In this document: in pieces, positions 1-64,000 of the stretch
Layout: every line of letters begins with the position of its first letter
How positions within the stretch are numbered: position 1 is the stretch's first letter
IMG/VR virus record: IMGVR_UViG_3300021387_000299
Location: 1 to 64,000 of that record
Reading direction: 5' to 3' (one strand)
Length of the DNA: 64,000 nt
Source: a virus
Taxonomy: Duplodnaviria > Caudoviricetes
Translations under genes and position numbers: made by a program
The notes under the pieces: generated by a model
What the model was told of the DNA's origin: nothing
The model's input: the letters and a program-made list of their open reading frames with translations, nothing else
Database searches by the model: none

Positions 1-174
1 TGCTCCCGGTTCCGCGTTAGTCCGGGCAGAGCGTTAACATGGATTTCGCACTTAAACTACCACCGGCCTTCGGGATATGTGGCTTAGTGGAAAACGCTAT
101 ATAAGGAAGCAAAGTAAAGTGTTCTCTGGTTTGAGGTTATCCTGCATCCGATTGGAAGAAAACCTCATTAATTT

Positions 175-250
175 GGGTATATCGTATAATGGCTGATTAT
201 ATCCGGTTGTCTCCCGGAAGATCGGGGTTCAATTCCCCGTATACCCGCCA
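175..250 (+). tRNA. tRNA-Asp(GTC)
   Basis: Cloverleaf; anticodon arm tccgg-ttGTCtc-ccgga; encoded CCA. Confidence 0.95.
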
Positions 251-253
251 TAT

Positions 254-340
254 GGGTGAGTGTGACAAATTGGTGAAGTCGCCTGACTGTAAATCAGGTC
301 CCGCGTGGTAAACTTGTAGGTTCGAGTCCTACCTCACCCA
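254..340 (+). tRNA. tRNA-Tyr(GTA)
   Basis: cctga-ctGTAaa-tcagg, long variable arm, T loop ttcgagt. Confidence 0.95.
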
Positions 341-440
341 CTAAAGTCGCGCAATTATAAATGGTATGTGAGGGAGCGCGCGAAATATCCTCCGCATTTA
401 AAGTTATTCTGAAAAATGGATACGCCATTTATTTTCAAAT

Positions 441-516
441 AGCCCTGTGGTGTAATCGGCAACATGTCTGACTCTGACTCAGAAGAGTTTAGGTTCAAAT
501 CCTAACAGGGCTGCCA
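441..516 (+). tRNA. tRNA-Gln(CTG)
   Basis: tctga-ctCTGac-tcaga; CCA. Confidence 0.93.
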
Positions 517-518
517 AT

Positions 519-595
519 AGGGGTATGGCGAAGATGGCTAACGCATGCGACTTTGACTCGTACATTCGCTGGTTCGAATCCAGCTATCCCTGCCA
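519..595 (+). tRNA. tRNA-Gln(TTG)
   Basis: tgcga-ctTTGac-tcgta; CCA. Confidence 0.93.
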
Positions 596-598
596 TAT

Positions 599-674
599 GG
601 GGGATGGGACTGCTTGGGGTGGTCACCTCACTTGCAATGAGGACTCCAGACGGGTTCAAATCCCGTATCCTCCA
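599..674 (+). tRNA. tRNA-Ala(TGC)
   Basis: cctca-ctTGCaa-tgagg; G3:U70 in acceptor gggggat/atcctcc. Confidence 0.9.
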
Positions 675-680
675 CTTTAT

Positions 681-754
681 CTGGGTATAGCTCAGCTTGG
701 TAGAGCACTTGATTTGGGATCAAGGGGTCGTGGGTTCGAATCCCTCTACTCAGA
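681..754 (+). tRNA. tRNA-Pro(TGG)
   Basis: cttga-ttTGGga-tcaag. Confidence 0.95.
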
Positions 755-760
755 CTTTAT

Positions 761-834
761 ACCCCCATAGCCCAGATGGATAGAGCATTTGCCTTCTAAG
801 CAAACGGTTACTGGTTCGAGTCCAGTTGGGGGTG
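761..834 (+). tRNA. tRNA-Arg(TCT)
   Basis: tttgc-ctTCTaa-gcaaa. Confidence 0.93.
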
Positions 835-930
835 CTTAAGGTAGCGTAAAGATGGTAAAAAATAGCATGATCAGCTATAATAACTCCATGTAATATCGTG
901 ATAATAGCGGTAATTCCTTCCGCAATTTCT

Positions 931-1002
931 GCGCTCGTAGCAGAGTGGTAATGCACGCGACTTTTAATCGCGGTATCGTGGGTTCAATTCCCGCCGAGCG
1001 CA
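931..1002 (+). tRNA. tRNA-Lys(TTT)
   Basis: cgcga-ctTTTaa-tcgcg. Confidence 0.95.
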
Positions 1003-1018
1003 CTATTAAGGAGTTTTT

Positions 1019-1258
1019 ATGAGAGATTTATGTGAAGTTATAGATCAAATGCTTGCAGTTATTCCAGAAGATGAATACGATTTAATTGAAGCATTGAAAG
1101 ATCATAAAGAAAGTGCGCAGCTAGCGCCGCAAGAAATGATTTTATCCTATTGGAATGAAGTTGGAGATACACTTTACTCTTATGTATTTTCAGATTTTTA
1201 TCCCGAGGTAGGATGGCAATCTAAGGTAGAAAAAATTTGGACTGGTGATGAAGATTAA
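1019..1258 (+). CDS. hypothetical protein
   Basis: RBS aaggag, 79 aa acidic ORF between tRNAs. Confidence 0.75.
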   Translation: MRDLCEVIDQMLAVIPEDEYDLIEALKDHKESAQLAPQEMILSYWNEVGDTLYSYVFSDFYPEVGWQSKVEKIWTGDED

Positions 1259-1260
1259 TA

Positions 1261-1338
1261 TGTACCGTTAGCTTAAGTGGCTAAAGCTGTCGGCTCATAA
1301 CCGATTGAGTGTGGGTTCGAGTCCTACACGGTACACCA
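1261..1338 (+). tRNA. tRNA-Met/Ile2(CAT)
   Basis: gtcgg-ctCATaa-ccgat; CCA. Confidence 0.92.
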
Positions 1339-1367
1339 TATAATACTAGAAAGGGGGTTAATATAAC

Positions 1368-1700
1368 ATGCATAGATATAGAGACCCCTTTTCTGGTAAA
1401 ATGAAAAGAAATAGTTATCATCGCAAGACAAAAGAAAAACAGAAACTTCAGTATTTATATAATATTGGCGGAGATAAATGGTATCCTTGGCCCGTAGTTT
1501 GGAGTGATTACGAATGGGATGATGTTTATTTTACAAGCTTCCCTACAGAAGATGCATATTTAGAACGTAATTATCGTAGACATTTAAGTCATTGGCTAAA
1601 GAAACAAAGTCACCGCAAGGCAAGACGTTATAAAAATACTGAAAAAATAACCAATAGCACATATAATAAAGTATATGACTATTGGTGGGAGTTAGACTAG
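1368..1700 (+). CDS. hypothetical basic protein
   Basis: RBS aagggg, 110 aa. Confidence 0.7.
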   Translation: MHRYRDPFSGKMKRNSYHRKTKEKQKLQYLYNIGGDKWYPWPVVWSDYEWDDVYFTSFPTEDAYLERNYRRHLSHWLKKQSHRKARRYKNTEKITNSTYNKVYDYWWELD

Positions 1701-1701
1701 T

Positions 1702-1989
1702 ATGTGGAAATTTAATAATTCATCTGACAGATCTTATTTTTATAAGGCTGATGATTTCCCTGAGGTTATAGTAAATCCAAGTGGCAAGTTAAAATCATTG
1801 GCGAATTCTTGTCAGCTTAAAAAGCCGATTGAAATGGTTACCTGTCCATCTTGTGATGGTAGTGGTGGATATTGGACAGAATATGATTTTTATCCTCCTG
1901 GACTACCTGATAGCGGATGGGCGCATGATTACAGACGAATTTATGTGCAGTGTCCCAATTGTGGTGGTTCGGGTAAAGTACCAAAATAA
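1702..1989 (+). CDS. DnaJ-type zinc-finger protein
   Basis: Two CxxCxGxG motifs (CPSCDGSG, CPNCGGSG). Confidence 0.7.
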   Translation: MWKFNNSSDRSYFYKADDFPEVIVNPSGKLKSLANSCQLKKPIEMVTCPSCDGSGGYWTEYDFYPPGLPDSGWAHDYRRIYVQCPNCGGSGKVPK

Positions 1990-1993
1990 TAAA

Positions 1994-2151
1994 TCGCATG
2001 TGGCGGAATAGGTAAACGCAATGATGGTTAAGTTGCATAATATTGTAGAGGACGAAACACAAGGACGAGAAGTCGCCTAGCCCGAGGCGGAGTCATGTGT
2101 AGTATCGGGTAAAGGCGATATTTTGTGAGGTGCAAATCCTCACCATGCGAT
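1994..2151 (+). ncRNA. tRNA-like RNA with anticodon arm replaced by a ~105-nt structured insert
   Basis: Acceptor tcgcatg/catgcga, Leu/Ser-like D arm ggcggaataggtaaacgc, T-like arm gtgagg-tgcaaat-cctcac. Confidence 0.7.
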
Positions 2152-2275
2152 TCATAGGTCGACCGATACGTCATGCGCCTATAGAGCAAAAAGCATGAAA
2201 TAAAGTTAAAGGGTCAAGGACAGAACCTAATTGCAAGGGTAAACGTGTCGGGAGGAAATACTGTCCGCTCAATAT

Positions 2276-2712
2276 GGGGTTGTAATTGGAATTCGATTGG
2301 CATGTGGGGTCAAAATTTGCAGCGAGGTAGTGACTCTAACCACTAATTAAATTTAAACGCAAACTTTGTTAAAAATATTTTCGCAAAGATTAAGAATGTC
2401 TTTGCACCTTCCTATCAAGTAGCTTTAGCTTGCTAGTTAGAGTATAAAATAAAGTAAACGGATTAAACTGCGCCCGGCGCTTAATCCGATCGTATTAACG
2501 GGCTGCCGCAAATAAAAATGGAAAATGCGTAAACAATGGATGCCCATAAAGATAATGTGTTTCGCAAACGCATTGGAGTGTTGTGGCTACTCCATTATCC
2601 ATTTGGTTTCTTAAATACCAATTTGCGTAAGAAAAAATTTAAGTAAGCTGTGGATAAAGAAAATTGCGATAGTAGCATGAGCAAGACCGGGGTTCGACTC
2701 CCCGCAGCTCCA
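2276..2712 (+). ncRNA. ssrA: tmRNA; tag ANFVKNIFAKIKNVFAPSYQVALAC* (2359-2436)
   Basis: 5' GGGGTTGTAATTGGAATTCGA, 3' GACCGGGGTTCGACTCCCCGCAGCTCCA, G3:U70 Ala acceptor, resume codon GCA after TAAAC. Confidence 0.93.
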
Positions 2713-2821
2713 CTATATAGGGACGTTTGGTCTGGTCAAAGCCGTGGTACGTGGCTGTAAATAACGTATGGTGCCAAACATATATCAACTGTTGGTAGAA
2801 GGCTTGGTTGATATAGCATAT

Positions 2822-2896
2822 GGTCACTGAGCTAGTGCGGTCATTTAGCGAAGGACTGAAAATCCTTAGAACCTGGTTCGACTCCAGGAGTGACCA
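2822..2896 (+). tRNA. tRNA-Phe(GAA)
   Basis: aagga-ctGAAaa-tcctt. Confidence 0.93.
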
Positions 2897-3021
2897 CTGC
2901 TTATTAGGAGAATAGGGTAGTTTAAAATCGTTCCGATGTAGAACACTCAACCGCGGAAAGAGAAATGTAAGATTGAGCGCCTTACCCCTATAAATTTAAC
3001 CTAATAATTTAGGAGGTATTT

Positions 3022-3309
3022 ATGCATAGATCTAAAGCAGAACGTCGTCATAACGATTGGATGAAAATTCGCAGAAAAGCTAGAATTATCAAAGAGGTTT
3101 GGGAAGACAAAGAATGGTACAATAGCTTTTGGCAAGATCAAAAGCATCGTTTAAGCAAAAGTAAAATTCATTGTTCTTGTCCTCTCTGCGCAGCAAAAAC
3201 AAGAATTCATGGGCCAACACTTTCTGACTATAAACAGTTTGAAAGATTGCAGTCCTCACTTGATGAAGCTGAATTTAATATGAGAATACTTCCACATAAG
3301 GGGTGGTAA
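3022..3309 (+). CDS. hypothetical protein with HCSCPLC motif
   Basis: RBS aggagg; basic protein, putative Zn ligands. Confidence 0.75.
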   Translation: MHRSKAERRHNDWMKIRRKARIIKEVWEDKEWYNSFWQDQKHRLSKSKIHCSCPLCAAKTRIHGPTLSDYKQFERLQSSLDEAEFNMRILPHKGW

Positions 3310-3329
3310 CGCCACCTCTTTTTTCTTAA

Positions 3330-3358
3330 TTGAAATTTTATAAAAATTATTATATAAT
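3330..3358 (+). promoter_or_regulatory. sigmaA-type promoter
   Basis: TTGAAA-17-TATAAT. Confidence 0.75.
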
Positions 3359-3387
3359 AATTATATAAAGAAAAGGAAAAAGAAAAA

Positions 3388-3582
3388 ATGAATAGTAATG
3401 AATGGCTTGAAACTGGTATGTTGACAGTTATGCAAGCAGTTCGAGATTACATCGAACTTGAATCAAAATCTTATCAGATCGCTTTCTGTGCCGATTTTTT
3501 AAAATGGTTTTCTGATCATTTTGAAGAATATGTCGATAAAGTATATGCTGGTCTTAAAGAAGAGGTAGAAAATGAAATTTAA
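3388..3582 (+). CDS. hypothetical protein
   Basis: RBS aagga after promoter. Confidence 0.7.
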   Translation: MNSNEWLETGMLTVMQAVRDYIELESKSYQIAFCADFLKWFSDHFEEYVDKVYAGLKEEVENEI

Positions 3583-4006
3583 ACAAATGCAATTGATTTT
3601 AGGATCAACTTCTATTGAAGATTTATATTACTCTAAAGACGCTGATAAGGATACCCTTGCTCAAGCTATGTTGACAAATTGGGAAGATCATGGCTCTTTA
3701 GTAGGTAAAGATGAGTCTTGGCAGTTGTTAAGAGAGCTTAATGAAGATTTTATCTTTGCTGATGTTTTAGAGAATTATGATTCTTATAGGGAGCGTGAAT
3801 TTAGAACTCTGATTATTAAAATAGGGGATAGATTTTTTGCCTATCGTTATACAAATAGTTCCTTTGATAGCGATTGTTATGATTGGGAAGAAGTAAAACC
3901 TATTCCATCTGTTTGCTATAGTGTAAAGTATGTACCAATGGATAATCATCAAATTTGTGTTTGTGAAGAAACCGAAGATTATATTAAACTTTATGAGGTA
4001 GAATAA
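3572..4006 (+). CDS. hypothetical protein
   Basis: Overlap-coupled ORF, RBS gaggt. Confidence 0.75.
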   Translation: MKFKQMQLILGSTSIEDLYYSKDADKDTLAQAMLTNWEDHGSLVGKDESWQLLRELNEDFIFADVLENYDSYREREFRTLIIKIGDRFFAYRYTNSSFDSDCYDWEEVKPIPSVCYSVKYVPMDNHQICVCEETEDYIKLYEVE

Positions 4007-4197
4007 TGTTAAAAATTGTAATTGGAATTCCAAAAGATAGCGATATTTATGATATGCACTATGATACTTATTGCGAACTTACTGTTTCAGAAGATGCCAC
4101 GTTAGAAGAAGCAATGTATGCCTGGTTTAAAGCATTGGAAATTGAAGGATATAGTCATGAATTAATCGAGAAAGCAATTGAAAAATTTGAAAAATAA
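4006..4197 (+). CDS. hypothetical protein
   Basis: TAATG coupling, RBS gaggt. Confidence 0.7.
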   Translation: MLKIVIGIPKDSDIYDMHYDTYCELTVSEDATLEEAMYAWFKALEIEGYSHELIEKAIEKFEK

Positions 4198-4245
4198 AAA
4201 AAATATGATATAATAATTATATAAAGAAAGGAAATAAAAATACAT

Positions 4246-4322
4246 GGATCAGTATTCAAGTGGTTTAAGAAGCAGAGCTGCAACCTCTGTATTCGTCGGT
4301 TCGAATCCGACCTGATCCTCCA
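4246..4322 (+). tRNA. tRNA-Cys(GCA)
   Basis: cagag-ctGCAac-ctctg; U73; CCA. Confidence 0.95.
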
Positions 4323-4325
4323 CAT

Positions 4326-4401
4326 GTTGGCCTTAGTTCAGTGGTAGAGCGTCGCGTTGTGGCCGCGAATGTCGTGGGTTCAAATCCCACAGGTCAACCC
4401 A
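4326..4401 (+). tRNA. tRNA-His(GTG)
   Basis: tcgcg-ttGTGgc-cgcga; G-1:C73. Confidence 0.95.
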
Positions 4402-4404
4402 TAT

Positions 4405-4478
4405 GCGGTAGTGATGGAACTGGTATACTTATCTGACTCAAAATCAGAGTTTTGTGGGTTCGAATCCCACCTGCCGCA
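4405..4478 (+). tRNA. tRNA-Leu(CAA), short variable loop
   Basis: tctga-ctCAAaa-tcaga; Leu-type D loop; A73. Confidence 0.88.
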
Positions 4479-4484
4479 CTTTAT

Positions 4485-4560
4485 ATCCCAGTGGTGTTAA
4501 TGGCGAACATGACGGTCTCCAAAACCGTGGATCCGGGTTCGAATCCTGGCTGGGGTGCCA
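4485..4560 (+). tRNA. tRNA-Trp(CCA)
   Basis: acggt-ctCCAaa-accgt; G73; CCA. Confidence 0.95.
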
Positions 4561-4677
4561 TTTCCTTATGCCGACTCTGAAGCATTGCGAAGCGATATGA
4601 TGCTGAATGGTGAAGCTGTTTCCGCAGACAGACTGAGCCGGCTTTCAAGGAAAACTAACCATTATTAAGGAGAAAGT

Positions 4678-4821
4678 ATGACTTGTGATGGATGTCGTTG
4701 GAAAGTAGAAAAAAATGAATGTCCATGGGAATTTATGTATAAAGATACTGATTATGCAGAAGATTGTATAGATTTCCGTTGGATCAAAGATCCAAAAGAT
4801 AGTTTCTCTGAAAACAAATAA
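4678..4821 (+). CDS. small Cys-rich hypothetical protein
   Basis: RBS aaggag; MTCDGCRWK...CPW...C, 47 aa. Confidence 0.6.
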   Translation: MTCDGCRWKVEKNECPWEFMYKDTDYAEDCIDFRWIKDPKDSFSENK

Positions 4822-4894
4822 CGTCTTATAGCTCAGCTGGGAGAGCAATAGTCTTACAAACTATAGGTCGCAGGTTCAAGTCCTGCTGGGACGA
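4822..4894 (+). tRNA. tRNA-Val(TAC)
   Basis: atagt-ctTACaa-actat. Confidence 0.93.
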
Positions 4895-5109
4895 CTAACT
4901 GATCTACTAATGTGGAAACAGTTCCAGGAGACGAGAAATCGTCTCTAGTATTCGCCGTCAAACGTTTGGGTGGAAATCCCTGTAATTCTCTCGCCTCAAA
5001 CTCCACTAAAGCGGGATACCGTAAAAAACTATAAGGCACTATCGTGGATGATGTGCCGCATATGTGAAATGGTTTAAATCGGGCGTTTGGTTTCACATAT
5101 AATTTTTTT

Positions 5110-5185
5110 CTCCTCTTAGCTCAGTTGGATAGAGCACTGGTCTACGAAACCAGGTTTTGCATAGGTTCGAATCCTATAGAGGAGA
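5110..5185 (+). tRNA. tRNA-Arg(ACG)
   Basis: ctggt-ctACGaa-accag. Confidence 0.93.
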
Positions 5186-5213
5186 CTATTTATTATGTAG
5201 AAAGGAGGTTAAA

Positions 5214-5726
5214 ATGCAGATAACCGAGGATACTTTGTTCCGCAACATGTCGCAACAGAATATTACATTCGATATGATTGCTGATAAAATTGTTGAATGG
5301 ATAAACCAACAGCCAGATAGGGATTATGTTCTTGCTATTGGAACAGACTCTCAAACTTGCGCGGAAACTAAAGTAGTATTATCTATTACTTTACATCGGT
5401 TACATAATGGAGGAATTTTCTTTCTACATTCAACTTATCACAAAGCGTACAAACATAACCAGCTGCATCAGAAACTATATGAAGAGACTCAAGCATCTCT
5501 TGATGCCGCAGAGATTTTACTTGAAAAGTTAAAATTACGAGGTTTGGACATACAAGATAAATCTTCTAACGTCCATCTTTCAATTCATATGGATATTGGC
5601 GAGCACGGTCCAACTAGCAAATATATTCAAGAACTAGAGGGATGGGTTCGCGCAACAGGTTATGACTATGAGATTAAACCAAACTCATATGCCGCTTCAA
5701 CTATCGCTGATAAGTATTCAAAATAA
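5214..5726 (+). CDS. RNase H-like YkuK/DUF458 family protein
   Basis: LAIGTDSQ, IHMDIG, IKPNSYAASTIAD motifs; RBS aaggaggt gives start MQITE. Confidence 0.85.
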   Translation: MQITEDTLFRNMSQQNITFDMIADKIVEWINQQPDRDYVLAIGTDSQTCAETKVVLSITLHRLHNGGIFFLHSTYHKAYKHNQLHQKLYEETQASLDAAEILLEKLKLRGLDIQDKSSNVHLSIHMDIGEHGPTSKYIQELEGWVRATGYDYEIKPNSYAASTIADKYSK

Positions 5727-5737
5727 AAGGCAATTGT

Positions 5738-5938
5738 ATGAGAAAAGAAGATTATATTAAGACAATTAAGGTAAATGGCTATACTGTAGATATTGGTTTA
5801 GATGATTATGGTCAATGCTATTACTTTGAATATGTTGACAAAAATGGAAAGCTTCAAGAAGTAGGTTGCGGATCTTATAACTTCAATTATGAACAAGAAA
5901 TTAAAGATTATTTTAATATCCTAGAAAAATATAAATAA
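5738..5938 (+). CDS. hypothetical protein
   Basis: 66 aa ORF. Confidence 0.65.
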   Translation: MRKEDYIKTIKVNGYTVDIGLDDYGQCYYFEYVDKNGKLQEVGCGSYNFNYEQEIKDYFNILEKYK

Positions 5939-5993
5939 TTGATTTTTAAAAAAATTAATGATATAATATTTATATAAAGTGAAGGAGAAAAAG

Positions 5994-6539
5994 ATGGCAA
6001 AACTTGGTTTACTTTCGCCCTGGGCGACATTCTATAATGAGCTTAAAACATTCTTTGAAAAAGATTCTGAAGTTACTGTTGTGTATGATGAGGAAAATAA
6101 CATTGTAAATCTCTATGTTAATAACCCCACAAAGGCAGCTGCTTTAACAGAACTTCTTCCAGTAGAAAAAGACTTTGATGCTGTTAAATTAAAAATTAAT
6201 GTTATTCCCGCAAATGATTGTAATAAGGTAAAGTTTGCAGCTATTAGTGCCTCGTTTGCTGATGAAGCAGTTCCGTTAGTGGAACTCTATTGGAATGCAT
6301 TAACTGAAAATAAGCACGTTGATTATATTACCACTCTTCGTGGAATTTTCAATAACCCCATTACTTATGTAGTATTTAAAAAGTGTGTTGTTCAGTATTA
6401 CAATGACTCTCTTGGAGATATTAATGGAGTATGTTCAACTCTTATGCAGAATATTGCTGAAGATATTTTTGAGAAAAGAGAAGGTATTTACTTCTGCACA
6501 AACACTTCAGAATCATCCGGCAACAGCTTTAAATTCTAA
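5994..6539 (+). CDS. conserved phage hypothetical protein
   Basis: Promoter TTGATT-17-TATAAT at 5939-5967, RBS aaggag, start MAKLG. Confidence 0.8.
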   Translation: MAKLGLLSPWATFYNELKTFFEKDSEVTVVYDEENNIVNLYVNNPTKAAALTELLPVEKDFDAVKLKINVIPANDCNKVKFAAISASFADEAVPLVELYWNALTENKHVDYITTLRGIFNNPITYVVFKKCVVQYYNDSLGDINGVCSTLMQNIAEDIFEKREGIYFCTNTSESSGNSFKF

Positions 6540-6837
6540 TAAATCCCACCACTCGATACTAAGATAAAAATTAGTGGATAACCGGTAAGTCGAGGAACTC
6601 CAGGTAAAGTCACCTGCGCGCGGAGGTTGTGCTCTGCAATTAACTGGTAGGCAAGCATTAAAAGCCGCTTAAGACAATAGTTGCTGCGTACGTGGGACAC
6701 GGACGAGAGACACGTCGGGAGCGTCGGTAACCAATCCGTTGTAAGACTACTCCATAATCTTCGATGCAACCCACAGCAGATGCGCGTGATTGAAACTGCA
6801 CGCCCAGTTGATTAACTCTTAAAACGGAGGTTGAAAT

Positions 6838-7023
6838 ATGGACTATAAAACATTTTTACATAAAATAGTAATGGAAATGCCTCGTGAAGCATATAATGCA
6901 GGTATTTCTGTCGTTGAAGAATGTGATGAACAAACTAAAGACGTACAGTGCTATAAAATTGTTGATGTATCAAATGATGGTGATAAGGATTGGGTCACAA
7001 TCTTCGTTAAAAAGATCAGTTAA
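6838..7023 (+). CDS. hypothetical protein
   Basis: RBS ggaggt. Confidence 0.7.
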   Translation: MDYKTFLHKIVMEMPREAYNAGISVVEECDEQTKDVQCYKIVDVSNDGDKDWVTIFVKKIS

Positions 7024-7075
7024 TTGAAAAATTAAAAAATAAATGATATAATATATATGTAAATAAGGAAAGGCA
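7024..7075 (+). promoter_or_regulatory. sigmaA promoter cassette, copy 1
   Basis: TTGAAA-17-TATAAT + atatatgtaa.taaggaaagg; near-identical to 7234-7285. Confidence 0.8.
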
Positions 7076-7233
7076 ATATATAAACGAGTTGATCGCCGGA
7101 GCGGTGTACCTCGCGCACGAGGTTATAGGAAAGAACTATGATACAACAGTACCCTTGAGGAATTAGCGCCCCTCACAATTCCGGACATAGAGAACGGGGA
7201 TCCGTGGAACGCACCAAAGCCTTATATCCTTAT

Positions 7234-7285
7234 TTGAAAAATTAAAAAAAATATTATATAATATATATGTAAGATAAGGAAAGGA
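7234..7285 (+). promoter_or_regulatory. sigmaA promoter cassette, copy 2
   Basis: TTGAAA-17-TATAAT + RBS. Confidence 0.8.
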
Positions 7286-7383
7286 AATAAAAATTATGGA
7301 TATGGAGTTCTATGAAGATATTTACGATCCTGATTACATGGATATTGAAGCATTGATTGTAGATGCAATGGATTATGAATTAT

Positions 7384-7457
7384 GCGAGCATAGCTCAACA
7401 GGCTAGAGCGCAGTGCTGATAACGCTGAGGTTGGGAGTTCGAGCCTCTCTGTTCGCA
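7384..7457 (+). tRNA. tRNA-Ile(GAT)
   Basis: cagtg-ctGATaa-cgctg. Confidence 0.93.
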
Positions 7458-7461
7458 CTAT

Positions 7462-7537
7462 AAGGCAGAAACAGCAAAAACTGAAAATTATTAATGGACT
7501 AGACTTGTAAACTATAAACCACAATAATTCTGCCTTG
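7462..7537 (+). ncRNA. ACAGCAAA-stem RNA, copy 1
   Basis: aaggcagaa-ACAGCAAA...ttctgcctt-g. Confidence 0.7.
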
Positions 7538-7543
7538 AAATTT

Positions 7544-7620
7544 GGTCTCGTAGCGCAAATGGTTAGAGTATCGCCTTGTCACGGCGAAGGTTGCGGGTTC
7601 GAGTCCCGTCGGGACCGCCA
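7544..7620 (+). tRNA. tRNA-Asp(GTC), second copy
   Basis: tcgcc-ttGTCac-ggcga; CCA. Confidence 0.95.
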
Positions 7621-7632
7621 TAAATATTTAAA

Positions 7633-7733
7633 AAGTCGCTTACAGCAAAAAATATTTAGTAGACAAAAGGTAAGTCATTAATCTGAAAAATTAAGAAATG
7701 TCGGTTCGAATCCGACCTAAATAAAGCGACTTG
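7633..7733 (+). ncRNA. ACAGCAAA-stem RNA, copy 2, enclosing a complete tRNA-Phe(GAA)-like cloverleaf (7653-7724)
   Basis: aagtcgctt-ACAGCAAA...aagcgactt-g; inner tatttag/ctaaata, ttaat-ctGAAaa-attaa, gtcgg-ttcgaat-ccgac. Confidence 0.8.
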
Positions 7734-7738
7734 CTTAT

Positions 7739-7811
7739 GCTGCCATCGAATAAGAGGTTAGTTCACAACCCTTTCAAGGTTGCAATACGGGTTCGAGTCC
7801 CGTTGGCAGTA
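7739..7811 (+). tRNA. tRNA-Glu(TTC)
   Basis: caacc-ctTTCaa-ggttg. Confidence 0.92.
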
Positions 7812-7844
7812 CTTAATTGGATTTACAGCTAGATCCAATTGCCT

Positions 7845-7921
7845 GGCGATATCGAATAATGGTTTAGTTCGCCACCCTCTCAAGGTGGAAATCGCGAGTT
7901 CGAATCTCCGTATCGTCACCA
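7845..7921 (+). tRNA. tRNA-Glu(CTC)
   Basis: ccacc-ctCTCaa-ggtgg; CCA. Confidence 0.9.
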
Positions 7922-7929
7922 TAACTTAA

Positions 7930-8049
7930 AAGACACGAACAGCAAACCATTAGGACTTTTAATCCCGATGTCGTAGGTTCGATTCCTACATTGTACGCCA
8001 AAACAGTACGATTAGCTCAAATGGTAGAGCGCGAGAAAAATGTGTCTTG
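7930..8049 (+). ncRNA. ACAGCAAA-stem RNA, copy 3, enclosing a circularly permuted tRNA-Lys(TTT) (YrlA-like architecture)
   Basis: aagacac...ACAGCAAA...gtgtctt-g; order is anticodon loop, T arm, acceptor 3' strand+CCA, linker, acceptor 5' strand, D arm. Confidence 0.8.
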
Positions 8050-8184
8050 ACAAGTAAATAAACGCGCAAACACATGGCGGGCAGAGCGTGCAGGGTCCAG
8101 CAAGCCTATGACAGCTAAGTAGATACTACTGGAACGAAGAAACCTCTATCGCGCGTGATCACTCTTAAATAGACCGCCACCAAC

Positions 8185-8255
8185 GCCGGATTAGTATAAT
8201 GGTATTACAGTTGACTTGTAATCATCTGATGGCAGTTCGATTCTGTCATTCGGCA
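8185..8255 (+). tRNA. tRNA-Thr(TGT)
   Basis: gttga-ctTGTaa-tcatc. Confidence 0.92.
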
Positions 8256-8463
8256 CTGACGCACAGAGGATAGATGAATAACTGTGGTTGTATGAAAATT
8301 CCTAGGTTCAATTCATATGATTAAGGAGCACTTCGTGTTCAATCTCTATCTAAAGGGTATAAACCTACCGGACATGGTGATTCTCCGGAGTCCGTGGCGT
8401 GCCCGCGGTATAAAATAATGGGCAATCCCGATGCTTGAAAGTAGAGCATCCTCACCACTCAAT

Positions 8464-8498
8464 AGGATAAGGATTCATTCCTTATCCTTTATTTTTTT
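8464..8498 (+). terminator. intrinsic terminator ending the tRNA array
   Basis: aggataagga/tccttatcct hairpin + T tract. Confidence 0.8.
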
Positions 8499-8522
8499 AT
8501 AAAATTATGGTATAATATAATT

Positions 8523-8750
8523 ATGAAAGATATAGAAAATATTATATGGATAAGAAACAAGATGAATTGCTCAATTCTTGACGCAAAAAAAGCCTATTAC
8601 TTTTGCGACGAGGATAAATTTTTAGCTTGCGCTTATTTAAAAGAAATTTATTATAGTCTTGGACACAACCCGCCTTGGACTAATGAACAATATAAAGAAA
8701 GGGCAAAAGAAAAATTAAATTATGATAAGAATAATAACATTCACCAATGA
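8523..8750 (+). CDS. small protein with EF-Ts N-terminal (UBA-like) motif
   Basis: IRNKMNCSILDAKKAY...D...A..YL resembles EF-Ts LRxxTGxGxxDCKKAL; leaderless after TGGTATAAT. Confidence 0.5.
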   Translation: MKDIENIIWIRNKMNCSILDAKKAYYFCDEDKFLACAYLKEIYYSLGHNPPWTNEQYKERAKEKLNYDKNNNIHQ

Positions 8751-9174
8751 TAATAATAAATTATTTGATTTTAATTTTAATAATCCTATAATAACTTACT
8801 ACCCAGAAACTGGGTGGACTAATATTACCGCAACAAAACAAACCATTACTATTTGCGGCAACTCTTTTTTAGGATATGATAAAGATCTTGTTCACACAAA
8901 TATTGATTCTAGTTTCTTTTCTCTTGGAAAGGACTGGATTGAAGAATTCTATGCGCAAGGTGATAAAATATTAATTATTTCTTCTCTCTCTGATGAACCT
9001 CTATTTATTTTCCATGGAGTTGCAATTCGCATTAGTAATATACAAAATGGTTATGCAGAGTTCACTGTAGATGATAAAAAAATCTATATAAATAATCTTC
9101 ACTGGATTATTATTTCGCGTAATGCATCCCCTGGCCAGCCTCAACGGCCGTTGCCGCCAAAAGATCGCCCATAG
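8722..9174 (+). CDS. hypothetical protein
   Basis: 150 aa ORF. Confidence 0.6.
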   Translation: MIRIITFTNDNNKLFDFNFNNPIITYYPETGWTNITATKQTITICGNSFLGYDKDLVHTNIDSSFFSLGKDWIEEFYAQGDKILIISSLSDEPLFIFHGVAIRISNIQNGYAEFTVDDKKIYINNLHWIIISRNASPGQPQRPLPPKDRP

Positions 9175-9248
9175 GAAATTTTTGAGCAAATATTTGAAAA
9201 TTATAAAAATTATGATATAATATAAAAGGTAAGGGAAATAAAATATAT

Positions 9249-9731
9249 ATGTTAAAAAAATATGGTGAAGGTTCGATGTATTTCTATGCTATTTCAGAAA
9301 CAAATAAAACAATAACTGGAGAACGTATTTATTGGCGAAATCCAGATACATTTACTCCAGATAAAAAACATAGAAATAAATACATAACATACATTTTATC
9401 TTTTTATGACATTAATGGTAACAAATTAAATTCTATAAAGGTTGGAAAAGCAAAAATTGGTTCTACTCGTTTTCAAAATTTATTAAATAAAAATAGAGTT
9501 CCTTCCAGTTATTATATTGTTATTGAATATGCAATATCTTTTACAGATGAAGAATTCGCTCTATCTACAGAAGGAGATCTCCGTTATTATTTCAGACGAT
9601 ATAAAGGAGGAGAAAAAGATGGAATGGATTATACAAAAAATGTAACATTTAATAATGAAGATAGGAAAGATCCAATGTTTAATTCTCTTATTCGTTCTAA
9701 TCTTTCTAAAATGTTCGCAGCAAAATATTAA
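9249..9731 (+). CDS. hypothetical protein, possible GIY-YIG/T5orf172-like nuclease
   Basis: TYILSFY...IKVGKA...R...E pattern; own promoter. Confidence 0.45.
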   Translation: MLKKYGEGSMYFYAISETNKTITGERIYWRNPDTFTPDKKHRNKYITYILSFYDINGNKLNSIKVGKAKIGSTRFQNLLNKNRVPSSYYIVIEYAISFTDEEFALSTEGDLRYYFRRYKGGEKDGMDYTKNVTFNNEDRKDPMFNSLIRSNLSKMFAAKY

Positions 9732-9736
9732 TTTAT

Positions 9737-9765
9737 TTGAAAAATAAAAAAATATATTATATAAT
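9737..9765 (+). promoter_or_regulatory. sigmaA promoter of the TROVE-like gene
   Basis: TTGAAA-17-TATAAT. Confidence 0.8.
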
Positions 9766-9783
9766 ATATATGTAAAGAAAAGA

Positions 9784-9848
9784 AAGACCCCAACAGCAAA
9801 ATTGCATGTTGTATGCGGAGGCCTCGTGGCGTCTTTAAATGGGTCTTG
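9784..9848 (+). promoter_or_regulatory. ACAGCAAA-stem RNA, copy 4 (5' leader abutting the RBS of the TROVE-like gene)
   Basis: aagaccc-ca-ACAGCAAA...gggtctt-g-aaaggag. Confidence 0.75.
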
Positions 9849-9863
9849 AAAGGAGAAAAAGGA

Positions 9864-11366
9864 ATGAGTACATTTTTAAACGCACTTCAGAATGAAACAA
9901 ATTTCACTTATACTGAAAATGGCGGCATTACTCATAAGACAACCAAGAGCGCATTGCTTGATATGTTTGCTATGGGTGCCGCTATGCGTAGTCGTTCTGA
10001 CGCAGACGTTATCCTTATGTTCCGCAATGCATATGCAGAAAATCCTACATATGCACTGAAGTGTCTCTTCTACATCAGAGACGTTCGTGGCGGACAGGGC
10101 GAACGTAGATTTTTCCGTCTTTGTATCAAGGATCTTGCTAAGCAGGATGCTGATGCAATGCGCAGAAATATTCAGAATATCCCTGAATATGGTCGCTGGG
10201 ATGACCTTTATGAACTTGTCAATACTCCAGTAGAAGGAGATATGTGGAAGTTCATGAAGCACCAGCTTGCTCTTGATACTCAGTCAAAGACACCTTCTCT
10301 GCTTGCAAAGTGGATGAAGTCTGAAAATACGTCTTCAAAGGAATCTCGTAGACTGGGTCGTCACACTCGCACACAGCTTCATATGACACCTCGTGAATAT
10401 AGAAAGACTCTTTCTATTCTTCGTGAGCGTATCAACGTTCTGGAAAGACTTATGAGTGCAGGCGAATGGGATAAGATCGAGTTCGATAAGATCCCTTCAA
10501 AGGCTGGTTTCATTTATAAGAATGCTTTCGCGCGCCACGACGTAGAGCGCATGAAGGCGGAAAAGAACGTTCAGTCATATCATGACTTCGTAAGAGATGA
10601 AACCAAGACTGTCAATGCTAAGGATCTCTATCCATATGAGATGGTTGCAAAGGCAATCTCTGCCTATGATCCCTACGATCGTTGGGGAGACTCTACCGAC
10701 AGAGCAGTTGTAAACAAGTACTGGAACAACTATATGCAGAGCTTTGATGACTTCAAGTTCAATGGCATCGCTGTTGTAGATACTTCTGGTTCTATGCGTT
10801 GGGCTGGTACTACTGTACATCCTATTGATGTAGCTATCTCACTTGGTATTTGTTGCGCGGAAAAGGCCCAGGGTCCTTTCCATGGACACTATATCTCTTT
10901 CGCTTCTCGTCCTCAGCTGATTAAGGTTGAAGGTGTTGACTTCGTTGACAAGGTTCAGAGAATCTATAAGACAAATCTTTGCGATAACACAAATATCGCA
11001 GGAGTATTTGATCTGCTTCTTAGTACTGCACTTAGAAATCACTGCGCACAGTCAGAGATTCCTGAGAATGTAGTTATTATCAGCGATATGGAGTTTGACT
11101 CTTGCTCAATTAGCTTCAGAAAGGCTAGAGCCGCAACAGAGCTGGAAAGAATTGCTCAGAAGTGGGCAGACAACGGCTATCAGATGCCTAACCTCATCTT
11201 CTGGAATGTAGACGCACGTCAGAACAACATTCCTGCGCTGGGTGAGAGAATCTCATATGTATCTGGTATGAGTCCTTCTATCTATCAGACAATCGCAACA
11301 GGCAAGACTGGTTACGATCTGATGATGGATAAGTTGAATTCTGCTCGTTACGATGCAGTAAAGTAA
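9864..11366 (+). CDS. DUF2828-family TROVE/Ro60-like protein with C-terminal vWA domain
   Basis: N-term TENG, RDVRGGQGER, YGRWDDL, LAKW; MIDAS DTSGS, ISDMEFD, IFWNV; RBS gives start MSTFL. Confidence 0.85.
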   Translation: MSTFLNALQNETNFTYTENGGITHKTTKSALLDMFAMGAAMRSRSDADVILMFRNAYAENPTYALKCLFYIRDVRGGQGERRFFRLCIKDLAKQDADAMRRNIQNIPEYGRWDDLYELVNTPVEGDMWKFMKHQLALDTQSKTPSLLAKWMKSENTSSKESRRLGRHTRTQLHMTPREYRKTLSILRERINVLERLMSAGEWDKIEFDKIPSKAGFIYKNAFARHDVERMKAEKNVQSYHDFVRDETKTVNAKDLYPYEMVAKAISAYDPYDRWGDSTDRAVVNKYWNNYMQSFDDFKFNGIAVVDTSGSMRWAGTTVHPIDVAISLGICCAEKAQGPFHGHYISFASRPQLIKVEGVDFVDKVQRIYKTNLCDNTNIAGVFDLLLSTALRNHCAQSEIPENVVIISDMEFDSCSISFRKARAATELERIAQKWADNGYQMPNLIFWNVDARQNNIPALGERISYVSGMSPSIYQTIATGKTGYDLMMDKLNSARYDAVK

Positions 11367-11376
11367 CAAAATTTTG

Positions 11377-11404
11377 GACGGTTTTCTATAAACCGTCTTT
11401 TTTT
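11377..11404 (+). terminator. intrinsic terminator
   Basis: gacggttt/aaaccgtc + T7. Confidence 0.85.
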
Positions 11405-11458
11405 ATTTTTATATATAACGATAGAAGGATATTGCTTCTAAAAGGAGGGACAATCAAG

Positions 11459-11626
11459 ATGACAACAGAAAAGAAAAAGTTTTTAGATCAAATTGGCGTT
11501 AGCTATTTATGATCTAAAATTTTAGAGAAATTTGCTTCATTAGAAAATCGTGTCGATGAAATTGAAACCGCTGAATATGTCATCTATGGTGGTTCCGCAT
11601 CTGATGTAATGAAGGAGGGCGAGTAA
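11459..11626 (+). CDS. small tail-associated protein (TGA=Trp at 11510)
   Basis: RBS aaggagg; FLDQIGVSYL*SKI matches the common LDxxGLxYLWxKI tail-fibre N-terminal motif; TAATG-coupled to next gene. Confidence 0.7.
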
Positions 11627-12144
11627 TGAAAAGAGTAATCGAAGCTACAATTCGCCTTCGTAGAGATAACGATTATAACTATGAAGCAATTAAAGACAAA
11701 TTTGTTCCAGCTAATGGTGAAGTAGTTCTAGTTGATACTGCGCGAGATGGTCTCCGCGCAAAAGTTGGCAATGGATATAATACATATGCCGAGCTTCAAT
11801 TTACAGATGCAGATCTTCGCAATGCTGTTCTCCAAGGTTATTATGAAAATGGTGTTTTTTATAGTGATCCTATTAAACAAACTCCAATGGCGAATATGGT
11901 TAATAAAATCTATATTGATATTCCGCGTAGAAAAATCTACTATTTCAATGGTACAGAATTTATTCCAGCAGAAGCCCATTTAACTACAGCAAGCGCAGAA
12001 ACAGCAGGCGTAATGAAATTATATAGTACCACAGGACAAAATACTGATGGAACAATGACACAAAAAAGCATCACTGATGAATTAAATCAAAGAATTAAAA
12101 CAGACATTGATGCTGAAAACGAATTATTAATTTTTAGTTTATAA
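11626..12144 (+). CDS. tail fibre-related protein (hyaluronidase/Mtd-like N-terminus)
   Basis: LRRD...FVPANGE...KVGNG..Y.EL; KLYSTTGQNTDGTMTQK. Confidence 0.75.
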   Translation: MKRVIEATIRLRRDNDYNYEAIKDKFVPANGEVVLVDTARDGLRAKVGNGYNTYAELQFTDADLRNAVLQGYYENGVFYSDPIKQTPMANMVNKIYIDIPRRKIYYFNGTEFIPAEAHLTTASAETAGVMKLYSTTGQNTDGTMTQKSITDELNQRIKTDIDAENELLIFSL

Positions 12145-12159
12145 GGAGGAAAATAAATT

Positions 12160-13458
12160 ATGGCTCAAACTTATACACATACCCCAGCTCTTTCTAAAAT
12201 TAAGTTAGGCGCAACTACTTATTATTTGAAAGATGCTGATGTTCGTGCTATTTTAGACACATTTGGTAATATCGTAACTGAAAATAAAGCCACAAAAATT
12301 GATGATGGTGCTACTGGAATTCCTAATGCTGATCAAGTTTATGATTTTGTCATTCAGCAAATTACTGAAGTTGGTAAGGCTCTTAATTTAATTGCAGCAA
12401 CAGACCATACTCAAGTTCTTGAACCAAGAGTTGGTGACTTCGTTGTTGAAGCAGATGGTTCTGAATGGGTTTATGATGGCAATAAAACCGATGGCAAAAA
12501 TGGATGGAGAGAAGTTGGTACTGAAACAGCTTATGTAAAGAAAAACTTTACTATTGCTGGCGTAGACATGCAGGATAATATTACAAAAGCTGAACTTCAA
12601 GAGGCTCTTGAATTACATTCTCTTGCATATATGGATACTGGTAGTGTTACTCTTACAACTCCAGATGGCGTTAATAGCTTCTCAACTGGTAAAGCTGGAG
12701 AATATAACGTTACTGCAAGCGAAGTTTCAGTTCCTGCAACATATAGCGCATTAGATGTTACACCTGCAGGTTCAGTTGAAATTACTGCCGGTACTGCTGC
12801 TGCTGCTTCTTATGATAAAACAACAGGTATTACAATGGCTGCGGCTGCCCCTTCTGATGGTCAGTCTGCTACATACACACCTGCTGGTGAAGTAACAGTT
12901 ACTAACGTTACAGTTACACCAAGCAATGTTTCTGTCGCTAAGGTTACTGACAATGGTACTGCTTATCAGTTATCAGAAGGTAGTGTTTCTCATGCTACTG
13001 ATACGACTTCTCAGTTCGCAATTGCTGGAATGTTGGCTTCTATTGACGAAACAGATAATGAAATGTTAGTTCTTGCCGATGCCACAAAAGCAGATGCAGT
13101 TACTGCTGTTGGCACAATCACATATACAGCGCCTACATTAACAGGTTCATTGCCTACATTTGGAACTGAATCAGTTGTTAGTGGAATTTCAAGTGCTAGT
13201 GCTACTGCTTCCTTTGCTGGAACAGGCGTTATGCTTAATGCTACACCTACATATACAGCTGCTGATGCAACAGTTACACAACCTACATTCACAGCTGCAT
13301 TTACAGGTACTTCAAAGAGTGTTACACCAGCTGTTGCAACATCTGTTAAGGCTGCTGGTACAGATGGAAAAGTTACAGTTGCTTCTGAAACAATTACACC
13401 TACATTACAGACATCTGAAAAAGACATCAATGTTACTTTTGAACCATCGCTTAATTAA
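12160..13458 (+). CDS. virion structural/tail protein
   Basis: T/A/S/V-rich with TPAG repeats; YYLKDADVR N-term; RBS aaggagg. Confidence 0.75.
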   Translation: MAQTYTHTPALSKIKLGATTYYLKDADVRAILDTFGNIVTENKATKIDDGATGIPNADQVYDFVIQQITEVGKALNLIAATDHTQVLEPRVGDFVVEADGSEWVYDGNKTDGKNGWREVGTETAYVKKNFTIAGVDMQDNITKAELQEALELHSLAYMDTGSVTLTTPDGVNSFSTGKAGEYNVTASEVSVPATYSALDVTPAGSVEITAGTAAAASYDKTTGITMAAAAPSDGQSATYTPAGEVTVTNVTVTPSNVSVAKVTDNGTAYQLSEGSVSHATDTTSQFAIAGMLASIDETDNEMLVLADATKADAVTAVGTITYTAPTLTGSLPTFGTESVVSGISSASATASFAGTGVMLNATPTYTAADATVTQPTFTAAFTGTSKSVTPAVATSVKAAGTDGKVTVASETITPTLQTSEKDINVTFEPSLN

Positions 13459-13543
13459 AAACCAAAATTTCTTGAAACGATAGAAATTTATAATTAAAAA
13501 ATAAATTATAAAACTCTTGAAAAGATAGAGGATATAATTTTTC

Positions 13544-13581
13544 CTGGGTAGGGGATATTATATCCTCTACCCAGTTTTTTT
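13544..13581 (+). terminator. intrinsic terminator
   Basis: ctgggtaggggata/tatcctctacccag + T7. Confidence 0.8.
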
Positions 13582-13593
13582 ATGGAGAACTAT

Positions 13594-13821
13594 ATGATTA
13601 AAGAACAAACTTTAATAAAAAAAGATACTTCTTATAATTGAAATAAAGCTAAAAACTTCATTCCAAAAGAGAATGAAGTATTAGTATATACTGATTTTAA
13701 TCCTAATAGAATTAAAATTGGTAATGGAAAAACTAAAGTAAATGATCTTCCATTTGTTGATAACAATGAATATAGTATTGAGGAAGATACTTTAGTTATT
13801 AATACAAAAGGAGAATTTTAA
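13594..13821 (+). CDS. hyaluronidase/Mtd N-terminal-like protein (TGA=Trp at 13639)
   Basis: DTSYN*NKAKNFIPKENE...KIGNGKTKVNDLPF; TGA at the conserved NW position. Confidence 0.8.
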
Positions 13822-13823
13822 TT

Positions 13824-14450
13824 ATGGCTGAAATTATGGCTGAAATTTCTAAAATTAAATTAAATGGAACTACATATAATCTGAAAGATAATGAGGCGAG
13901 AGAAGAAATAGATAATCTTTCTGAAGTTGCAGTTTCTGGTAATTATGATGATTTGATTAATAAGCCAATTATAAATATTTACATAATAGAAAACAATGGC
14001 GAATTAATTGCATGTCAAAAAGATGGCGAAACGCAATATACTTTTGAAGAAATTGTTGGATATTTAATTGATGGTTTTTTTATTTGTGCAAATTACAAAG
14101 AACAAACTTTTTTATATGACGGCGCTTGAGATACAGCTGGAAAAAGAATTGTTGATGGTATTGACTTGACACAGACCAATATGACTCCAACCGTATTAAG
14201 ATTTGCCCATTATCCTGTATATTATGCAGATTCTATTTCAGATAATTTTCAATTTTTAGTTTTTAATGATAACAATAGTATTACTTATGGAGTTCAACCT
14301 GGATTTTCAACAGTGGCTTTTTCTGGAAATTACAATGATTTATTAAATAGACCAACTATCCCTGATTACGGACTACAAGTTACAGATGACAATGATGGTA
14401 ATATTGTACTAGATGTTATTTCCATTGCTAGTACAGAAGGGAGTTTTTAA
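13824..14450 (+). CDS. tail-associated protein (TGA=Trp at 14127)
   Basis: Track ORFs 13824 and 14166 are in one frame; SGNYxDLxNxP repeats in both halves. Confidence 0.8.
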
Positions 14451-15799
14451 TGGCAAACAATAAACATTATATAGTTTCTGAAACTGAATTAACAAATATC
14501 GCCAATGCAATTAGATATAAAAATGGTGAAGCTTCTACATATACAATTGCACAAATGCCTAATGCAATTAAAACATTAGAATCTCAAAATGATACTTATG
14601 TAGATCAATCAATTCGATCTGCTTTTGCGCAAAAAGGCATATTTATTCCAGAAAATACTCTTTTATCTGAACTTCCATCAATTATTATTGATGATTGTAA
14701 TTGAGTGGTAGGAGATGGATGCAATTATTTTCATTACGAAGTTCCAGAACATGTTCTTCCAGTTGATACTGTTCATCATCTATGTACTTTCACAGGAACA
14801 ACTTCAATTGGCGCTAGTCTAATTTCTTATGATAAAAGTAAGCAACATACAACAAAAGAAACTATTTGAAGTTCAGATTATTATGATTTAGATGAAAAAT
14901 ATAGGGGAAAATTAGTATTCTTAAAAATGGATGGCACGCTTGAAGTTGGAATTTATGGAGATAATCATTATTCTTTTGCTGGATACACTGGCTCCGGATA
15001 TTCTGAACGTTGTGCGAATTCTGCTCAATTAGTTCGTGCAGAATTAGGAACTAATTGTACTGCTCATACAAACGCTTTTCAAGGAGCAACAAATCTTAAA
15101 GAAGTTTATTTTTCTAAAGATTGTAAATGAGGACCCATGAATCGTGCTTTTTATAACTGCCAATCTTTAAAAAAAATTTATATAAATAACCCAGAGATAT
15201 GGACTGGAATTGACCAATATCAATTTTACAATTGCACTAATTTAATTGATTTTACATTACCTTCATCGGTAACATGAATTGGCGCCTATGCTTTTTATAA
15301 TTGCAAGAGTTTAGTTGAAATTAATTTAAATGATAATATTAGTTCAATTGGAGATCATGCTTTTTATAATTGCACTTGCTTAAAAAATATTCATATTCCT
15401 AAAAGTTTAACAAAAATACCCTCTTATTTTTGTTTTAATTGTAGCAATCTTCCTGAAATTATTATACCAAACAACATTATAGAAATAGGAGATTCTGGTT
15501 TTTATTATTGCTCTAAAATTACACAATTAACAATTCCAGAAAGTGTTACCACAATAGGAAAGCGTGCTTTTACATTAATGTCCAAATGCCTTGAATATCA
15601 TTTCTTAAGTGCAACGCCTCCATCTTTAACTCTTTATACTGTTGGTTCTAACAGTTATACTCCTTTTGGCACACTTCCAACTGGAGCAAAAATTTATGTT
15701 CCTTATTCTTCCGATCATTCAATTTTAAATGCGTATAAAACCGCTGAAAATTGATCAACTCATGCCGATAATATTTATGAAGAGGAGGGTAATAAATAA
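14450..15799 (+). CDS. BspA-type leucine-rich repeat (LRR_5) protein, 449 aa, 5 in-frame TGA
   Basis: IGxxAFYNCxxL repeats; C-term AYKTAEN*STHADNI; TGA at 14702, 14867, 15128, 15275, 15752; TAATG couplings at both ends. Confidence 0.85.
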
Positions 15800-18063
15800 T
15801 GACAAGTTCAAAATTAAAAACAATAACATTTAATAATACTTTAACTAATCAAAGTGTAACATATCCACTACCAACAAAAACTAGCGACTTAACAAATGAT
15901 AGTGGTTATATTACTTCTTATACGGAAACCGACCCAACTGTTCCAGAATGGGCAAAACAAGCAACCAAACCAACTTATACAGCAAGTGAGGTAGGTGCTG
16001 CAAGTATATCTGATTTAAATAATTATGTTGTAAAAAGAAATTATGATGATGCCAACTCTAGTTATATAACTAATGATTCTGGACGTATTACTATCGAACA
16101 AAGCACTTCACGCTTACTGAATAATTCAAAAATTGATTTAAATGGGTCAACAGTAGCTTTAAAATCTTGGAATGGACCAGCAGTTGGTGCTGAAAAAAAT
16201 GCAAATGTTATTACATTAACTCCAACTCAAACTACTATTAAAAATATAATTACTCCAACGAATGATGGAGATGCGGCTAATAAAAAGTATGTAGATGATT
16301 CGGTTTCAGAAATAGAACCTCTCGTCGTTGATGTGAGCGAAGATCCTGATACTGGAGTTATAACATCTAGTAAGACTTATGAAGAGATAGATGCTGCCAT
16401 ATTAGCTGGAATCAATGTTGTTCTTAAAAACGAGTATAATAATATTTTTCCATATCAAGGACAAAGTTCTCTTTGAAGTGATAGAGCGCTTGCATATAAT
16501 TTCTATAGAATCGAATACATGGAGCAGCAGCTCAGCATTAATGGATATTTTATCGCTCCTGGGACAGCTAGCTGATCAAAAGGACGTATTTCTGAAAATA
16601 TAGTAATGACTGAAGCGTTTGCTACTAGACGACGTAGTGATGATAATAACATAGCATATACAATTTCTAATGAGCCAGATTATGACTTTGGTTTACTTGT
16701 ATCTTCTGGATCTACAATTATTTCTCAAATAACAGCCGCAGAGGATGGCGTAGATATTATTTCCGCACAAGGAAACATACGATTCTCTGGAGAACACATA
16801 GGAGCATCAAATACTGATCCTGCTTGATCTCCAACAGATAATAATGACTTCACTACAAAAAAATATGTTGATGACGCTGTATCTAGTATTGTTATTCCAA
16901 CAGTTCCAACAACAGTATCATCTTTCACCAACGATTCTGGCTATCAAAACTCAACACAAGTTCAATCAGCTATTAATACTGCTATTGGTAATATCAACTC
17001 ATTTGAGGTTGAAGTCGTATCAGCACTTCCAACCTCAAATATTAATGATCATACAATTTATTTTGTTCCACAAGCAGTTAATTCATCAACTCATGATGAA
17101 TATATGTATATAAATAATAATTGAGAATTAATTGGGAATACTTCTGTTGATTTAAGCGGATACTTACAAAAAACAGAAATTGCGGACTGGGCTAAAGCGA
17201 GCATTAAACCCAGCTATACTGCAACAGAAGTTGGGGCTATGAGCATTTCTCATGCCGCAAACGCAATTACAAGTGCCGATATTACGGCTTGGAATAATAA
17301 ATCTAATTTTAGTGGTTCGTATAATGACTTAACAAATAAACCGACAATTCCTACGGTTCCAACTAATGTAAGTTCATTCACTAATGATGCTGGTTATTTA
17401 ACCTCATTTACTGAAACCGATCCTACAGTCCCTGCATGGGCAAAAGCTGCGACTAAACCGACATATACAGCTGCCGAAGTAGGGGCGTTGCCAGATACAA
17501 CAGATTTAAGTAAATTTTTAAAAAATGAAGAAATCGTAACTGGAGGTTTATTTACAGGTGGAACAGAAGCTGTAACAATTGAAAAATCCGGCACTAATCC
17601 AGCATCGCTTTTACTTGGCGCAACGACAAATAAGAAAAACGGTTTTATTTTAGGAACTAATAGCGGCAGAATTGCTGGTTTTACTCAAAATAACTCTACT
17701 CTATTAGAAATAAGTAATTTTAATCAAGTTTCAATAGAGAATATTGTTACACCAACTACAGATACCATGGCTGCTAATAAGAAATATGTTGATGATGCTA
17801 TTGCTTCCGTTACACCAACAGAAACTGATCCTATCTTCTCTGCAAGTGTGGCCGCAGGCATTTCATCTACGGATATTTCAAATTGAAATGCAAAATCTAA
17901 TTTCTCTGGTTCTTATAATGATTTAACTAATAAACCAACTATTCCAGCAGCAACAACAGTAACAAATACTCTTGCTTCTGGAACACTTATTGCTACAATT
18001 AATGGCACAAATATCTACGCACCAACATATACTAATGGAGATAATCTTGCTTACGGAGGTTAA
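15799..18063 (+). CDS. tail fibre protein, 754 aa, 5 in-frame TGA
   Basis: Repeats TNDxGY, ETDPTVPxWAK, AANKKYVDD, SGSYNDLTNKPTIP; TGA at 16474, 16573, 16825, 17122, 17884. Confidence 0.85.
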
Positions 18064-18066
18064 TCT

Positions 18067-18969
18067 ATGGCACAGGTTTTGATTACTGATACAAAATTAG
18101 ATAATTTAGCACAAACAGTTAGTAATAAATCTGGCGTAGCATTACCATTAACAATTGATGAAATGGCAACTGCGGTTGCCGGCATTTCAACCGAAGGAAT
18201 TACACCTACAGGCACTATACCTATTACCCAAAATGGCACATATGATGTTACTAATTATGCATCTGCACAAGTCGCTTTACCCTTTAAGCATATATATTTT
18301 TCTAAAGATAATATAACCCCAGCAAATGGAGATATATATTTCAATATTATAGATGAGGTTATTCAATCTGATTCAACTACATCTATAGATGTAATTCCAT
18401 CTGGGTATTTAAGCGATTATCAATATTCTCAATTTAGTAGCCCATCTAATTTTTATACAGATGCATCATCAAATACATATGCAACTGTTCGTGCTACAGG
18501 TGGAAATAGTGCTGAAACATACATATATTTTACATTTGATACATCTGCTTTACCTCCTGTATTTTATGCAGCGTCTGTATCTGCTACAATTAAAATGCAT
18601 CAAAGAGCATATAGTAGCTCTTTTCAACAAGCATATTTTGTAATATGTCTAGATGAAAAAGAAATTGACGAAACAAGAGTAACTTTTAGATATAGTGATT
18701 CAGCAACTACAATAACTATTCCAACAACGAGTATCCCCGATTGAGATGGAAGCGAAAGACTTTCTTTAAAATTTTATGTTCAAAAAACCAGTAGTGATGG
18801 AACTACTTATCGTTCAATTGACTTATACGGTGCAAATTTAAAAATTAATTATTCTACCACTCCAAGTTATTTAACTTCTGTAATAACAGAAAAATATAAT
18901 GGAACAGACTGAATTCCGACTTCTTTTAATAATACTATCGCAATAAATAATAATTTCATAAGGAAATAG
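18067..18969 (+). CDS. tail/baseplate-associated protein, 2 in-frame TGA
   Basis: ITQNGTYDVTNYASA motif; TGA at 18742, 18910 (YNGTD*IP). Confidence 0.8.
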
Positions 18970-18983
18970 AAAGGAGAAAATAA

Positions 18984-19193
18984 ATGGCGCAAGTTTTAAT
19001 TACAGATACTAAACTCAATAGTTTAGCTAACGCTATTGCCGAAAAAGCCGGAATTGAAGCTCCTTTAACTATACAGCAAATGGAAGATGCAATTGAAGCT
19101 TTAAGTTGGGCAATATATTATACTGGTTCATCAGAACCAAACAACTCCCAAGGAAATAATGGAGATATTTATCTACAAACAGAATCTGAATAA
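18984..19193 (+). CDS. small tail protein, N-terminal paralogue of 18067
   Basis: MAQVLITDTKL shared; YTGSSEP..GNNGDIYLQT. Confidence 0.8.
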   Translation: MAQVLITDTKLNSLANAIAEKAGIEAPLTIQQMEDAIEALSWAIYYTGSSEPNNSQGNNGDIYLQTESE

Positions 19194-19207
19194 GGAGAAA
19201 TTAAGTT

Positions 19208-19858
19208 ATGGCAACTATTACTGAAACTTTTCATCCTGTTGGTATCGAAGTTCTTGATGCTAGTGGAAATTCAATAGAAGTAACTAATTCAGAACGATTT
19301 ATTGGGGAAACATCTGGTGCAACAACATCAAGTAATTATGGACAATATTATTTGGAACCTGGAAGTTCAGCAGAAACTTTTGGCTGAATACAATTTGATT
19401 GTAGCTCTATTCCAGCTAATGCCATTATTACTGAAGTAACGGGTAAATTTAAAATATATTCATCAGGAAGCGCAACTTACATTTCTCCTCGTCAATTACG
19501 TTTATATTATAATAATAGAACTGATACTAAAGGATTTTCTGTTAATCAAGTGTCAAGTTCAGCTGTAATGGATTTAGATTGCGGAACTAATTGAACCAGA
19601 GAAATGCTAGATGATTTAGAATTAAGAATATATTCAAAACGAACTTCTAGAAATGTTACATCTAATTATTATGTTCGTATTTATGGCGTTGATATTACTA
19701 TTACTTATGAAATACCCAATAATTCTGGATTATTTGTAAAACAAAATGGAATTTGAACTCCAATTTCAAAAATTTATCTTAAAACAAATGGCTCTTGAGT
19801 TGAACAAGAACCTACATACCTATCTGATAATAATATAAAATATTTAAAGCGCGGCTAA
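19208..19858 (+). CDS. tail-associated protein, 216 aa, 4 in-frame TGA (absent from ORF track)
   Basis: RBS aaggag; FDCSSIPANAII; KQNGI*TPISKIYLKTNGS*VEQ; TGA at 19385, 19592, 19754, 19796. Confidence 0.85.
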
Positions 19859-19916
19859 AATATTTAGTTTGACTTTAACATATGTATTATGTTAAAATAC
19901 AAAAAAGGAGAAAAAT

Positions 19917-20366
19917 ATGCAAGCAATTATTAATAATGTATCTTATCACGTTTTAGGTCATTACGCAGAACAAGGCGGCATGGCTCGTCTAATTCTTCAA
20001 GGTAAGGATATTTCTTTCGATGAATTACAGACCAATATTGAAGAAGCGGAAGAAATTCTGATTACAAATGAGACAGATCAAATCGTAGCTACATATGTTG
20101 GTTATACTAAGATTCGTCAACTTTCTATAACTTTAACAGAAGACAATCAATTTCAAATTGAGCTTGCGCTAGAGGCAGAAAATGTTATTGCATCTGTAGA
20201 AAACGCTCAAAAGAAAATCATGAATAATACTCAAGCAATTGAAAATCTTTCTAGCTCAATTGAAGAAATTAGAGAACAATTGGCTTCTATTCAAGAATCT
20301 ATCAAAACAATTCTTAATTCAAACTCTTCTGAAAATGAATTAATTGTCGAAGAACCTGCTGAATAA
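19917..20366 (+). CDS. hypothetical coiled-coil protein
   Basis: RBS aaggag. Confidence 0.75.
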   Translation: MQAIINNVSYHVLGHYAEQGGMARLILQGKDISFDELQTNIEEAEEILITNETDQIVATYVGYTKIRQLSITLTEDNQFQIELALEAENVIASVENAQKKIMNNTQAIENLSSSIEEIREQLASIQESIKTILNSNSSENELIVEEPAE

Positions 20367-20368
20367 TT

Positions 20369-20399
20369 AAAAATCCCCGTGCTTTACGGGGATTTTTTT
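20369..20399 (+). terminator. intrinsic terminator
   Basis: aaaaatccccgt/acggggattttt. Confidence 0.85.
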
Positions 20400-20455
20400 G
20401 ATTTTTATAAAAATATATTATAAAATTAATATGTAAAAAGGAAAGGAGCATAAAA

Positions 20456-20779
20456 ATGAAAAATGAAAATGTTTTAACTCCAGAACAGCAAAAACAAATT
20501 TGGGACATTGCTGGAGAAGCTTGCTCCAAAACGCCAAAACTTAAATTTGAAACTTGTTATACAACAACTTTATTATATTATTTAACTCAATTTTGTGAAT
20601 ATAAAATAAGCAATATTCCACCTTATTACAGAAATACAGTGGAATTATTATATAAAAATCCTAAAAGTTCTTATTTGCATTACTGGCACAATATTATGTA
20701 CTCTAACAACGTATATGCAAAAGCAATTAAAAAAGCAGAAATTCAAGTGATGGGAGATGATCCAAGATGTCCATGGTAA
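20456..20779 (+). CDS. hypothetical protein
   Basis: RBS aaggag. Confidence 0.7.
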   Translation: MKNENVLTPEQQKQIWDIAGEACSKTPKLKFETCYTTTLLYYLTQFCEYKISNIPPYYRNTVELLYKNPKSSYLHYWHNIMYSNNVYAKAIKKAEIQVMGDDPRCPW

Positions 20780-21558
20780 TTGATAGATTAAATACTCACT
20801 ACAATTTTGCTAAAGAGAAATTTAATGAAGATAACATCGTCGGATTATTTCTTGTAGGTAGCCAAAATTATGGTACCGACGTTGAAACATCTGATGTTGA
20901 TACAAAGTTAATTATCACTCCAAGTTTATCTGATATTTATGATGGAGCTTCATGCAAAAATAAAACTTATAAAGTTCCAGATAGTAAAGATCAGATGACA
21001 GTAAAAGATGTTAGATCTTTTTTAATGGAATTAAAAAAGCAAAATATTAATATCGTAGAAACTTTATTTACAAACTACTATATTATCAATCCAACATACA
21101 AAAATGCTTGGCAGCCATTAGTAGATAATAAAGAAACTATTGCTCATTATAATTCGATTGCTGCGGTAAGAACAGCAAAAGGCGTTGCTTTTGATTATTA
21201 TAGCAGACTTTATAATGAGGAAGGAAAAGTAAATCCAAAGCAGGCCGCCAATTTAGTTAGATTAGAATACTTTTTACGACAATATATCAACGGAAAATCA
21301 TATGCAGATTGCATTCATCCAAAAGATGAAGCATTAGAATATATTAAACAAATCCGTGCTGGACAGTTAGGTAATTCTTCAATGTCAATCATTGCAGAAT
21401 CTAATATGAATGCGATCAAAGCCTTAGCTGACGCATATGTTCAGAATCCTAATTTAAATGTAAATAATCCAGAAATGGATAGATTACTTGCTGACGTTTG
21501 TAAAGAAGTTATTGATACAGCTTTCTTTACAGAATATGCTAGAAATGGAGAAATTTAA
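20767..21558 (+). CDS. Pol-beta superfamily nucleotidyltransferase
   Basis: LVGSQNYG...SDVD motif. Confidence 0.8.
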   Translation: MSMVIDRLNTHYNFAKEKFNEDNIVGLFLVGSQNYGTDVETSDVDTKLIITPSLSDIYDGASCKNKTYKVPDSKDQMTVKDVRSFLMELKKQNINIVETLFTNYYIINPTYKNAWQPLVDNKETIAHYNSIAAVRTAKGVAFDYYSRLYNEEGKVNPKQAANLVRLEYFLRQYINGKSYADCIHPKDEALEYIKQIRAGQLGNSSMSIIAESNMNAIKALADAYVQNPNLNVNNPEMDRLLADVCKEVIDTAFFTEYARNGEI

Positions 21559-22328
21559 TGGAAAATGTTTGGATTATGGGAGATGTCCATGGTGACTGGC
21601 TCCCGATTCGGAATTTTTATGTAAAGCATAAAGGAGAATTACCAAAAGACTATACTAAAAATTTGTTGATTCTTTTGGGTGATGTTGGCGCAAATTACTT
21701 TATGAATAAACGGGATAATGAATTTAAAAATAAGATGGATAAGTATCCATTTACCTATTTCTGTATCCGGGGTAATCATGAAGAGCGGCCTTCGGTATTA
21801 GCTAAAAAGTATCCTTCAGATTGGCATCAGGAAGAGTGGTTTGGCAACTTGGTATGGGTTGAAGACAAGCACCCCAAGATCTTATATGCGCTTGATGAAG
21901 GTGGAGAATATAAAATTAATGGAAAATCAGTTTTAGTGCTTCCTGGCGCATATTCTGTAGATAAAGACTTCCGGGTTACTAATCATTGGAGCTGGTTCCC
22001 TGGTGAACAGATGAGCGCAAGTGAAAAGAATAATATTCTTGGGGCTTTAAAACCGCACTATGATTATATTCTTTCTCATACCTGCCCTATCTCTTGGCAA
22101 ACATATATCTCTGATTTATTCCTTGGCGCAGTTGATCAATCAAAAGTTGATTCTTCAACAGAAGAATTCCTTGAATTGGTCGCACAAAATACCGATTGGA
22201 ATCATTGGTATTTTGGTCATTACCACGATGATCGGAGTTTACCAACCAACGCTAGTATGCTGTTTCATGAAGGAGTTCCCTTTGGAGAATCATTTGCTGA
22301 CTATTGGAAGTCTCAATTGATTTTTTAA
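21558..22328 (+). CDS. calcineurin-like metallophosphoesterase
   Basis: GDVHG, LGD, RGNHE, SHT, FGHYH. Confidence 0.9.
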   Translation: MENVWIMGDVHGDWLPIRNFYVKHKGELPKDYTKNLLILLGDVGANYFMNKRDNEFKNKMDKYPFTYFCIRGNHEERPSVLAKKYPSDWHQEEWFGNLVWVEDKHPKILYALDEGGEYKINGKSVLVLPGAYSVDKDFRVTNHWSWFPGEQMSASEKNNILGALKPHYDYILSHTCPISWQTYISDLFLGAVDQSKVDSSTEEFLELVAQNTDWNHWYFGHYHDDRSLPTNASMLFHEGVPFGESFADYWKSQLIF

Positions 22329-22373
22329 AAAAATAATAATATAATTATTATATAAAGAAAGGGATATAAAAAA

Positions 22374-22952
22374 ATGACAAATATAAAATTGCCAAAAATT
22401 TCTTTTAAAGTAGAAAGGTGGAAATATAACAAAGAACTCCATATTTATGTTTCTAATTATGGTAATTTTTTAGATAATGATAAGAAACCCATCCCTATTA
22501 AAATAGATAACTCTGGATATGTTAGAATAAAAGTTGGAAAAACACTTTATTTAGCTCATCGAGTAGTTATGACAACATGGCGACCAATAATTAATCCAAT
22601 AGGAGCAACTGTTGATCATTTAAACCATAACAAAAGAGATAATTCTTTAAAGAATTTGGAATGGGTTTCAAAAGAAGAAAACATACGCAGAGCAATTTCT
22701 GATTATGTATTAGATCCAAAAGGCAGTATTGGAAATGCTAGATTTATTATGCAAACATCTTATATTAATTGTATTTCAAAATGGCTTAAACAAGAATACC
22801 ATTTAGAAAAAGGATATAAAAAAATTAATAAAGATATTAGAGATTCTATAAATTCTGGCGAACCATACTGTGGATATAATTTTATGTATTTAAATGGTCG
22901 TTATACCGTAGTAGAATTTCCAACTTGTGAGGTAATAGAAAATGACGTTTGA
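22374..22952 (+). CDS. HNH homing-type endonuclease
   Basis: VSNYG, AHRVV, VDHLNHNKRDNSLKNLEWV..EEN. Confidence 0.85.
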   Translation: MTNIKLPKISFKVERWKYNKELHIYVSNYGNFLDNDKKPIPIKIDNSGYVRIKVGKTLYLAHRVVMTTWRPIINPIGATVDHLNHNKRDNSLKNLEWVSKEENIRRAISDYVLDPKGSIGNARFIMQTSYINCISKWLKQEYHLEKGYKKINKDIRDSINSGEPYCGYNFMYLNGRYTVVEFPTCEVIENDV

Positions 22953-23967
22953 TGAAAAGATTGATAAAATTGTAAAAGAAGCTAAAAATGGCATCGTAGA
23001 AGATTCAATTATTACAGATACATTTGATACAGATGAAGATATTGAAAATGCGTATGATACGTTATATAATGCAAATATTCAGATTGCTCCTTCAGATTTC
23101 TATAAAAATAATGTCGATGATTTGAAATTTAAATCTGTTGCTGATTCTACTAAAATCTATATGCGTCAGATTCATACTATCCCTCTTTTAAGTCCAGAAC
23201 AAGAATTAGATTTAGCCAAGAAAATTGCAGCTGGTAACAAGGAAGCAAGAAACAAATTAGTTGAATCTAATTTGCGCTTAGTGGCTTCAATAGCTAGAAC
23301 ATATATTGGTAAAAGCACACTTTCTTTTCTTGATCTTGTCCAGGAAGGAAGCAAAGGGTTGATCAAGGCTGCTGACACTTATGATTATACAACAGGCAAT
23401 AAATTCTCTACATATGCATATTATTGGATTAGACAGGCAATTACTCGTGCCATTGCTGACCAAAACAACACAATCCGCACACCAGTTCATGTTGTAGAAG
23501 CTCTTTCGAAAATTTCAAAAGCAAGGACAGAATTAACTCAGACTCTTGGTCGTAAACCAACAGTAGCAGAAATTGCCAAAGCAACGGATTTAACTGAGGA
23601 AAAGGTTATCACTTATTCTGCCGCAAGAAAGAACCCTCTTTCTATAGATAAAACTTTAACTGACGAAGACGACGCGGATCTTACTGATATTATTCCAGAT
23701 ACAAATCAAGAAACTCCAGAAGAAGCAGTTAGACGTTCTGTTACAAGAGAGTTGATAGATGAGGTACTGGACACTCTTTCTGAAAGAGAAAAATTGATTA
23801 TCGTAAAGCGTTTCGGATTGGATGATGGCGTTGCTCATACTCTCAAGGATATTGGAGAAGAGCTTGGAGTTACTAGAGAGCGTATTCGTCAAATTGAAGA
23901 AAAAGCTATGCGGAAGTTAAGAAATCCAATTCGCGCAAATCAGTTGAAAGAAAGGATTATGGGATAA
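22942..23967 (+). CDS. RpoD-like sigma70 factor
   Basis: NLRLV, DLVQEG, KFSTYAYYWIRQAI, TIRTPVH, GVTRERIRQIE. Confidence 0.95.
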   Translation: MTFDEKIDKIVKEAKNGIVEDSIITDTFDTDEDIENAYDTLYNANIQIAPSDFYKNNVDDLKFKSVADSTKIYMRQIHTIPLLSPEQELDLAKKIAAGNKEARNKLVESNLRLVASIARTYIGKSTLSFLDLVQEGSKGLIKAADTYDYTTGNKFSTYAYYWIRQAITRAIADQNNTIRTPVHVVEALSKISKARTELTQTLGRKPTVAEIAKATDLTEEKVITYSAARKNPLSIDKTLTDEDDADLTDIIPDTNQETPEEAVRRSVTRELIDEVLDTLSEREKLIIVKRFGLDDGVAHTLKDIGEELGVTRERIRQIEEKAMRKLRNPIRANQLKERIMG

Positions 23968-23969
23968 TC

Positions 23970-24242
23970 ATGTTTAAAAAGATTATTATTTCAATGTGCG
24001 TAGTATTAACTTTAATGGGATGTTCAGATGTTGAAATTCAAAAAAAGAATATTGCGGGTCCAGAATCAGATTTAATTTTTATTAAAGACAACACCAATGG
24101 GCCTAATAGCTGTTGCTGCTATGTCATACATAAACCAACTAATGTGGTATATTTAGAATATAGTCGTGGTATCACTGTTATGTTAAATCCAGATGGAACT
24201 CCAATTACTGCAGACCAGCTTGAAATTGATATTGAAAAATAA
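23970..24242 (+). CDS. lipoprotein
   Basis: Signal peptide with LMGC lipobox. Confidence 0.7.
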   Translation: MFKKIIISMCVVLTLMGCSDVEIQKKNIAGPESDLIFIKDNTNGPNSCCCYVIHKPTNVVYLEYSRGITVMLNPDGTPITADQLEIDIEK

Positions 24243-24256
24243 GAAAGGGTAAATTA

Positions 24257-24655
24257 ATGAAAAAATTTATTGCTATTTTATTCGCACTGTTTTGTTTGTG
24301 TGGATGTACTGAAGCAGATAGGGTGACATACAATATCCGTCAAGACGCAGATAATTTCAATGTTAGAAGAAAGGTTGTTGCACTAAACACAAGAACCAAT
24401 GAAGCATTATTTACAGTTGAAGGATTAATCTCTATTAGTTCAGATGCGGACGGAGATTTAAATGTCACTATTCGCACAGGAGAAGATGAATATAAATTAT
24501 TTTATGCTCATCTTAGTAATGATGTGACTTATACATGTATTCAGCTTGAACCTGATCATGTTACACCATATGCCTATAATATTTCATTCTTTCCAGCAAA
24601 AGAAGTATTGGAACATGGGTTATTCGATATAGTATCATCAGAGGGACACGATTAA
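24257..24655 (+). CDS. lipoprotein
   Basis: LCGC lipobox; EADRVTYNI..ADNFNVRR phage lipoprotein motif. Confidence 0.75.
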   Translation: MKKFIAILFALFCLCGCTEADRVTYNIRQDADNFNVRRKVVALNTRTNEALFTVEGLISISSDADGDLNVTIRTGEDEYKLFYAHLSNDVTYTCIQLEPDHVTPYAYNISFFPAKEVLEHGLFDIVSSEGHD

Positions 24656-24727
24656 GTGTCCCTTTTTTTATTTTTTATAAAATATATGATATAATATATA
24701 TATAAAGTAAAGAAAGGAAATAACAAT

Positions 24728-25111
24728 ATGAGTTATTGTAGTAGCGTGGGAATTGTTTATGGTTATCAAGTAAAAGATACAGAAATTGATTGGGATTATA
24801 TTACAGAGAAGTATAAAAAGGAAATGGAAGAAGATGGCTATAAAAATGACGTTAGAGGATATTTTTATGGGAATCTTATTAATAGTGACTATTGGCATTA
24901 TTCTTCATATTTCGGAGAGAATTTTGATGAAAGTGGCGTTTTTGGTGATGTATTAGAATATTATAGTGGATATAATGTAACAGTTTTTGATCCAAATATC
25001 TTGATTATTAGTGATAAAAGAAAAGAAAGAATCACAAAGGATTTCAAAGAAACATTTCCATTTATTTCTGACAAAGAACCCGATTATTATGTATTAGTAA
25101 GCTATGACTAA
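24728..25111 (+). CDS. hypothetical protein
   Basis: RBS aagga. Confidence 0.7.
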   Translation: MSYCSSVGIVYGYQVKDTEIDWDYITEKYKKEMEEDGYKNDVRGYFYGNLINSDYWHYSSYFGENFDESGVFGDVLEYYSGYNVTVFDPNILIISDKRKERITKDFKETFPFISDKEPDYYVLVSYD

Positions 25112-25152
25112 TAATTAAATTAATAAAGAAAGGATTAAGGTGATTTTGTTGA

Positions 25153-25368
25153 ATGACAACTTTTGAAAACCATCAATTTTATTGTACAAAGTGCGGAAAT
25201 AGGGGGCTTAATGTATGGCGCAACCAGGCTACGCAAAGAGGTAAAGGACATCTTAAGAAGCTCTATTGCTTCCATTGTAAGGAAGAAGTAAATCACTATG
25301 AATGCTATACTTCACAAGATGTAGCAAAGTTCAAGCGAAAGTTTGAAAATGGAGATTTTGATAAGTAA
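25153..25368 (+). CDS. zinc-ribbon protein (L33-like pattern)
   Basis: CTKCG...LKKLYCFHC...H. Confidence 0.65.
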   Translation: MTTFENHQFYCTKCGNRGLNVWRNQATQRGKGHLKKLYCFHCKEEVNHYECYTSQDVAKFKRKFENGDFDK

Positions 25369-25387
25369 TTAAAGAAAGGAAAAACAT

Positions 25388-25594
25388 ATGTCTTTAGTTT
25401 ATGGATCTGTAATATTTTCTGCAATTCTTATGGCTTTATTTATGATAATGTGCGGGATCTTGCTTTGGCGAAATAACAAGTTAGAAAATGAAAATGCCGT
25501 ACTAAATATGAAGCTTAGAATTATTAGAGAAGAGCTTGATAGGATAATGGCTGATTATGACGGCTCCGACCGGAAGCAGGCCTCTCTGCCGTAG
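25388..25594 (+). CDS. small membrane protein
   Basis: N-terminal TM helix plus coiled coil. Confidence 0.65.
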   Translation: MSLVYGSVIFSAILMALFMIMCGILLWRNNKLENENAVLNMKLRIIREELDRIMADYDGSDRKQASLP

Positions 25595-25713
25595 TCTTGA
25601 ATTAAAATAGCCTTGGGAATTTTTGAGCGGGGATTTTCCTCTCCGCTCTTTTTGGCGTATATTTGATTTTAATATATATTTTTGGTATAATCTTATAAAG
25701 GAGTATAATAATT

Positions 25714-26178
25714 ATGAAAGAACCTATTTTTTACTATAAAGATGGATATGCGAAATGTACAGCAGAAGATGATATGGGGCGAAAATTTATTGGTGAAGCG
25801 TGGTGCGCAGAAGAAGATAAAGATTTCGAAAGCATGATTATGGGATCTACTATTGCAGAAATGCGCGCACAAATTGCTGCCGCAAGGACATATCGAGATG
25901 ATTTAAAAATAAAACTTAAAGCGTTAAAACAACTCTATTATTCAATGAAAATGAGCAAACAATTTAATCCCAAAAGCTATGAGAATATTATGCTACATAG
26001 ACAAATTAGACTTTTAGAAAATGATCTTTCTATTGCTAAACATCAATTAGCAGTATTAAAACTTGATTTATATGACTATATCAATGATAAAGACTTTTAT
26101 CATCAGCGTATAAGAAAAATGAGGGCAGAAAATGTTGACATGCATGATGACGAACAGCGTCCAGTGAGCGCGCAATAA
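25714..26178 (+). CDS. hypothetical protein
   Basis: RBS aaggag; own promoter. Confidence 0.75.
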   Translation: MKEPIFYYKDGYAKCTAEDDMGRKFIGEAWCAEEDKDFESMIMGSTIAEMRAQIAAARTYRDDLKIKLKALKQLYYSMKMSKQFNPKSYENIMLHRQIRLLENDLSIAKHQLAVLKLDLYDYINDKDFYHQRIRKMRAENVDMHDDEQRPVSAQ

Positions 26179-26677
26179 ACATTTAAATCCAAAAGGAATT
26201 GTAATTCATTCTTCTGGAAGAAAAAATCCATATTTGCGGCGATACGTTCAACCCAGCGAATCTGATCCACAATTTAAAGAACTTCAAGAGATACTTGGTA
26301 CAAATAAGAAAAAGGTTGACTGGAATCACCGTCGTACCCAGCATAACTTTCACTATTGGATCGGCAAAACCGCAGATAAAAAGGTTATACCCATTCAGAC
26401 CTTTCCTTTAACAATAAGAACTTGACTGAATGATAATTATATTCATATTTGTATATGTGAAGATAGTCTTAAAGATAAAAAATATTTAAAGGAATGTTTA
26501 GTAGAATTAATTTTCTTATGCGAAGATTTGTGTAGACAATTTAACTGAGGAATTGATAAAATCTATGACAATTCTGAAATATCCGATCTTACCCCAGATT
26601 CGAATTATTGACTAGAAAAATATGGATACAGTATTGATTGAGTTCGAAGCGAAGTAGATAAAAATTTGACAAAATAA
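26132..26677 (+). CDS. N-acetylmuramoyl-L-alanine amidase (Amidase_2)-like protein, 5 in-frame TGA
   Basis: PKGIVIHSSG..NPYLRRYVQP, HYWIGK.AD, IQTFP...T*, ICEDSL; TGA at 26165, 26423, 26546, 26609, 26639. Confidence 0.75.
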
Positions 26678-26732
26678 AAAATTTTCGGTATAATTACTTT
26701 ATAAGGTTTCGACAAAAAAAAGAGGTTAAAAA

Positions 26733-27395
26733 ATGTTCACTATATATACAGATGGATCAACAAGAATTAAAAATAAAAAAGGCGAAAATAATATAGGCGG
26801 TTTTGGATATGTAGTATATGATAAATCTGGTTATATAGTAGACGCATATTCGGAACAAGTTCAAAATACAACTAATAATAGAATGGAACTTCAAGCATTA
26901 TATGAAGTTATTAAAAAATATGGATCTGAAAGCATTTTTGGTGCAAGCATTGTCTATACCGATTCTACATATGCAATGAAATGTATTACAGAATGGGCTG
27001 ATGTGTGGGATAAAAATAATTGGAAAACAAGTAAAGGGACTCCAGTAGAAAATCAAGATTTAATTAAACCCATGTATGATTTATATTGGAGAGATCATTT
27101 TATTGTTATTAAAAAATGTAGCGGACATTCTGGAATTGAAGGCAATGAATTAGCCGATAAACTTGCTACTGGATTATTAACCGCAGATGAAGTATATTAT
27201 AGTGATACTAAAAATAAAATACCCAATCAAGAGTATCTTACAGGAAATAGTAATTGGAAAGCAGATTCAAAATTTAAGGATGACCCTCAATATTGGATAA
27301 CAGGAATTGAGGATGGATGGATCTTTCCAAATAAAGCTCTATTAAATTGGTACGAACAATATAAAAAAGAAAATAACAAAAACGAAGAAGAGTAA
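26733..27395 (+). CDS. rnhA: ribonuclease HI
   Basis: YTDGS, TNNRMEL, TDSTY, GHSG..GNELADKLA; promoter TTGACA-17-TATAAT at 26666-26694. Confidence 0.95.
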   Translation: MFTIYTDGSTRIKNKKGENNIGGFGYVVYDKSGYIVDAYSEQVQNTTNNRMELQALYEVIKKYGSESIFGASIVYTDSTYAMKCITEWADVWDKNNWKTSKGTPVENQDLIKPMYDLYWRDHFIVIKKCSGHSGIEGNELADKLATGLLTADEVYYSDTKNKIPNQEYLTGNSNWKADSKFKDDPQYWITGIEDGWIFPNKALLNWYEQYKKENNKNEEE

Positions 27396-27468
27396 GTCAA
27401 GAAGAAAAAATCTTGACTTTTTTAATTGTTTTTGATATAATAATTATATATGAAATAGAGGTTAAACA

Positions 27469-27660
27469 ATGGCAAAAATTCCTTTAAAAATGGTTTTAAA
27501 GTCATATGTAATAGCACAAACAGGACCTTCAGATAAAAAAGAGTTTCATTTTATGGATTATTATGAACCTTTTGAATATGAAGGAAAAATGTGGAAAGTG
27601 ATTGAATTATATGATGATCATACAATGCTTGTTGAGGAGATAGAAAATGACAGTAAATAA
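27469..27660 (+). CDS. hypothetical protein
   Basis: RBS gaggt. Confidence 0.65.
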   Translation: MAKIPLKMVLKSYVIAQTGPSDKKEFHFMDYYEPFEYEGKMWKVIELYDDHTMLVEEIENDSK

Positions 27661-29569
27661 AGATAAAACTTTATATGATGCCAATAGTATTGAATCTCTT
27701 TCACCGTTAGAGTTTACAAGATTAAGACCAGGAGTATATGCAGGTGATACCACATATTCAACTCAACTTTTGGTTGAAATTTTATCTAATTCTATTGATG
27801 AATTTAGATTAGGTCATGGCAATAAAATTGAAATATTCATTGATAAAGATAAAGTTAAAGTTCGAGATTATGGACAGGGTTTTATCCCTAATTCTTTTAG
27901 AGAAGATGGGAAAACAATTCTTGAAGCAGCATTTAGTGTTTTAAATACTTCAGGAAAATATCGTGAAGATGGAACATATGAAGGAACTTCTCTTGGTTCT
28001 TTCGGTATTGGTAGTAAAATTACCACTTTTTTATCTCATACTTTACGAGTATGTACTTATAGAGATGGTGATTCAGAAGATATTATGTTCAAAGAGGGCG
28101 TTTTTGATAAACGTAGTTCATTAAAAAGCTCTAATTTTCAAAATGGTACCGTTGTAGAATGGCAGCCTTCTGAAGAATTTTTTACTTATACAGAAGTAGA
28201 AATTTCTAAAGTAAAAGATCTTTGCAAAACTATTACTGCATTATGTCCAGGATTAACAATCAATCTTAATGATAACGGAAAAGAAACTACTTACTTCTCA
28301 AAAAATGGTATTAATGATTTAGTAGATGGTGCCGTAAAAGATAAAGAGTTGATTGATAATAGATTTGTAATGAATTTTACAAATGGTAAGAATAAAATGG
28401 ATATGGTAATGACCTATACATCTGCATATGGTTCTACTATTGTTCCTTATGTCAATACCGGTCTTACCGAAACAGGTCAGCATATTACACAGGTAAAAAC
28501 CATTTTAACAAGAGAATTTAACAAATTCTTTAAAGAAAAGAAATGGCTCAAAGATAAAGATGAAAATTTAACTGGTGATGATATCCAAGAAGGCTTATAT
28601 GTTGTTTTCAATATCACAGCACCAGGAGTAGCATATGATGCTCAGGTTAAATCAAGAATTACTAAAATTGATATGGCGCCTTTCACAAGAGCAATTATTG
28701 ATAATCTTGAAGCATGGATGAATGCCAATGAAAAAGAGGTTAAGTTAATTGCGGATAAGGCTATCAATGCTCGCAAGGCTAGAGAAGCCGCAAAGAAGGC
28801 TCGTGATAACGCCCGCGCGCAAACAAAAAAGAGAGAAAAAGCCTTAAAATTTGATAAGAAATTAGCAGATTGTAAAGGAAAGCCTAGAAAAGATTGTGAA
28901 ATTTATATCACAGAGGGTGATTCTGCATCTGCTAACTTAAAAATGGCAAGAGATAATTCATTCCAAGCTGTTATGCCAGTAAGAGGTAAAATTCTTAACA
29001 CTCAGAAAGCAACAATAGATAAGATTCAAAAGAACGCAGAAATTATGTCAATGATTGATGCTTTTGGATTAACTATTGATCTTAAAACAATGAAAATTAC
29101 ATATCGTCCAGAAGATTTAAGATATGGCAAGATTATTATTGAATCTGATGCTGACGTTGATGGCGCGCATATTAAAAATCTGTTCTACACATTTATCTGG
29201 AACTTTTGTCCACAGTTAATTGAAGACGGATATGTATATGCGGGAGTGCCACCGCTTTATAAGATTACTTTGCCTGGAAATAAGGGTTATAAATATTTAA
29301 AGGATGATGCGGCTCTTGAAAAGTTTAGAAACCAGAACAAAGGTGTAAATTATCTGGTTAATCGTTTAAAAGGGTTAGGTGAAATGTCGGTTGAAGAGAC
29401 GGAAGAAACTTTAACTGACCCTGAAAATAGAATCATTAAGCAGATTACTGTTGAGGACGTTGCAACAACAGATCAATTATTCGAAACTCTTATGGGCCAA
29501 AGCGCTAGTTTAAGAAAAGAATATATTAAGGAACATAGTAATGAAGCGGGGTTATATAATGCAGAATAG
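27647..29569 (+). CDS. gyrB: type IIA topoisomerase (gyrase) subunit B
   Basis: EILSNSIDE, EGDSA, PVRGKILN, DADVDG, KGLGEM. Confidence 0.93.
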   Translation: MTVNKDKTLYDANSIESLSPLEFTRLRPGVYAGDTTYSTQLLVEILSNSIDEFRLGHGNKIEIFIDKDKVKVRDYGQGFIPNSFREDGKTILEAAFSVLNTSGKYREDGTYEGTSLGSFGIGSKITTFLSHTLRVCTYRDGDSEDIMFKEGVFDKRSSLKSSNFQNGTVVEWQPSEEFFTYTEVEISKVKDLCKTITALCPGLTINLNDNGKETTYFSKNGINDLVDGAVKDKELIDNRFVMNFTNGKNKMDMVMTYTSAYGSTIVPYVNTGLTETGQHITQVKTILTREFNKFFKEKKWLKDKDENLTGDDIQEGLYVVFNITAPGVAYDAQVKSRITKIDMAPFTRAIIDNLEAWMNANEKEVKLIADKAINARKAREAAKKARDNARAQTKKREKALKFDKKLADCKGKPRKDCEIYITEGDSASANLKMARDNSFQAVMPVRGKILNTQKATIDKIQKNAEIMSMIDAFGLTIDLKTMKITYRPEDLRYGKIIIESDADVDGAHIKNLFYTFIWNFCPQLIEDGYVYAGVPPLYKITLPGNKGYKYLKDDAALEKFRNQNKGVNYLVNRLKGLGEMSVEETEETLTDPENRIIKQITVEDVATTDQLFETLMGQSASLRKEYIKEHSNEAGLYNAE

Positions 29570-29774
29570 TATAAAATTAAGAGCGTTAAGAGAAATATAT
29601 GACGAAGATTTTAAGACTCAAGCAGCATTAAAATATCCAAATATTCCAAAAGGAGAAATTGTAGAATATTTAGGAGAATTTCGTAATTTTTATGGAGACT
29701 ATGTTAAAGTATTATGGAATAATCGACGATATAATACAACCTGGGATAAATTGGAGGTAATTAATGCAGAATAA
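29559..29774 (+). CDS. small hypothetical protein inserted between gyrB and gyrA
   Basis: Overlaps both neighbours; flanked by 12-bp direct repeat. Confidence 0.65.
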   Translation: MQNSIKLRALREIYDEDFKTQAALKYPNIPKGEIVEYLGEFRNFYGDYVKVLWNNRRYNTTWDKLEVINAE

Positions 29775-32088
29775 CGATATTTATAATGAATTACACACTA
29801 ATTTTATTGAATATGCATATGCCGTTAATTCCGATCGTGCTATCCCCAGTGCCGCAGATGGTTTAAAACCGGTAGCAAAGCGTATCTTATACTCCTGCCT
29901 TATGGAAGGACGCACGTATTCAAAACCGCATGTTAAAGCTGCTCGTATTGTTGGAGATGTAATGGGTAAATTACATCCTCATGGCGATAGCTCAATCTAT
30001 GGAGCAATGGTTCGACTTTCTCAGGATTGGGTCATGCGTTATCCTCTTATTGACTGGCATGGAAGTAATGGCAATATTGTAGGAGATGGACCTGCGGCAC
30101 AGCGTTATACAGAAGCAAAACTTACAAAAATTTCAGAAGATGGACTATTACAAGGTTTAAAAAAGAGGAATGTTGATTTTGTTCCTACTTATGATGAATT
30201 AGATGAAGAACCAGTAGTTCTTCCATCTTATTTTCCGAATCTTCTTTGCAATCCAAATAGCGGAATTGGCGTAGCTTTAGCTTGCTCTTGGGCACCACAT
30301 AATCTAACAGAAGTTGCCAAAGCAATTAACGACTATATTGATGGCAAAGAACCAATGCTTCCAGGTCCTGATTTTCCTACAGGTGGAATTGTTATCAATA
30401 AAAATGATATTCCATCTATTATGAAAACTGGCCATGGTAGTGTAAAAATTCGCGCAAAATATAAAAAAGAAAAGAACAATCTTGTTTTTTATGAAATTCC
30501 ATATGGAACTAATATTGAATCTTTGATTGCAGAAATTGGTGAGGCCGCAGAAGAACTTGACGGAATTGTCGATATTCGTGATGAAACAAATAAAAAAGGC
30601 GTTAGAATTGTAGTTGAATGTGATAGAAATCCAGATTATATTGCAATGCAACTATTTAATAAAACTAACCTACAATCAAGTTTCTCATACAATCAGGTTG
30701 CACTGATTGGTAAAACTCCAACAGAGTTAAATCTTAAAGATTGCTGTAAAATTTATGTTGATCATGGTTTGGCTTGTTTGGGAAAAGAAAAAGAATTTGA
30801 TTTAAATAAAGCAAAAGCAAGACTACATATTATTGAAGGATTGCTAAAGGCTCTTGAAGATATTGATAATATCATCACTTTAATTAAGAAATCTGAATCT
30901 GCGGCTGCGGCAAAAGAAAAATTAATTAATACATATGATTTCTCTGAAGCGCAAGCAAAAGCTATTCTCGCCATGAGATTGCGAAGTTTAGCAAATTTAG
31001 AGAGAATTGAACTTGAAAAAGAGAAAAAAGATCTGATTAGTATTGTTAATGATCTAACCGATTGGCTTGAAAATAAGGAACGACAAATCAATGAATTAAA
31101 ATCAATCCTTGCAAATTTGGTTGAGAAATATGGTGATGCTAGAAGAACTGAATTAACTCAACTTGAAATTAAAAAAGAAGATAAAGAAATTCAGTTTGTT
31201 GAGCCGGAAAAGGTTGTTGTAATCATGTCTGATTCTGGTTTAATCAAGCGCATTCCCGCTAGCTCATTCCGCACTCAGCGTAGAGGCGGTAAAGGAGTCA
31301 AAACTGCTGATGATATTGTGAATGCAGTAATCCGCACAAATACAGTAGATTCCTTAATGATCTTCTCTGATAAGGGCAATATGTATCGCTTAATTGTTGA
31401 TTCAATTCCAGAAGGCACAAATACTACAAAGGGTATTTCAATTAAAAATCTGATTCAAATGCAACTAGATGAAAATCCTACTGTAATTTATTCAATTTAT
31501 AGGGATACCAATGCAAAATATGTATTATTCACAACTAAAAATGGATTAATTAAAAAGACTTCTTTAGAAGAATATACTAAGACTAAAAAGAAAACTGGTA
31601 TTGCCGCAATCGCTCTAAAAGATGGAGATAACTTAGCATCTGTTTCATTGGTTAATGATGAGCCAGTTATTATGCTTACTAAGAAAGGTATGTGTATTAA
31701 GTTTAATTCAACTGAAATTTCGGCAACTTCAAGAGCAACTTCTGGAGTAAAAGGAATTAACCTTAATGATGATGATGAAGTAGTAACTACTTTAGTTGTT
31801 AGAAATGCTGGAGATTACTTGAGTATTTTCTCTACTGGCGGATTCACAAAGAAAATTGCACCAAAAGATCTGGTAACTCAGAGACGTGGCGGTAAGGGTG
31901 TTATCTGCTATAAAAATGGAGATGATACAATTGCGGGTGGTGCTTTGTTAAGCGATGAAGATTCAGTTTTAATTATCGGTTCATCAAAGTCTATATGCAT
32001 TCCTGCAACAGATATTCCTTTATTGGGTAGAACGGCAGCTGGAAATATTGCAATTAAAGATAAGATACAATCCATTTCAAAAGTATAA
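29764..32088 (+). CDS. gyrA: DNA gyrase subunit A
   Basis: DGLKPV, HPHGDSS, AAQRYTE, GyrA-box QRRGGKG. Confidence 0.93.
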   Translation: MQNNDIYNELHTNFIEYAYAVNSDRAIPSAADGLKPVAKRILYSCLMEGRTYSKPHVKAARIVGDVMGKLHPHGDSSIYGAMVRLSQDWVMRYPLIDWHGSNGNIVGDGPAAQRYTEAKLTKISEDGLLQGLKKRNVDFVPTYDELDEEPVVLPSYFPNLLCNPNSGIGVALACSWAPHNLTEVAKAINDYIDGKEPMLPGPDFPTGGIVINKNDIPSIMKTGHGSVKIRAKYKKEKNNLVFYEIPYGTNIESLIAEIGEAAEELDGIVDIRDETNKKGVRIVVECDRNPDYIAMQLFNKTNLQSSFSYNQVALIGKTPTELNLKDCCKIYVDHGLACLGKEKEFDLNKAKARLHIIEGLLKALEDIDNIITLIKKSESAAAAKEKLINTYDFSEAQAKAILAMRLRSLANLERIELEKEKKDLISIVNDLTDWLENKERQINELKSILANLVEKYGDARRTELTQLEIKKEDKEIQFVEPEKVVVIMSDSGLIKRIPASSFRTQRRGGKGVKTADDIVNAVIRTNTVDSLMIFSDKGNMYRLIVDSIPEGTNTTKGISIKNLIQMQLDENPTVIYSIYRDTNAKYVLFTTKNGLIKKTSLEEYTKTKKKTGIAAIALKDGDNLASVSLVNDEPVIMLTKKGMCIKFNSTEISATSRATSGVKGINLNDDDEVVTTLVVRNAGDYLSIFSTGGFTKKIAPKDLVTQRRGGKGVICYKNGDDTIAGGALLSDEDSVLIIGSSKSICIPATDIPLLGRTAAGNIAIKDKIQSISKV

Positions 32089-32160
32089 AGAAAAGGCAGA
32101 AATGTCTTTTCTTTATATAAAAAATATGATATAATAAATATAGGATGAAGGAGAAAAATT

Positions 32161-32427
32161 ATGCATAACATAAATTATACAGTTTATCATTGCAGTAAGA
32201 CAGAAAAGCAGATTTTAAAAGATTTGAACAAATGGGCATATTGTCCAGAAGAAACAACTGGTTATCATGGCAACATTACTTTTCATAGAAATTTAGTTTT
32301 TAAGAATGAGGATGAAGCCCGTGAAGCTATTGACAAATTGGATAAAGGCTGGTATGATGATCATGCTGTAATGTTTAAAGAAGGAAGAAAGAAATTTTGG
32401 TTAGTAAAAACGGAATATCATAGTTAA
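32161..32427 (+). CDS. hypothetical protein
   Basis: RBS aaggag. Confidence 0.7.
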   Translation: MHNINYTVYHCSKTEKQILKDLNKWAYCPEETTGYHGNITFHRNLVFKNEDEAREAIDKLDKGWYDDHAVMFKEGRKKFWLVKTEYHS

Positions 32428-32429
32428 AT

Positions 32430-34430
32430 ATGGAAGCAACTAAAGAAAAGATTAAAGAATTAATAAAAAAATTAAATGCAGCTAGTTATGCATATTACAA
32501 TTCAGATTCTCCGATTATGAGTGATGAAGAATATGATTATAATTTGGAACAACTTCAAAAACTCGAACAATCGTCAGGATTCATTTTCTCCAATAGTCCT
32601 ACTCAAGTAGTAGGAGCGCCGATATTATCAGAATTGAAAAAAGTTCCTATTACACCAAAACCAATGCTCAGTCTTGACAAGTGCCACTCCGACGAGGAGG
32701 TTGCGGCATTTGCGGGAACTCACTCAATGATTGCGATGGTTAAACTCGATGGTTTATCCGTTCGCATCAAATATAATAATGGTAAATTGATGTCCGCAAA
32801 CACCCGCGGTAATGGAGTTGAAGGCACTGATATTACTGAGCATATTAAGCAATTCCAAAATGTTCCATTAGAAATTCCATATAAAGGCGAGTTTATAATT
32901 GATGGTGAAGCGATAATTAAAATTCCAGACTTTGAAGAAATTAATAAAAATGGTGAATTTAAAAATCCAAGAAATGCGGCAGCTGGCGCATTAAATGTTC
33001 TTGATACCAAACTGGTAAAAGATAGAAAATTATCTTTTATTGCTTGGGATATTATTAAACAATTAGAAATTAATGCTTTTGGCGATACGTATGGGGATTT
33101 AGTCTATTTAAGTGATAGATTAAATTTTGCGCAAACGCTTGGATTTGAATCAGTATTTTTTATTACAAATATCCCATTGGATGAAATTCATTCTGTAAAT
33201 AATATAATTATGTCTTTTAAAGATGAATATCCTTGTGATGGGGTAGTCTGGAAATATAATAATTGCGATTATGGAGATTCTTTGGGACAGACTTCCCATC
33301 ACTTTAAAAATGGTATTGCTTGGAAACCAGAAGTAGAAACAGTTGAAACAAAATTAAAATTTATTGACTGGACTATGGGTAGAACTGGAGCATTAACTCC
33401 AGTTGCAGTATTTGAACCAGTAGAGTTAGATGGCTCTACTATTGAACGAGCAAGTCTTCATAATTATAGCATAATGCGCAAAGTATTAGGTGATTGCGCT
33501 TATGTTGGTGAAAATTTAACTATTTTTAAAGCGAATTTGATCATCCCTCAAATTTTAGAGGCCGGCCCATTTTATAATTATGGTGAGATTGTCGCGGCCG
33601 GCGGCGTCTCCGCACATGATGAACTAGAGTATTGTCCAGTTTGTCATGGAAAAGTAGAATTAGTAACGTCTGCTGATGGCGTTACTAATTATGTCTGCAT
33701 GAATCCAAATTGCCAAGGCAAATTGGTTAATAAATTAGATCACTTTTGTGGTAAAAAAGGTCTTGATATTAAAGGATTATCTAACGCAACCCTTGAGAAA
33801 TTAATTGATTGGGGTTGGATTGAAAAAATTAGTGACTTATATAATTTAAAATCTTATCGGAATGAATGGGTTTTAAAACCTGGTTTTGGAGCTAAATCAG
33901 TAGATAAGATACTTGCGGCAATTGAAGATTCAAAGCAAACAGATTTAGAATCTTTCATATCGGCTATTGGAATTCCATTAATTGGTAGAAATGTAGCAAA
34001 GGAAATTTGCAAACATGTAGATAGTTATGATGATTTTAGACAATTGGTTAAAGATAATTTTAAATTCTATCAGTGGGATTCTTTTGGTCCAGAAAAATCA
34101 GAAAGTTTATTGGCTTATAACTATGAAGATGCTGATTATATTTCAACTTTAATTACTTTTAAAAAGGAAGTGGTTGTATCAACTATTTCAAATTCATTAG
34201 AAAATTTAACCATATGCATTACTGGAAAACTATATAATTATAAAAATAGGGCAAGTCTTCAAAAAGATATTGAAGATAGAGGAGGAAAGGTTTCCAGTTC
34301 AGTGTCTTCAAAAACTAACTATTTAATTAATAATGATAATACAAGCACTTCAAGCAAGAATTTAACCGCTCAAAAGCTAGGAGTAAAAATTCTTACAGAA
34401 GAAGAATTTATTCAAAAATTCTTGCATTAA
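32430..34430 (+). CDS. ligA: NAD-dependent DNA ligase
   Basis: KLDG, TRGNG, NPRNAAAG, Zn finger, BRCT. Confidence 0.95.
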   Translation: MEATKEKIKELIKKLNAASYAYYNSDSPIMSDEEYDYNLEQLQKLEQSSGFIFSNSPTQVVGAPILSELKKVPITPKPMLSLDKCHSDEEVAAFAGTHSMIAMVKLDGLSVRIKYNNGKLMSANTRGNGVEGTDITEHIKQFQNVPLEIPYKGEFIIDGEAIIKIPDFEEINKNGEFKNPRNAAAGALNVLDTKLVKDRKLSFIAWDIIKQLEINAFGDTYGDLVYLSDRLNFAQTLGFESVFFITNIPLDEIHSVNNIIMSFKDEYPCDGVVWKYNNCDYGDSLGQTSHHFKNGIAWKPEVETVETKLKFIDWTMGRTGALTPVAVFEPVELDGSTIERASLHNYSIMRKVLGDCAYVGENLTIFKANLIIPQILEAGPFYNYGEIVAAGGVSAHDELEYCPVCHGKVELVTSADGVTNYVCMNPNCQGKLVNKLDHFCGKKGLDIKGLSNATLEKLIDWGWIEKISDLYNLKSYRNEWVLKPGFGAKSVDKILAAIEDSKQTDLESFISAIGIPLIGRNVAKEICKHVDSYDDFRQLVKDNFKFYQWDSFGPEKSESLLAYNYEDADYISTLITFKKEVVVSTISNSLENLTICITGKLYNYKNRASLQKDIEDRGGKVSSSVSSKTNYLINNDNTSTSSKNLTAQKLGVKILTEEEFIQKFLH

Positions 34431-34476
34431 GAAAAAAAATTATGTATAATATAATCGTAAAAATTAGAGAACAGAT

Positions 34477-34671
34477 ATGGCAAGCAAGTCGTTAAAAAAG
34501 AAAATTGCCCGCAAGATTGCGGAAGCGGAGCGAATAATTCAGAATAGTCGAGACAAGCGAGCTGTAGAGTCAGCAGAAGAAGAAATCGTAAATCTAACTG
34601 TCAAATATAATTTGGGATTAGAAGACATGATCGACATAGATGATATGGTTCAAGGAATCTTAAAAAATTAA
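34477..34671 (+). CDS. hypothetical protein
   Basis: Promoter-proximal ORF. Confidence 0.65.
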   Translation: MASKSLKKKIARKIAEAERIIQNSRDKRAVESAEEEIVNLTVKYNLGLEDMIDIDDMVQGILKN

Positions 34672-34735
34672 ATTGACTTAAATAAAAATTTGTGATATAA
34701 TTTTTACATAAAATAAAATAAAGGAGAACGGAATT

Positions 34736-35002
34736 ATGGCAATGAAGGAAAATTCAAAGAAAGTATTAATGTATCTTAAGGAACACAATGGAGAAGATTT
34801 AACAGCTGCTGATGTTGCAGAAGCACTCGGTCTTGATAAGAGATCTGTAGATGGAATCTTTACATCTGCTATTCAGCGTAAGAAGCTTGGTGTTCGTACA
34901 CCTGCTGAGATTGAGCTTGAGAATGGAACTCATAAAGCTATCAAGCTTCTTAGCTTAAACGAAGCTGGTATGGCCTTCGATCCTGATGCAGATGCTGAGT
35001 AA
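34736..35002 (+). CDS. winged-helix DNA-binding protein
   Basis: LTAADVAEALGL; promoter TTGACT-17-TATAAT at 34673-34701. Confidence 0.75.
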   Translation: MAMKENSKKVLMYLKEHNGEDLTAADVAEALGLDKRSVDGIFTSAIQRKKLGVRTPAEIELENGTHKAIKLLSLNEAGMAFDPDADAE

Positions 35003-35074
35003 TTAAGTTAATTCGTAGCTATAAAATAGGGGTAGGTAAAAATTAATCTACCCCTTCTTTTTTAAGGAGTAAAT

Positions 35075-36055
35075 ATGATTTGAGTTTTATTAATAATTAT
35101 ATTGATATTAATAGGTATAATAGTATTTTTATTTCCCAAACATAAACTAGATCAAGAAATAGTTCAAAAAAATAATGAACTCAAAGAAAATTTAACAAAA
35201 TTAACTGCGGATATTGCATCTGCGGAAACTGAAAATCGCGCATTAGAAAAACAAAAAGATTCACTCAATGCTGACATTGAAACAATTAGCGCACAGGCTG
35301 TGGCAACTACAAATGAAATTTATCAAAAATCATATGATTTAATGCAAGAAAAATTTTCTCAGTCTGCTGAACTTGCGGCAAAACAATACCAAGAGACAGA
35401 AGAAAAATATCAGCAAGAGTATCTAGCAATAATGGCAGATAGTGTAAAAAGATTTTCTGATACTATCGAAATGAAACAGGCTGAATTAACAACTGTTACA
35501 GAAGCATTGAATATTTTGAAAGAAAAAGCCAAAGCAGCTATTGCCGCAGATAAGAGAAGAGTTTTGGAAGAAGAAGAAAAAAATTACTATAAAATTTCTA
35601 TTTCAGAAAATGCATTAGCAGATATACAAATTTTAAGAGAGGTTATTAAACAATTAAAATGTGATCCATTACCTATTAATAAAGTTATATGGGAAGTTTA
35701 TTATAAAAATCCTACAACAAATTTATTAGGACGGTTAGTTCCTACTGGAACTACTCATATTGGTATATATAAAATTACTAATATAGAAACAGGACAGTGC
35801 TATATTGGTCAATCTGTTGATCTTCGTTCAAGAATTCGAGATCATATTAAAGCTGGTTTAGGTATTAATTCGTCAAATAATAAATTTTATTCAGAAATGA
35901 AAAATATTGGCCCAGAAAAATTTATGTACGAAATCATTGAAGAATGTCCAAAAGAACAGTTAAATGAACGTGAACGCTACTGGATCAATTTTTATGAAAG
36001 TACTGATTGGGGCTATAATTCAACTATTGGAAATAAGGATAAGAGAAATGATTAA
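35075..36055 (+). CDS. membrane-anchored coiled-coil GIY-YIG nuclease (TGA at codon 3)
   Basis: RBS aaggag then ATG ATT TGA; TM helix; GIYKITN...YIGQS...R...E..WI...GYN. Confidence 0.8.
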
Positions 36056-36314
36056 AATTATTGGAGAGCCTGGTTCAGGCAAAACAAGACAGCTTATGGA
36101 GCGCTGTCAATTAGAAGATGCAACTTTTGTTTGCAGGAATCCGGAAGCAATGAGAGTAAAAGCTCATTCTTATGGATATAATATCAATATTATATCTTAT
36201 TTAGATTTTTTACAAACTTCAAAATATAATAAAAACAATGCATATCTTGATGATATTGATGAATTTCTCCCAATGATCGGATGTAATTGTAAAGGATTTG
36301 GAGGTAATTTATAA
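36048..36314 (+). CDS. small P-loop protein
   Basis: GEPGSGKT, LDDIDE. Confidence 0.7.
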   Translation: MIKIIGEPGSGKTRQLMERCQLEDATFVCRNPEAMRVKAHSYGYNINIISYLDFLQTSKYNKNNAYLDDIDEFLPMIGCNCKGFGGNL

Positions 36315-37126
36315 TGAAATTTGGAAATGTTTCAGTAAATAATTTTGAAGGTGCCTTTAGAGGAATGCGCAATCCATTAAATAGTTGGAATAAGTCTGAT
36401 AGTGAATTTGGAATATATGATTATGACTATGAAACAGACGTTTTGGTAGGCTTAAGATGGGCACGTAATAGATATCCAGATTTAGATGAAGATTCTATAG
36501 AATTCACAGAAAAGCATGAAGCAGCCACGAATTGGTTGAAAGAAAATCAAACGTTTAAAAATTCTTATGAGCCATTCTTTATAGGTGCTTATATTGGTCC
36601 AAATGATATGGATCTTGCTCAACGTTTATGCAAAGCTGGACCAGAACATCGCAAATTTTTACGTCAAATTCAGGTGTGTGTAGATATTATTGCTCCATTA
36701 TATTGGTGGAAAGAATTTGATACTTATAAGATTGGAACTGTAGCTAATTCTACATCAACAATGCATAAATTAGCCTCAACTTCAATTACTATTGATTGTT
36801 TTGAAATAAGTGATTATGAAGATCGTCTCCAGCTTATTGATCCAGCAATTATTGATGTAAGAGTTAATAGTTTCCTAGATAGTCTAGAACAATTACGCCA
36901 GTTGTATAATCAGACAAAAGACAAACGCTATTGGAAAGAATTAGTTCGTTGGTTGCCAAGTGGATGGTTACAGACTCGAACAGTTACATTGAATTATGAA
37001 AATTTGCGCAGCATCTGCGCGCAGAGGGAAAATCATAAATTGACTGAATGGCATCAATTTGTTGATTGGGTGCATACGCTTCCTTATGCAAACGAACTTA
37101 TTTTCGACCAAGAGGTTGCCTTTTAA
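36314..37126 (+). CDS. ThyX-like protein (putative FAD-dependent thymidylate synthase family)
   Basis: HRKFLR, APLYWWKEFDTY, STMH, LP, NYENLR..QR..HKL.EW. Confidence 0.55.
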   Translation: MKFGNVSVNNFEGAFRGMRNPLNSWNKSDSEFGIYDYDYETDVLVGLRWARNRYPDLDEDSIEFTEKHEAATNWLKENQTFKNSYEPFFIGAYIGPNDMDLAQRLCKAGPEHRKFLRQIQVCVDIIAPLYWWKEFDTYKIGTVANSTSTMHKLASTSITIDCFEISDYEDRLQLIDPAIIDVRVNSFLDSLEQLRQLYNQTKDKRYWKELVRWLPSGWLQTRTVTLNYENLRSICAQRENHKLTEWHQFVDWVHTLPYANELIFDQEVAF

Positions 37127-37175
37127 CAAAAAATTTGTTATAATATAATTACAATGATTGAAAGGTAATTTAAAA

Positions 37176-37526
37176 ATGAAAGATGAGTTTTTAAAGTTTA
37201 TTGATGATTTAATTTCACATGATAAGGATTATGCAGATAGTATTATGACAGATGATGTAAAAGCATACCTTGAAATCTTACGAACTGGTGAGGATGGTTC
37301 TAAGCCAGAAATTACAGACAATGGAAAAGTCGTTTTACAGTATATGCAAGATAATAATATTAAAATGGCGAAATCTAAAGATATTGCGGAAGGACTAGGT
37401 ATTTCTTCAAGAGCAGTATCTGGTACGTTGCGTAAGCTCGTTAATGATGGATTTGCTGAAAAAATTGGAAAAGATCCTGTAATATATACATTAAGCGAAA
37501 AAGGAAAGAATTATAAAATTGATTAA
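37176..37526 (+). CDS. winged-helix transcriptional regulator
   Basis: SKDIAEGLGISSRAVSGTLRKLV.DGF. Confidence 0.75.
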   Translation: MKDEFLKFIDDLISHDKDYADSIMTDDVKAYLEILRTGEDGSKPEITDNGKVVLQYMQDNNIKMAKSKDIAEGLGISSRAVSGTLRKLVNDGFAEKIGKDPVIYTLSEKGKNYKID

Positions 37527-37537
37527 GGAGAATTAAG

Positions 37538-38518
37538 ATGAAGAAATTATTAAATTCAGCAAGAATTGAAGGAATTTTGTATCAGCATAGCCTTGAACTT
37601 AAGGTTTCTGGACCGAATTCCAAAAAGCCAGGTACAGAGTTTATCTCTGGCACAATCGACATCGCAACAAATGATAAGAAAACAAATATTGTTCCAGTTC
37701 ATTTCACATATGTAACTGCGGTAACTTCAAATGGAAAGGAAAATGCAACCTTTGGAACATTGAAGAATATTATTGATGGAAAGATTGGTTGCTATACAAA
37801 TCCAGAAGTTGGAGAAAATGCGGCAAAGGTTAGAGTTGATACCTCAATTGGATTGAATGAGTTCTATTCTGATAGAAATGGTACAGAACAGCTTGTTTCG
37901 GTTAAGAGAAACGAGGGTGGATTTGTTCATGTAGTTCAGTCTATTAGTGAAAATGAAAAGCAGAGAAGTACATTCGAAGTTGATATTGTAATTGTTGGAG
38001 TTAGAGAGAAAGATCCTGTTGAAGATGAGAGCGGAAATGTTATTGCTCCTGCAAAAGCAATTATTGATGGCAGAATCTTCAATGATTTTAGAAAAGAAAT
38101 TTTACCAGTAGAATTATCAGCAATTAATCCAAAGGCAATTGATTACTTTGTTGGATTGGAAGCTACATCAAAGCATCCTGTATTTACTAAGGTAAGAGGT
38201 CAGATTGTTTCTGAACAGATTACAAGACCGATTCATGAAGAGTCTGCGTTCGGTGAAGATTTTGTTAGAGAGGTTCAGACTTCAAATAGAGATTATGTAG
38301 TTACATGGGCAGCTCAGGAGCCATATGACTTTGGTTCAGAAGAGGTATTGACATTTGAAGATCTTCAGAAAATGGCTCAGACTCGTGAAAATATGTTGGC
38401 AACGTTAAAGGCTCGTAGAGAGGAATGGAAAGCAAGTCAGGGCAATGCGATTGGTTCAGCACCTAAGGCTACAACTTCTACTCCTGCGGCACCAGCAGTT
38501 GACGAATTTAATTTCTAA
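37538..38518 (+). CDS. single-stranded DNA-binding protein
   Basis: Two OB-like halves, acidic-aromatic tail DEFNF, next to AAA ATPase. Confidence 0.65.
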   Translation: MKKLLNSARIEGILYQHSLELKVSGPNSKKPGTEFISGTIDIATNDKKTNIVPVHFTYVTAVTSNGKENATFGTLKNIIDGKIGCYTNPEVGENAAKVRVDTSIGLNEFYSDRNGTEQLVSVKRNEGGFVHVVQSISENEKQRSTFEVDIVIVGVREKDPVEDESGNVIAPAKAIIDGRIFNDFRKEILPVELSAINPKAIDYFVGLEATSKHPVFTKVRGQIVSEQITRPIHEESAFGEDFVREVQTSNRDYVVTWAAQEPYDFGSEEVLTFEDLQKMAQTRENMLATLKARREEWKASQGNAIGSAPKATTSTPAAPAVDEFNF

Positions 38519-38530
38519 TAGGGGGTAATT

Positions 38531-39502
38531 ATGGCGATAAATTTACTTAACTTACAACCTCATAAAGTTTCTCGTGATTTATCTGGCTATATTACCTATG
38601 TATATGGAATTCCGAAGGTAGGTAAAACTACCTTCGGGTCACAGTTCCCAGGTGCACTTATCCTTGCTTTCGAAAGAGGTTATAATGCATTACCAGGTGT
38701 TATGGCTCAAGATATCACAACTTGGGGCGAATTTAAACAGGTACTAAGAGAATTAAAGAAGCCAGAAGTTCAGGCGATTTATAAATCAATTATTGTAGAT
38801 ACTGTAGACGTTGCAGCATCGCTTTGTGAAAAATATATCTGTAATCAGCTTGGTATTGAAAATATTGGTGATGGCGGCTGGAGCACAAACGGTTGGAGTA
38901 AATATAAGAAAGAATTTGAAGACTCTTTCCGAACAATTACTCAACTTGGATATGCAGTTTGCTTTATTTCTCACTCTGCTGATAAGACCTTTAAGCGCAA
39001 AGATGGAACTGAATATAATCAGATGATTCCAACAGCACAAAGAAGCGTAAATGAAATTGTTAAGGGTATGGCAGATATTTATGCTTGCGCAGATATTGTA
39101 AATGGAGAAAGAAAATTGATTCTACGTTCTCTTGATGGAACGGTTGATACTGGGTGTAGATTTAAATATATTGAACCTGAAATTCCATTTAGCTATACAG
39201 ATCTTGTCGAGGCTTTAAACAAGGCTATTGATAAGGAAGCAACAGAAACTCAGAATAAGTTTGTTACTAATGATAGAGTTACTGAAGTAATCGCTCCAAC
39301 CTATGACTACGATGCGCTCATGAATGAATTCCAGCAAGTAACTGGAGACTTGATGAGAAAAGATATGTCAAACGGTCCAAAAATTACTCAGATTGTCGAT
39401 AAGTATCTTGGTAAGGGTAAAAAGGTTTCTGAAACAACCAGAGATCAAGCAGAATTTATCAACTTAATTGTCGACGAAATCAAAGATACTCTAATGAAAT
39501 AA
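38531..39502 (+). CDS. AAA_24/Sak4-like ATPase
   Basis: YGIPKVGKTT, IIVDT, FISH. Confidence 0.8.
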   Translation: MAINLLNLQPHKVSRDLSGYITYVYGIPKVGKTTFGSQFPGALILAFERGYNALPGVMAQDITTWGEFKQVLRELKKPEVQAIYKSIIVDTVDVAASLCEKYICNQLGIENIGDGGWSTNGWSKYKKEFEDSFRTITQLGYAVCFISHSADKTFKRKDGTEYNQMIPTAQRSVNEIVKGMADIYACADIVNGERKLILRSLDGTVDTGCRFKYIEPEIPFSYTDLVEALNKAIDKEATETQNKFVTNDRVTEVIAPTYDYDALMNEFQQVTGDLMRKDMSNGPKITQIVDKYLGKGKKVSETTRDQAEFINLIVDEIKDTLMK

Positions 39503-39571
39503 TAAAACGAAGTCAAGCGCAGAGCTTGACTTTTTTATTTTATTATGATATAATAATATAAAGGAGTTAAT

Positions 39572-40096
39572 ATGGCTCATTATGTAAAGTGTAGAATCTG
39601 CGGCGAGCGTTTTGATACTGATGTTGAACCAACTGAAAAGCATGGTAAAACTTGGTATGCACATAAAAAATGCTATGATGAACGAGAAGCCGCAAAAACC
39701 CAAGAAGAAAAAGATCTTGACCATTTAATGGAGTATTGTGCTCGACTATATGGAAAACTTTTTAATTATAACCAAACATTAAAACTGGCAAAATCGTACC
39801 ATGAAAAAAATAATCTATCTTTTTCTGGTATGGAACGAACTATGAAATATGTATATGAAATAAAAAAAGAGCCAATAGAGAAAGGTAATGGCTCTATTGG
39901 AATAGTTCCATATATGTATGATAAAGCATATAACTACTGGTATTCAATTTGGCTCGCAAATCAAAATAATGAAGTAAAAATTTTAGAACGATATGAACCA
40001 AAAGTAATTGAAATCAAAATACCAGAGCCTATGCGCAAAATAAGAAAAAGAAAATTATTTACATTTTTAGATGAGGAGAGTATAGATGGTGAGTAA
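39572..40096 (+). CDS. Zn-finger protein, putative helicase loader/partner
   Basis: CRIC...H..C; directly upstream of dnaB. Confidence 0.6.
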   Translation: MAHYVKCRICGERFDTDVEPTEKHGKTWYAHKKCYDEREAAKTQEEKDLDHLMEYCARLYGKLFNYNQTLKLAKSYHEKNNLSFSGMERTMKYVYEIKKEPIEKGNGSIGIVPYMYDKAYNYWYSIWLANQNNEVKILERYEPKVIEIKIPEPMRKIRKRKLFTFLDEESIDGE

Positions 40097-41615
40097 ATAT
40101 ATAGATACTACTGCAATTGTTCAAGTTATTGGAAGCGTATTTATAAAACCACAATTACTTGATGAAACTGATAAATATGTAATTACAGAAGAAGATTTTG
40201 TTTCAGATTTTCATAGAGTTGTATTTGGTGCAATTTATAAAGTATATGAACTTGGCGCAGAATCTGTTACAATAGAGAATGTATGCGATTTTTTATCAAC
40301 AAAACCAAAAAGTCAGGCTGTTTTTACAGTAAATAAAGGAGAAGAATGGCTAAAAAACATTTCAGAAAAAGCTCTTCCTTCTGCATTTGATTTTTACTAT
40401 AACAGAATGAAAAAGATGACTCTTTTGAGAGCATATGATTCATATGGTATTGATGTAAATTTCATTTATAATCCAGATGAAATTGATACAAAGAAACTTC
40501 AGCTTCAAGAAGAACAACTTGATAATATGAGTTTATCTCAAATTGCCGATAAAGTTGATGCAATTGTAGATGCGATTCGTCTTGATTGTGTAAGTGACAC
40601 TTTTGGAGATACTCATCAGGCTGGAGAGGGTATTGATGCTCTGATTGACCGATTAATGATGTATCCAGAAGTTGGTTCACCATTATATGGCAAGTTTATC
40701 AATAGAGTTACTCGCGGCGCAAGACTTAAAAAATTCTATTTGCGTTCTGCGCCTACTGGAGTTGGTAAATCTCGTTCAATGATTGCCGATTGTTGCTATA
40801 TTGGCGCCGATATGATTTATGATGATATGCTGGGTTGGATTGGAAATGGTATTGCAGAGCCTTGTCTATATATCTCAACCGAGCAGGAATTAGAAGAAAT
40901 TCAAACCATGATGCTTGCTTTTTTATCTTCAGTAAATGAGGAACATATCATCAATAATCAATATGAAGGTGATGAAGTTGAGCGTGTGCGCAAGGCCGCA
41001 GAAATTTTAAAAAGATCTCCAATATATGTAGAAGAGTTACCAGACTTTTCACTTCAAGATGTTGAAGATAAAATTAAAAAAGGAATTCGAGAACATGGAG
41101 TAAAATATGTATTCCATGATTATATTCATACTTCAATGAAGATTTTGGAAGAAGTTACTCGTCGTTCAGGCGGTGTAAGATTAAGAGAAGATAACGTATT
41201 ATTCATGTTATCTATCAGATTAAAAGATATTTGTAATAAGTATGGAATTTTCATTGAATCCGCAACTCAGTTAAACGCAGATTATCAAGAATCAGAAACT
41301 CCAGATCAAAATTTGCTTCGTGGTGCAAAAGCCATTGCGGATAAAATTGACTATGGTAGTATTCTATTACCAGTAAATCAAAAAGATTTGGATTCACTTG
41401 ATACTCTTTTAAAACAGAATATCTATGAAAAACCTAACTTGAAATTATCTGTTTATAAAAACCGTAGAGGTCAATATAAAGGTATTTATCTTTGGTGCAA
41501 GGCAGATTTGGGAACTTGTAGAGTCAATCCTATGTTTGCAACGGATTGGCGCTATCAGTTAATTGAAATGGATGATTATCAAATTAAAGTAGAGCCAGGG
41601 GCATTTGATGATTAA
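40086..41615 (+). CDS. dnaB: replicative DnaB-like helicase
   Basis: APTGVGKS, STE, DYIH, TQLN, KNRRG. Confidence 0.9.
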   Translation: MVSKYIDTTAIVQVIGSVFIKPQLLDETDKYVITEEDFVSDFHRVVFGAIYKVYELGAESVTIENVCDFLSTKPKSQAVFTVNKGEEWLKNISEKALPSAFDFYYNRMKKMTLLRAYDSYGIDVNFIYNPDEIDTKKLQLQEEQLDNMSLSQIADKVDAIVDAIRLDCVSDTFGDTHQAGEGIDALIDRLMMYPEVGSPLYGKFINRVTRGARLKKFYLRSAPTGVGKSRSMIADCCYIGADMIYDDMLGWIGNGIAEPCLYISTEQELEEIQTMMLAFLSSVNEEHIINNQYEGDEVERVRKAAEILKRSPIYVEELPDFSLQDVEDKIKKGIREHGVKYVFHDYIHTSMKILEEVTRRSGGVRLREDNVLFMLSIRLKDICNKYGIFIESATQLNADYQESETPDQNLLRGAKAIADKIDYGSILLPVNQKDLDSLDTLLKQNIYEKPNLKLSVYKNRRGQYKGIYLWCKADLGTCRVNPMFATDWRYQLIEMDDYQIKVEPGAFDD

Positions 41616-41802
41616 ACGAAGAAAAATGCACCCAGAACCGCCCAAATGGTTTCATTTAGACAATGATTGCTGTTGGTGGTGTAAAAAGAATTATTCGTCT
41701 TGTAGCGGATGCGGCAGAATGCGAAAACGAATGAAAACTAAAAGGAGTATTGAACGTGATAAATTACGACAAGCAAGAAATAAAGGATGCTTTGACTACT
41801 AG
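41605..41802 (+). CDS. small Cys-rich basic protein
   Basis: CCWWC..CSGC; overlaps both neighbours. Confidence 0.5.
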   Translation: MMIKRRKMHPEPPKWFHLDNDCCWWCKKNYSSCSGCGRMRKRMKTKRSIERDKLRQARNKGCFDY

Positions 41803-42856
41803 TGATATATTCGATCTCCTTCTTGAATGGGGAGGAGATCCTCAATATGCCAGTTTTGGCATTCTTGCAGAAACTATAGACCATAATCCGCCAGGAGAAG
41901 GAAGTCGCAAACTATATTATTACGAAAATAGTGGACTTTTTAAATCATATACTGGTGGAGATGATACGTTTGATATATTTGAACTTGCAATGAAAGTATA
42001 TGAAATCCAAAAGAAGCAAATACTCAATTTAAATGATGCAATTAGATTGGTTGCTTTTAGATTTGGAATTTCTGGTTCATTTGTTCTTGAAGAAAAACAG
42101 GAATTAGAAGATTGGTCTATATTTAGTAATTATGATAGAATCCAACAGATTGAAGTAAAGAAATACGATGTTGTATTACAGCAATATAATAAAAATATAT
42201 TAAAAGTATTTAACTACGATTTAAAAATAGTTCCATGGCTAAATGAAAATATAACACAGGAAATATTAGATTTTAATAAAATCGGTTATTTCCCCGGCGG
42301 AAACCAGATTACAATTCCTCATTATGACCAGAATGGACGGCTCGTAGGTATCCGCGGCCGCACATTGAGTAAAGAAGATGGCGAAATTTATGGAAAATAT
42401 CGTCCATTGATTGTAAACAAAGTTATGTATAATCATCCTCTTGGAATGAATTTATATAACTTAAATAATTCTAAAAATAATATTAAAAATACTGGTCGTG
42501 CTATTATATTTGAAGGAGAGAAATCTTGTTTAAAATACCAGTCATATTTTGGAAATGAGAATGATGTTTCAGTAGCTTGCTGTGGTAGTAATATCTCTGG
42601 TTATCAGATAAATTTATTACTAGAGCTTGGCGCAAGAGAAATCATTGTAGCATTGGATCGTCAGTTTCAAGATATAGGCGATGATGAATTTAAAAAATTG
42701 ACAAAGAATTTAATAAAATTATATAATAAATATGGGAATTATGTAAAAATTACCTTTATATTTGATAAACATATGATAACTGGATATAAAGATTCTCCTA
42801 TTGATAATGGAAAAGAAAAATTCTTACAGCTATTAAAAGAAAGGATTTCATTATAA
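41750..42856 (+). CDS. dnaG: DNA primase
   Basis: IPH...GIRGR, KY, FEGEKS, ALD TOPRIM motifs. Confidence 0.85.
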   Translation: MNVINYDKQEIKDALTTSDIFDLLLEWGGDPQYASFGILAETIDHNPPGEGSRKLYYYENSGLFKSYTGGDDTFDIFELAMKVYEIQKKQILNLNDAIRLVAFRFGISGSFVLEEKQELEDWSIFSNYDRIQQIEVKKYDVVLQQYNKNILKVFNYDLKIVPWLNENITQEILDFNKIGYFPGGNQITIPHYDQNGRLVGIRGRTLSKEDGEIYGKYRPLIVNKVMYNHPLGMNLYNLNNSKNNIKNTGRAIIFEGEKSCLKYQSYFGNENDVSVACCGSNISGYQINLLLELGAREIIVALDRQFQDIGDDEFKKLTKNLIKLYNKYGNYVKITFIFDKHMITGYKDSPIDNGKEKFLQLLKERISL

Positions 42857-43563
42857 TGGATAGAAAAGAACATATTCTTAATATAGAAAAAAAGTTTAAA
42901 TATGAACTTATCCAATGCTTTCTTGATAGCGTAATTTATACTAATTTTTCCCACTTTAAAGATAAAACAAAGGAGAAACATTGTCCAAATATACAAATAT
43001 TGGATAATATTGGTTCTATAGAAAGTATACCATATGGCACTGGTAAAATTGCACTATTAGTATTTGCTGATCCATATTTATGTGGTGGTTTATATTTCCA
43101 AGGCGCAACAACCCAAGAGGAAAGAATATGCGATGAAACCACTTTATATAATATTTTATTTAGATTTAAACGATTGGGATATTATAATTTAAACAGATGT
43201 ATTTGTGCGGCGGATCCTGTAGATTATAATAAAAATTGCATTTATATTCCTAATGTCAGAGTTTTATCTACAAACCAAAAAATTAATATCATTCACTGTG
43301 CAGCCCCAAATGCAGAAACTCAATTAAATACAAGTGTTGAAATGGCAAATCAAATTGCTTTAATACATAATGTTGCTTGTGAAAATGATATAAATACATT
43401 AATTTTGGGTATGTTTGGATGTGGGGCATTTGAAAACGATCCCAAAATGGTTGGAAGTATTTTTAAGAAAGAATTTGAAACAAGCCCTATAAATAAAATT
43501 ATATTTCCAATGTATGAAAGTGATGAATATAAAAAGAATGAATTTTTAAAAGGACTACTTTAA
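42856..43563 (+). CDS. PARG/macrodomain protein (TIGR02452-like)
   Basis: FA...GG..GATTQEE, AAPN, LILGMFGCGAFENDP. Confidence 0.8.
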   Translation: MDRKEHILNIEKKFKYELIQCFLDSVIYTNFSHFKDKTKEKHCPNIQILDNIGSIESIPYGTGKIALLVFADPYLCGGLYFQGATTQEERICDETTLYNILFRFKRLGYYNLNRCICAADPVDYNKNCIYIPNVRVLSTNQKINIIHCAAPNAETQLNTSVEMANQIALIHNVACENDINTLILGMFGCGAFENDPKMVGSIFKKEFETSPINKIIFPMYESDEYKKNEFLKGLL

Positions 43564-43565
43564 TT

Positions 43566-45305
43566 ATGCAATATAAATTAATAAATGAAGAAAATACACA
43601 AGGTTCAGCCTTATATAGAGTTTTACGAAATAGAGGGATTAAAGACCCTTATCATTATTTAAATACAACAGATGAAGATATTATTGATCCAGCAACGATT
43701 CATAATATGCGAGAATCTGCTCAAAAGTTAATGCAGCATGTAGCTGCTGAACACGATATATTTATTAATGTGGATAGTGACTGTGATGGTTATACAAGTT
43801 CAGCATTTTTAATAAATTATCTATATCATATCTTTCCAAGTTTCTCAACATCACATATTACTTGGGGAATGCATACAGATAAAGGCCACGGATTATTAAT
43901 GGATCAGATTTTAGCAAAAAAACCACAATTAGTTATTTGTCCAGATGCAGGGAGTGAAGAATATGAAAAACATAAAGAACTTGTCGAAAACAAAATTGAC
44001 CTTATTATCATTGACCATCATAACGCTGATCATTACAGCGAATTCGGAACCGTCATTAATAATCAACTTGATGGTGGCTATCCCACAAAATCTCTCAGTG
44101 GCGTGGGGATGGTTTATAAATTCTGTTCCTACCTTGATCAGCTTGGGGAGACCTCATACGCCGATGAGTTGCTAGATATTGCGGCCCTTGGTCTTATTGC
44201 CGATGTAATGCCATTAAGGGATTATGAAACCAGAAGATTAATAGATAAAGGACTATCCAATATTGAAAATCCTTTTATCAAAGCAATGGTGGCTAAAAAC
44301 GAATATTCATTAAAGGGAAAAGTTACTCCAACTGGAGTTGCCTGGTATATTGCGCCGGCCGTTAATGCAGTAACAAGAGTTGGCACACAAAAAGAAAAGG
44401 AAATCTTATTTGAATCTTTCTTGAATCACAAAGCATATACTCTAATTTCTTCTACCAAAAGAGGGCATAAAGTTGGTGATACAGAAACCGTCGTTGAACA
44501 GGCATGCCGAGTTTGCAATAACGCTAAAAATAGACAGAATAAAACAAGAGACGCATTAGTAGAAAGTATTGATTTTCAGATTAAAAATGAACATCTTTTG
44601 GACAATAAAATCTTATTTGTTAAGATTGATGCGCCAACAGAGGATAGTAGAACTATTACAGGTTTAATTGCCAACAAATTAATGTCTACATATGGGCATC
44701 CTGTAATGCTGTTAAATAAAACTTTTGATGAAGAAACTGGCGAATTAACATGGTCTGGCTCAGGTAGGAATAATCCAACAGCTGGAGTTGAATCATTACA
44801 GCAATTGGCAAAAGATAGTGGTTATTTCACCCTTGCGCAAGGACATGACAACGCACTTGGTTTATCTATTCCTGATTCAAACGTTGAGAAATTCTTGGTT
44901 TATAGCAATGCACTATTGAAAGATTGTAAATTTACTCCAGTTTATAATGTAGATATTGAATTCTTGGCAAATAAAATTGATAAAGCAGATATACTTGAAT
45001 TGGCCGATGCAAACAGTGTTTGGGGACAAGAAGTAGATGAGCCTCTTGTTGCAATAAAGAATGTTTCAATTACTAAAAACAATTTAAATTTATTTGGTTC
45101 AACATTAAAGATTGGTTTACCAGATAATATTTCTATCGTCAAATTTAAGAGTTCTCAAGACGAATTTGATGCATTAAATCCTGGCGAAGGATGTATTATT
45201 ATTGATGTAGTTGGCAGATGCATGAGAAATACTGGCTGGGATAATGAACCTCAAATTATATTAGAAGATTATGAAATCGTGCGCAAACAAGAATATTATT
45301 TCTAA
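43566..45305 (+). CDS. recJ: RecJ-like ssDNA exonuclease
   Basis: DSDCDG, DHH, GSGR, QGH. Confidence 0.9.
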   Translation: MQYKLINEENTQGSALYRVLRNRGIKDPYHYLNTTDEDIIDPATIHNMRESAQKLMQHVAAEHDIFINVDSDCDGYTSSAFLINYLYHIFPSFSTSHITWGMHTDKGHGLLMDQILAKKPQLVICPDAGSEEYEKHKELVENKIDLIIIDHHNADHYSEFGTVINNQLDGGYPTKSLSGVGMVYKFCSYLDQLGETSYADELLDIAALGLIADVMPLRDYETRRLIDKGLSNIENPFIKAMVAKNEYSLKGKVTPTGVAWYIAPAVNAVTRVGTQKEKEILFESFLNHKAYTLISSTKRGHKVGDTETVVEQACRVCNNAKNRQNKTRDALVESIDFQIKNEHLLDNKILFVKIDAPTEDSRTITGLIANKLMSTYGHPVMLLNKTFDEETGELTWSGSGRNNPTAGVESLQQLAKDSGYFTLAQGHDNALGLSIPDSNVEKFLVYSNALLKDCKFTPVYNVDIEFLANKIDKADILELADANSVWGQEVDEPLVAIKNVSITKNNLNLFGSTLKIGLPDNISIVKFKSSQDEFDALNPGEGCIIIDVVGRCMRNTGWDNEPQIILEDYEIVRKQEYYF

Positions 45306-45397
45306 TTTGAAAGTGCGATTAAGCTGCTCCGGCCGGCACTGGGTGTGTGCGCCGACAGCAGGAATAAAAATCCCTTTGGGAAATTTTGGAGGTAAAT

Positions 45398-45661
45398 ATG
45401 AGTAAAACGATAAATACCAATATTAAGTTTGGATATGGATCAGGGACAGGAGACTGGACTGGCATAGAAGATTCTAAAACATCTGAGCCATATTCTGGAG
45501 GTTGGTGGGGAATATACCCGCCCTATCCGCCATACTATGAAATATGTTGGCATAGACTACCTTGCGGTGATTGCCAATTGACTGGACGACCATGTACGCA
45601 TGATGGGTATTATACAACAAATACATACAAAATTACAAGCGATACAAAAACAGAGGATTAA
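45398..45661 (+). CDS. hypothetical protein
   Basis: RBS ggaggt; CWHRLPCGDC. Confidence 0.6.
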   Translation: MSKTINTNIKFGYGSGTGDWTGIEDSKTSEPYSGGWWGIYPPYPPYYEICWHRLPCGDCQLTGRPCTHDGYYTTNTYKITSDTKTED

Positions 45662-45727
45662 ATCCTCTTTTTTGTATTTTTGAATAAAATATGATATAAT
45701 AAATATATAAAAAGAAAGGTAACAAAT

Positions 45728-46018
45728 ATGATAGAAATTAAGGGTTCAAAATATCAATTAGATAATTTAAAAGAAATAATTGAGAATGGATTAATGCACA
45801 CGCGAGATCCTTTGGGATGCGAACCATGCTGCAGATTAGATGAAGATGATCCTCATTATAATGATTGTAAATACTGTTTTCATAATTATGTAGACAATAT
45901 TCTTGAATGGTATAACTCAGATACTGAATGTATTCGACATGATGAAAATGGCAAATGGCGACAGTACCCAGCTGAAAAAATAAAGTGGAATAAAGGTGAT
46001 AATATATGGAAGATATAA
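45728..46018 (+). CDS. hypothetical protein
   Basis: Promoter and RBS aaaggt. Confidence 0.65.
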   Translation: MIEIKGSKYQLDNLKEIIENGLMHTRDPLGCEPCCRLDEDDPHYNDCKYCFHNYVDNILEWYNSDTECIRHDENGKWRQYPAEKIKWNKGDNIWKI

Positions 46019-47211
46019 TCTTGACAGAAAAGCAAAAAATAGGGTTAGAATTGGCAGTAGAACGATATAATCAACATAAGCCATATACCTGTATATCAGG
46101 ATATGCCGGATCAGGAAAAAGCACACTTGTTAAATTTATAATTCAGGCATTAGGCATCGCGCCATATGATGTCTGTTTTATTGCATATACTGGCAAGGCC
46201 GCCTTGGTTTTAAAAGAAAAAGGTAATTTAAATGCAATGACCGCGCACAAGTTACTTTATCAATCCTATCCAAAATCAGATGGGACATTCTTTCATATGC
46301 CGCGCAAACCTCTTGAATATCCATATAAATTAATTGTAGTAGATGAAGTATCAATGCTACCAAAAGATATGTGGGAATTACTATTGAGCCATAAAATTTA
46401 TGTAATTGCGCTGGGTGATCCCGGACAGTTACCTCCTTTAACGGATGATAATGGTGTCTTACAGAAACCGCATGTTTTCTTAGATGAAATTATGCGCCAA
46501 GCCCAAGAGTCAGAAATTATTCGAGTATCTATGGATATTCGAGCTGGAAAATCTTTGCCTAAATTTAGAGGAAAAGAAGTTCAAATTATTGATAAAGAAG
46601 ATCTTGTCAGCGGAATGCTGCAATGGGCGGATCAAATCATTGTAGCAAAGAACACCACAAGACATTACTACAATGATCTAATGCGTGATTATATTTTTGG
46701 CGAGCATCCTAAAACTCCATTGGAAGGAGATAAGGTAATTTGTTTGCGCAATGACTGGAATACTATCACGCCTCTTGGAGATGTTTTAGTAAATGGATTA
46801 ACTGGATATCTTAGTAATATCACATATGAAGATAATCACTATATGCCAGCGCAAATTAGAAAGCAGATGCCAATGCTGATGTATGCCGACTTTATTCCAG
46901 ATCATTATGAAGATAATTCTCCGCAAGTGTTATATGGTGATGGAGTATTTGATCAAGTCAATATGGACTACAAATTATTCACAGAGTGGCAACCAACAGT
47001 GAATAAAGATAATTTTAGAAAGATCCCACAAAAGATGAAACCGCATGAATTTGACTATGGATATGCAATTACCGCACATAAATCTCAAGGTTCTGAATAT
47101 GATAAGGTTTTAGTTTTTGAAGAGGATTTCCCTCGTGGAGATGAACATAAACGTTGGTTATATACAGCGGTAACTAGAGCTAAAGAGAAATTAGTTATAG
47201 TGAGAAAGTAG
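46006..47211 (+). CDS. RecD/Dda-like SF1B helicase
   Basis: GYAGSGKS, DEVSM, GDPGQL, YAITAHKSQGSE, YTAVTRA. Confidence 0.92.
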   Translation: MEDIILTEKQKIGLELAVERYNQHKPYTCISGYAGSGKSTLVKFIIQALGIAPYDVCFIAYTGKAALVLKEKGNLNAMTAHKLLYQSYPKSDGTFFHMPRKPLEYPYKLIVVDEVSMLPKDMWELLLSHKIYVIALGDPGQLPPLTDDNGVLQKPHVFLDEIMRQAQESEIIRVSMDIRAGKSLPKFRGKEVQIIDKEDLVSGMLQWADQIIVAKNTTRHYYNDLMRDYIFGEHPKTPLEGDKVICLRNDWNTITPLGDVLVNGLTGYLSNITYEDNHYMPAQIRKQMPMLMYADFIPDHYEDNSPQVLYGDGVFDQVNMDYKLFTEWQPTVNKDNFRKIPQKMKPHEFDYGYAITAHKSQGSEYDKVLVFEEDFPRGDEHKRWLYTAVTRAKEKLVIVRK

Positions 47212-47264
47212 CCTTGCCATTCAATAAAAATTATGGTATAATAATATAAAGAGAGGTGTAAGAA

Positions 47265-50200
47265 ATGATTCCTCGTTTTGAAGTTCACTCACATAGTCAT
47301 TATAGTAATTTTAGAATTATTGATAGCATTAATAAGCCAAAAGATTTAATTAACCGAGCGATAGAGCTCGGTCTTTCTGGCATTGCATTAACCGACCATG
47401 AAACATTGGCTGGCGCACCGGAAATTAATCTTTATGCGCAAGAAATTCAGAAAACAAATCCGAATTTTAAAATCGCTATTGGTAATGAGATTTATCTTAC
47501 AGAAACAAGAGAAAAAGGTCAGAAGTATTATCATTTTATTTTAATTAGTAAAGATAAGATTGGTTGGAGAATGTTAAGAGAATTATCTTCTAATTCTTGG
47601 ATGCAAAGTTATTCTGATCGAGGATTGGAAAGAGTTCCAACTTTATATTCTGAACTTGAAGAAATTGTAAATAAATATGGTAAGGGTCATTTAATCGCGA
47701 CAAGTGCTTGTATTGGTGGAGAATTATCTTCAACAATTTTAGAACTTATTAAAGCAGAAAAAAAATGTAAAATTCAAAATGAATATGAAAATGTGTATAA
47801 TATAAAAACAAAAATACACTGGTTTATGACCTTTATGAACAGTTTATTTGGAGATGATTTTTATTGTGAAATTGCGCCAGGAATGTCCCCAGAACAGATT
47901 GCAGTTAACAATAGAATGATTTCAATTGCAAATGCGTATAATAAAAAGATTGTCATTGGAACTGATGCTCATTATCTTAAAAAAGAAGATAGATATGTTC
48001 ATGAAGCATATCTTAATTCAAAAGATGGTGAACGAGAGGTTGCATCATTTTATGAATATGCATATCTTCAATCAGAGGAAGATATTAGAAAACATTTAGA
48101 ACCAACTGAATTAGATTATGAAGAATTGTGTGAAAACTCAATAGAAATTTATAATAAAATTGAGAATTATTCAATTCAACATAAGCAAACAATTCCAAGA
48201 GTTAAAGTTAAAGATTATCCTAAAGTTACTTTTGATACATTTCCAGAGACACATCCAATATTAAATGAGATGTCTCATTCAGATGATATATATGAAAGAT
48301 ATTGGGTTTGGGAATGTGTTAATAAATTAGATCAAATAGGAAAATTTAACGAACAATATCTTTCACGACTGGAAGAAGAGGCTGATGTAAAGAAAACGAT
48401 TGGCGAAAAACTTGGAACAAATATGTTCTGTTATCCAATCACTCTTCAGCATTACATTGATATGTTCTGGGATTGTGGAAGTATGGTAGGCGCTGGTCGT
48501 GGTTCCTCATGCTCTGGTTTAAATCATTATTTATTAGGAGTAACCCAACTTGATCCAATCAAATGGAATCTTCCATTCTTTAGATATTTAAATAAAGAAA
48601 GAGTCGAATTGGGTGATATTGATATTGATTTATGTCCATCGAAGCGTCCAATGATTATTGAAAAAATTAAAGAAGAAAGAGGTCAGCATTTTAATCCAGA
48701 TGTTAGTGATTTAGCTCGAAAAAATCTTGGTTGTACTTTAATTGCGACATATGGAACAGAGTCAACAAAAAGCGCAATTTTAACAGCTTGTAGAGGTTAT
48801 AGATCTGAAGAATTTAAGAATGGAATTGACGTTGATCAAGCACAATATTTGTCAGCATTAGTTCCATCAGAAAGAGGATTCGTCTGGCCTTTGGAAGATG
48901 TTGTATATGGAAATGCGGAAAAAGATCGTCAGCCAATTACTCAATTCGTTAATGAAGTAAATAATTATCCAGGTTTGCTTGATATTATGATGGGTATCCA
49001 AGGATTAGTTAAGCAGAGAGGTTCTCATGCTTCTGGTGTTATTTTCTTTGACGAAGATCCGTATGAGTTCGGTGCATTTATGAAAACACCTGGTGGAGAT
49101 ATTATTACACAATTTGATCTTCATATGTGCGAAAGTCTTGGAATGACAAAATTCGATTTCTTAGTCACCGATGTTCAGGATAAATTAGTTGAAACAATTA
49201 ATTTGTTACAGAAGAATGGAGAAATTGAATCTGATTTATCTTTAAGACAAATTTATGATAAATATTTCCATCCAGAAATAATTCCATTAGATTATAAACC
49301 GGCATGGGATGCGATTGAAACTGGTGGTGTAATTAATATTTTCCAGTTTGATTCAGCAGTAGGAGCACAGGCCGCAAAGAAAATTCAGCCAAAAACAATT
49401 CTTGAGTTGGCGGATGCAAATGGTTTGATGAGACTTATGACGGCAGAAAAGGGTGCAGAAACACCAATGGATAAATATGTTCGTTATAAGAAAAATATTG
49501 GTTTATGGTATGAAGAAATGCGTAAAGCTGGATTAAGTCCAGAAGAACAAAAAACTTTAGAGCCATATTTCTTATCTTCATATGGAGTGCCACCAAGCCA
49601 AGAGCAGTTAATGAGAATGTTGATGGATGAAAATATCTGCGGTTTTGGTCTCGCGGAAGCAAACGCCGCACGTAAGATCGTTGGTAAAAAACAGATGAAT
49701 AAAATTCCAGCGTTGAGAGAAAAAGTTTTAACTCAGGCAAAGAGTCCTCAGTTAGGCAGATATGTCTGGCAGTATGGAGTCGGTCCGCAGATGGGTTATT
49801 CATTCTCAATTATTCATGCATTAGCTTATTCATTCATTGGTTATCAAACAGCATATATTGGAACAAGATTTAATCCGATTTATTGGAATACAGCTTGTTT
49901 AACAGTTAATAGTGGATCTATTGGTGGCGGATCAACAGATTATAAAAAGATGGCAAAGGCTCTTGGTGATATTATGAGCGCAGGCATTAAGGTAAGTCTT
50001 GTAGATATTAATAAATCAGCATTGGGTTTTGAACCAGATATTGAAAATAATCAGATTTTGTTTGGTTTAAAGAGTATGTTAAATGTTGGTGATGATGTCA
50101 TTGAGAGAACAATTGCAATGCGTCCATATGCTTCACCGAAAGATTATTTGTTAAGAGTAAAACCGAATAAACAGGCAATGATTAGTTTGATTAAGGGTGG

Positions 50201-51170
50201 TGCGTTCGATCAAATGATTGATCGTAAACTCTTAATGGCTTGGTATATTTGGGAAACTTGTGATAAGAAAAAGAGAATAACTCTTCAGAATATGGCAGGA
50301 TTGATTAAATATCATGTTTTGCCAGAAAACACAGAGGAGCAGGTAACTGCAAGAAGAATCTTTGAGTTTACAAGATATTTAAAGAAATTGTGTTTAAGTC
50401 CAGATAAAACTTATTATATCTTAACTGATAGAGCATTACAGTTCTTATCAGAAATGGGATATGAAGATATAATCATAAGTAGAAATAATAAATATCTGAT
50501 TGTTGGAAAAAATTGGGATAAAATTTATCAACATTGGATGAATGTTCTTAGAAAATGGATTACGGAAGATAAGGATCAAATTTTGCAAAATTTAAATGAT
50601 AAAATTTTCATAGAAGATTGGGAGAAATATGCAAGTGGAACAATCTCTTCTTGGGAAATGGAAGTATTATGTTTCTATTATCATGAGCATGAATTAGCAA
50701 AATTGAATATGAAGAAATATGGATATGCAAATTTCTATGATCTTCCAGAAAGTCCAGTAGTAGTAAGTGCATTTAAGACAAAGAATGGACATACAATTAG
50801 AAAATATCAGCTCCATGTAATTTGCGGAACTTGTATTGCAAAAGATAAAACAAAATCAACTGTAACTTTATTAACAACTGATGGCGTTGTCGATGTAAAG
50901 TTTAGAAAAGATTATTTTGCATTATTTGACAAACAGATTTCTGCTCTTGGCGCAGATGGCGTTAAGCATGTTATTGAAAAGAGTTGGTTTAATAGAGGAA
51001 ATATGATTGTTGTTCAAGGAATAAGAATGGATGACGCTTTTATTCCAAAGAAATATGCAAATACAGGAATGCCCCATCAATTATATAAAATCACAGAAAT
51101 CTCAGAAGATGGAAGTGAAATTGTGCTACAGTCAACAAGAGCACAGGGGGAATATGACGAAGAAGATTAA
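47265..51170 (+). CDS. dnaE: DNA polymerase III alpha subunit
   Basis: PHP HSHSHYS/TDH, GRGSS, DIDID, KFDFL, GYSF..IH. Confidence 0.95.
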   Translation: MIPRFEVHSHSHYSNFRIIDSINKPKDLINRAIELGLSGIALTDHETLAGAPEINLYAQEIQKTNPNFKIAIGNEIYLTETREKGQKYYHFILISKDKIGWRMLRELSSNSWMQSYSDRGLERVPTLYSELEEIVNKYGKGHLIATSACIGGELSSTILELIKAEKKCKIQNEYENVYNIKTKIHWFMTFMNSLFGDDFYCEIAPGMSPEQIAVNNRMISIANAYNKKIVIGTDAHYLKKEDRYVHEAYLNSKDGEREVASFYEYAYLQSEEDIRKHLEPTELDYEELCENSIEIYNKIENYSIQHKQTIPRVKVKDYPKVTFDTFPETHPILNEMSHSDDIYERYWVWECVNKLDQIGKFNEQYLSRLEEEADVKKTIGEKLGTNMFCYPITLQHYIDMFWDCGSMVGAGRGSSCSGLNHYLLGVTQLDPIKWNLPFFRYLNKERVELGDIDIDLCPSKRPMIIEKIKEERGQHFNPDVSDLARKNLGCTLIATYGTESTKSAILTACRGYRSEEFKNGIDVDQAQYLSALVPSERGFVWPLEDVVYGNAEKDRQPITQFVNEVNNYPGLLDIMMGIQGLVKQRGSHASGVIFFDEDPYEFGAFMKTPGGDIITQFDLHMCESLGMTKFDFLVTDVQDKLVETINLLQKNGEIESDLSLRQIYDKYFHPEIIPLDYKPAWDAIETGGVINIFQFDSAVGAQAAKKIQPKTILELADANGLMRLMTAEKGAETPMDKYVRYKKNIGLWYEEMRKAGLSPEEQKTLEPYFLSSYGVPPSQEQLMRMLMDENICGFGLAEANAARKIVGKKQMNKIPALREKVLTQAKSPQLGRYVWQYGVGPQMGYSFSIIHALAYSFIGYQTAYIGTRFNPIYWNTACLTVNSGSIGGGSTDYKKMAKALGDIMSAGIKVSLVDINKSALGFEPDIENNQILFGLKSMLNVGDDVIERTIAMRPYASPKDYLLRVKPNKQAMISLIKGGAFDQMIDRKLLMAWYIWETCDKKKRITLQNMAGLIKYHVLPENTEEQVTARRIFEFTRYLKKLCLSPDKTYYILTDRALQFLSEMGYEDIIISRNNKYLIVGKNWDKIYQHWMNVLRKWITEDKDQILQNLNDKIFIEDWEKYASGTISSWEMEVLCFYYHEHELAKLNMKKYGYANFYDLPESPVVVSAFKTKNGHTIRKYQLHVICGTCIAKDKTKSTVTLLTTDGVVDVKFRKDYFALFDKQISALGADGVKHVIEKSWFNRGNMIVVQGIRMDDAFIPKKYANTGMPHQLYKITEISEDGSEIVLQSTRAQGEYDEED

Positions 51171-51741
51171 ATTAATTGCTTTAATTGGCAAGGCTGGTGC
51201 TGGTAAAGACTTTTGGTTAAGAAAAATCTGTGATAATGATGAGTCGATGCATGAAATTATTTCATGCACGACTCGTCCCCCAAGGGCTAATGAAGTAAAT
51301 GGTATAAATTATCATTTTTTAACAGAAGAACAATTTCAAAATGAAACTTTTGTAGAATGGTGTTGTTTTAATAATTGGTATTATGGCACACGATGTTCTG
51401 ATTTAGATGAGAACAAAATAAATATTGGAGTTTTTAATTTAAATGGAGTTGAAAGTTTATTAAAATCTGCCGATGTTGATTTATCAGTTATTTATTTCAC
51501 CGCAGAGGATAAGGTTCGTTTGATACGTCAACTTGAAAGAGACGCATCTAATATTGAAGAAATATTCAGAAGATACTTTACAGATAAAGAAGATTTTAAA
51601 GCAACAAGACTTAATAAGATTGAAATTTCACTCCCAAACAATTATTGGGTTATTGATAATTCAATAAATGATTCATATGATAATGATTATTTTATACTAC
51701 AAGAGATAGATGAAATAATTAAAAAGGTCAAAAATAAATAA
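51154..51741 (+). CDS. gmk: guanylate kinase-like protein
   Basis: GKAGAGKD, TTRPPR..E..G..YHF, YGT. Confidence 0.85.
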   Translation: MTKKIKLIALIGKAGAGKDFWLRKICDNDESMHEIISCTTRPPRANEVNGINYHFLTEEQFQNETFVEWCCFNNWYYGTRCSDLDENKINIGVFNLNGVESLLKSADVDLSVIYFTAEDKVRLIRQLERDASNIEEIFRRYFTDKEDFKATRLNKIEISLPNNYWVIDNSINDSYDNDYFILQEIDEIIKKVKNK

Positions 51742-51819
51742 ATTATATATTACAAAAGTTAAATAATATTGAGTCGTAAAGACTCCTTAACATATATAAA
51801 TAATTAGGAGGAGAACGAT

Positions 51820-54048
51820 ATGTTATTAATTATTAAACGAGATGGATCAATCGCAGAATTTGACAAAGAAAAAATTAAGCACGCAGTATTAGCTGCTTTT
51901 GATGAGGTTGATGGTGAAATCACTGATTATGCAATTTCAAAGGCTGACAATATTGCAGAGTTTGTTGAAGAAAAAGCCGATGAATCCGACCATGAATTAA
52001 CAGTTGAAGAAATTCAGGATTTGGTTGAAAATGGACTAATGTCATGCAAGCGCAAGGATGTTGCTAGAGCATATATCCAATATCGCTATGAGCGCACAAA
52101 AGTAAGAGAACATAATACAAAATTCATGCAGGAAGTCGCTCGTAAACTGGATGCTAGTGATGTTCAAAATCAAAACGCGAATGTTGATGAACATTCTTTT
52201 GGCGGTCGTATGGGCGAAGCCAATAGAGCATTAACTAAAAAGTTTGCGCTTGATTATTGCATGTCTGAAATGTCAAGAAATAACCATTTGAATAATTACA
52301 TTTATATCCATGATTTAGATTCATATGCTGTTGGAATGCATAACTGCTTAACAATTCCTTTTGATAAATTGCTTGCGGAAGGATTTAATACTCGTCAAAC
52401 AGATGTGCGCCCGGCCAATTCAGTGAATACAGCATTCCAGCTTGTTGCTGTAATTTTCCAGCTTCAGTCTTTGCAACAGTTTGGCGGCGTTAGTGCAAGT
52501 CATATTGACTGGACTATGGTGCCTTATGTAAGAAAATCGTTTTGTAAACATTATAAAGATGCTGAAAAATACATTTTTGATGATGGTAAAGTTAAAAATT
52601 ACGACGGCCCTATAGATGATAGTTCTTATAAAGAAAATAAAAAAGCCTATGAATATGCTATGGATATGACAAGAAAAGAAATCCATCAAGCTGTTGAAGG
52701 TATGTATCATAATTTAAATACCTTACAGTCTCGTTCTGGTAATCAGTTACCATTTACCAGTATCAACTATGGAACTTGCACGCTTCCAGAAGGCAGAATG
52801 GTCACTGAAGAAATCTTGAATGTTTCTATTGAGGGTCTTGGTAGATTACATAAAACATCTATTTTCCCTTGCGGCATTTTCCAATGTATGAAAGGTGTAA
52901 ATAGAAAACCAGGAGAACCAAATTATGATTTATTCCAGCTTGCGTTAAGATCAACTGCGCAAAGATTATATCCAAACTATGTTAATGTAGATTGGTCTAC
53001 AAACGCTGGTTATGATCGCAATGATCCAACTACATATGTCAGCACAATGGGATGCCGTACGTACAATGGCGTAGATATTAACGCTGAACCTGGCACAAAT
53101 CCGCAGACAAAGGATGGTCGTGGCAATTTAGCACCAGTTACAATTCTACTTCCTTTCTTAGCAATGGAAGCTAGAGAAAATGCAAAAAAGAATAATTCTG
53201 ATGCTATTGATGAGTTCATGAAACTATTGGATATTAAACTTTTTGAAGCAAGAGATATGTTAAAAGAACGCTATGAATGGATGTGCTCTCAATCTCCAGA
53301 TTCAGCTAAATTTATGTATGAGAATGGCACAATGCTTGGTTATAAACCAGAAGAGGGAATTAGAAGTGCGCTTAAGCATGGAACTCTTGTAATCGGTCAG
53401 TTGGGAATGGCTGAAACGTTACAAGCATTAATTGGTTGTGATCATACTGATGAAAGAGGAATGGCTTTAGCAAAGCGCATTGAACAGTTATTTAAAGATA
53501 GATGCACTCAATTCAAGCAGGAAGAGCATTTGAATTTTGGAGTTTATTATACTCCAGCAGAAAATTTATGCTATACTGCAATGAAAGCATTTAAAAAGAA
53601 ATATGGAGTAATTCCAAGAGTATCTGAACATGAATTCTTTACAAATAGTATTCATGTTCCAGTTTGGAAACAAATGTCTCCATTTGAAAAGATTGATATT
53701 GAATCTCAGTTAACTGGATATTCAAATGCTGGATGTATTACATATGTTGAACTTGATGCTAGTGCAAAAAATAATTTACAAGCATTAGAACAAATTGTTA
53801 ATTATGCAATGGATAAAGATATTCCTTACTTTGCTATTAATGTGCCAAATGATACTTGTCTTGATTGTGGATATACTGATGATATGAATGGAGTTTGTCC
53901 TATTTGCGGCAGCCATCATATCCAAGAGTTAAGAAGAGTTACAGGTTATTTAACAGGAGATTATAAAACTGCTTTTAATGAAGGAAAGCAGCAAGAAGTT
54001 GAATTGCGCTATAAGCATTCAAATTCATTAAATAATTGGAGGAGATAA
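51820..54048 (+). CDS. nrdD: anaerobic ribonucleotide reductase large subunit
   Basis: ATP cone IKRDG, HNC, MGCR, CxxC-CxxC, RRVTGYL. Confidence 0.95.
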   Translation: MLLIIKRDGSIAEFDKEKIKHAVLAAFDEVDGEITDYAISKADNIAEFVEEKADESDHELTVEEIQDLVENGLMSCKRKDVARAYIQYRYERTKVREHNTKFMQEVARKLDASDVQNQNANVDEHSFGGRMGEANRALTKKFALDYCMSEMSRNNHLNNYIYIHDLDSYAVGMHNCLTIPFDKLLAEGFNTRQTDVRPANSVNTAFQLVAVIFQLQSLQQFGGVSASHIDWTMVPYVRKSFCKHYKDAEKYIFDDGKVKNYDGPIDDSSYKENKKAYEYAMDMTRKEIHQAVEGMYHNLNTLQSRSGNQLPFTSINYGTCTLPEGRMVTEEILNVSIEGLGRLHKTSIFPCGIFQCMKGVNRKPGEPNYDLFQLALRSTAQRLYPNYVNVDWSTNAGYDRNDPTTYVSTMGCRTYNGVDINAEPGTNPQTKDGRGNLAPVTILLPFLAMEARENAKKNNSDAIDEFMKLLDIKLFEARDMLKERYEWMCSQSPDSAKFMYENGTMLGYKPEEGIRSALKHGTLVIGQLGMAETLQALIGCDHTDERGMALAKRIEQLFKDRCTQFKQEEHLNFGVYYTPAENLCYTAMKAFKKKYGVIPRVSEHEFFTNSIHVPVWKQMSPFEKIDIESQLTGYSNAGCITYVELDASAKNNLQALEQIVNYAMDKDIPYFAINVPNDTCLDCGYTDDMNGVCPICGSHHIQELRRVTGYLTGDYKTAFNEGKQQEVELRYKHSNSLNNWRR

Positions 54049-54049
54049 T

Positions 54050-54541
54050 ATGTTACGCTATGCCGGATTAGTTAAAAATGATATTGCTGATGGACCTGGC
54101 GTGTGCGTTTCATTTTGGACCCAGGGATGTCCTCATAAATGTCCTGGATGTCATAACCCAGAAACTTGGGATTTTGAAGGTGGGAAAGAACTTCCAAACA
54201 ATATACTTGATCAAATAGATGAAGCAATTGTCGCGAATGGGATTCAAAGAAATTTTTCTATCTTAGGCGGAGAACCTCTTTGTATAGAAAATATTTCTTT
54301 AGTGTTTATTCTAGTTGATCATATACGAAAAAAATTTCCAGACATTAAAATTTCAATTTGGACTGGATATACCTTAGAGCAATTAAAACAGTTAGATTAT
54401 TATAAGCCATTTATCAAACCGATACTAGCATTAATAGATGTTTTAATTGATGGACCATATATCGCAGAACAGCGAGATATTACGCTACCACTTAGGGGTA
54501 GCCGCAATCAAAGAATTTTATATAAAAATAAAGATTTTTAA
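54050..54541 (+). CDS. nrdG: anaerobic RNR activase
   Basis: GCPHKCPGCHN, GGEP, RGSRNQ. Confidence 0.95.
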   Translation: MLRYAGLVKNDIADGPGVCVSFWTQGCPHKCPGCHNPETWDFEGGKELPNNILDQIDEAIVANGIQRNFSILGGEPLCIENISLVFILVDHIRKKFPDIKISIWTGYTLEQLKQLDYYKPFIKPILALIDVLIDGPYIAEQRDITLPLRGSRNQRILYKNKDF

Positions 54542-54550
54542 GGAGGATTT

Positions 54551-54793
54551 ATGTCTAAAACATTGAGTTGTGAAATAAATCCTTTCTGAAAACAACAAAC
54601 TTTAACAGATAATTATACAGGAAAAGAGTATCTGGTAACAACAAAAGAGATACCAGATACTCTTTATTTTTTGTTTTCAAAAGGAGACGTTGAAAAAGTT
54701 CAACTAACAGGAGCCTATTTTGATTGCTTTGATATAATATATAAGTTTGAAAATAGATTCCCAAAATGTAAATTAGAATTCGAGGTATTATAA
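54551..54793 (+). CDS. hypothetical protein (TGA at 54587)
   Basis: RBS aggagg; 80 aa when TGA is read through; resembles 55733 ORF. Confidence 0.6.
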
Positions 54794-54794
54794 T

Positions 54795-54959
54795 ATGAAT
54801 TTAATAATAGTATCACAAATAATAAAAATAATACTCGCAGCGATCGCGGGAACTTTAAGTTTATTAAAATTCAATGAAAAAGATGAGCGCATTTGCGTTT
54901 ATTGGCTTTTAGTAACTTTCTACTGGATCATTAACTTTTTGCAAGGACTTCCATTATAA
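54795..54959 (+). CDS. small membrane protein
   Basis: RBS gaggt; two hydrophobic segments. Confidence 0.5.
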   Translation: MNLIIVSQIIKIILAAIAGTLSLLKFNEKDERICVYWLLVTFYWIINFLQGLPL

Positions 54960-54999
54960 AGTCCTTGCATTTTTTTTATTTTTATGATATAATAATTAT

Positions 55000-55233
55000 A
55001 TGAATGAAAAAGATAAACAAATAGAACGCTTTTTATTAAGTTTAGTAGCAGTTCATACTAGAGATGTTTTAGATTTAGATAATAACATTAAAGTGTCAAT
55101 TGAAGATTCTGAACTTAATAAAGATAGTGTAAAGAGAAGAGTAATTATAGATTTTCCTAGCATTGAATCTTGGGGTCAAGCAACAAATATGTGGGCATCA
55201 TGGAAAAATGCTTATAAGCATCGTAAGAGGTAG
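55000..55233 (+). CDS. hypothetical protein
   Basis: Apparently leaderless after promoter. Confidence 0.6.
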   Translation: MNEKDKQIERFLLSLVAVHTRDVLDLDNNIKVSIEDSELNKDSVKRRVIIDFPSIESWGQATNMWASWKNAYKHRKR

Positions 55234-55235
55234 CT

Positions 55236-55742
55236 ATGCTAAAAATAAAAGATTTAAAAACATTGATGAAACTAAGAGCCAACAATAAGAATGGAGAAAC
55301 GGCTCTTGTAGAAGAAACAAAAACCTTATATAAGTGGGATGGAGAGAACTGGAATATTTATAAGCCAGAAGGTGGCATTAAGGCTAATCTATATGAATTA
55401 AATCAAGGAGCAATGACCGCAGCTCCAGCCATGGAGACAGAAGCTATCGAAACCGCAAAAAAGAAAATTGCTGATTTCGTTGCTGTATGTAATTCAAAAT
55501 ATTTTATGTTATTAAATAAAGAACGCAGTTATTATACAGTGTTTAATATTGGATATGATACTGGTACAGATTTCAATTATCACAAAATCGAAGATGAAGT
55601 AATTGAATGCTTAGAAAGTCAAGGTATTATTAAAGATATTGATAATGTTGAAAATGGTATTGAATGCTGGATTACAATAGATGATAATTCATATGTTTAT
55701 TACTTGTTTGATTATCAAGGAGGTGTTATAAGATGCCAATAA
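55236..55742 (+). CDS. hypothetical protein
   Basis: RBS gaggt. Confidence 0.75.
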   Translation: MLKIKDLKTLMKLRANNKNGETALVEETKTLYKWDGENWNIYKPEGGIKANLYELNQGAMTAAPAMETEAIETAKKKIADFVAVCNSKYFMLLNKERSYYTVFNIGYDTGTDFNYHKIEDEVIECLESQGIIKDIDNVENGIECWITIDDNSYVYYLFDYQGGVIRCQ

Positions 55743-55990
55743 TTACTTGTGGATTAAATATTTTTGATTATGATCAAACCGTTTATCTAATGAAAGATGA
55801 TAAAACGATGGAGCCTTTGGGTAAATCAACTTTGGAAAATTTAGATCATTTTATTGTTACTTGTTGCGGTAAATATGATATAAATAAAGTAAGATTGGTT
55901 GGATTGCAGCAATACACCCAGCCGTTAAAAAATAGAATTGAAAAAGAAAGTGTTGCTCGATATAGCAAAAAGATTGAGGTAGAAATTTAA
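55733..55990 (+). CDS. hypothetical protein
   Basis: RBS aggaggt. Confidence 0.7.
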   Translation: MPIITCGLNIFDYDQTVYLMKDDKTMEPLGKSTLENLDHFIVTCCGKYDINKVRLVGLQQYTQPLKNRIEKESVARYSKKIEVEI

Positions 55991-56244
55991 TGAGTAAGTT
56001 TTTAGTTAGTACAGTGGAAACATATCGTGTTGATTCCGATGAGGAAGCAAAAAATTTAATTGAAGAAGCAAAAAAATCTTCTATGTTCGAATTAGGCAAA
56101 TATAGTTCTGAATATAAGACAAGAAGCGCAAAAGGTGAAATTGTTGATGAATATTATAAAGTTGTTCTCACAAAGACATTTAATGATATTAAAGAGCCTG
56201 ATCGACATATTAAAGTTGATTATGATGTAGATTATAATATGTAA
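55990..56244 (+). CDS. hypothetical protein
   Basis: TAATG coupling. Confidence 0.75.
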   Translation: MSKFLVSTVETYRVDSDEEAKNLIEEAKKSSMFELGKYSSEYKTRSAKGEIVDEYYKVVLTKTFNDIKEPDRHIKVDYDVDYNM

Positions 56245-56254
56245 GGAGTTTTAA

Positions 56255-56800
56255 ATGAGTAAATTTGAAGTAGTAAGTAAATATATTGGAGAAAACGGTA
56301 ATACAGCTATTCATCTTCCAGTTCGTGCAACTGAACATAGTGCAGGATATGATTTTGCAGCTGCGCAGGATGTTATCATTCCATCAATGAGAGAAATTAT
56401 GAATACATTTGAAGACTATGTTGCAAAAAAGATTCCTTATTCATATGAAGATATTAAGGCTGTAACAAAAGCAACAGGATTTAGACCTACTTTAATTCCT
56501 ACTGGAATTAAGTGTCAACTTGATGTTGGTAAGTATCTTGAAATTTCTGTTAGAAGTTCTACTCCTCTTAATGGTTGGGTCATTCTTGCTAATGGAGTAG
56601 GCATTATTGATGGAGATTATTACAACAATCCAGATAATGAAGGCGAAATTTTCTTCCAGGTTATTAACCTCTCTCCAGTAGATATTGTGATTAACGCTGG
56701 AGATAAAATTGGTCAAGGTATTATTAAATCATATGACAAAGTTGAAGGAGACGATGTCACAACCAAGAGAATTGGAGGCTTAGGCTCTACTAATGCCTAA
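56255..56800 (+). CDS. dut: dUTPase
   Basis: SAGYD, RSS, GIIDGDY, QG, RIGGLGST. Confidence 0.93.
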   Translation: MSKFEVVSKYIGENGNTAIHLPVRATEHSAGYDFAAAQDVIIPSMREIMNTFEDYVAKKIPYSYEDIKAVTKATGFRPTLIPTGIKCQLDVGKYLEISVRSSTPLNGWVILANGVGIIDGDYYNNPDNEGEIFFQVINLSPVDIVINAGDKIGQGIIKSYDKVEGDDVTTKRIGGLGSTNA

Positions 56801-57311
56801 TATCTTGGCTCTTGACCAAGCTTCACGCGTCTCTGGATGATCGGTCTTTATAGATGGAGAATTAAAAGACTGAGGACATTTAACAACAAATCAAGAGGAC
56901 GTAGGTGAACGTCTTCTTGATATTCATAATTTTATCATTAAAAAAGTCCAAGAGTGAAATATAGATACAATTGCTTTTGAAGATATACAATTGCAGTCGT
57001 CAGTTGGGAACAACGTAAAAACATTCAAAGTATTAGCAAATGTTTACGGTGTAGTTCAAATGACTGCTGTACAGCTTAATAAAAATTACAAGGTGATACC
57101 ATCTTCAACGTGAAAATCTAAATTACAAATTAAAGGACGAACAAGACCTGAGCAAAAACGCAATGCCCAACAATATGTGCTCCAAAAGTATGGAGTTAAA
57201 GCGACGCAGGATGAATGCGATGCCATATGCATCGGTACTTGCGCAAGCCTGGTTCAGGGATCGGATGAGCGAATCGCCGCAAATGAAAATGGATTTGATT
57301 GGTCAGAATAA
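56793..57311 (+). CDS. ruvC: RuvC-like Holliday junction resolvase, 4 in-frame TGA (absent from ORF track)
   Basis: ILALDQAS..SG*, FED, PSST*KS, DECDAICIG; TGA at 56838, 56871, 56955, 57111. Confidence 0.88.
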
Positions 57312-57368
57312 TTAAAGGTGCTATGCACCTTTTTTATTTTATAAGAAATAATAAAGGGGGATTTTAAC

Positions 57369-57959
57369 ATGACAATTACCGCAGATGCAGTTTTAACATA
57401 CATCCTTGTTGCTGTTGGTGGCTTTTTAGTAAAGGTAATACTTGATAAAATTAAACAATCAGCAGAAGATAAAACAGATAAGGCTCGTAGATTTGAAGAA
57501 CAGTCATGGAAAACAGAAATTACAAAAATTGTTAGAGAAGAAAACTTATCATTAAAAAAAGAATTAAGTAATAGAATTGAAGAAATTCAAAAAGAAAATA
57601 GAAAAAATTATGATTATTGGCAAAAAATGTATTGGGATGCCGTTGATCGTTTAGAAAAAGTTCAGAAAAAATTTGAAAATCTTGAAAAACAAGATATTAT
57701 TTTTTACAGAAATTTGTTAATTGATACTTGTAAAGAATATATAGCAAAGGGTGAACTCACAGAATATCAATTCGATAGATTAACAGAGTGGTATAAGATT
57801 TATAAAGAACTTGGTGGAAACCATCAAGGTGATTTATATTATAAGAAAGCAGTTGCTTTACCAATTATTCCAGATAAGCATTCTGAAGAAGATCAAAAAA
57901 TGCATAGTATCTTTGACTACGAAGATTTAGTTGAATCAGAAAACAAAAATAAGGGATAA
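57369..57959 (+). CDS. membrane-anchored holin-like phage protein
   Basis: N-term TM, coiled coil, YKELGGN motif. Confidence 0.6.
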   Translation: MTITADAVLTYILVAVGGFLVKVILDKIKQSAEDKTDKARRFEEQSWKTEITKIVREENLSLKKELSNRIEEIQKENRKNYDYWQKMYWDAVDRLEKVQKKFENLEKQDIIFYRNLLIDTCKEYIAKGELTEYQFDRLTEWYKIYKELGGNHQGDLYYKKAVALPIIPDKHSEEDQKMHSIFDYEDLVESENKNKG

Positions 57960-57990
57960 CCTATAATTTAGGTTATCCCTTATTTTTTTT
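57945..57990. terminator. bidirectional terminator at strand convergence
   Basis: aaaaataagggataaccta/taggttatcccttattttt. Confidence 0.85.
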
Positions 57991-58390
57991 ATGCTTGTCT
58001 TGTAAACTTAATTACATTTACCTGCTCTTGGATTAATTGAGAAATATAGAAGTCAAGATCTGTATAAACTTCAGTTAAGACCTTCTGCATTTCCTCAGTT
58101 AATAAAGCTTTAATTGCATCAAATGTCTTATGATAAGCAATATCATGTTCTTCTGGGCCAAATCTACCCTGTTCTTTTAATTCATCAACGTAGGTTTGAT
58201 TTGTAGCAATAACGCAAGTTTCAACAATTCCCATTAACATATCTGAATACTTGTTAAATAATTCATTTTGTGAATTATCTTGCATTTCTTTAACCTTCTT
58301 CCGCATAAAAGCAATACCATAAGTGCAAAGAATACCAATTAAAGGTAATAAACAAGTAAAGAAAATTTCTTGTAATAGCGCAGCTGTCAT
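57989..58390 (-). CDS. LL-H-like holin
   Basis: Single N-term TM, V.ATNQTYVD.LK..G.F; RBS aaggag. Confidence 0.65.
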   Translation of the reverse strand: MTAALLQEIFFTCLLPLIGILCTYGIAFMRKKVKEMQDNSQNELFNKYSDMLMGIVETCVIATNQTYVDELKEQGRFGPEEHDIAYHKTFDAIKALLTEEMQKVLTEVYTDLDFYISQLIQEQVNVIKFTRQA

Positions 58391-58411
58391 TATCTTTCTC
58401 CTTAATAAAAA

Positions 58412-58506
58412 TGGCGGGGGATGTAGGACTCGAACCCACACCCGCGGCTATGGACACCGCTACCCTGGTTTTGAAGACCAGTGTGCTACCATTACACTAA
58501 TCCCCC
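58412..58506 (-). tRNA. opal suppressor tRNA(UCA), Trp-like body with a 25-nt extra arm
   Basis: Reverse complement: gggggat-ta-gtgt-aatggta-gcac-a-ctggt-ctTCAaa-accag-[25 nt]-gtggg-ttcgagt-cctac-atccccc-g-cca. Confidence 0.93.
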
Positions 58507-58533
58507 ATAAGGGTAGAGAACTTTCGCACTCTA

Positions 58534-58905
58534 CTATGCTTTAGTAACTGTTAATTTAGTTACTTCTGGCTCTTTTTTAAATAAATTAATATAAAGCAAT
58601 CCATCTTTAACTTCATATGTTACAGACTTAAACATGTCTGCTTTAATATCAAATTTAGAGCTTACTTTATAATCATAGTTTAAAAGATCATTATGAGTGA
58701 CGCCTTCAATCACCAATCTATCACGACCATCCTCATTAACAATATCTACCTTAACATCATCTTCTTTAACACCAACGATATTATGGACAAGAACAACTCT
58801 ATCTTCAAGAGTTTTAATTGAATAAGGCTTCATGTCATGAACAGGACGGCTAAAAGTATACGCTGGTTTATCCCAGTCGAAAAAAGAATCTAAATCAAAC
58901 ATCAT
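58534..58905 (-). CDS. small heat-shock protein (Hsp20/alpha-crystallin)
   Basis: GVKEDDVKV...LVIEG...DGLLYINL.K. Confidence 0.75.
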   Translation of the reverse strand: MMFDLDSFFDWDKPAYTFSRPVHDMKPYSIKTLEDRVVLVHNIVGVKEDDVKVDIVNEDGRDRLVIEGVTHNDLLNYDYKVSSKFDIKADMFKSVTYEVKDGLLYINLFKKEPEVTKLTVTKA

Positions 58906-58919
58906 ATTAAAAAATCCTC

Positions 58920-59141
58920 CTAAAAAGTTTCTAAAATAAGACCCTGAGCTAAATCATTATAAACAGTTTTATAATTAAAACGCTCTGTTATCATCCAAGT
59001 AGGTTTTCCATTTTCCAAAAAACTCTCTTGACGTGGATCTTGAACTATAATTTGCAAGGTAAAAGATTCTGGATATATAAATCTAAACAAGAAGTTCTCT
59101 ACCTTTTTTAATTGTTCATAGTTATCTACTCTTAATTCCAT
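58920..59141 (-). CDS. hypothetical protein
   Basis: RBS aaggag. Confidence 0.7.
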   Translation of the reverse strand: MELRVDNYEQLKKVENFLFRFIYPESFTLQIIVQDPRQESFLENGKPTWMITERFNYKTVYNDLAQGLILETF

Positions 59142-59164
59142 CTATCTTTCTCCTTACAATTGTT

Positions 59165-59193
59165 ATTATACAAAAATTTTCTAGTGAAGTCAA
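59165..59193 (-). promoter_or_regulatory. sigmaA promoter for the orf-hsp20-suppressor tRNA-holin unit
   Basis: TTGACT-17-TATAAT on the minus strand. Confidence 0.75.
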
Positions 59194-59219
59194 TAAAAAA
59201 AAAGAGGATTAATTAAAAA

Positions 59220-59531
59220 TTAATCCTCTTCTATGCTGTTATTTTGTTGAAATTGTCTTCAAGAGGTTAACTGACCATATAATTCAAACATATAGTTAGA
59301 GCCTCTTGATAAAATTATTGCAGTAGCAATTATACCAATAATGGGCCATTGTTCAACAAAACCTAACATTACAAAGAAATTAAGACTCATATCATAGCAA
59401 AGTAAGCCACTTAAAATCAAAGCAACAATAATTTGTCATTGAATAGAACCATTTTTATAAATTTGTTGTCCATATGAAATTAAGCCTTCAATAAGAATAG
59501 CTACAGCAATGAATGGAAAAAAACCGCTCAT
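59220..59531 (-). CDS. holin-like 3-TM protein, 2 in-frame TGA (absent from ORF track)
   Basis: MSGFFPFIAVAILIEG...IQ*QII...LSRGSNYMFEL; directly follows endolysin; RBS aagggg. Confidence 0.75.
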
Positions 59532-59561
59532 AATATTTAACCCCTTTATTCTTATTTACAT

Positions 59562-60293
59562 TTATTTTCAATTGCCAATAAATCTACCATTTTTATCAAA
59601 CATGACAGGGACAGTATGCTTGCCAATAAATAAGGCACCGTTCTTTCCGAAGAAATACCAGTTCCCATCAAGTTTGCACCAACGAGATGAGGCCATAACC
59701 CCATGATCAAGAACAAATCTCTTAACGCCATCGTCATTAATCCATGCATGTTTCTGCATATAACCTTCAGCGTCAGTATGATATGTCTTGCCATCAACTG
59801 TAACCCATTGATTTCTTACCCAAGAATCACCGAGTTTGCATCTCTGTCCTTTACTATCCTTCACCCATACAGCTTTCTGATCTTGCAATGCGTTAAATCT
59901 GAAGGCTCCAAGAATATCTAACTTCAATTTAACTGTGCAGTATCCGCCATTGCCGCCTTGGTTCTGCCCGAAGATGTATGCATATCCATCCTCTTCGGCG
60001 TATCTTACAAGCATACCGACATGAGAAGAAGGACATGAGCTACCCATTGCCCAGAAGAGCCAATCGCCCGGTTCTAGCTTTTTCTTGTCTGTAATAAATT
60101 TTGCATACGCTGAATATTCAATTCTGTTATACCAGTATCCATCTGCCCAACCAGTTTTTGTAGGTAATACTGGAACTTTAATATACCAACAGAAACGTTT
60201 GAATGCATCAACGCACTGTGCCCCATAGACACCATCATAGTCATCGACTTTCCCATTATATTGGTTAATAAAATCTTGCACTATTTTATTCAT
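59562..60293 (-). CDS. endolysin: CHAP domain plus choline/cell-wall-binding repeats
   Basis: DGVYGAQCVD, HVG, GQNQ; W-rich repeats; ends GN-TGA-K-TAA. Confidence 0.9.
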
Positions 60294-60336
60294 AACATTT
60301 CCCTCCTTTTATTAAAAACAAAGGAGGAAAATAAAA

Positions 60337-60894
60337 TTAACAACACTCCTTTGTTTTTTTACAATATTCTTTATATTTTTTATCTTGATCTGATATTATT
60401 GAATTAATATCAAAATCTGTTGTTTTTCTTTTTACATAAAGTGATTCAGCTCCAGCCAATTCTTCGTCTACATCACAAATCAAGCATCCAAGGAATTGTG
60501 CATCAGCAACTTCGCCCATATTCATTAATTCAATATACATTTTTTGATATAAGGTTTTTGTGCTACGCTCTCAATCTATTCATTTTTCTAAACCTGTTTT
60601 TACCGCATTTCTTTTTGTTGTAGCATCAACATCTTTGCGTTCATATGCATACCAAGAGTTAGGAATTACTTTTGGATCATCTACCGATTTAGTTTTTATT
60701 AATTTATTATGATGTCGTAAATAATATCTATTAATTTCCATATAATTTTGACTTTCGGATAAATAATGATATCTATGACATTCTGCATAACCTTTTAAAT
60801 TTAAAAAACAGTAATAATTAGACATTTGATCGTGAATCATCAAACCTTTTATCATATGTGCACTTAATTCAGAATAAATTTCTTCAAGTGTCAT
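60337..60894 (-). CDS. ferritin-like helical protein, 2 in-frame TGA (joins two track ORFs)
   Basis: GLEK*ID*ERSTKTLYQKMY bridges ORFs 60580..60894 and 60337..60540 in frame. Confidence 0.75.
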
Positions 60895-60895
60895 A

Positions 60896-61306
60896 TTAGA
60901 TTCTTACTGCGGTAACATCAATTGTGCTATAAGTAGCTTCAATTCCCGCATTTCTTAAATCAATTGTTGTTGTTGTAGAACAAGGGCAATTTATATTATT
61001 ATTATCTGGAACTTGAACTAAAGTTGTAAAACTGAATGGAATTTGTGAAGTGGCATCTGCGGCAGTAATTAAAGAAACTGCTTGTGGCTGAATTACACCG
61101 TTCTTCTCTAATTGAACAATAATTTCTCCAGCCGCACTTCCAATTACACTACCAGAAACTGAAACTTCATAAACTCCACATTTATTAAATTGAATTGTTG
61201 AAGTACCCAATAATTGAGTGCTTGTACCCTTTAATAAAGCAACGGTTGTTAATGGAATAATTCCATTAGCGGCAACATTAACATTTTTAGAATATACTTC
61301 TAACAT
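60896..61306 (-). CDS. BclA-C/C1q-like beta-sandwich protein
   Basis: GVYEVSVS...L.KNG..P.A. Confidence 0.55.
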   Translation of the reverse strand: MLEVYSKNVNVAANGIIPLTTVALLKGTSTQLLGTSTIQFNKCGVYEVSVSGSVIGSAAGEIIVQLEKNGVIQPQAVSLITAADATSQIPFSFTTLVQVPDNNNINCPCSTTTTIDLRNAGIEATYSTIDVTAVRI

Positions 61307-61379
61307 TTAATCATTCCTCCTAAACTTTTCCTTTTGATTAAAAATAAAAAGGGCAACTAAATAGTTACCCTTTTATTTA

Positions 61380-62045
61380 CTAAAGTGTTGCTCCACCACA
61401 AGCGCAGAACGGATTTGTTCCTGCGTAGTAAGTGCTTGCACTTGGGTAGCGAACTACACCAGCAACTGCCTGTTGAAGCTGTAACTGGTTAATTTGACTC
61501 TGCATATCTGCCATACGATTACCTGTAATAGCATCAAGAATCTTCTGAGTTTGTGCTGTTGTATTTTCGTTAATTGCGGCAGTATTAATTGCATTTGCAT
61601 AATTTACGCCATCAATTGCGCGAAGTGTCTGGCAGCAACATTCATTTTCTTTTGCTAATAAATTAGCCTGACCAACAGCTAAACCACCAATATCTCTGGC
61701 AAGTTCGCTGTATTTATCACTTAAAGCATTAAGTGTGTCGTGGAATGTCTGATTAGTCGCGGCTACTGCTTGCGCAGTTCCAGCGTTGACGGCTGCGAGA
61801 GTCTCTCTCTGATTTGCCATCATATTCTGAGTATCAAATCCACGATCTACTTGTGATTGTGTCGCCAGATTTTCATAACCGATTGCATTAGCGAAGCCGT
61901 TATTACCCCAGCCGCTAAAGCCACCGCCAGCGAGAATCAATAAAGCAAAAATCCACATCATGGAGTTGCCGCCCCACATATCACCATAACCATTACGATC
62001 GCTCAATAAAGCAACATCACTAGCTGATAAACTTCCATTTTCCAT
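61380..62045 (-). CDS. conserved phage protein with CCC motif
   Basis: GGG-rich TM N-term, ECCCQTLRAIDGVNY. Confidence 0.75.
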   Translation of the reverse strand: MENGSLSASDVALLSDRNGYGDMWGGNSMMWIFALLILAGGGFSGWGNNGFANAIGYENLATQSQVDRGFDTQNMMANQRETLAAVNAGTAQAVAATNQTFHDTLNALSDKYSELARDIGGLAVGQANLLAKENECCCQTLRAIDGVNYANAINTAAINENTTAQTQKILDAITGNRMADMQSQINQLQLQQAVAGVVRYPSASTYYAGTNPFCACGGATL

Positions 62046-62101
62046 TTTAAATTCCTCCTAATTAGTAAATTAATAGTCAAAGTTTTACCAATTAGGATTC
62101 T

Positions 62102-62341
62102 TTATTTTAACATATCCAAAATTGAATTTGGATCTATTCCTTTTTGTTGCGCTAAAGCATAAAAAGCTGTTTTTGGATTACCCCCATATTGATTAATCAA
62201 TCCAGTAACTTGAGGGTTTTGCGCTAATAAATTATTTAATAAAGCTTGAGGATTAGGCGAGTTTTTTAACATTGAAATCATATTATTGTTTGTTGATGAC
62301 TTTGATTGGTTTAGCATCTGAAGCATCGGATTTCCTTGCAT
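62102..62341 (-). CDS. N/Q/M-rich small protein
   Basis: GGNPKTAFYALAQQKGIDP. Confidence 0.75.
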   Translation of the reverse strand: MQGNPMLQMLNQSKSSTNNNMISMLKNSPNPQALLNNLLAQNPQVTGLINQYGGNPKTAFYALAQQKGIDPNSILDMLK

Positions 62342-62660
62342 TGAACGCCTCCTCTAATTTAGTTATTCTTTCCTCTAAAGCAGAATAATCTACACTCGCC
62401 GTGTTTGTAGTTTGAGTTTCAATAGGAGTAATTGTATATCCAGTTACTGTTGGATATGATGCTCCATCTGTTGTTTTTAATCAAACAACTGGTGCTGTCT
62501 CATCTAAAAGTAGTATACTACTATTGGGCGCCATTTGATAAGCATTTGCACCATTTCGCCCATTCACTCTGATAACTTCTTGTCGTTGTAAATAATTTTG
62601 TTGGCCCATAACTCCATAATTTGGGTATGTTGGAGCAGGGTATCCTGAATAATTCATCAT
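62283..62660 (-). CDS. conserved phage protein (TGA at 62481; absent from ORF track)
   Basis: RBS aaggag; VNGRNGANAYQMAPNSSILLLD...V*LKTTDGA. Confidence 0.8.
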
Positions 62661-62768
62661 AAATAAACTCCTTCCATTTTAGTAAAACTTTTCCTATTTT
62701 AGTACCTTTCCATCGGTACATTACTAATAAAAAACGTGATAATAAAATTATCACGTTTTGTCCATTTT

Positions 62769-63320
62769 TTATTTAGCTCTTTTTCAGCTATTTCCATCCT
62801 TTACATAAATTGCAGATACTGTTTTTCAGACTCCATTAACATTAACATATGCGGTATTAATTGTTTTTCAGCTTCCATTAATATTAACATGACTTGAATA
62901 AGTTATTGTAGAAGGTGCTGTCTTAAAGTTTACATCAATGGTCATTTTTCCCATTTTTTCTCCATTTATGTAAATTCAATCTGCTGAATTAGTGCTGTCT
63001 GCTCCGGTATTTGCTTCTCCATGCACTGTATATGTAGTGTTAGCACTTAATCCTGTTAAATTAATAGATCCTAACGGAAAATCATAGCTATCTCCTCCAT
63101 ATACTGTACCTTGGCAAGCAGTTGTGCCAGAGTTACTTGGAGATCCTGTGCTTCTTTTAATTAATCATTTTACATTATTTGCATTAATGCTAGCAAAAAT
63201 ACCAGGAGCTGTTATTCTTAAATATACTGTTGCAGTAGCTGATGATTGAGTAATATTAGAAAAATCAACAACAACAGAAAAAACTTGTAAGCCATCACTT
63301 GTTGATCATGTACTTGCCAT
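62769..63320 (-). CDS. tail-associated protein, 6 in-frame TGA (absent from ORF track)
   Basis: LTGLSANTTY (FN3-like); C-term NINGS*K/NVNGV*K/DGNS*K repeats. Confidence 0.8.
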
Positions 63321-63335
63321 ATAATATCTCCTATA

Positions 63336-64000
63336 TTAATCAGTATATTTTAATCAAACATCACCATTTACTCCGCCAGAAGGATTCGAAGTACTTGCAA
63401 AAATATTTCTTAAAGATCCTAATTTTTGATTATTACCTGGATTTAATAATGGAATACCAGCAGAACTAATAATTTGTACTGCACTGGTGCCGTCTGTAAA
63501 ATTAACATTTCGAATCTTTGTATAAGAATTTGTTGTAGATTTATTGTATACACTATAATCAGTATAGGTAGCACCATAACTACTAAAAGCATTTTCTATT
63601 TCACTAAAAAGTCTATTATTACTATCATTAGTTACTAATAATTTATAGGTTTCAGTTTCTGATGGATCTGTAGAACTTAATGCAAAAGAGCTTTTTGTTA
63701 TTAAACCACCAGGAACGGTAATTTTCCCAGTGGACAAATTATAGGTTGCTCTATTTGCAGTTGTTTTTGGAATCTGCCCATAGAGATCATTATAACTAGT
63801 CTCTCCTGTTGGTGCGGTAGGACTAGTACTCCCAGTACTACCACCAATTAAAGGTAATTCTGCATTTGTTGCATACGCCTTGTAGGTTCTCATTAAAGTG
63901 TTGGTATTGTCATTATGATCAGCATTAGTTAAAATTCAATAAGTTCCATTATAAACAAAAACACTGATTGAATCTTTATGTAATTCGTTAGCATGTGTTA
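63336..64000 (-). CDS. tail fibre protein, partial (continues past window), with TGA read-through
   Basis: VFVYNGTY*IL...GGVNGDV*LKY. Confidence 0.75.

What the first reader, a model, noticed from the sequence alone, without database searches (positions are those of the whole stretch)
7462..11366. Candidate phage Ro60/Y-RNA-like system: four covarying ACAGCAAA-stem RNAs plus a TROVE-like DUF2828 protein
Seen: four elements share AAG-[stem]-(0-2 nt)-ACAGCAAA...[stem']-CTTG. Their closing stems differ in sequence but all pair: aaggcagaa/ttctgcctt (7462-7536), aagtcgctt/aagcgactt (7633-7732), aagacac/gtgtctt (7930-8048) and aagaccc/gggtctt (9784-9847). Three sit between tRNAs and carry tRNA-derived cargo (an anticodon-like hairpin, a whole tRNA-Phe, a permuted tRNA-Lys). 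The fourth lies between the promoter and the RBS of the DUF2828/vWA gene. Known: Ro60 (TROVE+vWA) proteins bind the terminal stem of Y RNAs, and bacterial YrlA RNAs are encoded near Ro and carry tRNA-like modules. Inference: ACAGCAAA-stem is the binding handle of this TROVE-like protein, which autoregulates through its leader and displays interchangeable tRNA mimics, e.g. as decoys for host anticodon nucleases or for tRNA repair/quality control. The handle does not match the canonical Y-RNA stem.
Basis: partly seen in the sequence, partly recalled or inferred. Interest (0 to 1): 0.93.

Follow-up and report, generated by a model that had tools for sequence, protein, structure and literature searches.

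The report
Phage Ro60-like protein with handle RNAs
A 178-kb phage encodes a protein predicted to fold like the RNA-binding ring Ro60, plus small RNAs among its tRNA genes that share one conserved "handle" and carry tRNA look-alikes; the same pairing sits in very different phages, including laboratory ones, and I found no published description of the RNAs.

Summary
All four elements are at the stated coordinates. Each has a 7-9 bp closing stem that differs in sequence, ACAGCAAA exactly 9 nt from the first paired base, and a G after the 3' strand. Two more copies lie elsewhere in the genome.

The DUF2828+DUF7788 protein does not hit Pfam TROVE. Its model (pLDDT 85) matches Ro60 over its full length (Z 23.3 to 1YVP) and keeps an intact MIDAS motif.

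The handle RNAs and the gene co-occur in both directions:
- A strict descriptor gives 153 hits on the gene strand, 7 on the opposite strand and 8 in shuffled sequence.
- Of blind pattern hits in viral contigs, 7 of 7 with a closing stem lie in records with the gene, against 1 of 41 without a stem.
- A covariance model hits 27 of 28 gene-positive phage genomes and 0 of 25 gene-negative records.

The handle also flanks the gene in Listeria, Mycobacterium, E. coli, Campylobacter and Bacillus phages. The cargo is often a whole tRNA or a YrlA-type permuted tRNA.

My reading is a divergent Ro60/Y-RNA-type particle. Binding, autoregulation and the decoy role are untested. This scan has reported the same system before on other phage DNA.

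The parts
7234..7262 (+). sigma-70-like promoter heading the tRNA / handle-RNA operon
   Evidence: 11 of 12 consensus match, TTGAAA-17-TATAAT.
7462..7537 (+). handle RNA 1: 9-bp closing stem, ACAGCAAA, short cargo
   Evidence: Sequence and fold. Best match of model R1 in this genome, 50.9 bits. It lies between tRNA-Ile and tRNA-Asp.
7633..7733 (+). handle RNA 2: 9-bp closing stem enclosing a complete tRNA-Phe(GAA)-like cloverleaf (7653-7724) with no encoded CCA
   Evidence: Aragorn, Rfam tRNA 64.7 bits, R1 39 bits. Orthologous copies in L001 and L002 have the same stem.
7930..8049 (+). handle RNA 3: 8-bp closing stem enclosing a circularly permuted tRNA-Lys(UUU)-like module (YrlA type)
   Evidence: Rfam YrlA 33.2 bits, full length, below the gathering score. 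Arm-by-arm dissection.
8464..8488 (+). terminator-like hairpin ending the tRNA / ncRNA operon
   Evidence: 10-bp stem followed by a T run.
9737..9765 (+). sigma-70-like promoter of the Ro60-like gene
   Evidence: 11 of 12 match. The -10 hexamer ends 18 nt before handle RNA 4.
9784..9848 (+). handle RNA 4: leader copy, whose 3' strand ends next to the AGGAG ribosome-binding site
   Evidence: Sequence, fold, R1 29.8 bits. Leader copies recur in 13 of 67 distinct related loci.
9864..11366 (+). gene for a 500-aa DUF2828 + DUF7788 protein with a predicted Ro60-like ring plus a vWA domain
   Evidence: Pfam PF11443 and PF25043; PHROG 850; invariant DxSxS, T and D of the MIDAS motif. AF2 model pLDDT 85. 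Foldseek top 13 hits are all Ro60. Z 23.3 to 1yvp_A.
11376..11398 (+). terminator-like hairpin after the gene
   Evidence: 9-bp stem followed by a T run.

Best explanation
This is a divergent phage version of the Ro60/Y-RNA particle.

Shown:
- The phage encodes a ring-plus-vWA protein of Ro60 fold.
- It encodes at least six small RNA genes sharing a handle: a covarying 7-9 bp terminal stem, ACAGCAA(A/U) 9 nt from the stem base, an A-rich 3' side, and a G after the stem.
- The RNAs sit like tRNA genes inside tRNA operons or at the start of transcription units.

Inferred:
- The RNAs are freed by the tRNA-processing enzymes that cut the neighbouring tRNAs, or they start at the promoter.
- The protein binds the handle, as Ro60 binds the conserved stem of Y RNAs.
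- The variable cargo (whole tRNA, permuted tRNA, anticodon- or T-arm-like hairpins) brings tRNA-recognising partners to the ring. Candidates are nucleases, repair enzymes such as the phage's own RtcB, or exoribonucleases, as in the Ro60-Y RNA-PNPase machine.
- Where a copy lies in the gene's leader next to the ribosome-binding site, binding could feed back on translation.
For: Protein:
- Foldseek's 13 best PDB hits are all Ro60/TROVE structures over the full length.
- VIA-align gives Z 23.3, 389 aligned residues, model 9-482 against chain 10-535 of 1yvp_A. vWA-only hits score about Z 11.
- The MIDAS residues are invariant in 30 homologs.

RNA family:
- 153 hits on the gene strand, 7 opposite and 8 shuffled.
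- 65 of 84 exact motifs have a stem, against 14% after shuffling.
- 52 distinct stem sequences all obey the 9-nt rule.

Linkage:
- In 9 whole phage genomes there are 63 same-strand hits and 6 opposite. Nearly all lie from -26 kb to +2 kb of the gene start.
- Blind pattern scan: 7 of 7 stem-bearing hits lie in records with the gene, against 1 of 41 stemless hits.
- Model R1 hits 27 of 28 gene-positive genomes, including all 15 that gave no training sequence, and 0 of 25 gene-negative records.
- The handle lies beside the gene in Listeria AG20, mycobacteriophage Faith1 (no tRNA in the 11 kb around it), E. coli wV8, Campylobacter F336 and Bacillus Skywalker.

Cargo and context:
- 17 elements carry the T arm, closed acceptor, D arm order typical of YrlA, and 16 carry whole tRNAs.
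- The genome encodes RtcB.
- In the Listeria phage CKA15, the homolog's best HHpred match was Rsr, and highly transcribed non-coding regions lie within 2 kb upstream (PMC12282133).
Against: - No binding data exist. Co-occurrence and fold do not prove that this protein binds these RNAs.
- The Pfam TROVE model does not hit the protein, and sequence or profile searches of the PDB are empty.
- The handle lacks the known Ro-binding motifs GGUCCGA and GNCGAAN0-1G (PMC4201824).
- The best YrlA score, 33 bits, is far below the gathering score of 69, and that model also rings on plain tRNAs in control genomes.
- The gene-positive genomes are related to one another, so the counts are not independent events.
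- Expression as discrete RNAs is not shown for this phage.
Confidence: 0.7

Rival explanations
1. The handle RNAs are real, but another factor binds them: a host or phage RNA-binding protein, or a processing enzyme. The Ro60-like gene would then be only a conserved neighbour in the same 'RNA module' of the genome.
For: - The Dictyostelium Class I RNAs have a very similar handle: pattern GTTGRCCTTACAGCAA ... GTCAACTG (PMC5054030).
- They are reported to bind an RRM protein, Rnp1A (PMC7919456).
- No binding is shown here.
Against: - The Ro60-like gene is the only neighbour shared across Listeria, Mycobacterium, E. coli, Campylobacter and Bacillus phage loci.
- 7 of 7 against 1 of 41, and 27 of 28 against 0 of 25.
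- Ro60 proteins are known partners of end-paired RNAs encoded beside them.
Confidence: 0.12
2. The elements are mainly cis-acting or substrate RNAs: leaders that control the gene, or tRNA-like precursors that the ring protein inspects or degrades. On this reading they are not stable partner RNAs.
For: - Copy 4 and 13 of 67 related loci place an element just before the ribosome-binding site.
- Ro60 also binds misfolded RNAs (PDB 2i91 and 9nep titles).
Against: - Most copies are not in leaders. They lie up to 26 kb away inside tRNA operons.
- In Faith1 all three copies lie downstream of the gene.
Confidence: 0.08
3. The handle is a maturation signal for unusual tRNA genes, caged or permuted, that end up as working tRNAs.
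For: - Copy 2 is a good cloverleaf (64.7 bits).
- Six of 17 permuted modules keep NCCA at the start of the acceptor loop.
Against: - About half of the elements carry no tRNA-sized cargo; some are as short as 34-60 nt.
- Anticodons differ between orthologous copies: GAA, AUA and AAA in L010, L011 and L015.
- A normal tRNA-Phe already exists at 2822-2897.
Confidence: 0.05
4. The elements are chance inverted repeats or a small mobile element with terminal inverted repeats.
For: The genome is AT-rich, and generic 7-bp stems are common (half of the 1-mismatch motifs had one).
Against: - Strand bias of 153 to 7, a fixed 9-nt spacing, and stems that differ in sequence yet pair.
- Conservation across phages of different bacterial phyla.
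- Transposase-recognised ends would be conserved in sequence, not only in pairing.
Confidence: 0.02

Closest known systems
Ro60 (Rsr) with Y RNAs, especially bacterial and phage YrlA (Rfam RF02553; PMC4201824) and Thermus phage phiLo Ro60 with Yrl1/Yrl2 (PMC12135203; PDB 9KOP, 9L5Y)
   Same: - A ring of helical repeats plus a vWA domain with MIDAS.
- RNAs encoded beside the gene on the same strand, with 5' and 3' ends paired in a stem and a conserved motif on the 5' side.
- At least one RNA per genome with a tRNA-like module in the order T arm, closed acceptor, D arm.
- An RNA-repair gene (RtcB) in the same genome, as in the Salmonella rsr-yrlBA-rtcBA operon.
   Different: - The protein is about 10% identical to Ro60 and is not found by Pfam TROVE.
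- The handle motif is ACAGCAA(A/U) at a fixed 9 nt from the stem base, not GGUCCGA or GNCGAA.
- There are 3 to 14 RNAs per genome, embedded in tRNA arrays.
- The cargo includes whole tRNAs and permuted tRNAs that keep an anticodon arm.
- Binding has not been shown.
Class I (type-I) RNAs of dictyostelid amoebae (PMC7919456; search pattern in PMC5054030)
   Same: - A short covarying stem joining the 5' and 3' ends.
- A conserved motif ending in ACAGCAA next to the 5' strand. 6 bp plus 3 nt gives the same 9-nt spacing.
- A variable body, a G close after the 3' strand, and many clustered genes.
   Different: - They are eukaryotic, 42-65 nt long, and carry an extra U before the 3' G.
- The reported direct binder is an RRM protein (Rnp1A).
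- I did not test whether dictyostelids encode a DUF2828 protein.
- The authors report the class as unique to Dictyostelia; the outgroup searches they describe do not mention phages.
Annotated phage 'Ro-like RNA binding protein' / PHROG 850 'RNA-binding protein' (DUF2828 family), including CKA15_055 of a P100-like Listeria phage (PMC12282133)
   Same: The same protein family: 29-39% identity over the full length in 711 cultured phage records. The Listeria paper notes a best HHpred match to Rsr and abundant ncRNA regions upstream, and speculates about Y RNAs.
   Different: In what I read, no RNA motif, structure or family is defined, and the protein-RNA pairing has not been tested.

Membership tests
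Ro60 / TROVE protein family | Ring of HEAT-like helical repeats followed by a vWA domain, in one chain of about 500 aa | tested here: met
   AF2 model pLDDT 85, pTM 0.84. Full-length matches to Ro60 only. Z 23.3, rmsd 3.7, 389 residues aligned to 1yvp_A.
Ro60 / TROVE protein family | MIDAS motif (DxSxS ... T ... D) in the vWA domain | tested here: met
   D306, S308, S310, T376 and D408 are invariant in 30 homologs.
Ro60 / TROVE protein family | Recognised by the Pfam TROVE model (PF05731) or by sequence similarity to solved Ro60 proteins | tested here: not met
   No TROVE hit at E up to 1. PF05731 is absent from the whole genome while the controls ring. phmmer and profile searches of the PDB are empty.
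Y RNA (general) | 5' and 3' ends paired in a terminal stem, with the gene next to the Ro gene on the same strand | tested here: met
Y RNA (general) | Conserved Ro-binding motif GGUCCGA (animals) or GNCGAAN0-1G (bacteria) in the stem | tested here: not met
   The conserved motif is ACAGCAA(A/U). The known motifs are quoted from PMC4201824.
Y RNA (general) | Physical binding to the Ro protein | not testable with these tools
   Needs pull-down, gel shift or a solved structure.
YrlA (Rfam RF02553) | Score at or above the gathering threshold of 69 bits | tested here: not met
   The best score in the window is 33.2 bits. Related genomes give 29-39 bits.
YrlA (Rfam RF02553) | tRNA-like module in the order T arm, closed acceptor stem, D arm | tested here: met
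   Copy 3 and 16 other elements, including ones in Faith1, wV8 and Skywalker.
Dictyostelid Class I RNA | Short terminal stem plus an 11-nt motif ending ACAGCAA next to the 5' strand | tested here: inconclusive
   The published pattern (PMC5054030) fits the phage handle in motif and 9-nt spacing. No amoeba sequence was compared, and the 3' end differs by one U.

The most novel reading that the evidence does not exclude
The ACAGCAA handle is the recognition element of the whole DUF2828 branch of Ro60-like proteins, in phages and in eukaryotes alike. If so, the orphan Class I RNAs of dictyostelid amoebae are the eukaryotic members of the same RNA-protein particle. In phages, the interchangeable tRNA-shaped cargo would then serve to bait or tether host tRNA-targeting defence nucleases or tRNA-repair enzymes.
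Probability: 0.15. Interest if true: 0.93.

Novelty: new variant of a known kind. Interest (0 to 1): 0.8.

Why it matters
Ro60/Y-RNA particles are known from animals, bacteria and a few phages, and their function is still debated. This would add a second, much larger phage branch. More than 8000 protein clusters matched in the first search, and 711 cultured phage records carry the gene, among them Felix O1-type, P100/A511-type, KVP40-type and mycobacteriophages.

The branch has its own RNA handle, several RNAs per genome and modular tRNA-shaped cargo. Because it sits in easily handled laboratory phages, the open question of what a Ro ring does with tRNA mimics becomes directly testable by knock-out, pull-down and plating on defence-carrying hosts.

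It also gives a name to unannotated gaps in many phage tRNA regions, and a possible relative for the unexplained Class I RNAs of amoebae.

Tried and rejected
- Rfam at gathering and at permissive thresholds gave nothing for copies 1, 2 (beyond its tRNA) and 4, nor for the Listeria, Faith1 and wV8 copies.
- Megablast of the region against cultured phages found no match.
- A generic '7-bp stem within 300 nt' test is useless in this AT-rich DNA. Half of the 1-mismatch motifs pass on either strand, so I added the AG/CU stem base, the 3' G and shuffled controls.
- The 14-base pattern alone is mostly noise in viral contigs: 73 of 80 hits have no stem. That noise served as the negative set.
- I did not run the count of structure pairs on the aligned elements. 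They were chosen for pairing, so the count would be circular.
- Phage T5 (first 50 kb, 25 tRNAs, no homolog by tblastn) has no element in its tRNA array. This is only one negative control.
- The leader copy as a general rule is rejected: 13 of 67.
- A search for fused or longer forms of the protein found none.
- I could not read Avesson 2011 or Aspegren 2004, so the other Class I RNA-binding proteins remain unknown to me.
- I could not check a Dictyostelium DUF2828 gene. The Atlas only shows that the family includes eukaryotes.


Full report
**Setting**

The window is the first 64 kb of a 177,819-bp virus record of 34% G+C. Its first 8.3 kb hold 22 tRNA genes and a tmRNA. The tRNA region continues across the contig end, with five more tRNAs at 170-174 kb.

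**The observation**

Each has:
- a terminal stem of 7-9 bp that differs in sequence between copies;
- ACAGCAAA;
- a variable body;
- the complementary strand, then a G.

RNAfold closes all four with that stem. Copies 1-3 fill the gaps between tRNA genes.

- Copy 2 encloses a complete tRNA-Phe-like cloverleaf (Aragorn; Rfam tRNA 64.7 bits).
- Copy 3 is a circularly permuted tRNA. It runs anticodon hairpin (loop CUUUUAA), T arm, a 7-bp acceptor stem closed by a loop beginning GCCA, then D arm. It is the one element that the Rfam YrlA model picks up, at 33.2 bits and well under the gathering score of 69.
- Copy 4 starts 18 nt after the -10 hexamer of an 11/12 promoter match. Its 3' strand ends next to the AGGAG of the gene.
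- Two more copies lie at 170380-170446 and 172296-172440 of the same genome. Each follows a promoter-like TATA-rich stretch and precedes a tRNA.

**Is it more than chance?**

ACAGCAAA alone is not remarkable: 7 against 3.4 expected. In this AT-rich DNA a generic 7-bp stem is easy to find. I therefore used three tests that do not presuppose the answer.

1. In 80 loci fetched through the protein, the 8-mer occurs 84 times on the gene strand and 15 times on the other. Of the 84, 65 have a stem of at least 7 bp followed by G. The rate is 14% when the downstream 300 nt are shuffled, and 2 of 15 on the other strand.
2. A strict descriptor asks for an N-A-G-R stem base, a gap of 0-3 nt, the motif with at most one mismatch, and Y-C-U-N'-G. 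It gives 153 hits on the gene strand, 7 on the other and 8 in shuffled sequence.
3. 52 elements with different stem sequences all place ACAGCAA exactly 9 nt from the first paired base.

The family is real, and the stems covary.

**The protein**

Pfam sees DUF2828 and DUF7788, with only a faint vWA hit and no TROVE. PHROGs calls the family 'RNA-binding protein'. Sequence and profile searches of the PDB are empty.

An alignment of 30 homologs down to 44% identity keeps DxSxS, T and D of a MIDAS site invariant. The AlphaFold2 model is confident, with pLDDT 85.2 and pTM 0.84.
- Foldseek's 13 best PDB hits are all Ro60/TROVE structures aligned over the whole chain.
- VIA-align gives Z 23.3 to Xenopus Ro60 bound to Y RNA (1yvp_A), with 389 residues aligned and model 9-482 on chain 10-535. 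Hits that match only the vWA domain stay near Z 11.
- The genome has no canonical TROVE gene, while the control genomes ring.

The protein is therefore a distant structural relative of Ro60 with the same two-domain order.

**Linkage of RNA and protein**

From protein to RNA: in nine whole phage genomes carrying the gene, the strict descriptor finds 63 elements on the gene strand and 6 on the other. Nearly all lie between 26 kb upstream and 2 kb downstream of the gene start.

From RNA to protein: a blind scan of viral contigs with a 14-base 5' pattern returned 80 loci.
- Seven had the closing stem, and all seven records encode a homolog (E 1e-139 to 1e-257).
- Of 41 searched records whose hit lacked the stem, one had a weak homolog.
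- By my arithmetic, Fisher's exact test gives about 1e-7.

A covariance model built from 33 short elements with only the 7-bp stem as structure hit 27 of 28 gene-positive genomes. That includes all 15 that contributed no training sequence. It hit none of 25 gene-negative viral records of 38-158 kb. The positive genomes are related to each other, so these are not independent trials, but the contrast is clear.

**Breadth**

tblastn finds full-length homologs (29-39% identity) in 711 cultured phage records: Felixounavirus, Listeria Pecentumvirus, mycobacteriophages (annotated 'Ro-like RNA binding protein'), and Bacillus, Enterococcus, Staphylococcus, Vibrio, Aeromonas and Campylobacter phages.

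In the loci I fetched, the handle is next to the gene:
- three copies just upstream in Listeria phage AG20, behind a TTGACA promoter;
- three just downstream in Faith1, with no tRNA gene in the 11 kb around them;
- three or more in the tRNA array after the gene in wV8;
- two between the tRNA array and the gene in Campylobacter phage F336;
- three in the tRNA array before the gene in Bacillus phage Skywalker.

The stem base differs by lineage (AAGAC, AGACC, UGGAC, AGGAA). The motif, the 9-nt spacing and the 3' G hold throughout. The Ro60-like gene is the only neighbour these loci share. Faith1 shows that the tie is to the gene, not to tRNA arrays. Phage T5, with 25 tRNAs and no homolog in its first 50 kb, has no element in its array.

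**Cargo**

Among the non-redundant elements:
- 16 enclose a normal-order tRNA found by Aragorn. Anticodons differ even between orthologous copies.
- 17 enclose the permuted order T arm, closed acceptor, D arm. These include the copies in Faith1, wV8 and Skywalker.
- Six of the 17 keep NCCA at the start of the acceptor loop. This fits an origin from the junction of two tandem tRNA genes (my inference).
- Short elements are enriched for hairpins with a 7-nt loop of the form Y-U-NNN-R-N: 25 of 80, against 6.8 ± 2.1 in shuffles. These loops are anticodon- or T-loop-like.

A tRNA-like module in at least one RNA per genome is the hallmark that Chen et al. reported for bacterial Y RNAs (PMC4201824).

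**How it most likely works**

Shown: the fold, the RNA family and their tight co-occurrence.

Inferred:
- The RNAs are cut out by the enzymes that process the flanking tRNAs, or they start at promoters.
- The ring binds the handle.
- The cargo tethers tRNA-recognising partners.

The genome's own RtcB ligase at 162.1-163.2 kb, and the RtcB and RNA ligase genes just after the Listeria homolog, echo the Salmonella rsr-yrlBA-rtcBA operon (PMC7790460). They point to tRNA damage and repair as the arena.

A decoy role against anticodon nucleases is possible but rests on nothing measured. Feedback through the leader is plausible for this phage, because the stem ends next to the ribosome-binding site. 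It cannot be general, since only 13 of 67 distinct upstream regions have a leader copy.

**What is known**

Ro60 with Y RNAs in phages is established for canonical TROVE proteins (PMC4201824, PMC7824862). It is established in most detail for Thermus phage phiLo, whose two Yrl RNAs lie upstream of the gene and carry a CGAA motif (PMC12135203).

For the DUF2828 branch I found only annotations, plus one discussion. In the P100-like phage CKA15, the homolog's best HHpred match was Rsr and the protein was detected in purified virions. Three very abundant non-coding regions lie within 2 kb upstream, and the authors say they 'may be Y RNAs' (PMC12282133). In the related AG20, three TTGAC-type promoters sit at about 4007, 4425 and 5611 of locus L158, all within 2 kb of the gene. 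The last heads the three handle RNAs. Whether it is one of the three abundant regions is my inference, not a mapped result.

No paper or Rfam family that I could find defines the handle.

**A lead from earlier notes of this scan**

Earlier notes pointed to the Class I RNAs of dictyostelid amoebae. The literature bears out the resemblance. The published search pattern is GTTGRCCTTACAGCAA, then a gap, then GTCAACTG (PMC5054030). That is a 6-bp stem, 3 nt, ACAGCAA at 9 nt, and a G two bases after the stem. The class is described as a covarying terminal stem plus an 11-nt motif and a variable body, and as unique to Dictyostelia (PMC7919456).

I could not test whether those amoebae have a DUF2828 protein. 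The family does include eukaryotes.

**Verdict**

- The Ro60/Y-RNA-like reading is supported by fold, anatomy and co-occurrence.
- Binding and function are untested.
- This scan has reported the same system on many other phage genomes.
- It is a new variant of a known kind of particle, with a previously undefined RNA family, present in standard laboratory phages.

Noticed in passing
window 2276-2715 (+) and 58412-58506 (-): The phage encodes a tmRNA (Rfam 62.6 bits, gathering score 47). It also has a long-armed tRNA with anticodon UCA that Aragorn calls tRNA-SeC. This may be a TGA suppressor, which would fit first-reader notes of in-frame TGAs in some genes.
   Followed up: no
window 7053-7233, 8050-8184 and 8257-8463: These are promoter-led or operon-internal stretches with no ORF and no Rfam match, and they are more G+C-rich than the genome. 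They are probably further small RNAs of unknown kind, lying between the handle RNAs and the operon terminator at 8464-8488.
   Followed up: no
G000 162127-163224 (+), outside the window: An RtcB RNA ligase gene (PF01139, 165 bits) lies about 8 kb before the first handle RNA of the tRNA region.
   Followed up: partly
L158 (Listeria phage AG20) 4040-4340 and 4450-5030: Two more non-coding stretches, each behind a TTGAC-N17-TATA promoter, lie upstream of the Ro60-like gene. They have no ACAGCAA handle and no Rfam hit. The second probably corresponds to CKA15_059-061, reported as the most abundant phage transcript (PMC12282133).
   Followed up: partly
L165 (phage T5) 30284-33949 and 40848-41566: The T5 record annotates eight 'stable RNAs with unknown functions', some of them tRNA-like, inside its tRNA region. 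None has the handle, and no DUF2828 homolog lies in the first 50 kb.
   Followed up: partly
PMC12282133, Table 1: The Listeria phage homolog CKA15_055 was detected in purified virions with 57% sequence coverage. The protein may therefore be packaged.
   Followed up: no
window 5157-5726 (+): A protein with a strong RNaseH_like (PF04308) match (145 bits) is encoded directly after tRNA-Arg, inside the tRNA region.
   Followed up: no

What the first reader, a model, noticed from the sequence alone, without database searches (positions are those of the whole stretch)
7951..8036. Circularly permuted tRNA-Lys(UUU) inside ACAGCAAA RNA copy 3
Seen, in 5'-3' order: gga-ctTTTaa-tcc(cg) anticodon hairpin, variable loop, T arm gtagg-ttcgatt-cctac, acceptor 3' strand attgtac-G-CCA (7990-8000), linker aaaca, acceptor 5' strand gtacgat (8006-8012), D arm tagctcaaatggtagagc, then cgaga (4/5 complementary to tcccg). 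The 3' half therefore precedes the 5' half. Known: this T-acceptor-D order is the YrlA architecture; permuted tRNA genes occur in some algae and archaea; tRNA-Lys(UUU) is the target of PrrC and PARIS AriB. Inference: an unchargeable Lys decoy, or a precursor that needs ligation.
Basis: partly seen in the sequence, partly recalled or inferred. Interest (0 to 1): 0.85.

Follow-up and report, generated by a model that had tools for sequence, protein, structure and literature searches.

The report
Inside-out tRNA mimic in phage Y-RNA
This phage small-RNA gene is a tRNA written in permuted order, a known design of bacterial "Y RNAs", clamped by a conserved handle that travels with a Ro60-shaped protein gene; unusually it keeps a lysine-type anticodon hairpin and an encoded CCA, but the lysine identity is not conserved in relatives.

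Summary
Positions 7951-8036 carry an anticodon-like hairpin, T arm, acceptor 3' strand plus G-CCA, a 5-nt linker, acceptor 5' strand and D arm.

It is not two decayed tRNA halves. In 18 homologues, including mycobacteriophage Lumos, 96% of cells pair, all 7 acceptor pairs covary, and the invariant columns are the universal tRNA core bases.

The module is the cargo of a longer RNA (7930-8049) closed by a covarying helix plus ACAGCAA. It is one of four such RNAs in the window and six in the genome. It scores 33 bits against Rfam YrlA (cut-off 69).

The likely partner is the DUF2828/vWA protein 1.8 kb downstream. Its model matches Ro60 structures over its full length, and its mRNA leader carries a cargo-less handle.

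The best reading is a YrlA-type, tRNA-mimicking Y-like RNA. The 7-bp acceptor and encoded GCCA predict RNase P nicking, as shown for M. smegmatis YrlA.

Lysine identity is local: orthologues show UGU, GAG and UUG in the same hairpin. The decoy idea is open; a ligation precursor is unlikely.

This scan already noted the handle family on other DNA, in at least 58 genomes.

The parts
7930..7937 (+). Handle, 5' strand of the closing helix (AAGACACG)
   Evidence: Pairs with 8041-8048. The helix covaries among four window copies and 18 homologues.
7939..7946 (+). ACAGCAAA motif (CAGCAA invariant), single-stranded, just 3' of the helix. Presumed docking site of the Ro60-like protein.
   Evidence: Invariant columns C11-A16 in alignment A2. 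Present in all 128 strict handles of related loci, with none on the opposite strand. Also found in Lumos, Listeria and FelixO1-like phages.
7948..7970 (+). Anticodon-arm-like hairpin: CATTAGGA / loop CTTTTAA (7956-7962) / TCCCGATG, with one A.C mismatch
   Evidence: MFE fold. The stem covaries in orthologues L009, L090 and L007, while the 7-nt loop keeps Y32-U33...R37 but changes its triplet.
7973..7989 (+). T arm GTAGG-TTCGATT-CCTAC
   Evidence: 100% of cells paired and 4 of 5 pairs covary. G53, T54, T55, C56, A58 and C61 are invariant.
7990..7996 (+). Acceptor 3' strand ATTGTAC
   Evidence: Pairs 7/7 with 8006-8012. All 7 pairs change on both sides among homologues.
7997..8005 (+). Acceptor loop: discriminator G, CCA (7998-8000) and 5-nt linker AAACA. 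The predicted RNase P site lies between 8005 and 8006.
   Evidence: Sequence. R-CCA at the same place in 12 of the 24 parsed modules, 2 of them doubtful parses. The cleavage itself is inferred from M. smegmatis YrlA (PMC4201824).
8006..8012 (+). Acceptor 5' strand GTACGAT
8013..8031 (+). U8-A9, D arm GCTC-AAATGGTA-GAGC, and G26
   Evidence: U8, G10, A14, G18, A21 and C25 are invariant in A2. The D stem is 98.6% paired.
8032..8040 (+). 3' linker CGAGAAAAA. CGAGA could alternatively pair with TCCCG.
   Evidence: The alternative pairing is possible in the window and L090 but not in L009 or L007. The MFE prefers the hairpin.
8041..8049 (+). Handle, 3' strand TGTGTCTT plus conserved G
7462..7537 (+). 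Sister handle RNA, copy 1. The cargo is a short stem-loop with loop CTTGTAA.
7633..7733 (+). Sister handle RNA, copy 2. The cargo is a whole tRNA-like cloverleaf in normal order (GAA loop).
9784..9848 (+). Handle copy 4, in the 5' leader of the Ro60-like mRNA. It ends 2 nt before the RBS AAAGGAG and is a candidate autoregulatory site.
   Evidence: Conserved at the same place in L007, L008, L009 and L087-L091.
9864..11366 (+). Ro60-like protein gene (Pfam DUF2828 + DUF7788/vWA). The likely start is ATG 9864, not 9813.
   Evidence: Pfam hits. Model pLDDT 83.7. The top 13 PDB matches are all Ro60/TROVE over the full length. The MIDAS motif D323-S325-S327 is invariant. Start codon.
7234..7262 (+). 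Promoter-like site (TTGAAA-17-TATAAT) of the tRNA / handle-RNA operon
   Evidence: This is a consensus match only.
8464..8497 (+). Intrinsic-terminator-like hairpin plus T run, closing the operon

Best explanation
The element is the tRNA-mimicking cargo of a phage Y-like RNA of the YrlA design. It is transcribed inside a tRNA operon (about 7270-8497) and released by the enzymes that trim the flanking tRNAs.

The RNA spans 7930-8049. Its two ends pair into a short helix (AAGACACG / TGTGTCTT) followed by single-stranded ACAGCAA. This 'handle' is the likely docking site for the phage's own Ro60-shaped ring protein (DUF2828 + vWA, 9864-11366). That protein's mRNA leader carries a cargo-less copy of the handle.

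Between the handle strands sits a complete cloverleaf in permuted order: anticodon-like hairpin, T arm, loop-closed 7-bp acceptor, D arm. It keeps every universal tRNA core base, so it should fold into the tRNA L-shape and be recognised by tRNA-binding enzymes.

The acceptor is 7 bp with G1-C72 and an encoded G73-CCA. I therefore predict that RNase P nicks it between 8005 and 8006, and that 3' trimming leaves a two-piece RNA with a free CCA end, still held on the protein by the handle.

The particle most likely acts on tRNA metabolism during infection. It could tether the ring to a tRNA-recognising factor, or compete for one.

Shown: the sequence, the fold by covariation, the handle family, its linkage to the gene, and the Ro60-like fold of the protein model. 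Inferred: protein binding, RNase P nicking and the cellular role.
For: - Architecture and register.
- Sub-threshold but specific Rfam YrlA match: 33.2 bits, E 3e-5.
- Covariation on 18 modules: 96% paired, 19 of 24 pairs with double changes, all 7 acceptor pairs covarying, and slid controls at 32-46%.
- Invariant columns are U8, G10, A14, G18, A21, G53, T54, T55, C56, A58 and C61, plus CAGCAA.
- Four handles in the window have covarying stems, and two more lie at 170-172 kb of the record.
- Related loci hold 128 strict handles in 61 of 80 loci, all on the gene strand with none on the opposite strand; 98 lie upstream and 4 downstream.
- The same handle flanks DUF2828 genes in mycobacteriophage Lumos, a Listeria P100-like phage and a FelixO1-like coliphage. 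The Lumos middle copy also hits YrlA.
- The protein model matches Ro60 structures over its full length: the top 13 hits have E from 8.5e-9 to 7e-6 and TM 0.45-0.60.
- RtcB is encoded in the same genome.
- Literature: YrlA RNAs are Ro60-bound permuted tRNA mimics, and M. smegmatis YrlA with a 7-bp stem is RNase P-cleaved and CCA-tailed (PMC4201824; bioRxiv 10.1101/312249). In P100-like phage CKA15, three very highly transcribed regions lie within 2 kb upstream of the Rsr-like gene CKA15_055 (PMC12282133).
Against: - The Rfam score is less than half the YrlA gathering score.
- The canonical Ro-binding motif GNCGAAN0-1G is absent.
- Pfam TROVE does not hit anything in the genome, so the partner is Ro60-like by predicted fold only.
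- No binding, expression or processing data exist for this phage.
- CCA is present in only one of the four closest orthologues. It may therefore be a relic of a tRNA-dimer origin rather than a functional end.
- The gene lies 1.8 kb away, not adjacent.
Confidence: 0.72

Rival explanations
1. Anticodon-nuclease decoy or sponge. This is a specific version of the cargo's role and is compatible with the RNP reading. The hairpin displays a tRNA-Lys(UUU) anticodon loop on a tRNA-shaped body, so that host tRNA-cleaving defence nucleases (PrrC- or PARIS AriB-like) bind or cut it instead of real tRNA. Phage RtcB and the Ro60-like ring might then re-seal or dispose of it.
For: - Of the 30 seven-nt loops in handle cargos that are not T loops, 19 fit the anticodon-loop signature Y-U-NNN-R-N.
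- Among 54 distinct stem-loop mimics the commonest triplets are UUU (9), UGU (4), GUA (4), GUU (3) and UCU (3). AriB cleaves tRNA-Lys(UUU), Thr(UGU) and Asn(GUU) (PMC12409363, PMC11464382).
- The hairpin is the best-conserved cargo part between the window and L009, while the acceptor and T stems have diverged.
- Several sister RNAs carry nothing but such a stem-loop.
- RtcB is present.
Against: - The A/T-rich composition itself favours UUU-type loops.
- The counts are small and phylogenetically redundant.
- Most permuted modules in other lineages carry a tetraloop hairpin instead of an anticodon loop.
- The host, and any nuclease it encodes, are unknown.
- The stem has an A.C mismatch.
- No experiment bears on this.
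Confidence: 0.15
2. A true circularly permuted tRNA gene. The handle is cut off and the 26/27 ends are joined, for example by phage RtcB. RNase P and 3' trimming then open the acceptor, giving a functional tRNA-Lys(UUU).
For: - All four arms are in register, and ARAGORN calls the re-ordered sequence tRNA-Lys.
- G-CCA and a 5-nt linker sit exactly where a tRNA end would be.
- RtcB is encoded.
- The L030/L038/L080 relatives keep a full tRNA-Tyr feature set: GUA, long variable arm and A73-CCA.
Against: - A normal tRNA-Lys(ttt) exists at 931-1003.
- The triplet differs in each orthologue.
- Many handle RNAs have cargo that can never yield a tRNA, namely tetraloop hairpins and bare stem-loops, and one handle sits in an mRNA leader.
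- No tRNA splicing endonuclease is found and there is no bulge-helix-bulge motif.
- The anticodon stem has an A.C mismatch, and G73 is unusual for tRNA-Lys (the latter from my own knowledge).
Confidence: 0.06
3. Passive scaffold. The tRNA fold serves only to get the handle RNA processed by tRNA enzymes and to shield it from exonucleases. The anticodon-like loop and CCA are relics of an origin from a tRNA dimer.
For: - Chen et al. proposed such a protective role (PMC4201824), and a tRNA-dimer origin model is cited in 10.1101/312249.
- CCA and the triplet are not conserved among the closest orthologues.
- Cargo is highly interchangeable across the family.
Against: - The hairpin stem and loop size are conserved and covary.
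- The loop sequence GCCATGAATA is shared by modules with unrelated acceptor stems.
- R-CCA occurs in 12 of the 24 parsed modules, against about 1 in 64 expected by chance (my arithmetic).
- Cargo-less and short handles exist, so a tRNA body is not needed for the handle as such.
Confidence: 0.07

Closest known systems
YrlA-type Y RNAs bound by Ro60/Rsr in bacteria and mycobacteriophages (Rfam RF02553; Chen et al. 2014, PMC4201824; Wang et al. 2018, bioRxiv 10.1101/312249)
   Same: - T arm, then loop-closed acceptor stem, then D arm, with the tRNA core bases.
- The 5' and 3' ends pair into a terminal stem, with a short conserved single-stranded motif next to its 5' strand.
- Encoded on the same strand within 4 kb of a Ro60-shaped protein gene, in tandem with shorter sister RNAs (as with YrlB).
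- The 7-bp acceptor resembles the M. smegmatis YrlA that RNase P nicks.
- YrlA RNAs are already described as resembling circularly permuted tRNAs.
   Different: - It scores 33 bits against a gathering score of 69.
- The motif is ACAGCAA, not GNCGAAN0-1G.
- The partner hits Pfam DUF2828/DUF7788, not TROVE.
- It has an anticodon-arm-like hairpin with a canonical 7-nt loop, and G-CCA is written in the gene. Salmonella YrlA lacks both an anticodon loop and a free CCA.
- It is embedded in a phage tRNA array.
Circularly permuted tRNA genes of Cyanidioschyzon merolae and some archaea (from my own knowledge of Soma et al. 2007; mentioned in 10.1101/312249)
   Same: The 3' half is encoded before the 5' half, with a short intervening sequence at the acceptor ends. 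Re-ordering gives a normal cloverleaf.
   Different: Those genes use a bulge-helix-bulge motif, a splicing endonuclease and a ligase to make a circular intermediate and a working tRNA. Here there is no such endonuclease, the triplet drifts among orthologues, and the flanks form a protein-type handle shared with non-tRNA cargo.
Thermus phage phiLo Ro60 with Yrl1/Yrl2 (PMC12135203)
   Same: A phage-encoded Ro60-fold protein with tandem Y-like RNAs encoded upstream on the same strand. Its structures (9KOP, 9L5Y) are among the best fold matches of the window protein.
   Different: The phiLo RNAs were picked by the CGAA motif and a stem-bulge-stem shape. No tRNA-like module or ACAGCAA handle is reported there.
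Phage tRNAs that neutralise anticodon nucleases (T5 tRNA-Lys/Thr/Asn against PARIS AriB; PMC11464382, PMC12409363)
   Same: A phage-encoded RNA carrying a Lys(UUU) anticodon loop, inside a large phage tRNA array.
   Different: The T5 molecules are ordinary decoding tRNAs that escape cleavage. This one is permuted, handle-clamped and not shown to be cleaved, charged or protective.

Membership tests
YrlA (Rfam RF02553) | T arm, loop-closed acceptor-like stem and D arm in that order, with tRNA core nucleotides | tested here: met
YrlA (Rfam RF02553) | Score at or above the curated gathering threshold (69 bits) | tested here: not met
   33.2 bits, E 3e-5. The Lumos relative scores 39.3 bits.
YrlA (Rfam RF02553) | GNCGAAN0-1G motif near the 5' end (proposed Rsr contact; PMC4201824) | tested here: not met
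   The sequence 7930-7947 has no match. ACAGCAA occupies the equivalent place.
YrlA (Rfam RF02553) | Terminal stem formed by the 5' and 3' ends | tested here: met
   7930-7937 pairs with 8041-8048, and the helix covaries.
YrlA (Rfam RF02553) | Encoded within about 4 kb of, and on the same strand as, a Ro60 orthologue | tested here: inconclusive
   The partner gene lies 1.8 kb downstream on the same strand and is Ro60-like by predicted fold. It does not match Pfam TROVE.
YrlA (Rfam RF02553) | Physically bound by the Ro60-type protein | not testable with these tools
   Only genomic linkage is available.
Circularly permuted tRNA gene (C. merolae type) | 3' half upstream of 5' half; re-ordering gives a canonical cloverleaf | tested here: met
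   ARAGORN calls the re-ordered sequence tRNA-Lys(ttt).
Circularly permuted tRNA gene (C. merolae type) | Processing motif and splicing endonuclease that join the ends | tested here: not met
   PF01974 is absent from the genome. The flanks form a plain helix plus ACAGCAA, not a bulge-helix-bulge.
Circularly permuted tRNA gene (C. merolae type) | Yields a mature decoding tRNA of fixed identity | tested here: inconclusive
   The product is not testable here. Against this feature, the triplet differs in each orthologue (UUU, UGU, GAG, UUG).
tRNA-Lys(UUU) | UUU anticodon in a 7-nt loop on a 5-bp stem | tested here: inconclusive
   The loop CTTTTAA is identical to that of the phage tRNA-Lys. The stem has only 4 of 5 pairs (one U.G and one A.C mismatch).
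tRNA-Lys(UUU) | A73 discriminator (bacterial LysRS identity element; my own knowledge) and kinship to a tRNA-Lys | tested here: not met
   The discriminator is G7997. The phage tRNA-Lys has A. tRNA-Lys is not among the 8 nearest phage tRNAs.
Ro60 / TROVE proteins (partner gene) | HEAT-repeat ring plus C-terminal vWA domain with a MIDAS motif | tested here: met
   The model has pLDDT 83.7. The top 13 PDB matches are all Ro60, aligned over 517-584 columns. DxSxS is invariant.
Ro60 / TROVE proteins (partner gene) | Match to Pfam TROVE (PF05731) | tested here: not met
   No match in the genome. Pfam gives DUF2828 + DUF7788.

The most novel reading that the evidence does not exclude
The RNA is a renewable bait. 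RNase P opens the acceptor, so a two-piece, CCA-ended tRNA-Lys look-alike stays clamped on the Ro60-like ring. There it draws tRNA-Lys-specific defence nucleases, or LysRS and EF-Tu, away from real tRNA, and phage RtcB re-seals it. Sister RNAs would present Thr-, Tyr-, Asn- or Phe-type loops in the same way. The handle family would then be a programmable anti-defence display system.
Probability: 0.12. Interest if true: 0.85.

Novelty: new variant of a known kind. Interest (0 to 1): 0.55.

Why it matters
Y RNAs with tRNA-like modules are known, but what the tRNA-like part is for remains an open question. This variant keeps features that canonical YrlA has lost: an anticodon-type hairpin, a 7-bp acceptor and an encoded CCA.

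It belongs to a handle family that sits beside a Ro60-shaped protein gene in phages as distant as mycobacteriophages, Listeria P100-like phages and FelixO1-like coliphages. The last group infects E. coli K-12, so binding, RNase P nicking, charging and protection against tRNA-cleaving defence systems can all be tested in standard laboratory strains.

If the cargo loops track the targets of anticodon nucleases, this would link Ro60-type particles to the phage-host conflict over tRNAs.

Tried and rejected
**Readings considered and rejected**
- Two adjacent decayed tRNA halves: rejected. No D arm precedes the hairpin and no T arm follows the D arm, and the acceptor pairing covaries at all 7 positions.
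- Permuted or two-piece tmRNA: rejected. There is no Rfam tmRNA match here, and a standard tmRNA lies at 2276-2715.
- Any other Rfam family for the handle: none was found at E up to 10.
- Descent from the phage's own tRNA-Lys: no support. The nearest phage tRNAs are Met, Tyr and Asn (my slice dropped two bases of the stem, which does not change the ranking).

**Searches that led nowhere**
- More close orthologues by DNA pattern: the hairpin pattern gave only L009 and one chance coding hit. The hairpin-plus-T-arm pattern gave 48 stretches, all ordinary tRNAs without a handle.
- Contigs of the closest protein relatives either start at the gene or have other genes within 3 kb upstream.
- PDB sequence search with the protein gave nothing. 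Only the fold search showed the Ro60 likeness.
- A literature search for DUF2828 returned only unrelated plant and tardigrade papers.
- The RNA ligase families PF09511 and PF09414 gave nothing usable.

Full report
**Observation**

In order it holds:
- a hairpin, TAGGA / CTTTTAA / TCCCG, which can extend to CATTAGGA / TCCCGATG (7948-7970);
- the T arm, 7973-7989;
- the acceptor 3' strand ATTGTAC, followed by G and CCA (7990-8000);
- the linker AAACA;
- the acceptor 5' strand GTACGAT (8006-8012);
- TA, the D arm (8015-8030), G, and CGAGA.

The two acceptor strands pair at all seven positions. ARAGORN and the Rfam tRNA model ignore the region as it stands. Rfam's YrlA model aligns 7949-8054 end to end at 33.2 bits, E 3e-5, which is below its 69-bit threshold. 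The minimum-energy fold keeps every helix plus an outer stem joining 7930-7937 to 8041-8048. When the two halves are re-ordered in a script, ARAGORN calls a tRNA-Lys(ttt).

**Setting in the window**

The window is the start of a 177,819-base IMG/VR phage record. Its first 8.3 kb hold 22 tRNA genes and a tmRNA. The element lies between tRNA-Glu(ctc) and tRNA-Thr(tgt). A promoter-like site (7234-7262) and a terminator-like hairpin (8464-8497) bracket the stretch.

The element is the third of four RNAs in the window built on one frame: AAG + helix + 0-2 nt + ACAGCAA ... helix' + CTTG. The helices differ in sequence but all pair: AAGGCAGAA, AAGTCGCTT, AAGACAC and AAGACCC.
- Copy 1 (7462-7537) carries a short stem-loop.
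- Copy 2 (7633-7733) carries a whole tRNA-like cloverleaf in normal order.
- Copy 3 is the present element.
- Copy 4 (9784-9848) lies between a promoter-like site (9737-9765) and the ribosome-binding site of the next gene.

Two more handles lie at 170,380-170,445 and 172,297-172,438 of the record, among further tRNAs.

**The neighbouring protein**

The gene after copy 4 has its likely start at ATG 9864. Homologues begin there, and residues 1-17 of the longer frame are disordered in the model. It matches Pfam DUF2828 and DUF7788. It has no sequence match in the PDB, and Pfam TROVE finds nothing in the genome.

An AlphaFold model built on 34 homologues has mean pLDDT 83.7. Its top thirteen PDB matches are all Ro60/TROVE proteins, aligned over 517-584 columns: Xenopus, human, Deinococcus and Thermus phage phiLo (E from 8.5e-9 to 7e-6, TM 0.45-0.60). 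Lower matches cover only the vWA domain. The MIDAS motif DxSxS is invariant. The protein is therefore Ro60-shaped. Deposited mycobacteriophage records already label homologues 'Ro-like RNA binding protein'.

**Comparative evidence for the RNA**

The protein fetched 80 related viral loci. A strict scan required a helix of at least 7 bp starting AAG, then CAGCAA, a complementary strand ending CTT, and a following G. It found 128 handles in 61 of the 80 loci, all on the gene strand. None was found on the opposite strand of the same 1 Mb. In loci with full flanks, 98 lie upstream of the gene and 4 downstream.

Twenty-four parsed elements (22 after setting aside two doubtful parses) carry the same permuted T arm, acceptor and D arm module. 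I aligned 18 of them, including the one next to the DUF2828 gene of mycobacteriophage Lumos.
- 96% of cells pair, against 32-46% when the partners are slid.
- 19 of 24 pairs change on both sides, including all seven acceptor pairs.
- No shuffle out of 500 reaches the observed values.
- The invariant columns are CAGCAA plus U8, G10, A14, G18, A21, G53, T54, T55, C56, A58 and C61, which are the universal tRNA core.

**Is it a tRNA-Lys?**

Syntenic orthologues have the same four-RNA order (L009, L090/L091, L007). They keep the hairpin by covariation: CATTAGGA/TCCCGAGG, ATATTTGGA/TCCCGATAT and TCTCGG/CCCTGAGA. They also keep a 7-nt loop with pyrimidine-32, U33 and purine-37.

The triplet, however, reads UGU, GAG and UUG. 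Another lineage (L030, L038, L080) has GUA with a long variable arm and A-CCA, which is a full tRNA-Tyr feature set. Most other lineages have a tetraloop hairpin at this place.

In the window element the discriminator is G, whereas the phage's own tRNA-Lys (931-1003) has A. The module is no closer to that tRNA than to others. 'Permuted tRNA-like with a Lys-type loop' is therefore accurate. 'A tRNA-Lys gene' is not supported.

**The CCA**

A purine followed by CCA directly after the acceptor 3' strand occurs in 12 of the 24 parsed modules, against roughly 1 in 64 by chance (my arithmetic). The loop GCCATGAATA is shared by modules with unrelated acceptor stems. Among the four closest orthologues, though, only the window has CCA.

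Chen et al. showed that M. smegmatis YrlA, the one tested YrlA with a 7-bp stem, is cut by RNase P at the tRNA position in vitro and in vivo, and then carries CCA (PMC4201824). The window RNA has the 7-bp stem, G1-C72 and G73-CCA already written. I therefore predict a nick between 8005 and 8006 and a free CCA end. This is an inference.

**Linkage beyond this phage group**

The same helix + ACAGCAA frame occurs in distant phages:
- three times directly downstream of the DUF2828 gene of mycobacteriophage Lumos, where the middle copy has the permuted module and scores 39 bits on YrlA;
- three times directly upstream of the gene in a Listeria P100-like phage;
- four times in the tRNA array next to the gene in a FelixO1-like coliphage.

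For the related Listeria phage CKA15, a transcriptome study reports three very highly transcribed regions within 2 kb upstream of the Rsr-like gene CKA15_055 and suggests that they may be Y RNAs (PMC12282133). I did not map their coordinates onto the handles.

**Mechanism and rivals**

My best reading (0.72) is a Y-like ribonucleoprotein. The handle docks the Ro60-like ring, and the handle in the protein's own mRNA leader suggests feedback control. The permuted cloverleaf is the effector module that mimics tRNA, probably nicked by RNase P. The rest of the probability is split among three rivals.
- Decoy for anticodon nucleases (0.15). This is a special case of the cargo's role and has suggestive support. 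Of the 30 seven-nt cargo loops that are not T loops, 19 fit the anticodon-loop signature. The commonest triplets are UUU, UGU, GUA, GUU and UCU, overlapping the AriB targets Lys, Thr and Asn (PMC12409363). RtcB is encoded. A/T bias, small numbers and the unknown host keep this speculative.
- True permuted tRNA gene matured by ligation (0.06). It fits the geometry. It does not fit the non-tRNA cargos, the drifting triplet, the missing endonuclease or the resident normal tRNA-Lys.
- Purely structural scaffold (0.07). This does not explain the conserved hairpin or the recurrent CCA.

**Comparison with the known**

YrlA RNAs are already described as resembling circularly permuted tRNAs with closed acceptor stems, lacking an anticodon loop and a free CCA (bioRxiv 10.1101/312249). 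Phage Ro60 proteins with Y-like RNAs are known from mycobacteriophages and Thermus phage phiLo (PMC4201824, PMC12135203).

This element works like a YrlA but fails three membership tests: the Rfam threshold, the GNCGAA motif, and a Pfam-TROVE partner. It also adds an anticodon-type hairpin and an encoded CCA. I file it as a new variant of a known kind.

My paper searches turned up no paper describing the ACAGCAA handle or its link to DUF2828. The family is therefore not new to the scan, and this report adds one well-resolved member.

**Limits**

The protein partner rests on a predicted fold and on genomic linkage. Whether the hairpin acts as an anticodon arm or as a variable arm cannot be decided from sequence.

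Noticed in passing
window 8050-8184: A G+C-rich stretch of about 135 nt without an ORF lies between the handle RNA and tRNA-Thr(tgt), inside the same operon. No Rfam match at E up to 10. It is a possible further small RNA.
   Followed up: no
window 8257-8463: About 200 nt without a listed ORF of 50 aa or more lies between tRNA-Thr and the terminator-like hairpin at 8464-8497. Only chance-level Rfam matches were found.
   Followed up: no
window 9784-9848: A cargo-poor handle sits in the 5' leader of the Ro60-like mRNA and ends 2 nt before the RBS. It is conserved at this place in L007, L008, L009 and L087-L091, and looks like an autoregulatory binding site.
   Followed up: partly
G000 170380-170445 and 172297-172438 (outside the window): Two further handle RNAs lie among five more tRNA genes at the far end of the record, with RtcB at 162127-163224. 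If the genome is circular, the tRNA / handle / repair region spans the record ends.
   Followed up: partly
window 58412-58506 (- strand): A 95-nt tRNA with anticodon TCA, called tRNA-SeC by ARAGORN and scoring 62 bits on the Rfam tRNA model. It is possibly a TGA suppressor. Earlier notes on this genome mention genes with in-frame TGA.
   Followed up: no
L096 4213-5428 (Escherichia phage Andreotti, FelixO1-like): Four handle RNAs (AGACC... / ...GGTCTGG) lie interspersed in the tRNA array beside the vWFA/DUF2828 gene; one has a permuted T-acceptor-D module. The phage grows on E. coli K-12, which makes it a convenient experimental system. A weak permuted-tmRNA match at 5757-5940 overlaps tRNA genes.
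   Followed up: partly
handle cargos of L007-L090: Bare anticodon stem-loop mimics recur with different stems but the same loops: CTTTTAA in at least four lineages, and also CTTGTAA, CTGTTAA, CTGGTAA and CTGTAAA.
   Followed up: partly
L087, L088, L089: Assembled contigs of the closest relatives (84-95% protein identity) begin just upstream of handle 4. Assemblies may break in the repeat-rich tRNA / handle region.
   Followed up: no
window 5157-5726: An ORF with a strong match to Pfam RNaseH_like (PF04308, 1.6e-42) lies inside the tRNA region.
   Followed up: no

Follow-up and report, generated by a model that had tools for sequence, protein, structure and literature searches.

This phage very likely reads TGA in two ways within one infection, with early genes written in the standard code and TGA-rich late genes whose translation would depend on a phage-encoded opal suppressor tRNA(UCA). 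It is a large (~178 kb) SPbeta/Enterococcus-EF1-related siphophage from animal gut, and its pattern of TGA use, although real, has been reported before in such phages. The phage record spans 177,819 bp with an estimated completeness of 95%, and the window analysed here is its first 64 kb.

Reading TGA as sense restores continuous genes

Recoding in the phage genome is confirmed. By the criteria of Borges et al. (bioRxiv 10.1101/2021.08.26.457843, published 2022), a phage counts as TGA-recoded if, on a contig of 100 kb or more, reading TGA as sense adds over 5% to coding density, lengthens the genes and reduces strand switching. When coding density is compared between the two codes, as the earlier note had proposed, greedy ORF coverage of the whole genome rises well past that threshold, from 0.75 under code 11 to 0.91 under code 4, and mean ORF length increases from 162 to 248 aa. 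Between 60 and 130 kb, coverage goes from 0.5-0.8 to 0.95-0.99, and under code 4 this region forms a single minus-strand block. Broken frames join into continuous genes once read in code 4, restoring a tape measure of 2800 aa and another protein of 2405 aa; standard annotation breaks ~70 kb of the phage genome into fragments. Credible genes in 11459-64000 contain ~42 in-frame TGAs, a count from which four likely start-site artefacts and the TGAs at the end of the HNH gene are excluded and which agrees with the ~40 given by the earlier note. In 41663-42856 and 45680-46018, the N-terminal TGAs precede the conserved start and were left uncounted. The TGA-rich pattern extends well past the window, up to 131.6 kb. 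The relevant genes and blocks of the window are as follows.

8523-8750: gene ending in TGA TAA
13582..19858 (+): fibre/receptor-binding block; seven code-4 ORFs, six with in-frame TGA; 18 TGA versus 7 TGG
13824-14450 (+): fibre-block ORF; 1 TGA
14450-15799 (+): BspA-type LRR protein, fibre block; 5 TGA
15799-18063 (+): repeat fibre; 5 TGA
18067-18969 (+): fibre-block ORF; 2 TGA
19208-19858 (+): fibre-block ORF; 4 TGA
19917..57959 (+): replication and nucleotide-metabolism block; 17 TGA versus 143 TGG, the TGAs confined to few genes
22374..22952 (+): HNH_3 endonuclease gene; ends in tandem TGA TGA
22942-23967 (+): sigma factor, replication block
26132..26677 (+): Amidase_2 endolysin-like gene within the replication block; 5 in-frame TGAs
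35075..36055 (+): N-terminal membrane helix with a GIY-YIG homing-endonuclease-like C-terminus; 1 TGA, at codon 3
47265-51170 (+): DnaE; 20 TGG, 0 TGA
56793..57311 (+): RuvC-like resolvase; 4 in-frame TGAs
59220..64000 (-): distal end of the minus-strand late block, which continues to 131.6 kb outside the window
59220-59531 (-): late-block gene; 2 TGA
59562-60293 (-): endolysin; 11 TGG; ends TGA-x-TAA
60337-60894 (-): late-block gene; 2 TGA
62283-62660 (-): late-block gene; 1 TGA
62769-63320 (-): late-block gene; 6 TGA
63336-65459 (-): late-block gene, first part in the window; 8 TGA, 2 within the window

TGA is read as tryptophan

At the level of aligned codons, TGA is shown to stand for Trp in this phage. 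The repeat fibre provides an internal pair, ...ITAW(TGG)NNKSNFSGSYNDLTNKPTIP versus ...ISN[TGA]NAKSNFSGSYNDLTNKPTIP with the TGA at 17884, which is exact and falls at the same repeat position as the earlier note had claimed; the motifs that it quoted (NNN*ELIG, NVNGV*K, SG*S, SST*KS and GDV*LKY) are likewise all present. That note had named TGA columns not aligning to Trp in homologues as an observation that would count against its reading. What the homologues hold is W in 3/3 TGA columns for Vibrio Schizotequatrovirus, W in 17/20 real TGA columns across 14 standard-code clade members, and W at the TGA of ESK[TGA]SG in TerL of four cultured standard-code phages. Compared with two sister phages, G001 and G002, TGA of the phage aligns to TGA 94 times, to TGG 49 times and to TAT 13 times, an alignment spectrum the same as that of its TGG. 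Trp-equivalents per 100 aa amount to 1.33 in the replication block and 1.33 in the late block. In late genes, conservation continues past the near-terminal TGAs, which align to TGG. For the Amidase_2 gene, TGA and TGG replace each other at matching columns among the orthologues of recoded relatives. In standard-code phages of Enterococcus and Rhodococcus, the columns of the four RuvC TGAs hold Y/Y, Y/Y, E/M and W/L, and the orthologues in G001 and G002 also carry four TGAs.

Amidase homologues from a large protein database were discarded as proof of Trp since the argument is circular, the five contigs with DNA themselves needing TGA=W; codon-level comparison and standard-code outgroups were used instead. 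A PDB sequence search with the amidase and RuvC returned chance matches only. The ORF 120717-121535(+), in which five TGAs stand against G, C and S, is a spurious frame lying antisense to two real genes of the minus strand.

It is vanishingly improbable that the TGAs are fixed in RNA by UGA to UGG editing, or represent pseudogene or assembly defects, and nothing specific counts for such a reading. Across 14558-20317, RNA-library contigs from the source sample and a second study, used solely for the absence of TGA>TGG changes, include at least 15 TGA codons, none of them changed, and a DNA run shows 0 differences; moreover, TGA positions are kept in independent assemblies.

TGA use is partitioned by gene class

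The late block contains 191 TGA versus 118 TGG, in sharp contrast to the counts of the replication block listed above (Fisher p = 1.6e-28), so that the class partition described by the earlier note holds, and it is conserved in both sister genomes, where the same genes are the exceptions. The replication block includes the sigma factor together with GyrB, GyrA, LigA, a DnaB-like helicase, a DHH/RecJ-like protein, an SF1 helicase, NrdD and DnaE, the last being a 1301-aa ORF identified by blastn matches to annotated phage polymerase genes. From GyrB to DnaE, none of these eight contains a TGA and all of them stop at TAA or TAG; the Trp codons of the core replication enzymes, more than 100 in number, include no TGA. 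For other A/G codon pairs, the A-bias is equal in the replication and late blocks. The claim that replication genes translate in either code stands for the core enzymes, but not for every gene of the TGA-poor class: the HNH gene, 8523-8750 and endolysin 59562-60293 are not code-neutral because TGA occurs at their ends, and TGA is probably used as a stop in the HNH_3 gene.

In the reading that we favour, early genes would be written in the standard code of the host, some ending on TGA, and the replication block would avoid TGA altogether. A tRNA-Trp-derived tRNA(UCA) would then be made from a TGA-free unit shared with the holin, and as it accumulates, UGA would be read as Trp, yielding full-length virion, fibre, terminase, portal and tape measure proteins, RuvC and one amidase. 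This order of events during infection is inferred, and the partition may act as a translational gate rather than being merely tolerated. Lysis would not be simply locked by it, because the holin and endolysin 59562-60293 are TGA-free.

The alternative is passive tolerance, in which AT pressure turns TGG into TGA everywhere and the changes survive only in genes translated after the tRNA is abundant, the partition being a by-product of timing with no regulatory role. The TGA share of Trp codons (0.62 in late genes, 0.72 in the fibre block) nears the A-ending share of the Lys, Glu, Gln and Leu pairs (0.77-0.94), as would be the case for a nearly neutral synonymous codon; the unrecoded holin and one endolysin point the same way, and shifts of the clade among codes 11, 4 and 15 over short distances suggest easy drift. 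Against this, the amidase, RuvC and the GIY-YIG/membrane protein are TGA-rich in all three genomes; the codon-3 TGA of the last is kept as TGA in G002, and its orthologues have 2-5 TGAs. Such recurrence fits gene-specific timing and equally a gate. Passive tolerance and a gate work through one molecular mechanism, and sequence by itself does not tell them apart; on balance, we regard passive tolerance as unlikely, though a serious contender.

TGA terminates some early genes, and the host probably uses the standard code

Orthologue comparison shows TGA to act as a stop in some early genes. Gene 163318-164067 ends at a TGA overlapping the next start (ATGA), where orthologues have TAA at the same spot, and 133297-133797 ends in TGA where the G001 orthologue has TAA. 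Early genes with host-type sigma-70 promoters occupy 131.7-178 kb and 0-13 kb. Strong sigma-70-like sites concentrate at 130-160 kb (60/90), with only four between 60 and 130 kb and one upstream of the tRNA unit; the fibre block 13582..19858 has no strong sigma-70-like promoter. With an early-type promoter on the tRNA unit, read-through of early TGA stops is possible, and the resulting tails would mostly be 0-28 codons, 84 at worst.

We infer a standard-code host because early TGA stops face TAA in orthologues, TGA has been purged from the replication genes and the phage itself encodes a suppressor tRNA. A host that itself uses code 4, with the phage sharing its UGA = Trp code and no switch at all, is very unlikely. 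Some metagenome-assembled genome (MAG) bins containing relatives are Bacilli or Erysipelotrichaceae, and the sister genomes seem to lack a suppressor tRNA in a default tRNA search. However, these sisters do have a tRNA(UCA), hidden by an intron (see below), and the same three lines of evidence that point to a standard-code host speak against a code-4 one, the lack of TGA from the core replication enzymes being all the more telling given the strong A-ending bias elsewhere. In addition, the same clade includes standard-code members, and a TAG-recoded relative, G005, encodes RF2 (prfB, 445 bits). The nine MAG bins holding relatives belong to incongruent taxa, including Treponema, Clostridia, Lachnospiraceae, Erysipelotrichaceae and Bacteroidales, and no host was drawn from them.

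Mycoplasma and Spiroplasma use code 4 genome-wide, reading UGA as Trp via tRNA-Trp(UCA), and have lost RF2. In contrast, recoding in the present phage is limited to gene classes, and TGA still ends some genes.

A Trp-type suppressor tRNA with an unusual variable arm

The suppressor tRNA, its transcription unit and the ordinary tRNA-Trp are arranged as follows.

4485..4560 (+): ordinary tRNA-Trp(CCA), in a 22-tRNA cluster at 175-8256
57945-57987: bidirectional terminator, after the holin
57989..58390 (-): holin (phrog_13712), TGA-free, directly downstream of the suppressor tRNA
58412..58506 (-): opal suppressor tRNA(UCA), 95 nt; Rfam tRNA 62 bits
58534..59193 (-): upstream part of the tRNA transcription unit; both ORFs TGA-free
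58534-58905 (-): Hsp20-like ORF, TGA-free, tRNA unit
58920-59141 (-): 73-aa ORF, TGA-free, tRNA unit
59193-59165 (-): sigma-70-like promoter TTGACT-17-TATAAT, tRNA unit

The suppressor has 7/5 acceptor/T stems, a 4-bp D stem, G73 and an encoded CCA end. Its anticodon arm, CUGGU-CUUCAAA-ACCAG, is Trp-type (ACGGU-CUCCAAA-ACCGU in tRNA-Trp of the phage), and its variable arm of 22-26 nt, which folds as GCGGU-GUCCAUA-GCCGC, copies the CCA anticodon hairpin of tRNA-Trp, the model being the anticodon arm of the tRNA-Trp(CCA) at 4485..4560. ARAGORN labels the molecule tRNA-SeC, an identity we rejected since tRNA-Sec is defined by acceptor, T and D stems of 8, 5 and 6 bp, respectively.

That label, the 95-nt length and the long extra arm would suit a reading in which TGA specifies another residue (Ser, Sec, Cys or Gly) through a tRNA(UCA) with a class-II-like long variable arm and G73. 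Yet the acceptor/T geometry departs from the 8/5 of bacterial tRNA-Sec, the anticodon arm is Trp-type and the extra arm copies a CCA anticodon hairpin rather than a Ser-type arm; once the spurious antisense ORF is dropped, no column prefers S, C or G, and W dominates the columns of standard-code relatives. We therefore consider a residue other than Trp extremely improbable.

Domain searches of the phage genome, whose record is estimated to be 95% complete, found neither RF1 nor TrpRS, either of which might strengthen a switch. The suppressor tRNA would be charged by TrpRS of the host, for which the CCA-bearing variable arm is probably a handle. We propose, tentatively and at slightly less than even chances for the scheme as a whole, that a tRNA-Trp body plus a CCA-bearing decoy arm lets an anticodon-reading host TrpRS charge tRNA(UCA), with the sister-phage gene split by a self-splicing group I intron, TGA in dual use and the tRNA as the sole phage-encoded part of the switch. 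No published description of such a decoy arm was found in the literature searched. If functional, the arm would make the host synthetase accept a reassigned tRNA without an enzyme of the phage's own, which would be of interest for code evolution and orthogonal tRNA design.

In G001 and G002, the tRNA(UCA) gene is split by a group I-like intron, which hides it from the default tRNA search; a BLAST search of the tRNA against 30 relatives, which gave no orthologue, was misleading for the same reason. The G001 intron matches Rfam RF00028 over the full model with E = 1.9e-7, although its 34.9 bits fall below the gathering score of 50, and its putative splice at U34|C35 and intron-terminal G fit the group I rule (5' exon ending in U, intron ending in G). 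The splice site of the G002 intron is ambiguous. The G001 intron was picked up by a narrow Rfam scan, and that of G002 escaped an Rfam scan over 7 kb.

Relation to known recoded phages

The earlier note pointed to recoded gut phages with late-gene bias, which matches the published model of Borges et al., who described TGA-recoded 'Agate' phages of animal guts with a standard code early and an alternative code late. The present phage very probably belongs to the Agate lineage, an assignment made from the indirect match in pattern. As in Agate, we find a large Firmicutes-type gut phage with W at the TerL TGA, a suppressor tRNA(UCA), TGA piled up in structural genes and not in adjacent replication genes, close relatives in code 11, 4 or 15 and RF2 in a TAG-recoded relative. 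The present phage differs from Agate in its TGA-free holin and one TGA-free endolysin (59562-60293), whereas a lysis-gene recoding bias is reported for other clades, and in early genes that demonstrably stop on TGA. Of the code-4 genomes studied by Borges et al., only 35% had a recognised suppressor tRNA, whereas two seemingly tRNA-less members of the present clade hide theirs behind a group I-like intron; default tRNA finders miss such intron-split suppressors, which may partly explain their detection in about one-third of code-4 phages.

A further relative, phAss-1 of the proposed Phassvirus (PMC10607447; NCBI 'Caudoviricetes code 15 clade'), has a TerL 43.6% identical to that of the present phage and shares RuvC and the overall SPbeta/EF1-like gene content; it too is a gut phage with recoded late genes that encodes suppressor tRNAs without a dedicated synthetase, but it reads TAG as Gln and has a 136-kb genome. 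Standard-code relatives, i.e., Enterococcus phages EF1/H1/VRE9, Geobacillus virus E3, Brevibacillus phage Sundance and Bacillus SPbeta (YonF terminase), resemble the phage in TerL (33-48% identical), RuvC (36%), segments of DnaE, genome size and module order, and carry W (TGG) at its TGA sites. The present genome adds a well-resolved case in which early genes ending on TGA occur together with a replication block free of TGA and late genes rich in it. Among 66 TerL-relative loci, 7 use code 4, 42 code 15 and 17 code 11, so that the same clade supplies standard-code, TGA-recoded and TAG-recoded members as controls.

In-frame TGA is read as sense and falls at tryptophan positions

The phage record is a single contig of 177,819 bp (34% GC, completeness estimated at 95%), of which bases 1-64000 make up the window. 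When code 11, the standard code, was exchanged for code 4, in which TGA is read as Trp, greedy ORF coverage of the whole genome rose from 0.75 to 0.91 and that of 60-130 kb from 0.5-0.8 to 0.95-0.99, with fragments joining into continuous genes. As controls, reading TAG as sense hardly changed coverage, and reading TAA as sense raised it uniformly along the genome, in the manner of an artefact. The earlier note had claimed about 40 in-frame TGAs in 11459-64000; we count about 42 in credible genes, find every TGA-containing motif quoted there, and recover the fibre repeat pair with TGG at ~17290 and TGA at 17884. The observation of in-frame TGA recoding is confirmed.

Alignments to homologues place Trp at most TGA columns, as expected of such recoding. 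With 14 clade members from IMG/VR, all fully coding in code 11, as the outgroup set, W occupies nearly every sequence at 17 of the 20 real TGA columns, and the remaining three are variable with K or R; three further columns were dropped, as their ORF is spurious and antisense. The 787-aa virion protein (67464-69827) has three TGAs in its N-terminal domain that fall at invariant W of three cultured Vibrio Schizotequatrovirus phages, and the TGA column of TerL ESK[TGA]SG holds W in four cultured phages. The RuvC TGA columns read Y/Y, Y/Y and W/L in homologues. In the two TGA-recoded sister genomes, G001 (161 kb) and G002 (176 kb), the counterparts of TGA are TGA (94), TGG (49) and TAT (13), and the TGG codons of the phage show the same spectrum. 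With TGA counted as Trp, the replication and late blocks each contain 1.33 Trp per 100 residues. Contigs assembled from RNA libraries of two studies carry TGA unaltered at no fewer than 15 sites, arguing against UGA>UGG editing as the explanation, although RNA libraries can contain DNA. Amidase homologues (41-85% identity) were rejected as proof, being circular: their source contigs themselves require TGA=W. Collectively, these comparisons firmly support assignment of TGA to Trp.

TGA is partitioned by gene class

The late minus-strand block (58.5-131.6 kb), which encodes the portal, TerL, a 2800-aa tape measure and virion proteins, contains 191 TGA and 118 TGG codons, and the fibre block (13582-19858) contains 18 and 7, respectively, versus 17 and 143 in the replication block (19917-57959; Fisher p = 1.6e-28). 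These per-block counts bear out the partition by gene class that had been read from the sequence, and the observation is firmly supported. The genes named as TGA-free (GyrB, GyrA, LigA, the DnaB-like helicase, the DHH/RecJ-like protein, NrdD and DnaE) indeed lack TGA and terminate on TAA or TAG, as does the SF1 helicase. Nearly all TGA sites of the replication block belong to an Amidase_2 gene (5), RuvC (4), the gene of a GIY-YIG/TM protein (1) or the terminal codons of an HNH gene, or are probably artefacts of start-site choice. The exception genes are the same in both sister genomes, which makes the TGA pattern a conserved property of particular genes. At other codon pairs that end in A or G, the A-bias is 0.60-0.85 and equal in both blocks; late genes, with a TGA share of 0.62, come near that level. 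Late genes thus use TGA as a near-normal Trp codon, and replication genes have been purged of it.

Individual genes within and beside these blocks
35075-36055, GIY-YIG gene: N-terminal membrane helix plus coiled coil, joined to a domain resembling GIY-YIG homing endonucleases; the sole mid-replication-block gene with a conserved TGA
9813-11366, 517-aa DUF2828 + DUF7788 protein: adjoins the tRNA cluster; TGA-free
57989-60293, holin and 241-aa endolysin: TGA-free
26132-26677, second amidase: 5 TGAs

The TGA-free holin and 241-aa endolysin depart from the lysis-gene bias that has been reported for recoded codons. The late-gene bias, cited in the earlier note as a known phenomenon, matches the description of Agate phages, a TGA-recoded gut-phage clade (Borges et al., bioRxiv 10.1101/2021.08.26.457843), with close relatives of mixed codes, a gut source, TGA-rich structural genes and TGA-free replication genes, all shared with this phage. 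Their model is "standard code early, alternative code late". A gating role of the partition is a well-motivated inference here; passive tolerance of TGA, with no gating, is a less probable account. In its recoding, the phage is a further example of a published kind.

TGA also serves as a stop in early genes

The early region (131.7-178 kb plus 0-13 kb) consists of small genes with strong TTGACA-17-TATAAT promoters; 60 of the 90 near-consensus sites of the genome lie at 130-160 kb, outside the window, one per small gene and often beside GC-rich hairpins. Several RBS-led genes of this region terminate on TGA. At 163318-164067, the terminal TGA forms an ATGA with the start codon of the next gene, and TAA stands at exactly that column in both orthologues; 133297-133797 likewise ends in TGA where the G001 orthologue has TAA. 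Near-terminal TGAs of late genes, by comparison, are followed by conserved sequence and have a TGG counterpart (e.g., PED[TGA]MRNIHKD vs PEDWMRNIHKD). TGA is thus a stop in early genes and sense in late genes, which makes the genome dual-coded in the strong sense.

Gene ends in the window
HNH gene: ends TGA TGA
8523-8750: ends TGA TAA
Endolysin, 59562-60293: ends TGA-x-TAA

Such dual use of TGA within one genome fits poorly with a code-4 host, and we infer, on good grounds, a host that uses the standard code.

Relatives and source

TerL, RuvC and DnaE put the phage close to Enterococcus phages EF1/H1/VRE9, Geobacillus virus E3, Brevibacillus phage Sundance, whose terminase is of the YonF type as in SPbeta, and phAss-1 (PMC10607447), a described gut-phage cousin that uses TAG recoding instead. 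TerL relatives with at least 84% identity use code 4, and those with 67-78% identity mostly use code 15 (TAG recoded) or code 11. Sequencing runs containing the phage, from DNA and RNA libraries, are labelled animal gut metagenome. Contigs of clade members are binned in MAGs of Treponema, Clostridia, Bacteroidales, Lachnospiraceae, Erysipelotrichaceae, Acutalibacteraceae, Gastranaerophilales and Bacilli; these phage contigs are probably mis-binned. The TAG-recoded relative G005 (402-kb IMG/VR record) carries an RF2 gene that is full-length and lacks a frameshift site.

Release factor gene in G005
C1 ~22.8-23.9 kb, minus strand, RF2 gene prfB: 445 bits; flanking genes without family match

The suppressor tRNA has an unusual variable arm and is split by an intron in sister phages

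Domain searches of the phage genome for RF1 and TrpRS were negative, and tRNA(UCA) (58412-58506, minus strand), the opal suppressor, is the only dedicated switch part found. Its score with the Rfam tRNA model is 62 bits; the acceptor/T stems are 7/5, position 73 is G, the CCA end is encoded and the anticodon arm is of the Trp type. Its unit is short and TGA-free: a TTGACT-17-TATAAT promoter, a 73-aa ORF, an Hsp20-like ORF, the tRNA, the holin and a terminator.

The variable arm (22-26 nt) has a 5-bp stem and the loop GUCCAUA and reproduces the anticodon hairpin of tRNA-Trp, with the loop N-UCCA-A/U-A. Searching IMG/VR with the anticodon arm recovered 12 distinct long tRNA(UCA) sequences, 11 of which have a 5-8-bp stem closing the loop N-U-C-C-A-(A/U)-A, three with the exact Trp loop CUCCAAA. 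The variable-arm stems have 10 different sequences, all pairing, and such a loop occurs in 0 of the 47 other class-II tRNAs examined; three further long UCA tRNAs resemble true tRNA-Sec. The CCA-bearing arm would probably serve as a handle for TrpRS.

Default ARAGORN found no suppressor tRNA in G001 or G002. At the syntenic spot, both nevertheless encode a tRNA(UCA) whose anticodon loop is split by a homologous intron (201 nt in G001, 178 nt in G002), and which default tRNA finders miss.

Split tRNA(UCA) genes, each with a group I-like intron
G001:C1:101637-101911
G002:C1:96747-97015

The Rfam model of group I introns matches the G001 intron along the whole model (E = 1.9e-7, under the gathering score), and the predicted splice junction of this intron at positions 34/35 fits the classical U|...G rule; the G002 junction is ambiguous, and the classical rule would give a UAA anticodon. 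The putative decoy arm and the intron of the sister genomes are the less usual elements of the system; our incomplete literature search returned no paper on CCA-bearing variable arms or intron-split suppressor tRNAs in phages. Among the other tRNA genes, tRNA-Leu(CAA) (4405-4479) is short, at 75 nt, and lacks the long variable arm that a bacterial tRNA-Leu should have, and similar short Leu(CAA) genes are present in both sister genomes.

Follow-up and report, generated by a model that had tools for sequence, protein, structure and literature searches.

A UGA-reading phage tRNA with a second, CCA-bearing anticodon-like arm that may act as a handle for host TrpRS

How hosts with the standard genetic code charge the stop-reading tRNAs of their phages is a question raised by Borges et al., in whose data phage synthetase genes were rare. 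A tRNA gene in the stretch of DNA analysed here (the window, comprising the first 64 kb of a 177,819-bp IMG/VR virus record with 34% GC and an estimated completeness of 95%) poses this question in a particular form. Its anticodon is UCA and its variable region contains what resembles a second anticodon arm, with CCA in the loop. Which amino acid is inserted by this tRNA, and what does the additional arm contribute?

Structure of the tRNA and genetic code of the phage

ARAGORN identified a 95-nt tRNA gene with anticodon UCA and an encoded CCA end at positions 58412..58506 on the minus strand, which it labelled SeC. The Rfam tRNA model matched the same interval with 62 bits (E 1.6e-12), with 22 nt of the variable region falling into an insertion. 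Read 5' to 3', the 5' half of the molecule is GGGGGAU-UA-GUGU-AAUGGUA-GCAC-A-CUGGU-CUUCAAA-ACCAG, followed by GGUA-GCGGU-GUCCAUA-GCCGC-GGGU-GUGGG-UUCGAGU-CCUAC-AUCCCCC-G-CCA. The cloverleaf is of the 7/5 type, with a 7-bp acceptor (including G1-C72, G2-C71, G3-C70, G4-C69 and G5-C68), a 5-bp T stem, a 4-bp D stem (GUGU/GCAC) and a 7-nt D loop (AAUGGUA). The first anticodon arm (ASL1, CUGGU-CUUCAAA-ACCAG; 58465..58481, minus strand) is Trp-like and presents the decoding anticodon UCA at 58472-58474. The discriminator base (58415, minus strand) is G73, a bacterial Trp identity element, as in bacterial tRNA-Trp.

Unlike the class I body of bacterial tRNA-Trp, with its variable loop of 4-5 nt, this tRNA has a variable region of 25 nt, in which a second anticodon-like arm (ASL2, GCGGU-GUCCAUA-GCCGC; 58444..58460, minus strand) is flanked by 4-nt linkers. 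The linker GGUA (58461..58464, minus strand) connects ASL1 to ASL2, and the linker GGGU (58440..58443, minus strand), which precedes the T stem, resembles an ordinary 4-nt tRNA-Trp variable loop. ASL2 consists of a 5-bp stem and a 7-nt loop, G-U-CCA-U-A, with CCA (58451-58453, minus strand) in anticodon register, preceded by a U that resembles U33. UCA is thus presented by the arm in the anticodon position, and CCA occurs only in the extra arm. Both hairpins were present in the minimum-free-energy fold. This layout matches exactly what the original prediction had described: G73, acceptor and D stems of 7 and 4 bp, a Trp-like anticodon arm, and a variable region of 25 nt with U-CCA in anticodon register.

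Two units within the molecule, A-CUGGU-CUUCAAA-ACCAG-GGU and A-GCGGU-GUCCAUA-GCCGC-GGGU, look like repeats. The phage also encodes an ordinary tRNA-Trp(CCA) (4485..4560, plus strand), whose anticodon arm, ACGGU-CUCCAAA-ACCGU, is identical to ASL2 at 12 of 17 positions. No information was gained from a MAFFT alignment of the suppressor and three other tRNAs of the phage. ARAGORN found 23 tRNAs in the window, 22 of which are clustered at 175-8256 on the plus strand, the UCA tRNA being the 23rd. Among the 29 tRNAs of the whole genome, it is the only one with anticodon UCA and therefore the sole candidate decoder of UGA. Genes for TrpRS (PF00579) and RF1 (PF00472) were searched for in the genome and neither was found.

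The tRNA gene is part of the lysis cassette, which occupies the distal end of the late strand. In minus-strand order, this region comprises an endolysin gene with choline-binding/cell-wall-binding repeats (59568..60293; PHROG/Pfam matches), a terminator-like hairpin (59200-59232), a promoter-like site near the sigma-70-type consensus (TTGACT-17-TATAAT, 59165..59193; consensus match only), orf73, a small Hsp20-like gene (58534..58905; weak matches in Pfam and PHROG) that closely precedes the tRNA in the same unit, the tRNA, and a holin gene (57989..58390; phrog_13712 holin, E 2.8e-23) directly downstream of it, which has a ribosome-binding site (AAGGAG) of its own. The convergent early (plus) and late/lysis (minus) units are then closed by a terminator-like hairpin (57945..57987) that is strong and bidirectional. 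As judged from its sequence, the promoter-like site could drive orf73, the Hsp20-like gene, the tRNA and the holin. In-frame TGA is absent from the holin, the endolysin and their small neighbours, so that the suppressor lies in a standard-code segment beside the recoded block. Code-change genes adjoining lysis genes have a similar placement in the phages of Borges et al. (bioRxiv 10.1101/2021.08.26.457843). A blastn search with the 5-kb neighbourhood of the tRNA returned a dUTPase fragment only.

Terminase relatives included Geobacillus virus E3, Enterococcus phages VRE9_4/H1/EF1, Alicyclobacillus phage KKP_3916, phAss-1 and SPbeta-like phages. The choline-binding repeats of the endolysin point to a Firmicutes-type host. 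From these sequence relationships, the phage is best read as siphovirus-type, with Firmicutes-like hosts and with Geobacillus virus E3 and the Enterococcus VRE9_4 group as its relatives.

When TGA was treated as a sense codon, coverage of the 60-130 kb region by ORFs of at least 100 aa rose from 0.59-0.90 to 0.96-1.00. A TGA-rich late block, recognized from ORFs and codon counts, starts within the window (62769..64000, minus strand) and runs to approximately 131.6 kb of the genome. This block (62.7-131.6 kb, minus strand) holds large ORFs, with products that include portal, terminase, virion and tail proteins, and each giant ORF contains 14-22 in-frame TGA codons; for example, an ORF of 2801 aa has 22 TGA and 6 TGG. 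Across 35 late ORFs, 186 TGA and 101 TGG codons together made up 1.29% of 22,291 codons. In the early/replication block (plus strand), TGA and TGG together accounted for 1.31% of codons and 90% of these were TGG. The near-equal shares indicate that TGA replaced about 65% of TGG in the late genes. A second TGA-rich block, with 17 TGA and 6 TGG codons by the same type of count, was found at 13803..19858 on the plus strand and includes a gene for a BspA-type LRR protein.

Pfam searches with nine late proteins yielded nothing useful, and PHROGs and tblastn against phage records were used for their assignment. To assign a meaning to TGA, ORFs were translated with TGA as X and compared by tblastn with standard-code relatives, with the antisense frame excluded. 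At approximately 35 aligned TGA positions, the relatives had W at 13, Gly at one and Ser at none, and TGG codons gave the same alignment profile as TGA codons. The first TGA of the terminase gene corresponds to a W that is invariant in five relatives. Alignment of TGA with W, and never with Ser, indicates that TGA encodes Trp in the late genes. The UCA anticodon and the in-frame TGA codons aligned to Trp support the earlier designation of this tRNA as an opal suppressor.

Conservation of the second arm and its amber counterparts

An exact search of IMG/VR with the anticodon arm recovered relatives of the same odd layout, among them a locus (L013) whose extra arm, ACGGU-CUCCAAA-GCCGU, is identical at 16 of 17 positions to the anticodon arm of the tRNA-Trp(CCA) of the present phage. 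A scan of IMG/VR in which the variable region was left unconstrained (GGTCTTCAAAACC, 20-34 free bases, GGTTCNANTCC) yielded 65 distinct sequences in two classes. Among 41 distinct long-variable tRNA(UCA) of the 7/5, G73 class, 40 had UCCA in the loop of the extra hairpin; as G73 was a selection criterion for this tally, its constancy there is not independent. G73 was also present in all 47 aligned family members, which were found with three different patterns. Most 7/5, G73 members have a Trp-type acceptor (AGGGGCU...AGCCCCU) and the D arm GUGUAAUGGUAGCAC. In the tRNA-Sec class, with an 8-bp acceptor and a 6-bp D stem, TCCA occurred in the arm of one of 24 sequences in the raw count (Fisher p = 2.5e-15 for the comparison of raw counts between the classes). 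This single match (L040) is a 5'-truncated copy of a member of the two-arm family, which leaves 0 of 23 genuine members of the tRNA-Sec class.

The extra loops were CUCCAAA (17 members), GUCCAAA (17), UUCCAAC (3) and single variants, including the GUCCAUA of this phage. CUCCAAA is the canonical anticodon loop of tRNA-Trp. In a random 7-nt loop, UCCA would occur at positions 2-5 with a probability of about 1/256, and its presence in 40/41 versus 0/23 sequences rules out a chance origin. The extra stems are wholly different among members (CGGGU/ACCCG, UACCGU/ACGGUA, GGAGG/CUUCC, CACAG/CUGUG and others). In the alignment of 47 distinct members, two-sided changes were seen at all five pairs of the extra helix, with 93.9% of cells paired, and covariation over the whole structure was 0.578, as compared to 0.168 in shuffled alignments, a value reached by none of 500 shuffles. 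A nearly invariant loop on stems that have been turned over with compensation, in combination with varied acceptor and D arms, indicates purifying selection on the extra arm. The original prediction had described this arm as a second, CCA-bearing anticodon-like arm, which the recurrence of UCCA and the covarying helix confirm. It had also proposed that conservation of the loop CCA be examined in related phage suppressors, and near-invariance of this triplet in dozens of diverged phage tRNAs decisively answers that check in its favour.

The suppressor itself fits the definition of the two-arm family, in which the variable position is occupied by a hairpin whose stem measures 5-7 bp and whose loop, of approximately 7 nt, reads N-U-C-C-A-N-N. 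It departs from the family consensus in having G1-C72 for A1-U72, the latter pair being found in 34 of the 47 aligned relatives, and U for A after the CCA of ASL2. In bacterial tRNA-Trp, A1-U72 is combined with an acceptor stem that is G-C-rich from 2-71 to 5-68. A syntenic relative (L085), which has the dUTPase and three neighbouring genes in common with this phage at 53-76% identity, carries a quite different two-arm tRNA, with loop UUCCAAC, at the same place. Two-arm members were also found in metagenome-assembled genome bins that carry the labels Oscillospiraceae, Bacilli, Coriobacteriia and Treponema, where prophages or wrongly binned phage contigs are their probable source.

In the relatives, the junction before ASL1 is 1 nt long, as is normal, the two arms are separated by 0-7 nt, and the linker before the T stem is mostly GGGU or GGU, as in a normal Trp variable loop. 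With these junction lengths, the molecule reads as a normal tRNA-Trp in which a second anticodon stem-loop was inserted at the junction. By comparison of these sequences, it is likely that the arm arose when the anticodon stem-loop and the adjoining variable loop were duplicated in tandem. The same anchors combined with a short variable loop occurred at 18 loci only, many with A73, so that tRNAs with this anticodon-arm motif are more often of the two-arm form. In one relative with a Trp body (L015), the variable region is long but lacks CCA.

Amber suppressors were retrieved with a scan of the same unconstrained kind (GGTCTCTAAAACC, free region, T arm), which yielded 70 distinct long-variable tRNA(CUA). 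The extra loop of 50 of these 70 contained a Gln anticodon, CUG or UUG, typically as C-U-CUG-A-A, and none of the 70 contained CCA. The Gln loops of the amber suppressors indicate that the triplet in the arm varies with the amino acid to which the stop codon is usually assigned, and is not a fixed structural motif. In the present phage, the arm triplet likewise is the cognate anticodon of the amino acid to which the stop is assigned, with CCA in the arm and TGA aligned to Trp. The combination of a CUA anticodon with a CCA arm was found, in a metagenome scan, in two phage contigs of approximately 145 kb (L348 and L349), both with Trp-type tRNA bodies. A GIY-YIG endonuclease gene of L348 contains two TAG codons in frame, of which one corresponds to W in 116 of 120 homologues (motif KYG-W-xNF) and the other to Y, F or W. 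From this one gene with two TAG codons, TAG looks like a codon for Trp, not Gln, in L348. Pairing of the CCA loop with the D-loop UGG, as a structural role for the triplet, was also considered and was rejected, as the amber counterparts keep the D loop but carry CUG or UUG.

Charging of the two-arm tRNA and alternative roles of the extra arm

On balance, we think that this tRNA is a tRNA-Trp-derived opal suppressor in which ASL1 decodes UGA and ASL2 presents host TrpRS with the CCA identity element. In bacteria, Trp identity is set by G73, C34-C35-A36 and the first acceptor pair (PMC9976931). ASL1, located directly behind the D stem, would decode UGA on the ribosome, while ASL2, in the variable-arm position, would keep the U33-C34-C35-A36 loop of a normal tRNA-Trp and give TrpRS the CCA element that was lost from ASL1. 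The lack of a TrpRS gene in the phage suggests reliance on the host TrpRS, which would read G73 and the CCA anticodon. Geometry is an objection to this role, as the variable arm of class II tRNAs points away from the anticodon, so that TrpRS could reach ASL2 only if the tRNA rearranges. Its anticodon-arm dimensions, the common junction and the flexible linkers are such that ASL2 could lie beside ASL1 or replace its stacking. ASL2 might thus swing on its long linkers into the anticodon-binding site of TrpRS, or it might take turns with ASL1 in the stack below the D stem while the tRNA is being charged. On the ribosome, it would be accommodated as class II variable arms are. Whether a spare stem-loop with a cognate anticodon (CCA for Trp, CUG or UUG for Gln) constitutes a general, portable identity module of phage suppressors is a broader proposition, to which we give slightly less than an even chance.

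Published cell-free data bear on the proposed role in charging. In the supplement of Seki et al. (bioRxiv 10.1101/2025.10.30.685624), 31 phage tRNA(UCA) were assayed with a 216UGA-sfGFP reporter in E. coli extract without added synthetase, and 13 of the tRNAs were here recognized as two-arm forms. One of these (UCA-3) is identical to a locus of our set (L076) except for the CCA end, L076 ending in CCAU. All 13 two-arm tRNAs were active, with 26,699-58,947 units (blank, 5,403; wild type, 69,124), as compared to 2 of 12 plain tRNA(UCA). Median values were 48,745 and 8,653 units, respectively (Mann-Whitney p = 2.4e-4; Fisher p = 2e-5), in a contrast that is confounded, since canonical Trp acceptor stems go along with the two-arm form and the plain tRNAs belong to other lineages, and that therefore represents a correlation and not proof. 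All 13 tRNA(UCA) that were put through mass spectrometry in that study inserted Trp, and the plain UCA-11 and UCA-13 were located in 'code-change operons' with phage TrpRS genes, on which they depended (bioRxiv 10.1101/2025.10.30.685624). Taken together, these data suggest two alternative solutions to charging, in which a phage either brings a synthetase or adds a CCA handle to its tRNA.

A plain tRNA-Trp(UCA) is used by Mycoplasma. Charging by B. subtilis TrpRS of an opal variant of its own tRNA appears among the work cited in PMC2965240. These two cases and the two active plain phage tRNAs indicate that the arm is not strictly required, and it probably raises the efficiency or specificity of charging without being indispensable. 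Of the three functions offered in the original prediction, restored recognition by TrpRS is the best supported, on account of the assignment of TGA to Trp, the lack of a phage TrpRS, the Gln loops of the amber suppressors and the cell-free data, although it is a role that we infer. Its suggestion of a removable or regulatory insert found no support: the tRNA shows no evident processing signal, and in the published work relatives were active as unprocessed in vitro transcripts.

An action of the second arm on the ribosome or in tRNA maturation, instead of in charging, is improbable but deserves the most serious consideration among the alternatives. The arm might provide hinge flexibility in competition with RF2 at UGA, recruit modification enzymes such as MiaA, or stabilize the tRNA. 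A36-A37-A38, on which MiaA acts, is kept in most extra loops; the position-37 equivalent of ASL2 in this phage is U, not A, which argues against this alternative. In addition, the arm joins the hinge between D stem, anticodon stem and variable region, where the Hirsh G24A and A9C mutations alter UGA reading (PMC13092985). A purely structural role would leave unexplained why the loop spells the cognate anticodon and why amber suppressors carry CUG or UUG instead of CCA.

It is quite unlikely that the molecule is two-headed, with two stacking conformers in which ASL2 reads UGG and ASL1 reads UGA, a single tRNA thereby covering both Trp codons. ASL2, its 4-nt 3' linker and the T arm do resemble the 3' half of a normal tRNA-Trp, and ASL1 is joined to the D stem by a normal 1-nt junction. 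However, UGG is already read by the U34 anticodon through wobble, the phage also carries an ordinary tRNA-Trp(CCA), and there is no ribosome precedent for an arm that protrudes between the D stem and the anticodon stem. Even less probable is a decoy or regulator, in which ASL2 would mimic uncharged tRNA-Trp to T-boxes of the host (trpS, trp operon) or soak up an anticodon nuclease. T-box leaders of trpS and trp genes in Firmicutes pair with the CCA anticodon, the host is Firmicutes-like, and a raised supply of Trp-tRNA would be the aim of such mimicry. Stem I of the T-box, however, gauges the distance between anticodon and elbow, which an arm in the variable position would not fit; moreover, the Gln-loop counterpart was found in very different kinds of phages, and the arm always occurred within a decoding tRNA, never as a separate RNA.

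The repeat-like appearance of the ASL1 and ASL2 units, and the near-identity of the L013 arm with a real tRNA-Trp anticodon arm, would be expected of a neutral, functionless relic of a tandem anticodon-arm duplication, but this explanation is strongly disfavoured by an almost invariant loop on stems that turned over with compensatory changes. Least credible is charging with Ser by SerRS, with UGA read as Ser, or identity as tRNA-Sec. A long variable arm with G73 does present determinants for Ser (PMC7609411), and ARAGORN assigned the SeC label, but Ser charging, the third function in the original prediction, is refuted by the tally of 0 Ser and 13 Trp among the approximately 35 aligned TGA positions, and the 4-nt linkers and 7-nt loop are unlike the arms of tRNA-Ser (linkers of at most 2 nt, loops of 3-5 nt). 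As the prediction had stated, a 7/5 fold with a 4-bp D stem is not the geometry of bacterial tRNA-Sec (8/5, a 13-bp acceptor/T branch, with a 6-bp D stem and a 4-nt D loop), and the pair U11-A24, not C11-G24, also speaks against this alternative. The 186 in-frame TGA codons exactly make up the missing TGG, and their distribution over 35 late ORFs, replacing TGG, is unlike that of the rare, SECIS-directed UGA of selenoproteins. Its geometry, together with how many TGA codons there are and what they encode, thus led to rejection of a tRNA-Sec identity.

Implications and comparison with known systems

If ASL2 indeed acts as a handle for TrpRS, a built-in cognate anticodon loop would be a simple and widespread answer to the charging problem of phages. 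The tRNA would then represent a new, five-arm architecture with decoding and identity on separate arms, and would demonstrate that natural tRNAs can dissociate amino-acid identity from the anticodon. Should the design be general, a synthetase would have to read an anticodon loop from a non-canonical position, or the tRNA would have to flip between charging and decoding conformers. A spare arm of this type could be of use in genetic-code expansion and suppressor-tRNA engineering, by keeping charging efficient after a change of anticodon. For annotation, it is relevant that two-arm tRNAs are now mislabelled as SeC, Pyl or undetermined. No published description of the two-arm design was found in a literature search that covered part of the journals, and the arm is also not described in Mukai 2016, Krahn 2020 and Giege 2023. 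The 'two anticodon arms' of a tRNA-Ser in a chloroplast paper are an unrelated speculation and do not refer to this design.

The tRNA belongs to a known kind, the suppressor tRNAs of TGA-to-Trp (code 4) recoded phages (Borges et al., bioRxiv 10.1101/2021.08.26.457843; Seki et al., bioRxiv 10.1101/2025.10.30.685624). As in those phages, a UCA tRNA is phage-borne and adjoins lysis genes, and TGA encodes Trp mainly in late/structural genes of a low-GC phage with standard-code hosts. Although the library tested by Seki et al. includes close relatives of this tRNA, a CCA-bearing second arm is mentioned in neither paper. Borges et al. proposed that host TrpRS is 'intrinsically susceptible' (bioRxiv 10.1101/2021.08.26.457843); the arm suggests a dedicated structural solution instead.

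An extra helix between anticodon and T arms, plausibly for recognition by a synthetase, is shared with class II tRNAs (Ser, Leu, bacterial Tyr and Sec). In these, the enzyme reads the length and orientation of the arm, not the sequence of its loop, and linkers do not exceed 2 nt and loops measure 3-5 nt, whereas the two-arm tRNA has a 5-7-bp stem, a 7-nt loop that spells the cognate anticodon and linkers of 2-7 nt, and its amino acid is Trp. Bacterial tRNA-Sec, allo-tRNA and selC* (Mukai et al., PMC5389517) have UCA, a long variable arm and G73 in common with the present tRNA but differ in their 8/5, 8/4 or 9/3 geometry, their 6-bp D stems and their charging with Ser or Cys. An anticodon-like stem-loop outside its normal position also occurs in anticodon-mimic hairpins of mRNAs, such as the E. 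coli thrS operator and yeast aminoacyl-tRNA synthetase mRNAs, which are bound by the anticodon-binding domain of the cognate synthetase (PMC9976931, PMC6542539). Those hairpins regulate translation of an mRNA, whereas the mimic described here is part of a functional decoding tRNA. Code-change operons (Jade phages in Borges et al.; the AP1 and HF2 pairs in Seki et al.) address the same problem, the attachment of Trp to a UGA-reading tRNA, and do so with their own TrpRS and plain tRNAs that are inert in E. coli extract, whereas the phage studied here combines a two-arm tRNA with a genome in which no TrpRS gene was found.

A CCA-bearing arm on other tRNA bodies and anticodons

The combination of a Trp-type body with a CCA-bearing second arm was also found in tRNAs with a CUA anticodon, at positions 6819-6911 of locus L348 and 150-242 of locus L349, each on a metagenome contig of ca. 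145 kb. At L349, a plain tRNA-Trp(CCA) directly adjoins the two-arm tRNA(CUA). At L348, an in-frame TAG in a GIY-YIG endonuclease gene aligned to an invariant Trp, in an alignment column that was occupied by W in 116 of 120 homologues. A 96% identical homologue in the protein database (P0002) carries Q at this position, which probably reflects automatic translation with code 15 and which, if TAG encodes Trp in the L348 phage, would be a mis-annotation. tRNACUA-44, listed by Seki et al., is of the same type and showed strong UAG activity in E. coli extract, for which the amino acid was not given (bioRxiv 10.1101/2025.10.30.685624).

Among suppressors with a UCA anticodon, tRNAUCA-4 in the supplementary table of Seki et al. 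has a GUCCAAA arm despite a class II-like D arm, GGCCGAGUGGUUCAAGGC, and is listed as active at UGA (bioRxiv 10.1101/2025.10.30.685624). Its sequence suggests that the CCA-bearing arm has been joined to quite different tRNA bodies. The tRNA(UCA) at L015 (2905-2999) is built on a Trp body (AGGGGCU...G73), and its 28-nt variable region lacks UCCA, the sole exception among the 41 family-type sequences. At positions ca. 100-240 of locus L017 (IMGVR_UViG_3300045988_160394, 263 kb), a UCA anticodon arm identical to that of the phage tRNA is separated from a GGTTCGA T arm by a much longer insertion of ca. 60 nt. ARAGORN returned no tRNA call for this region, which may represent an intron-containing or further expanded relative.

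Genomic setting of the two-arm tRNA

Positions 7266-11819 of locus L085 (IMGVR_UViG_3300028591_000266) are syntenic with the tRNA region of the window, with the dUTPase and three neighbours sharing 53-76% identity. The L085 two-arm tRNA departs markedly from that of the window in its acceptor and D arm as well as in its loop, which reads UUCCAAC; the tRNA at this fixed locus has undergone either fast evolution or replacement. The genome encodes a total of 29 tRNAs. A cluster of 22 genes at 175-8256 includes an ordinary tRNA-Trp(CCA) (4485-4560); those other than this cluster and the window suppressor are located at 143.7 kb and 170-174 kb.

TGA use in gene blocks

A separate TGA-rich block on the plus strand (13803-19858), in which TGA accounts for 74% of Trp codons, lies among early genes that are otherwise TGA-free and includes a gene for a BspA-type leucine-rich-repeat protein (14432-15799). 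A perfect 19-bp hairpin at 57945-57987, with T runs flanking both sides, is a predicted bidirectional terminator separating the convergent early (plus) and lysis/late (minus) units. Weak Rfam matches to Plastid-psbA, MIR7504, and snoR24 all fall on this hairpin and were rejected as artefacts. The lysis cassette, comprising holin, an Hsp20-like gene, orf73, endolysin, and neighbours (57989-62057, minus strand), adjoins the TGA-rich late block. No in-frame TGA was found in any of its genes, unlike other recoded phages, in which lysis genes have been reported to be biased towards recoded stops.
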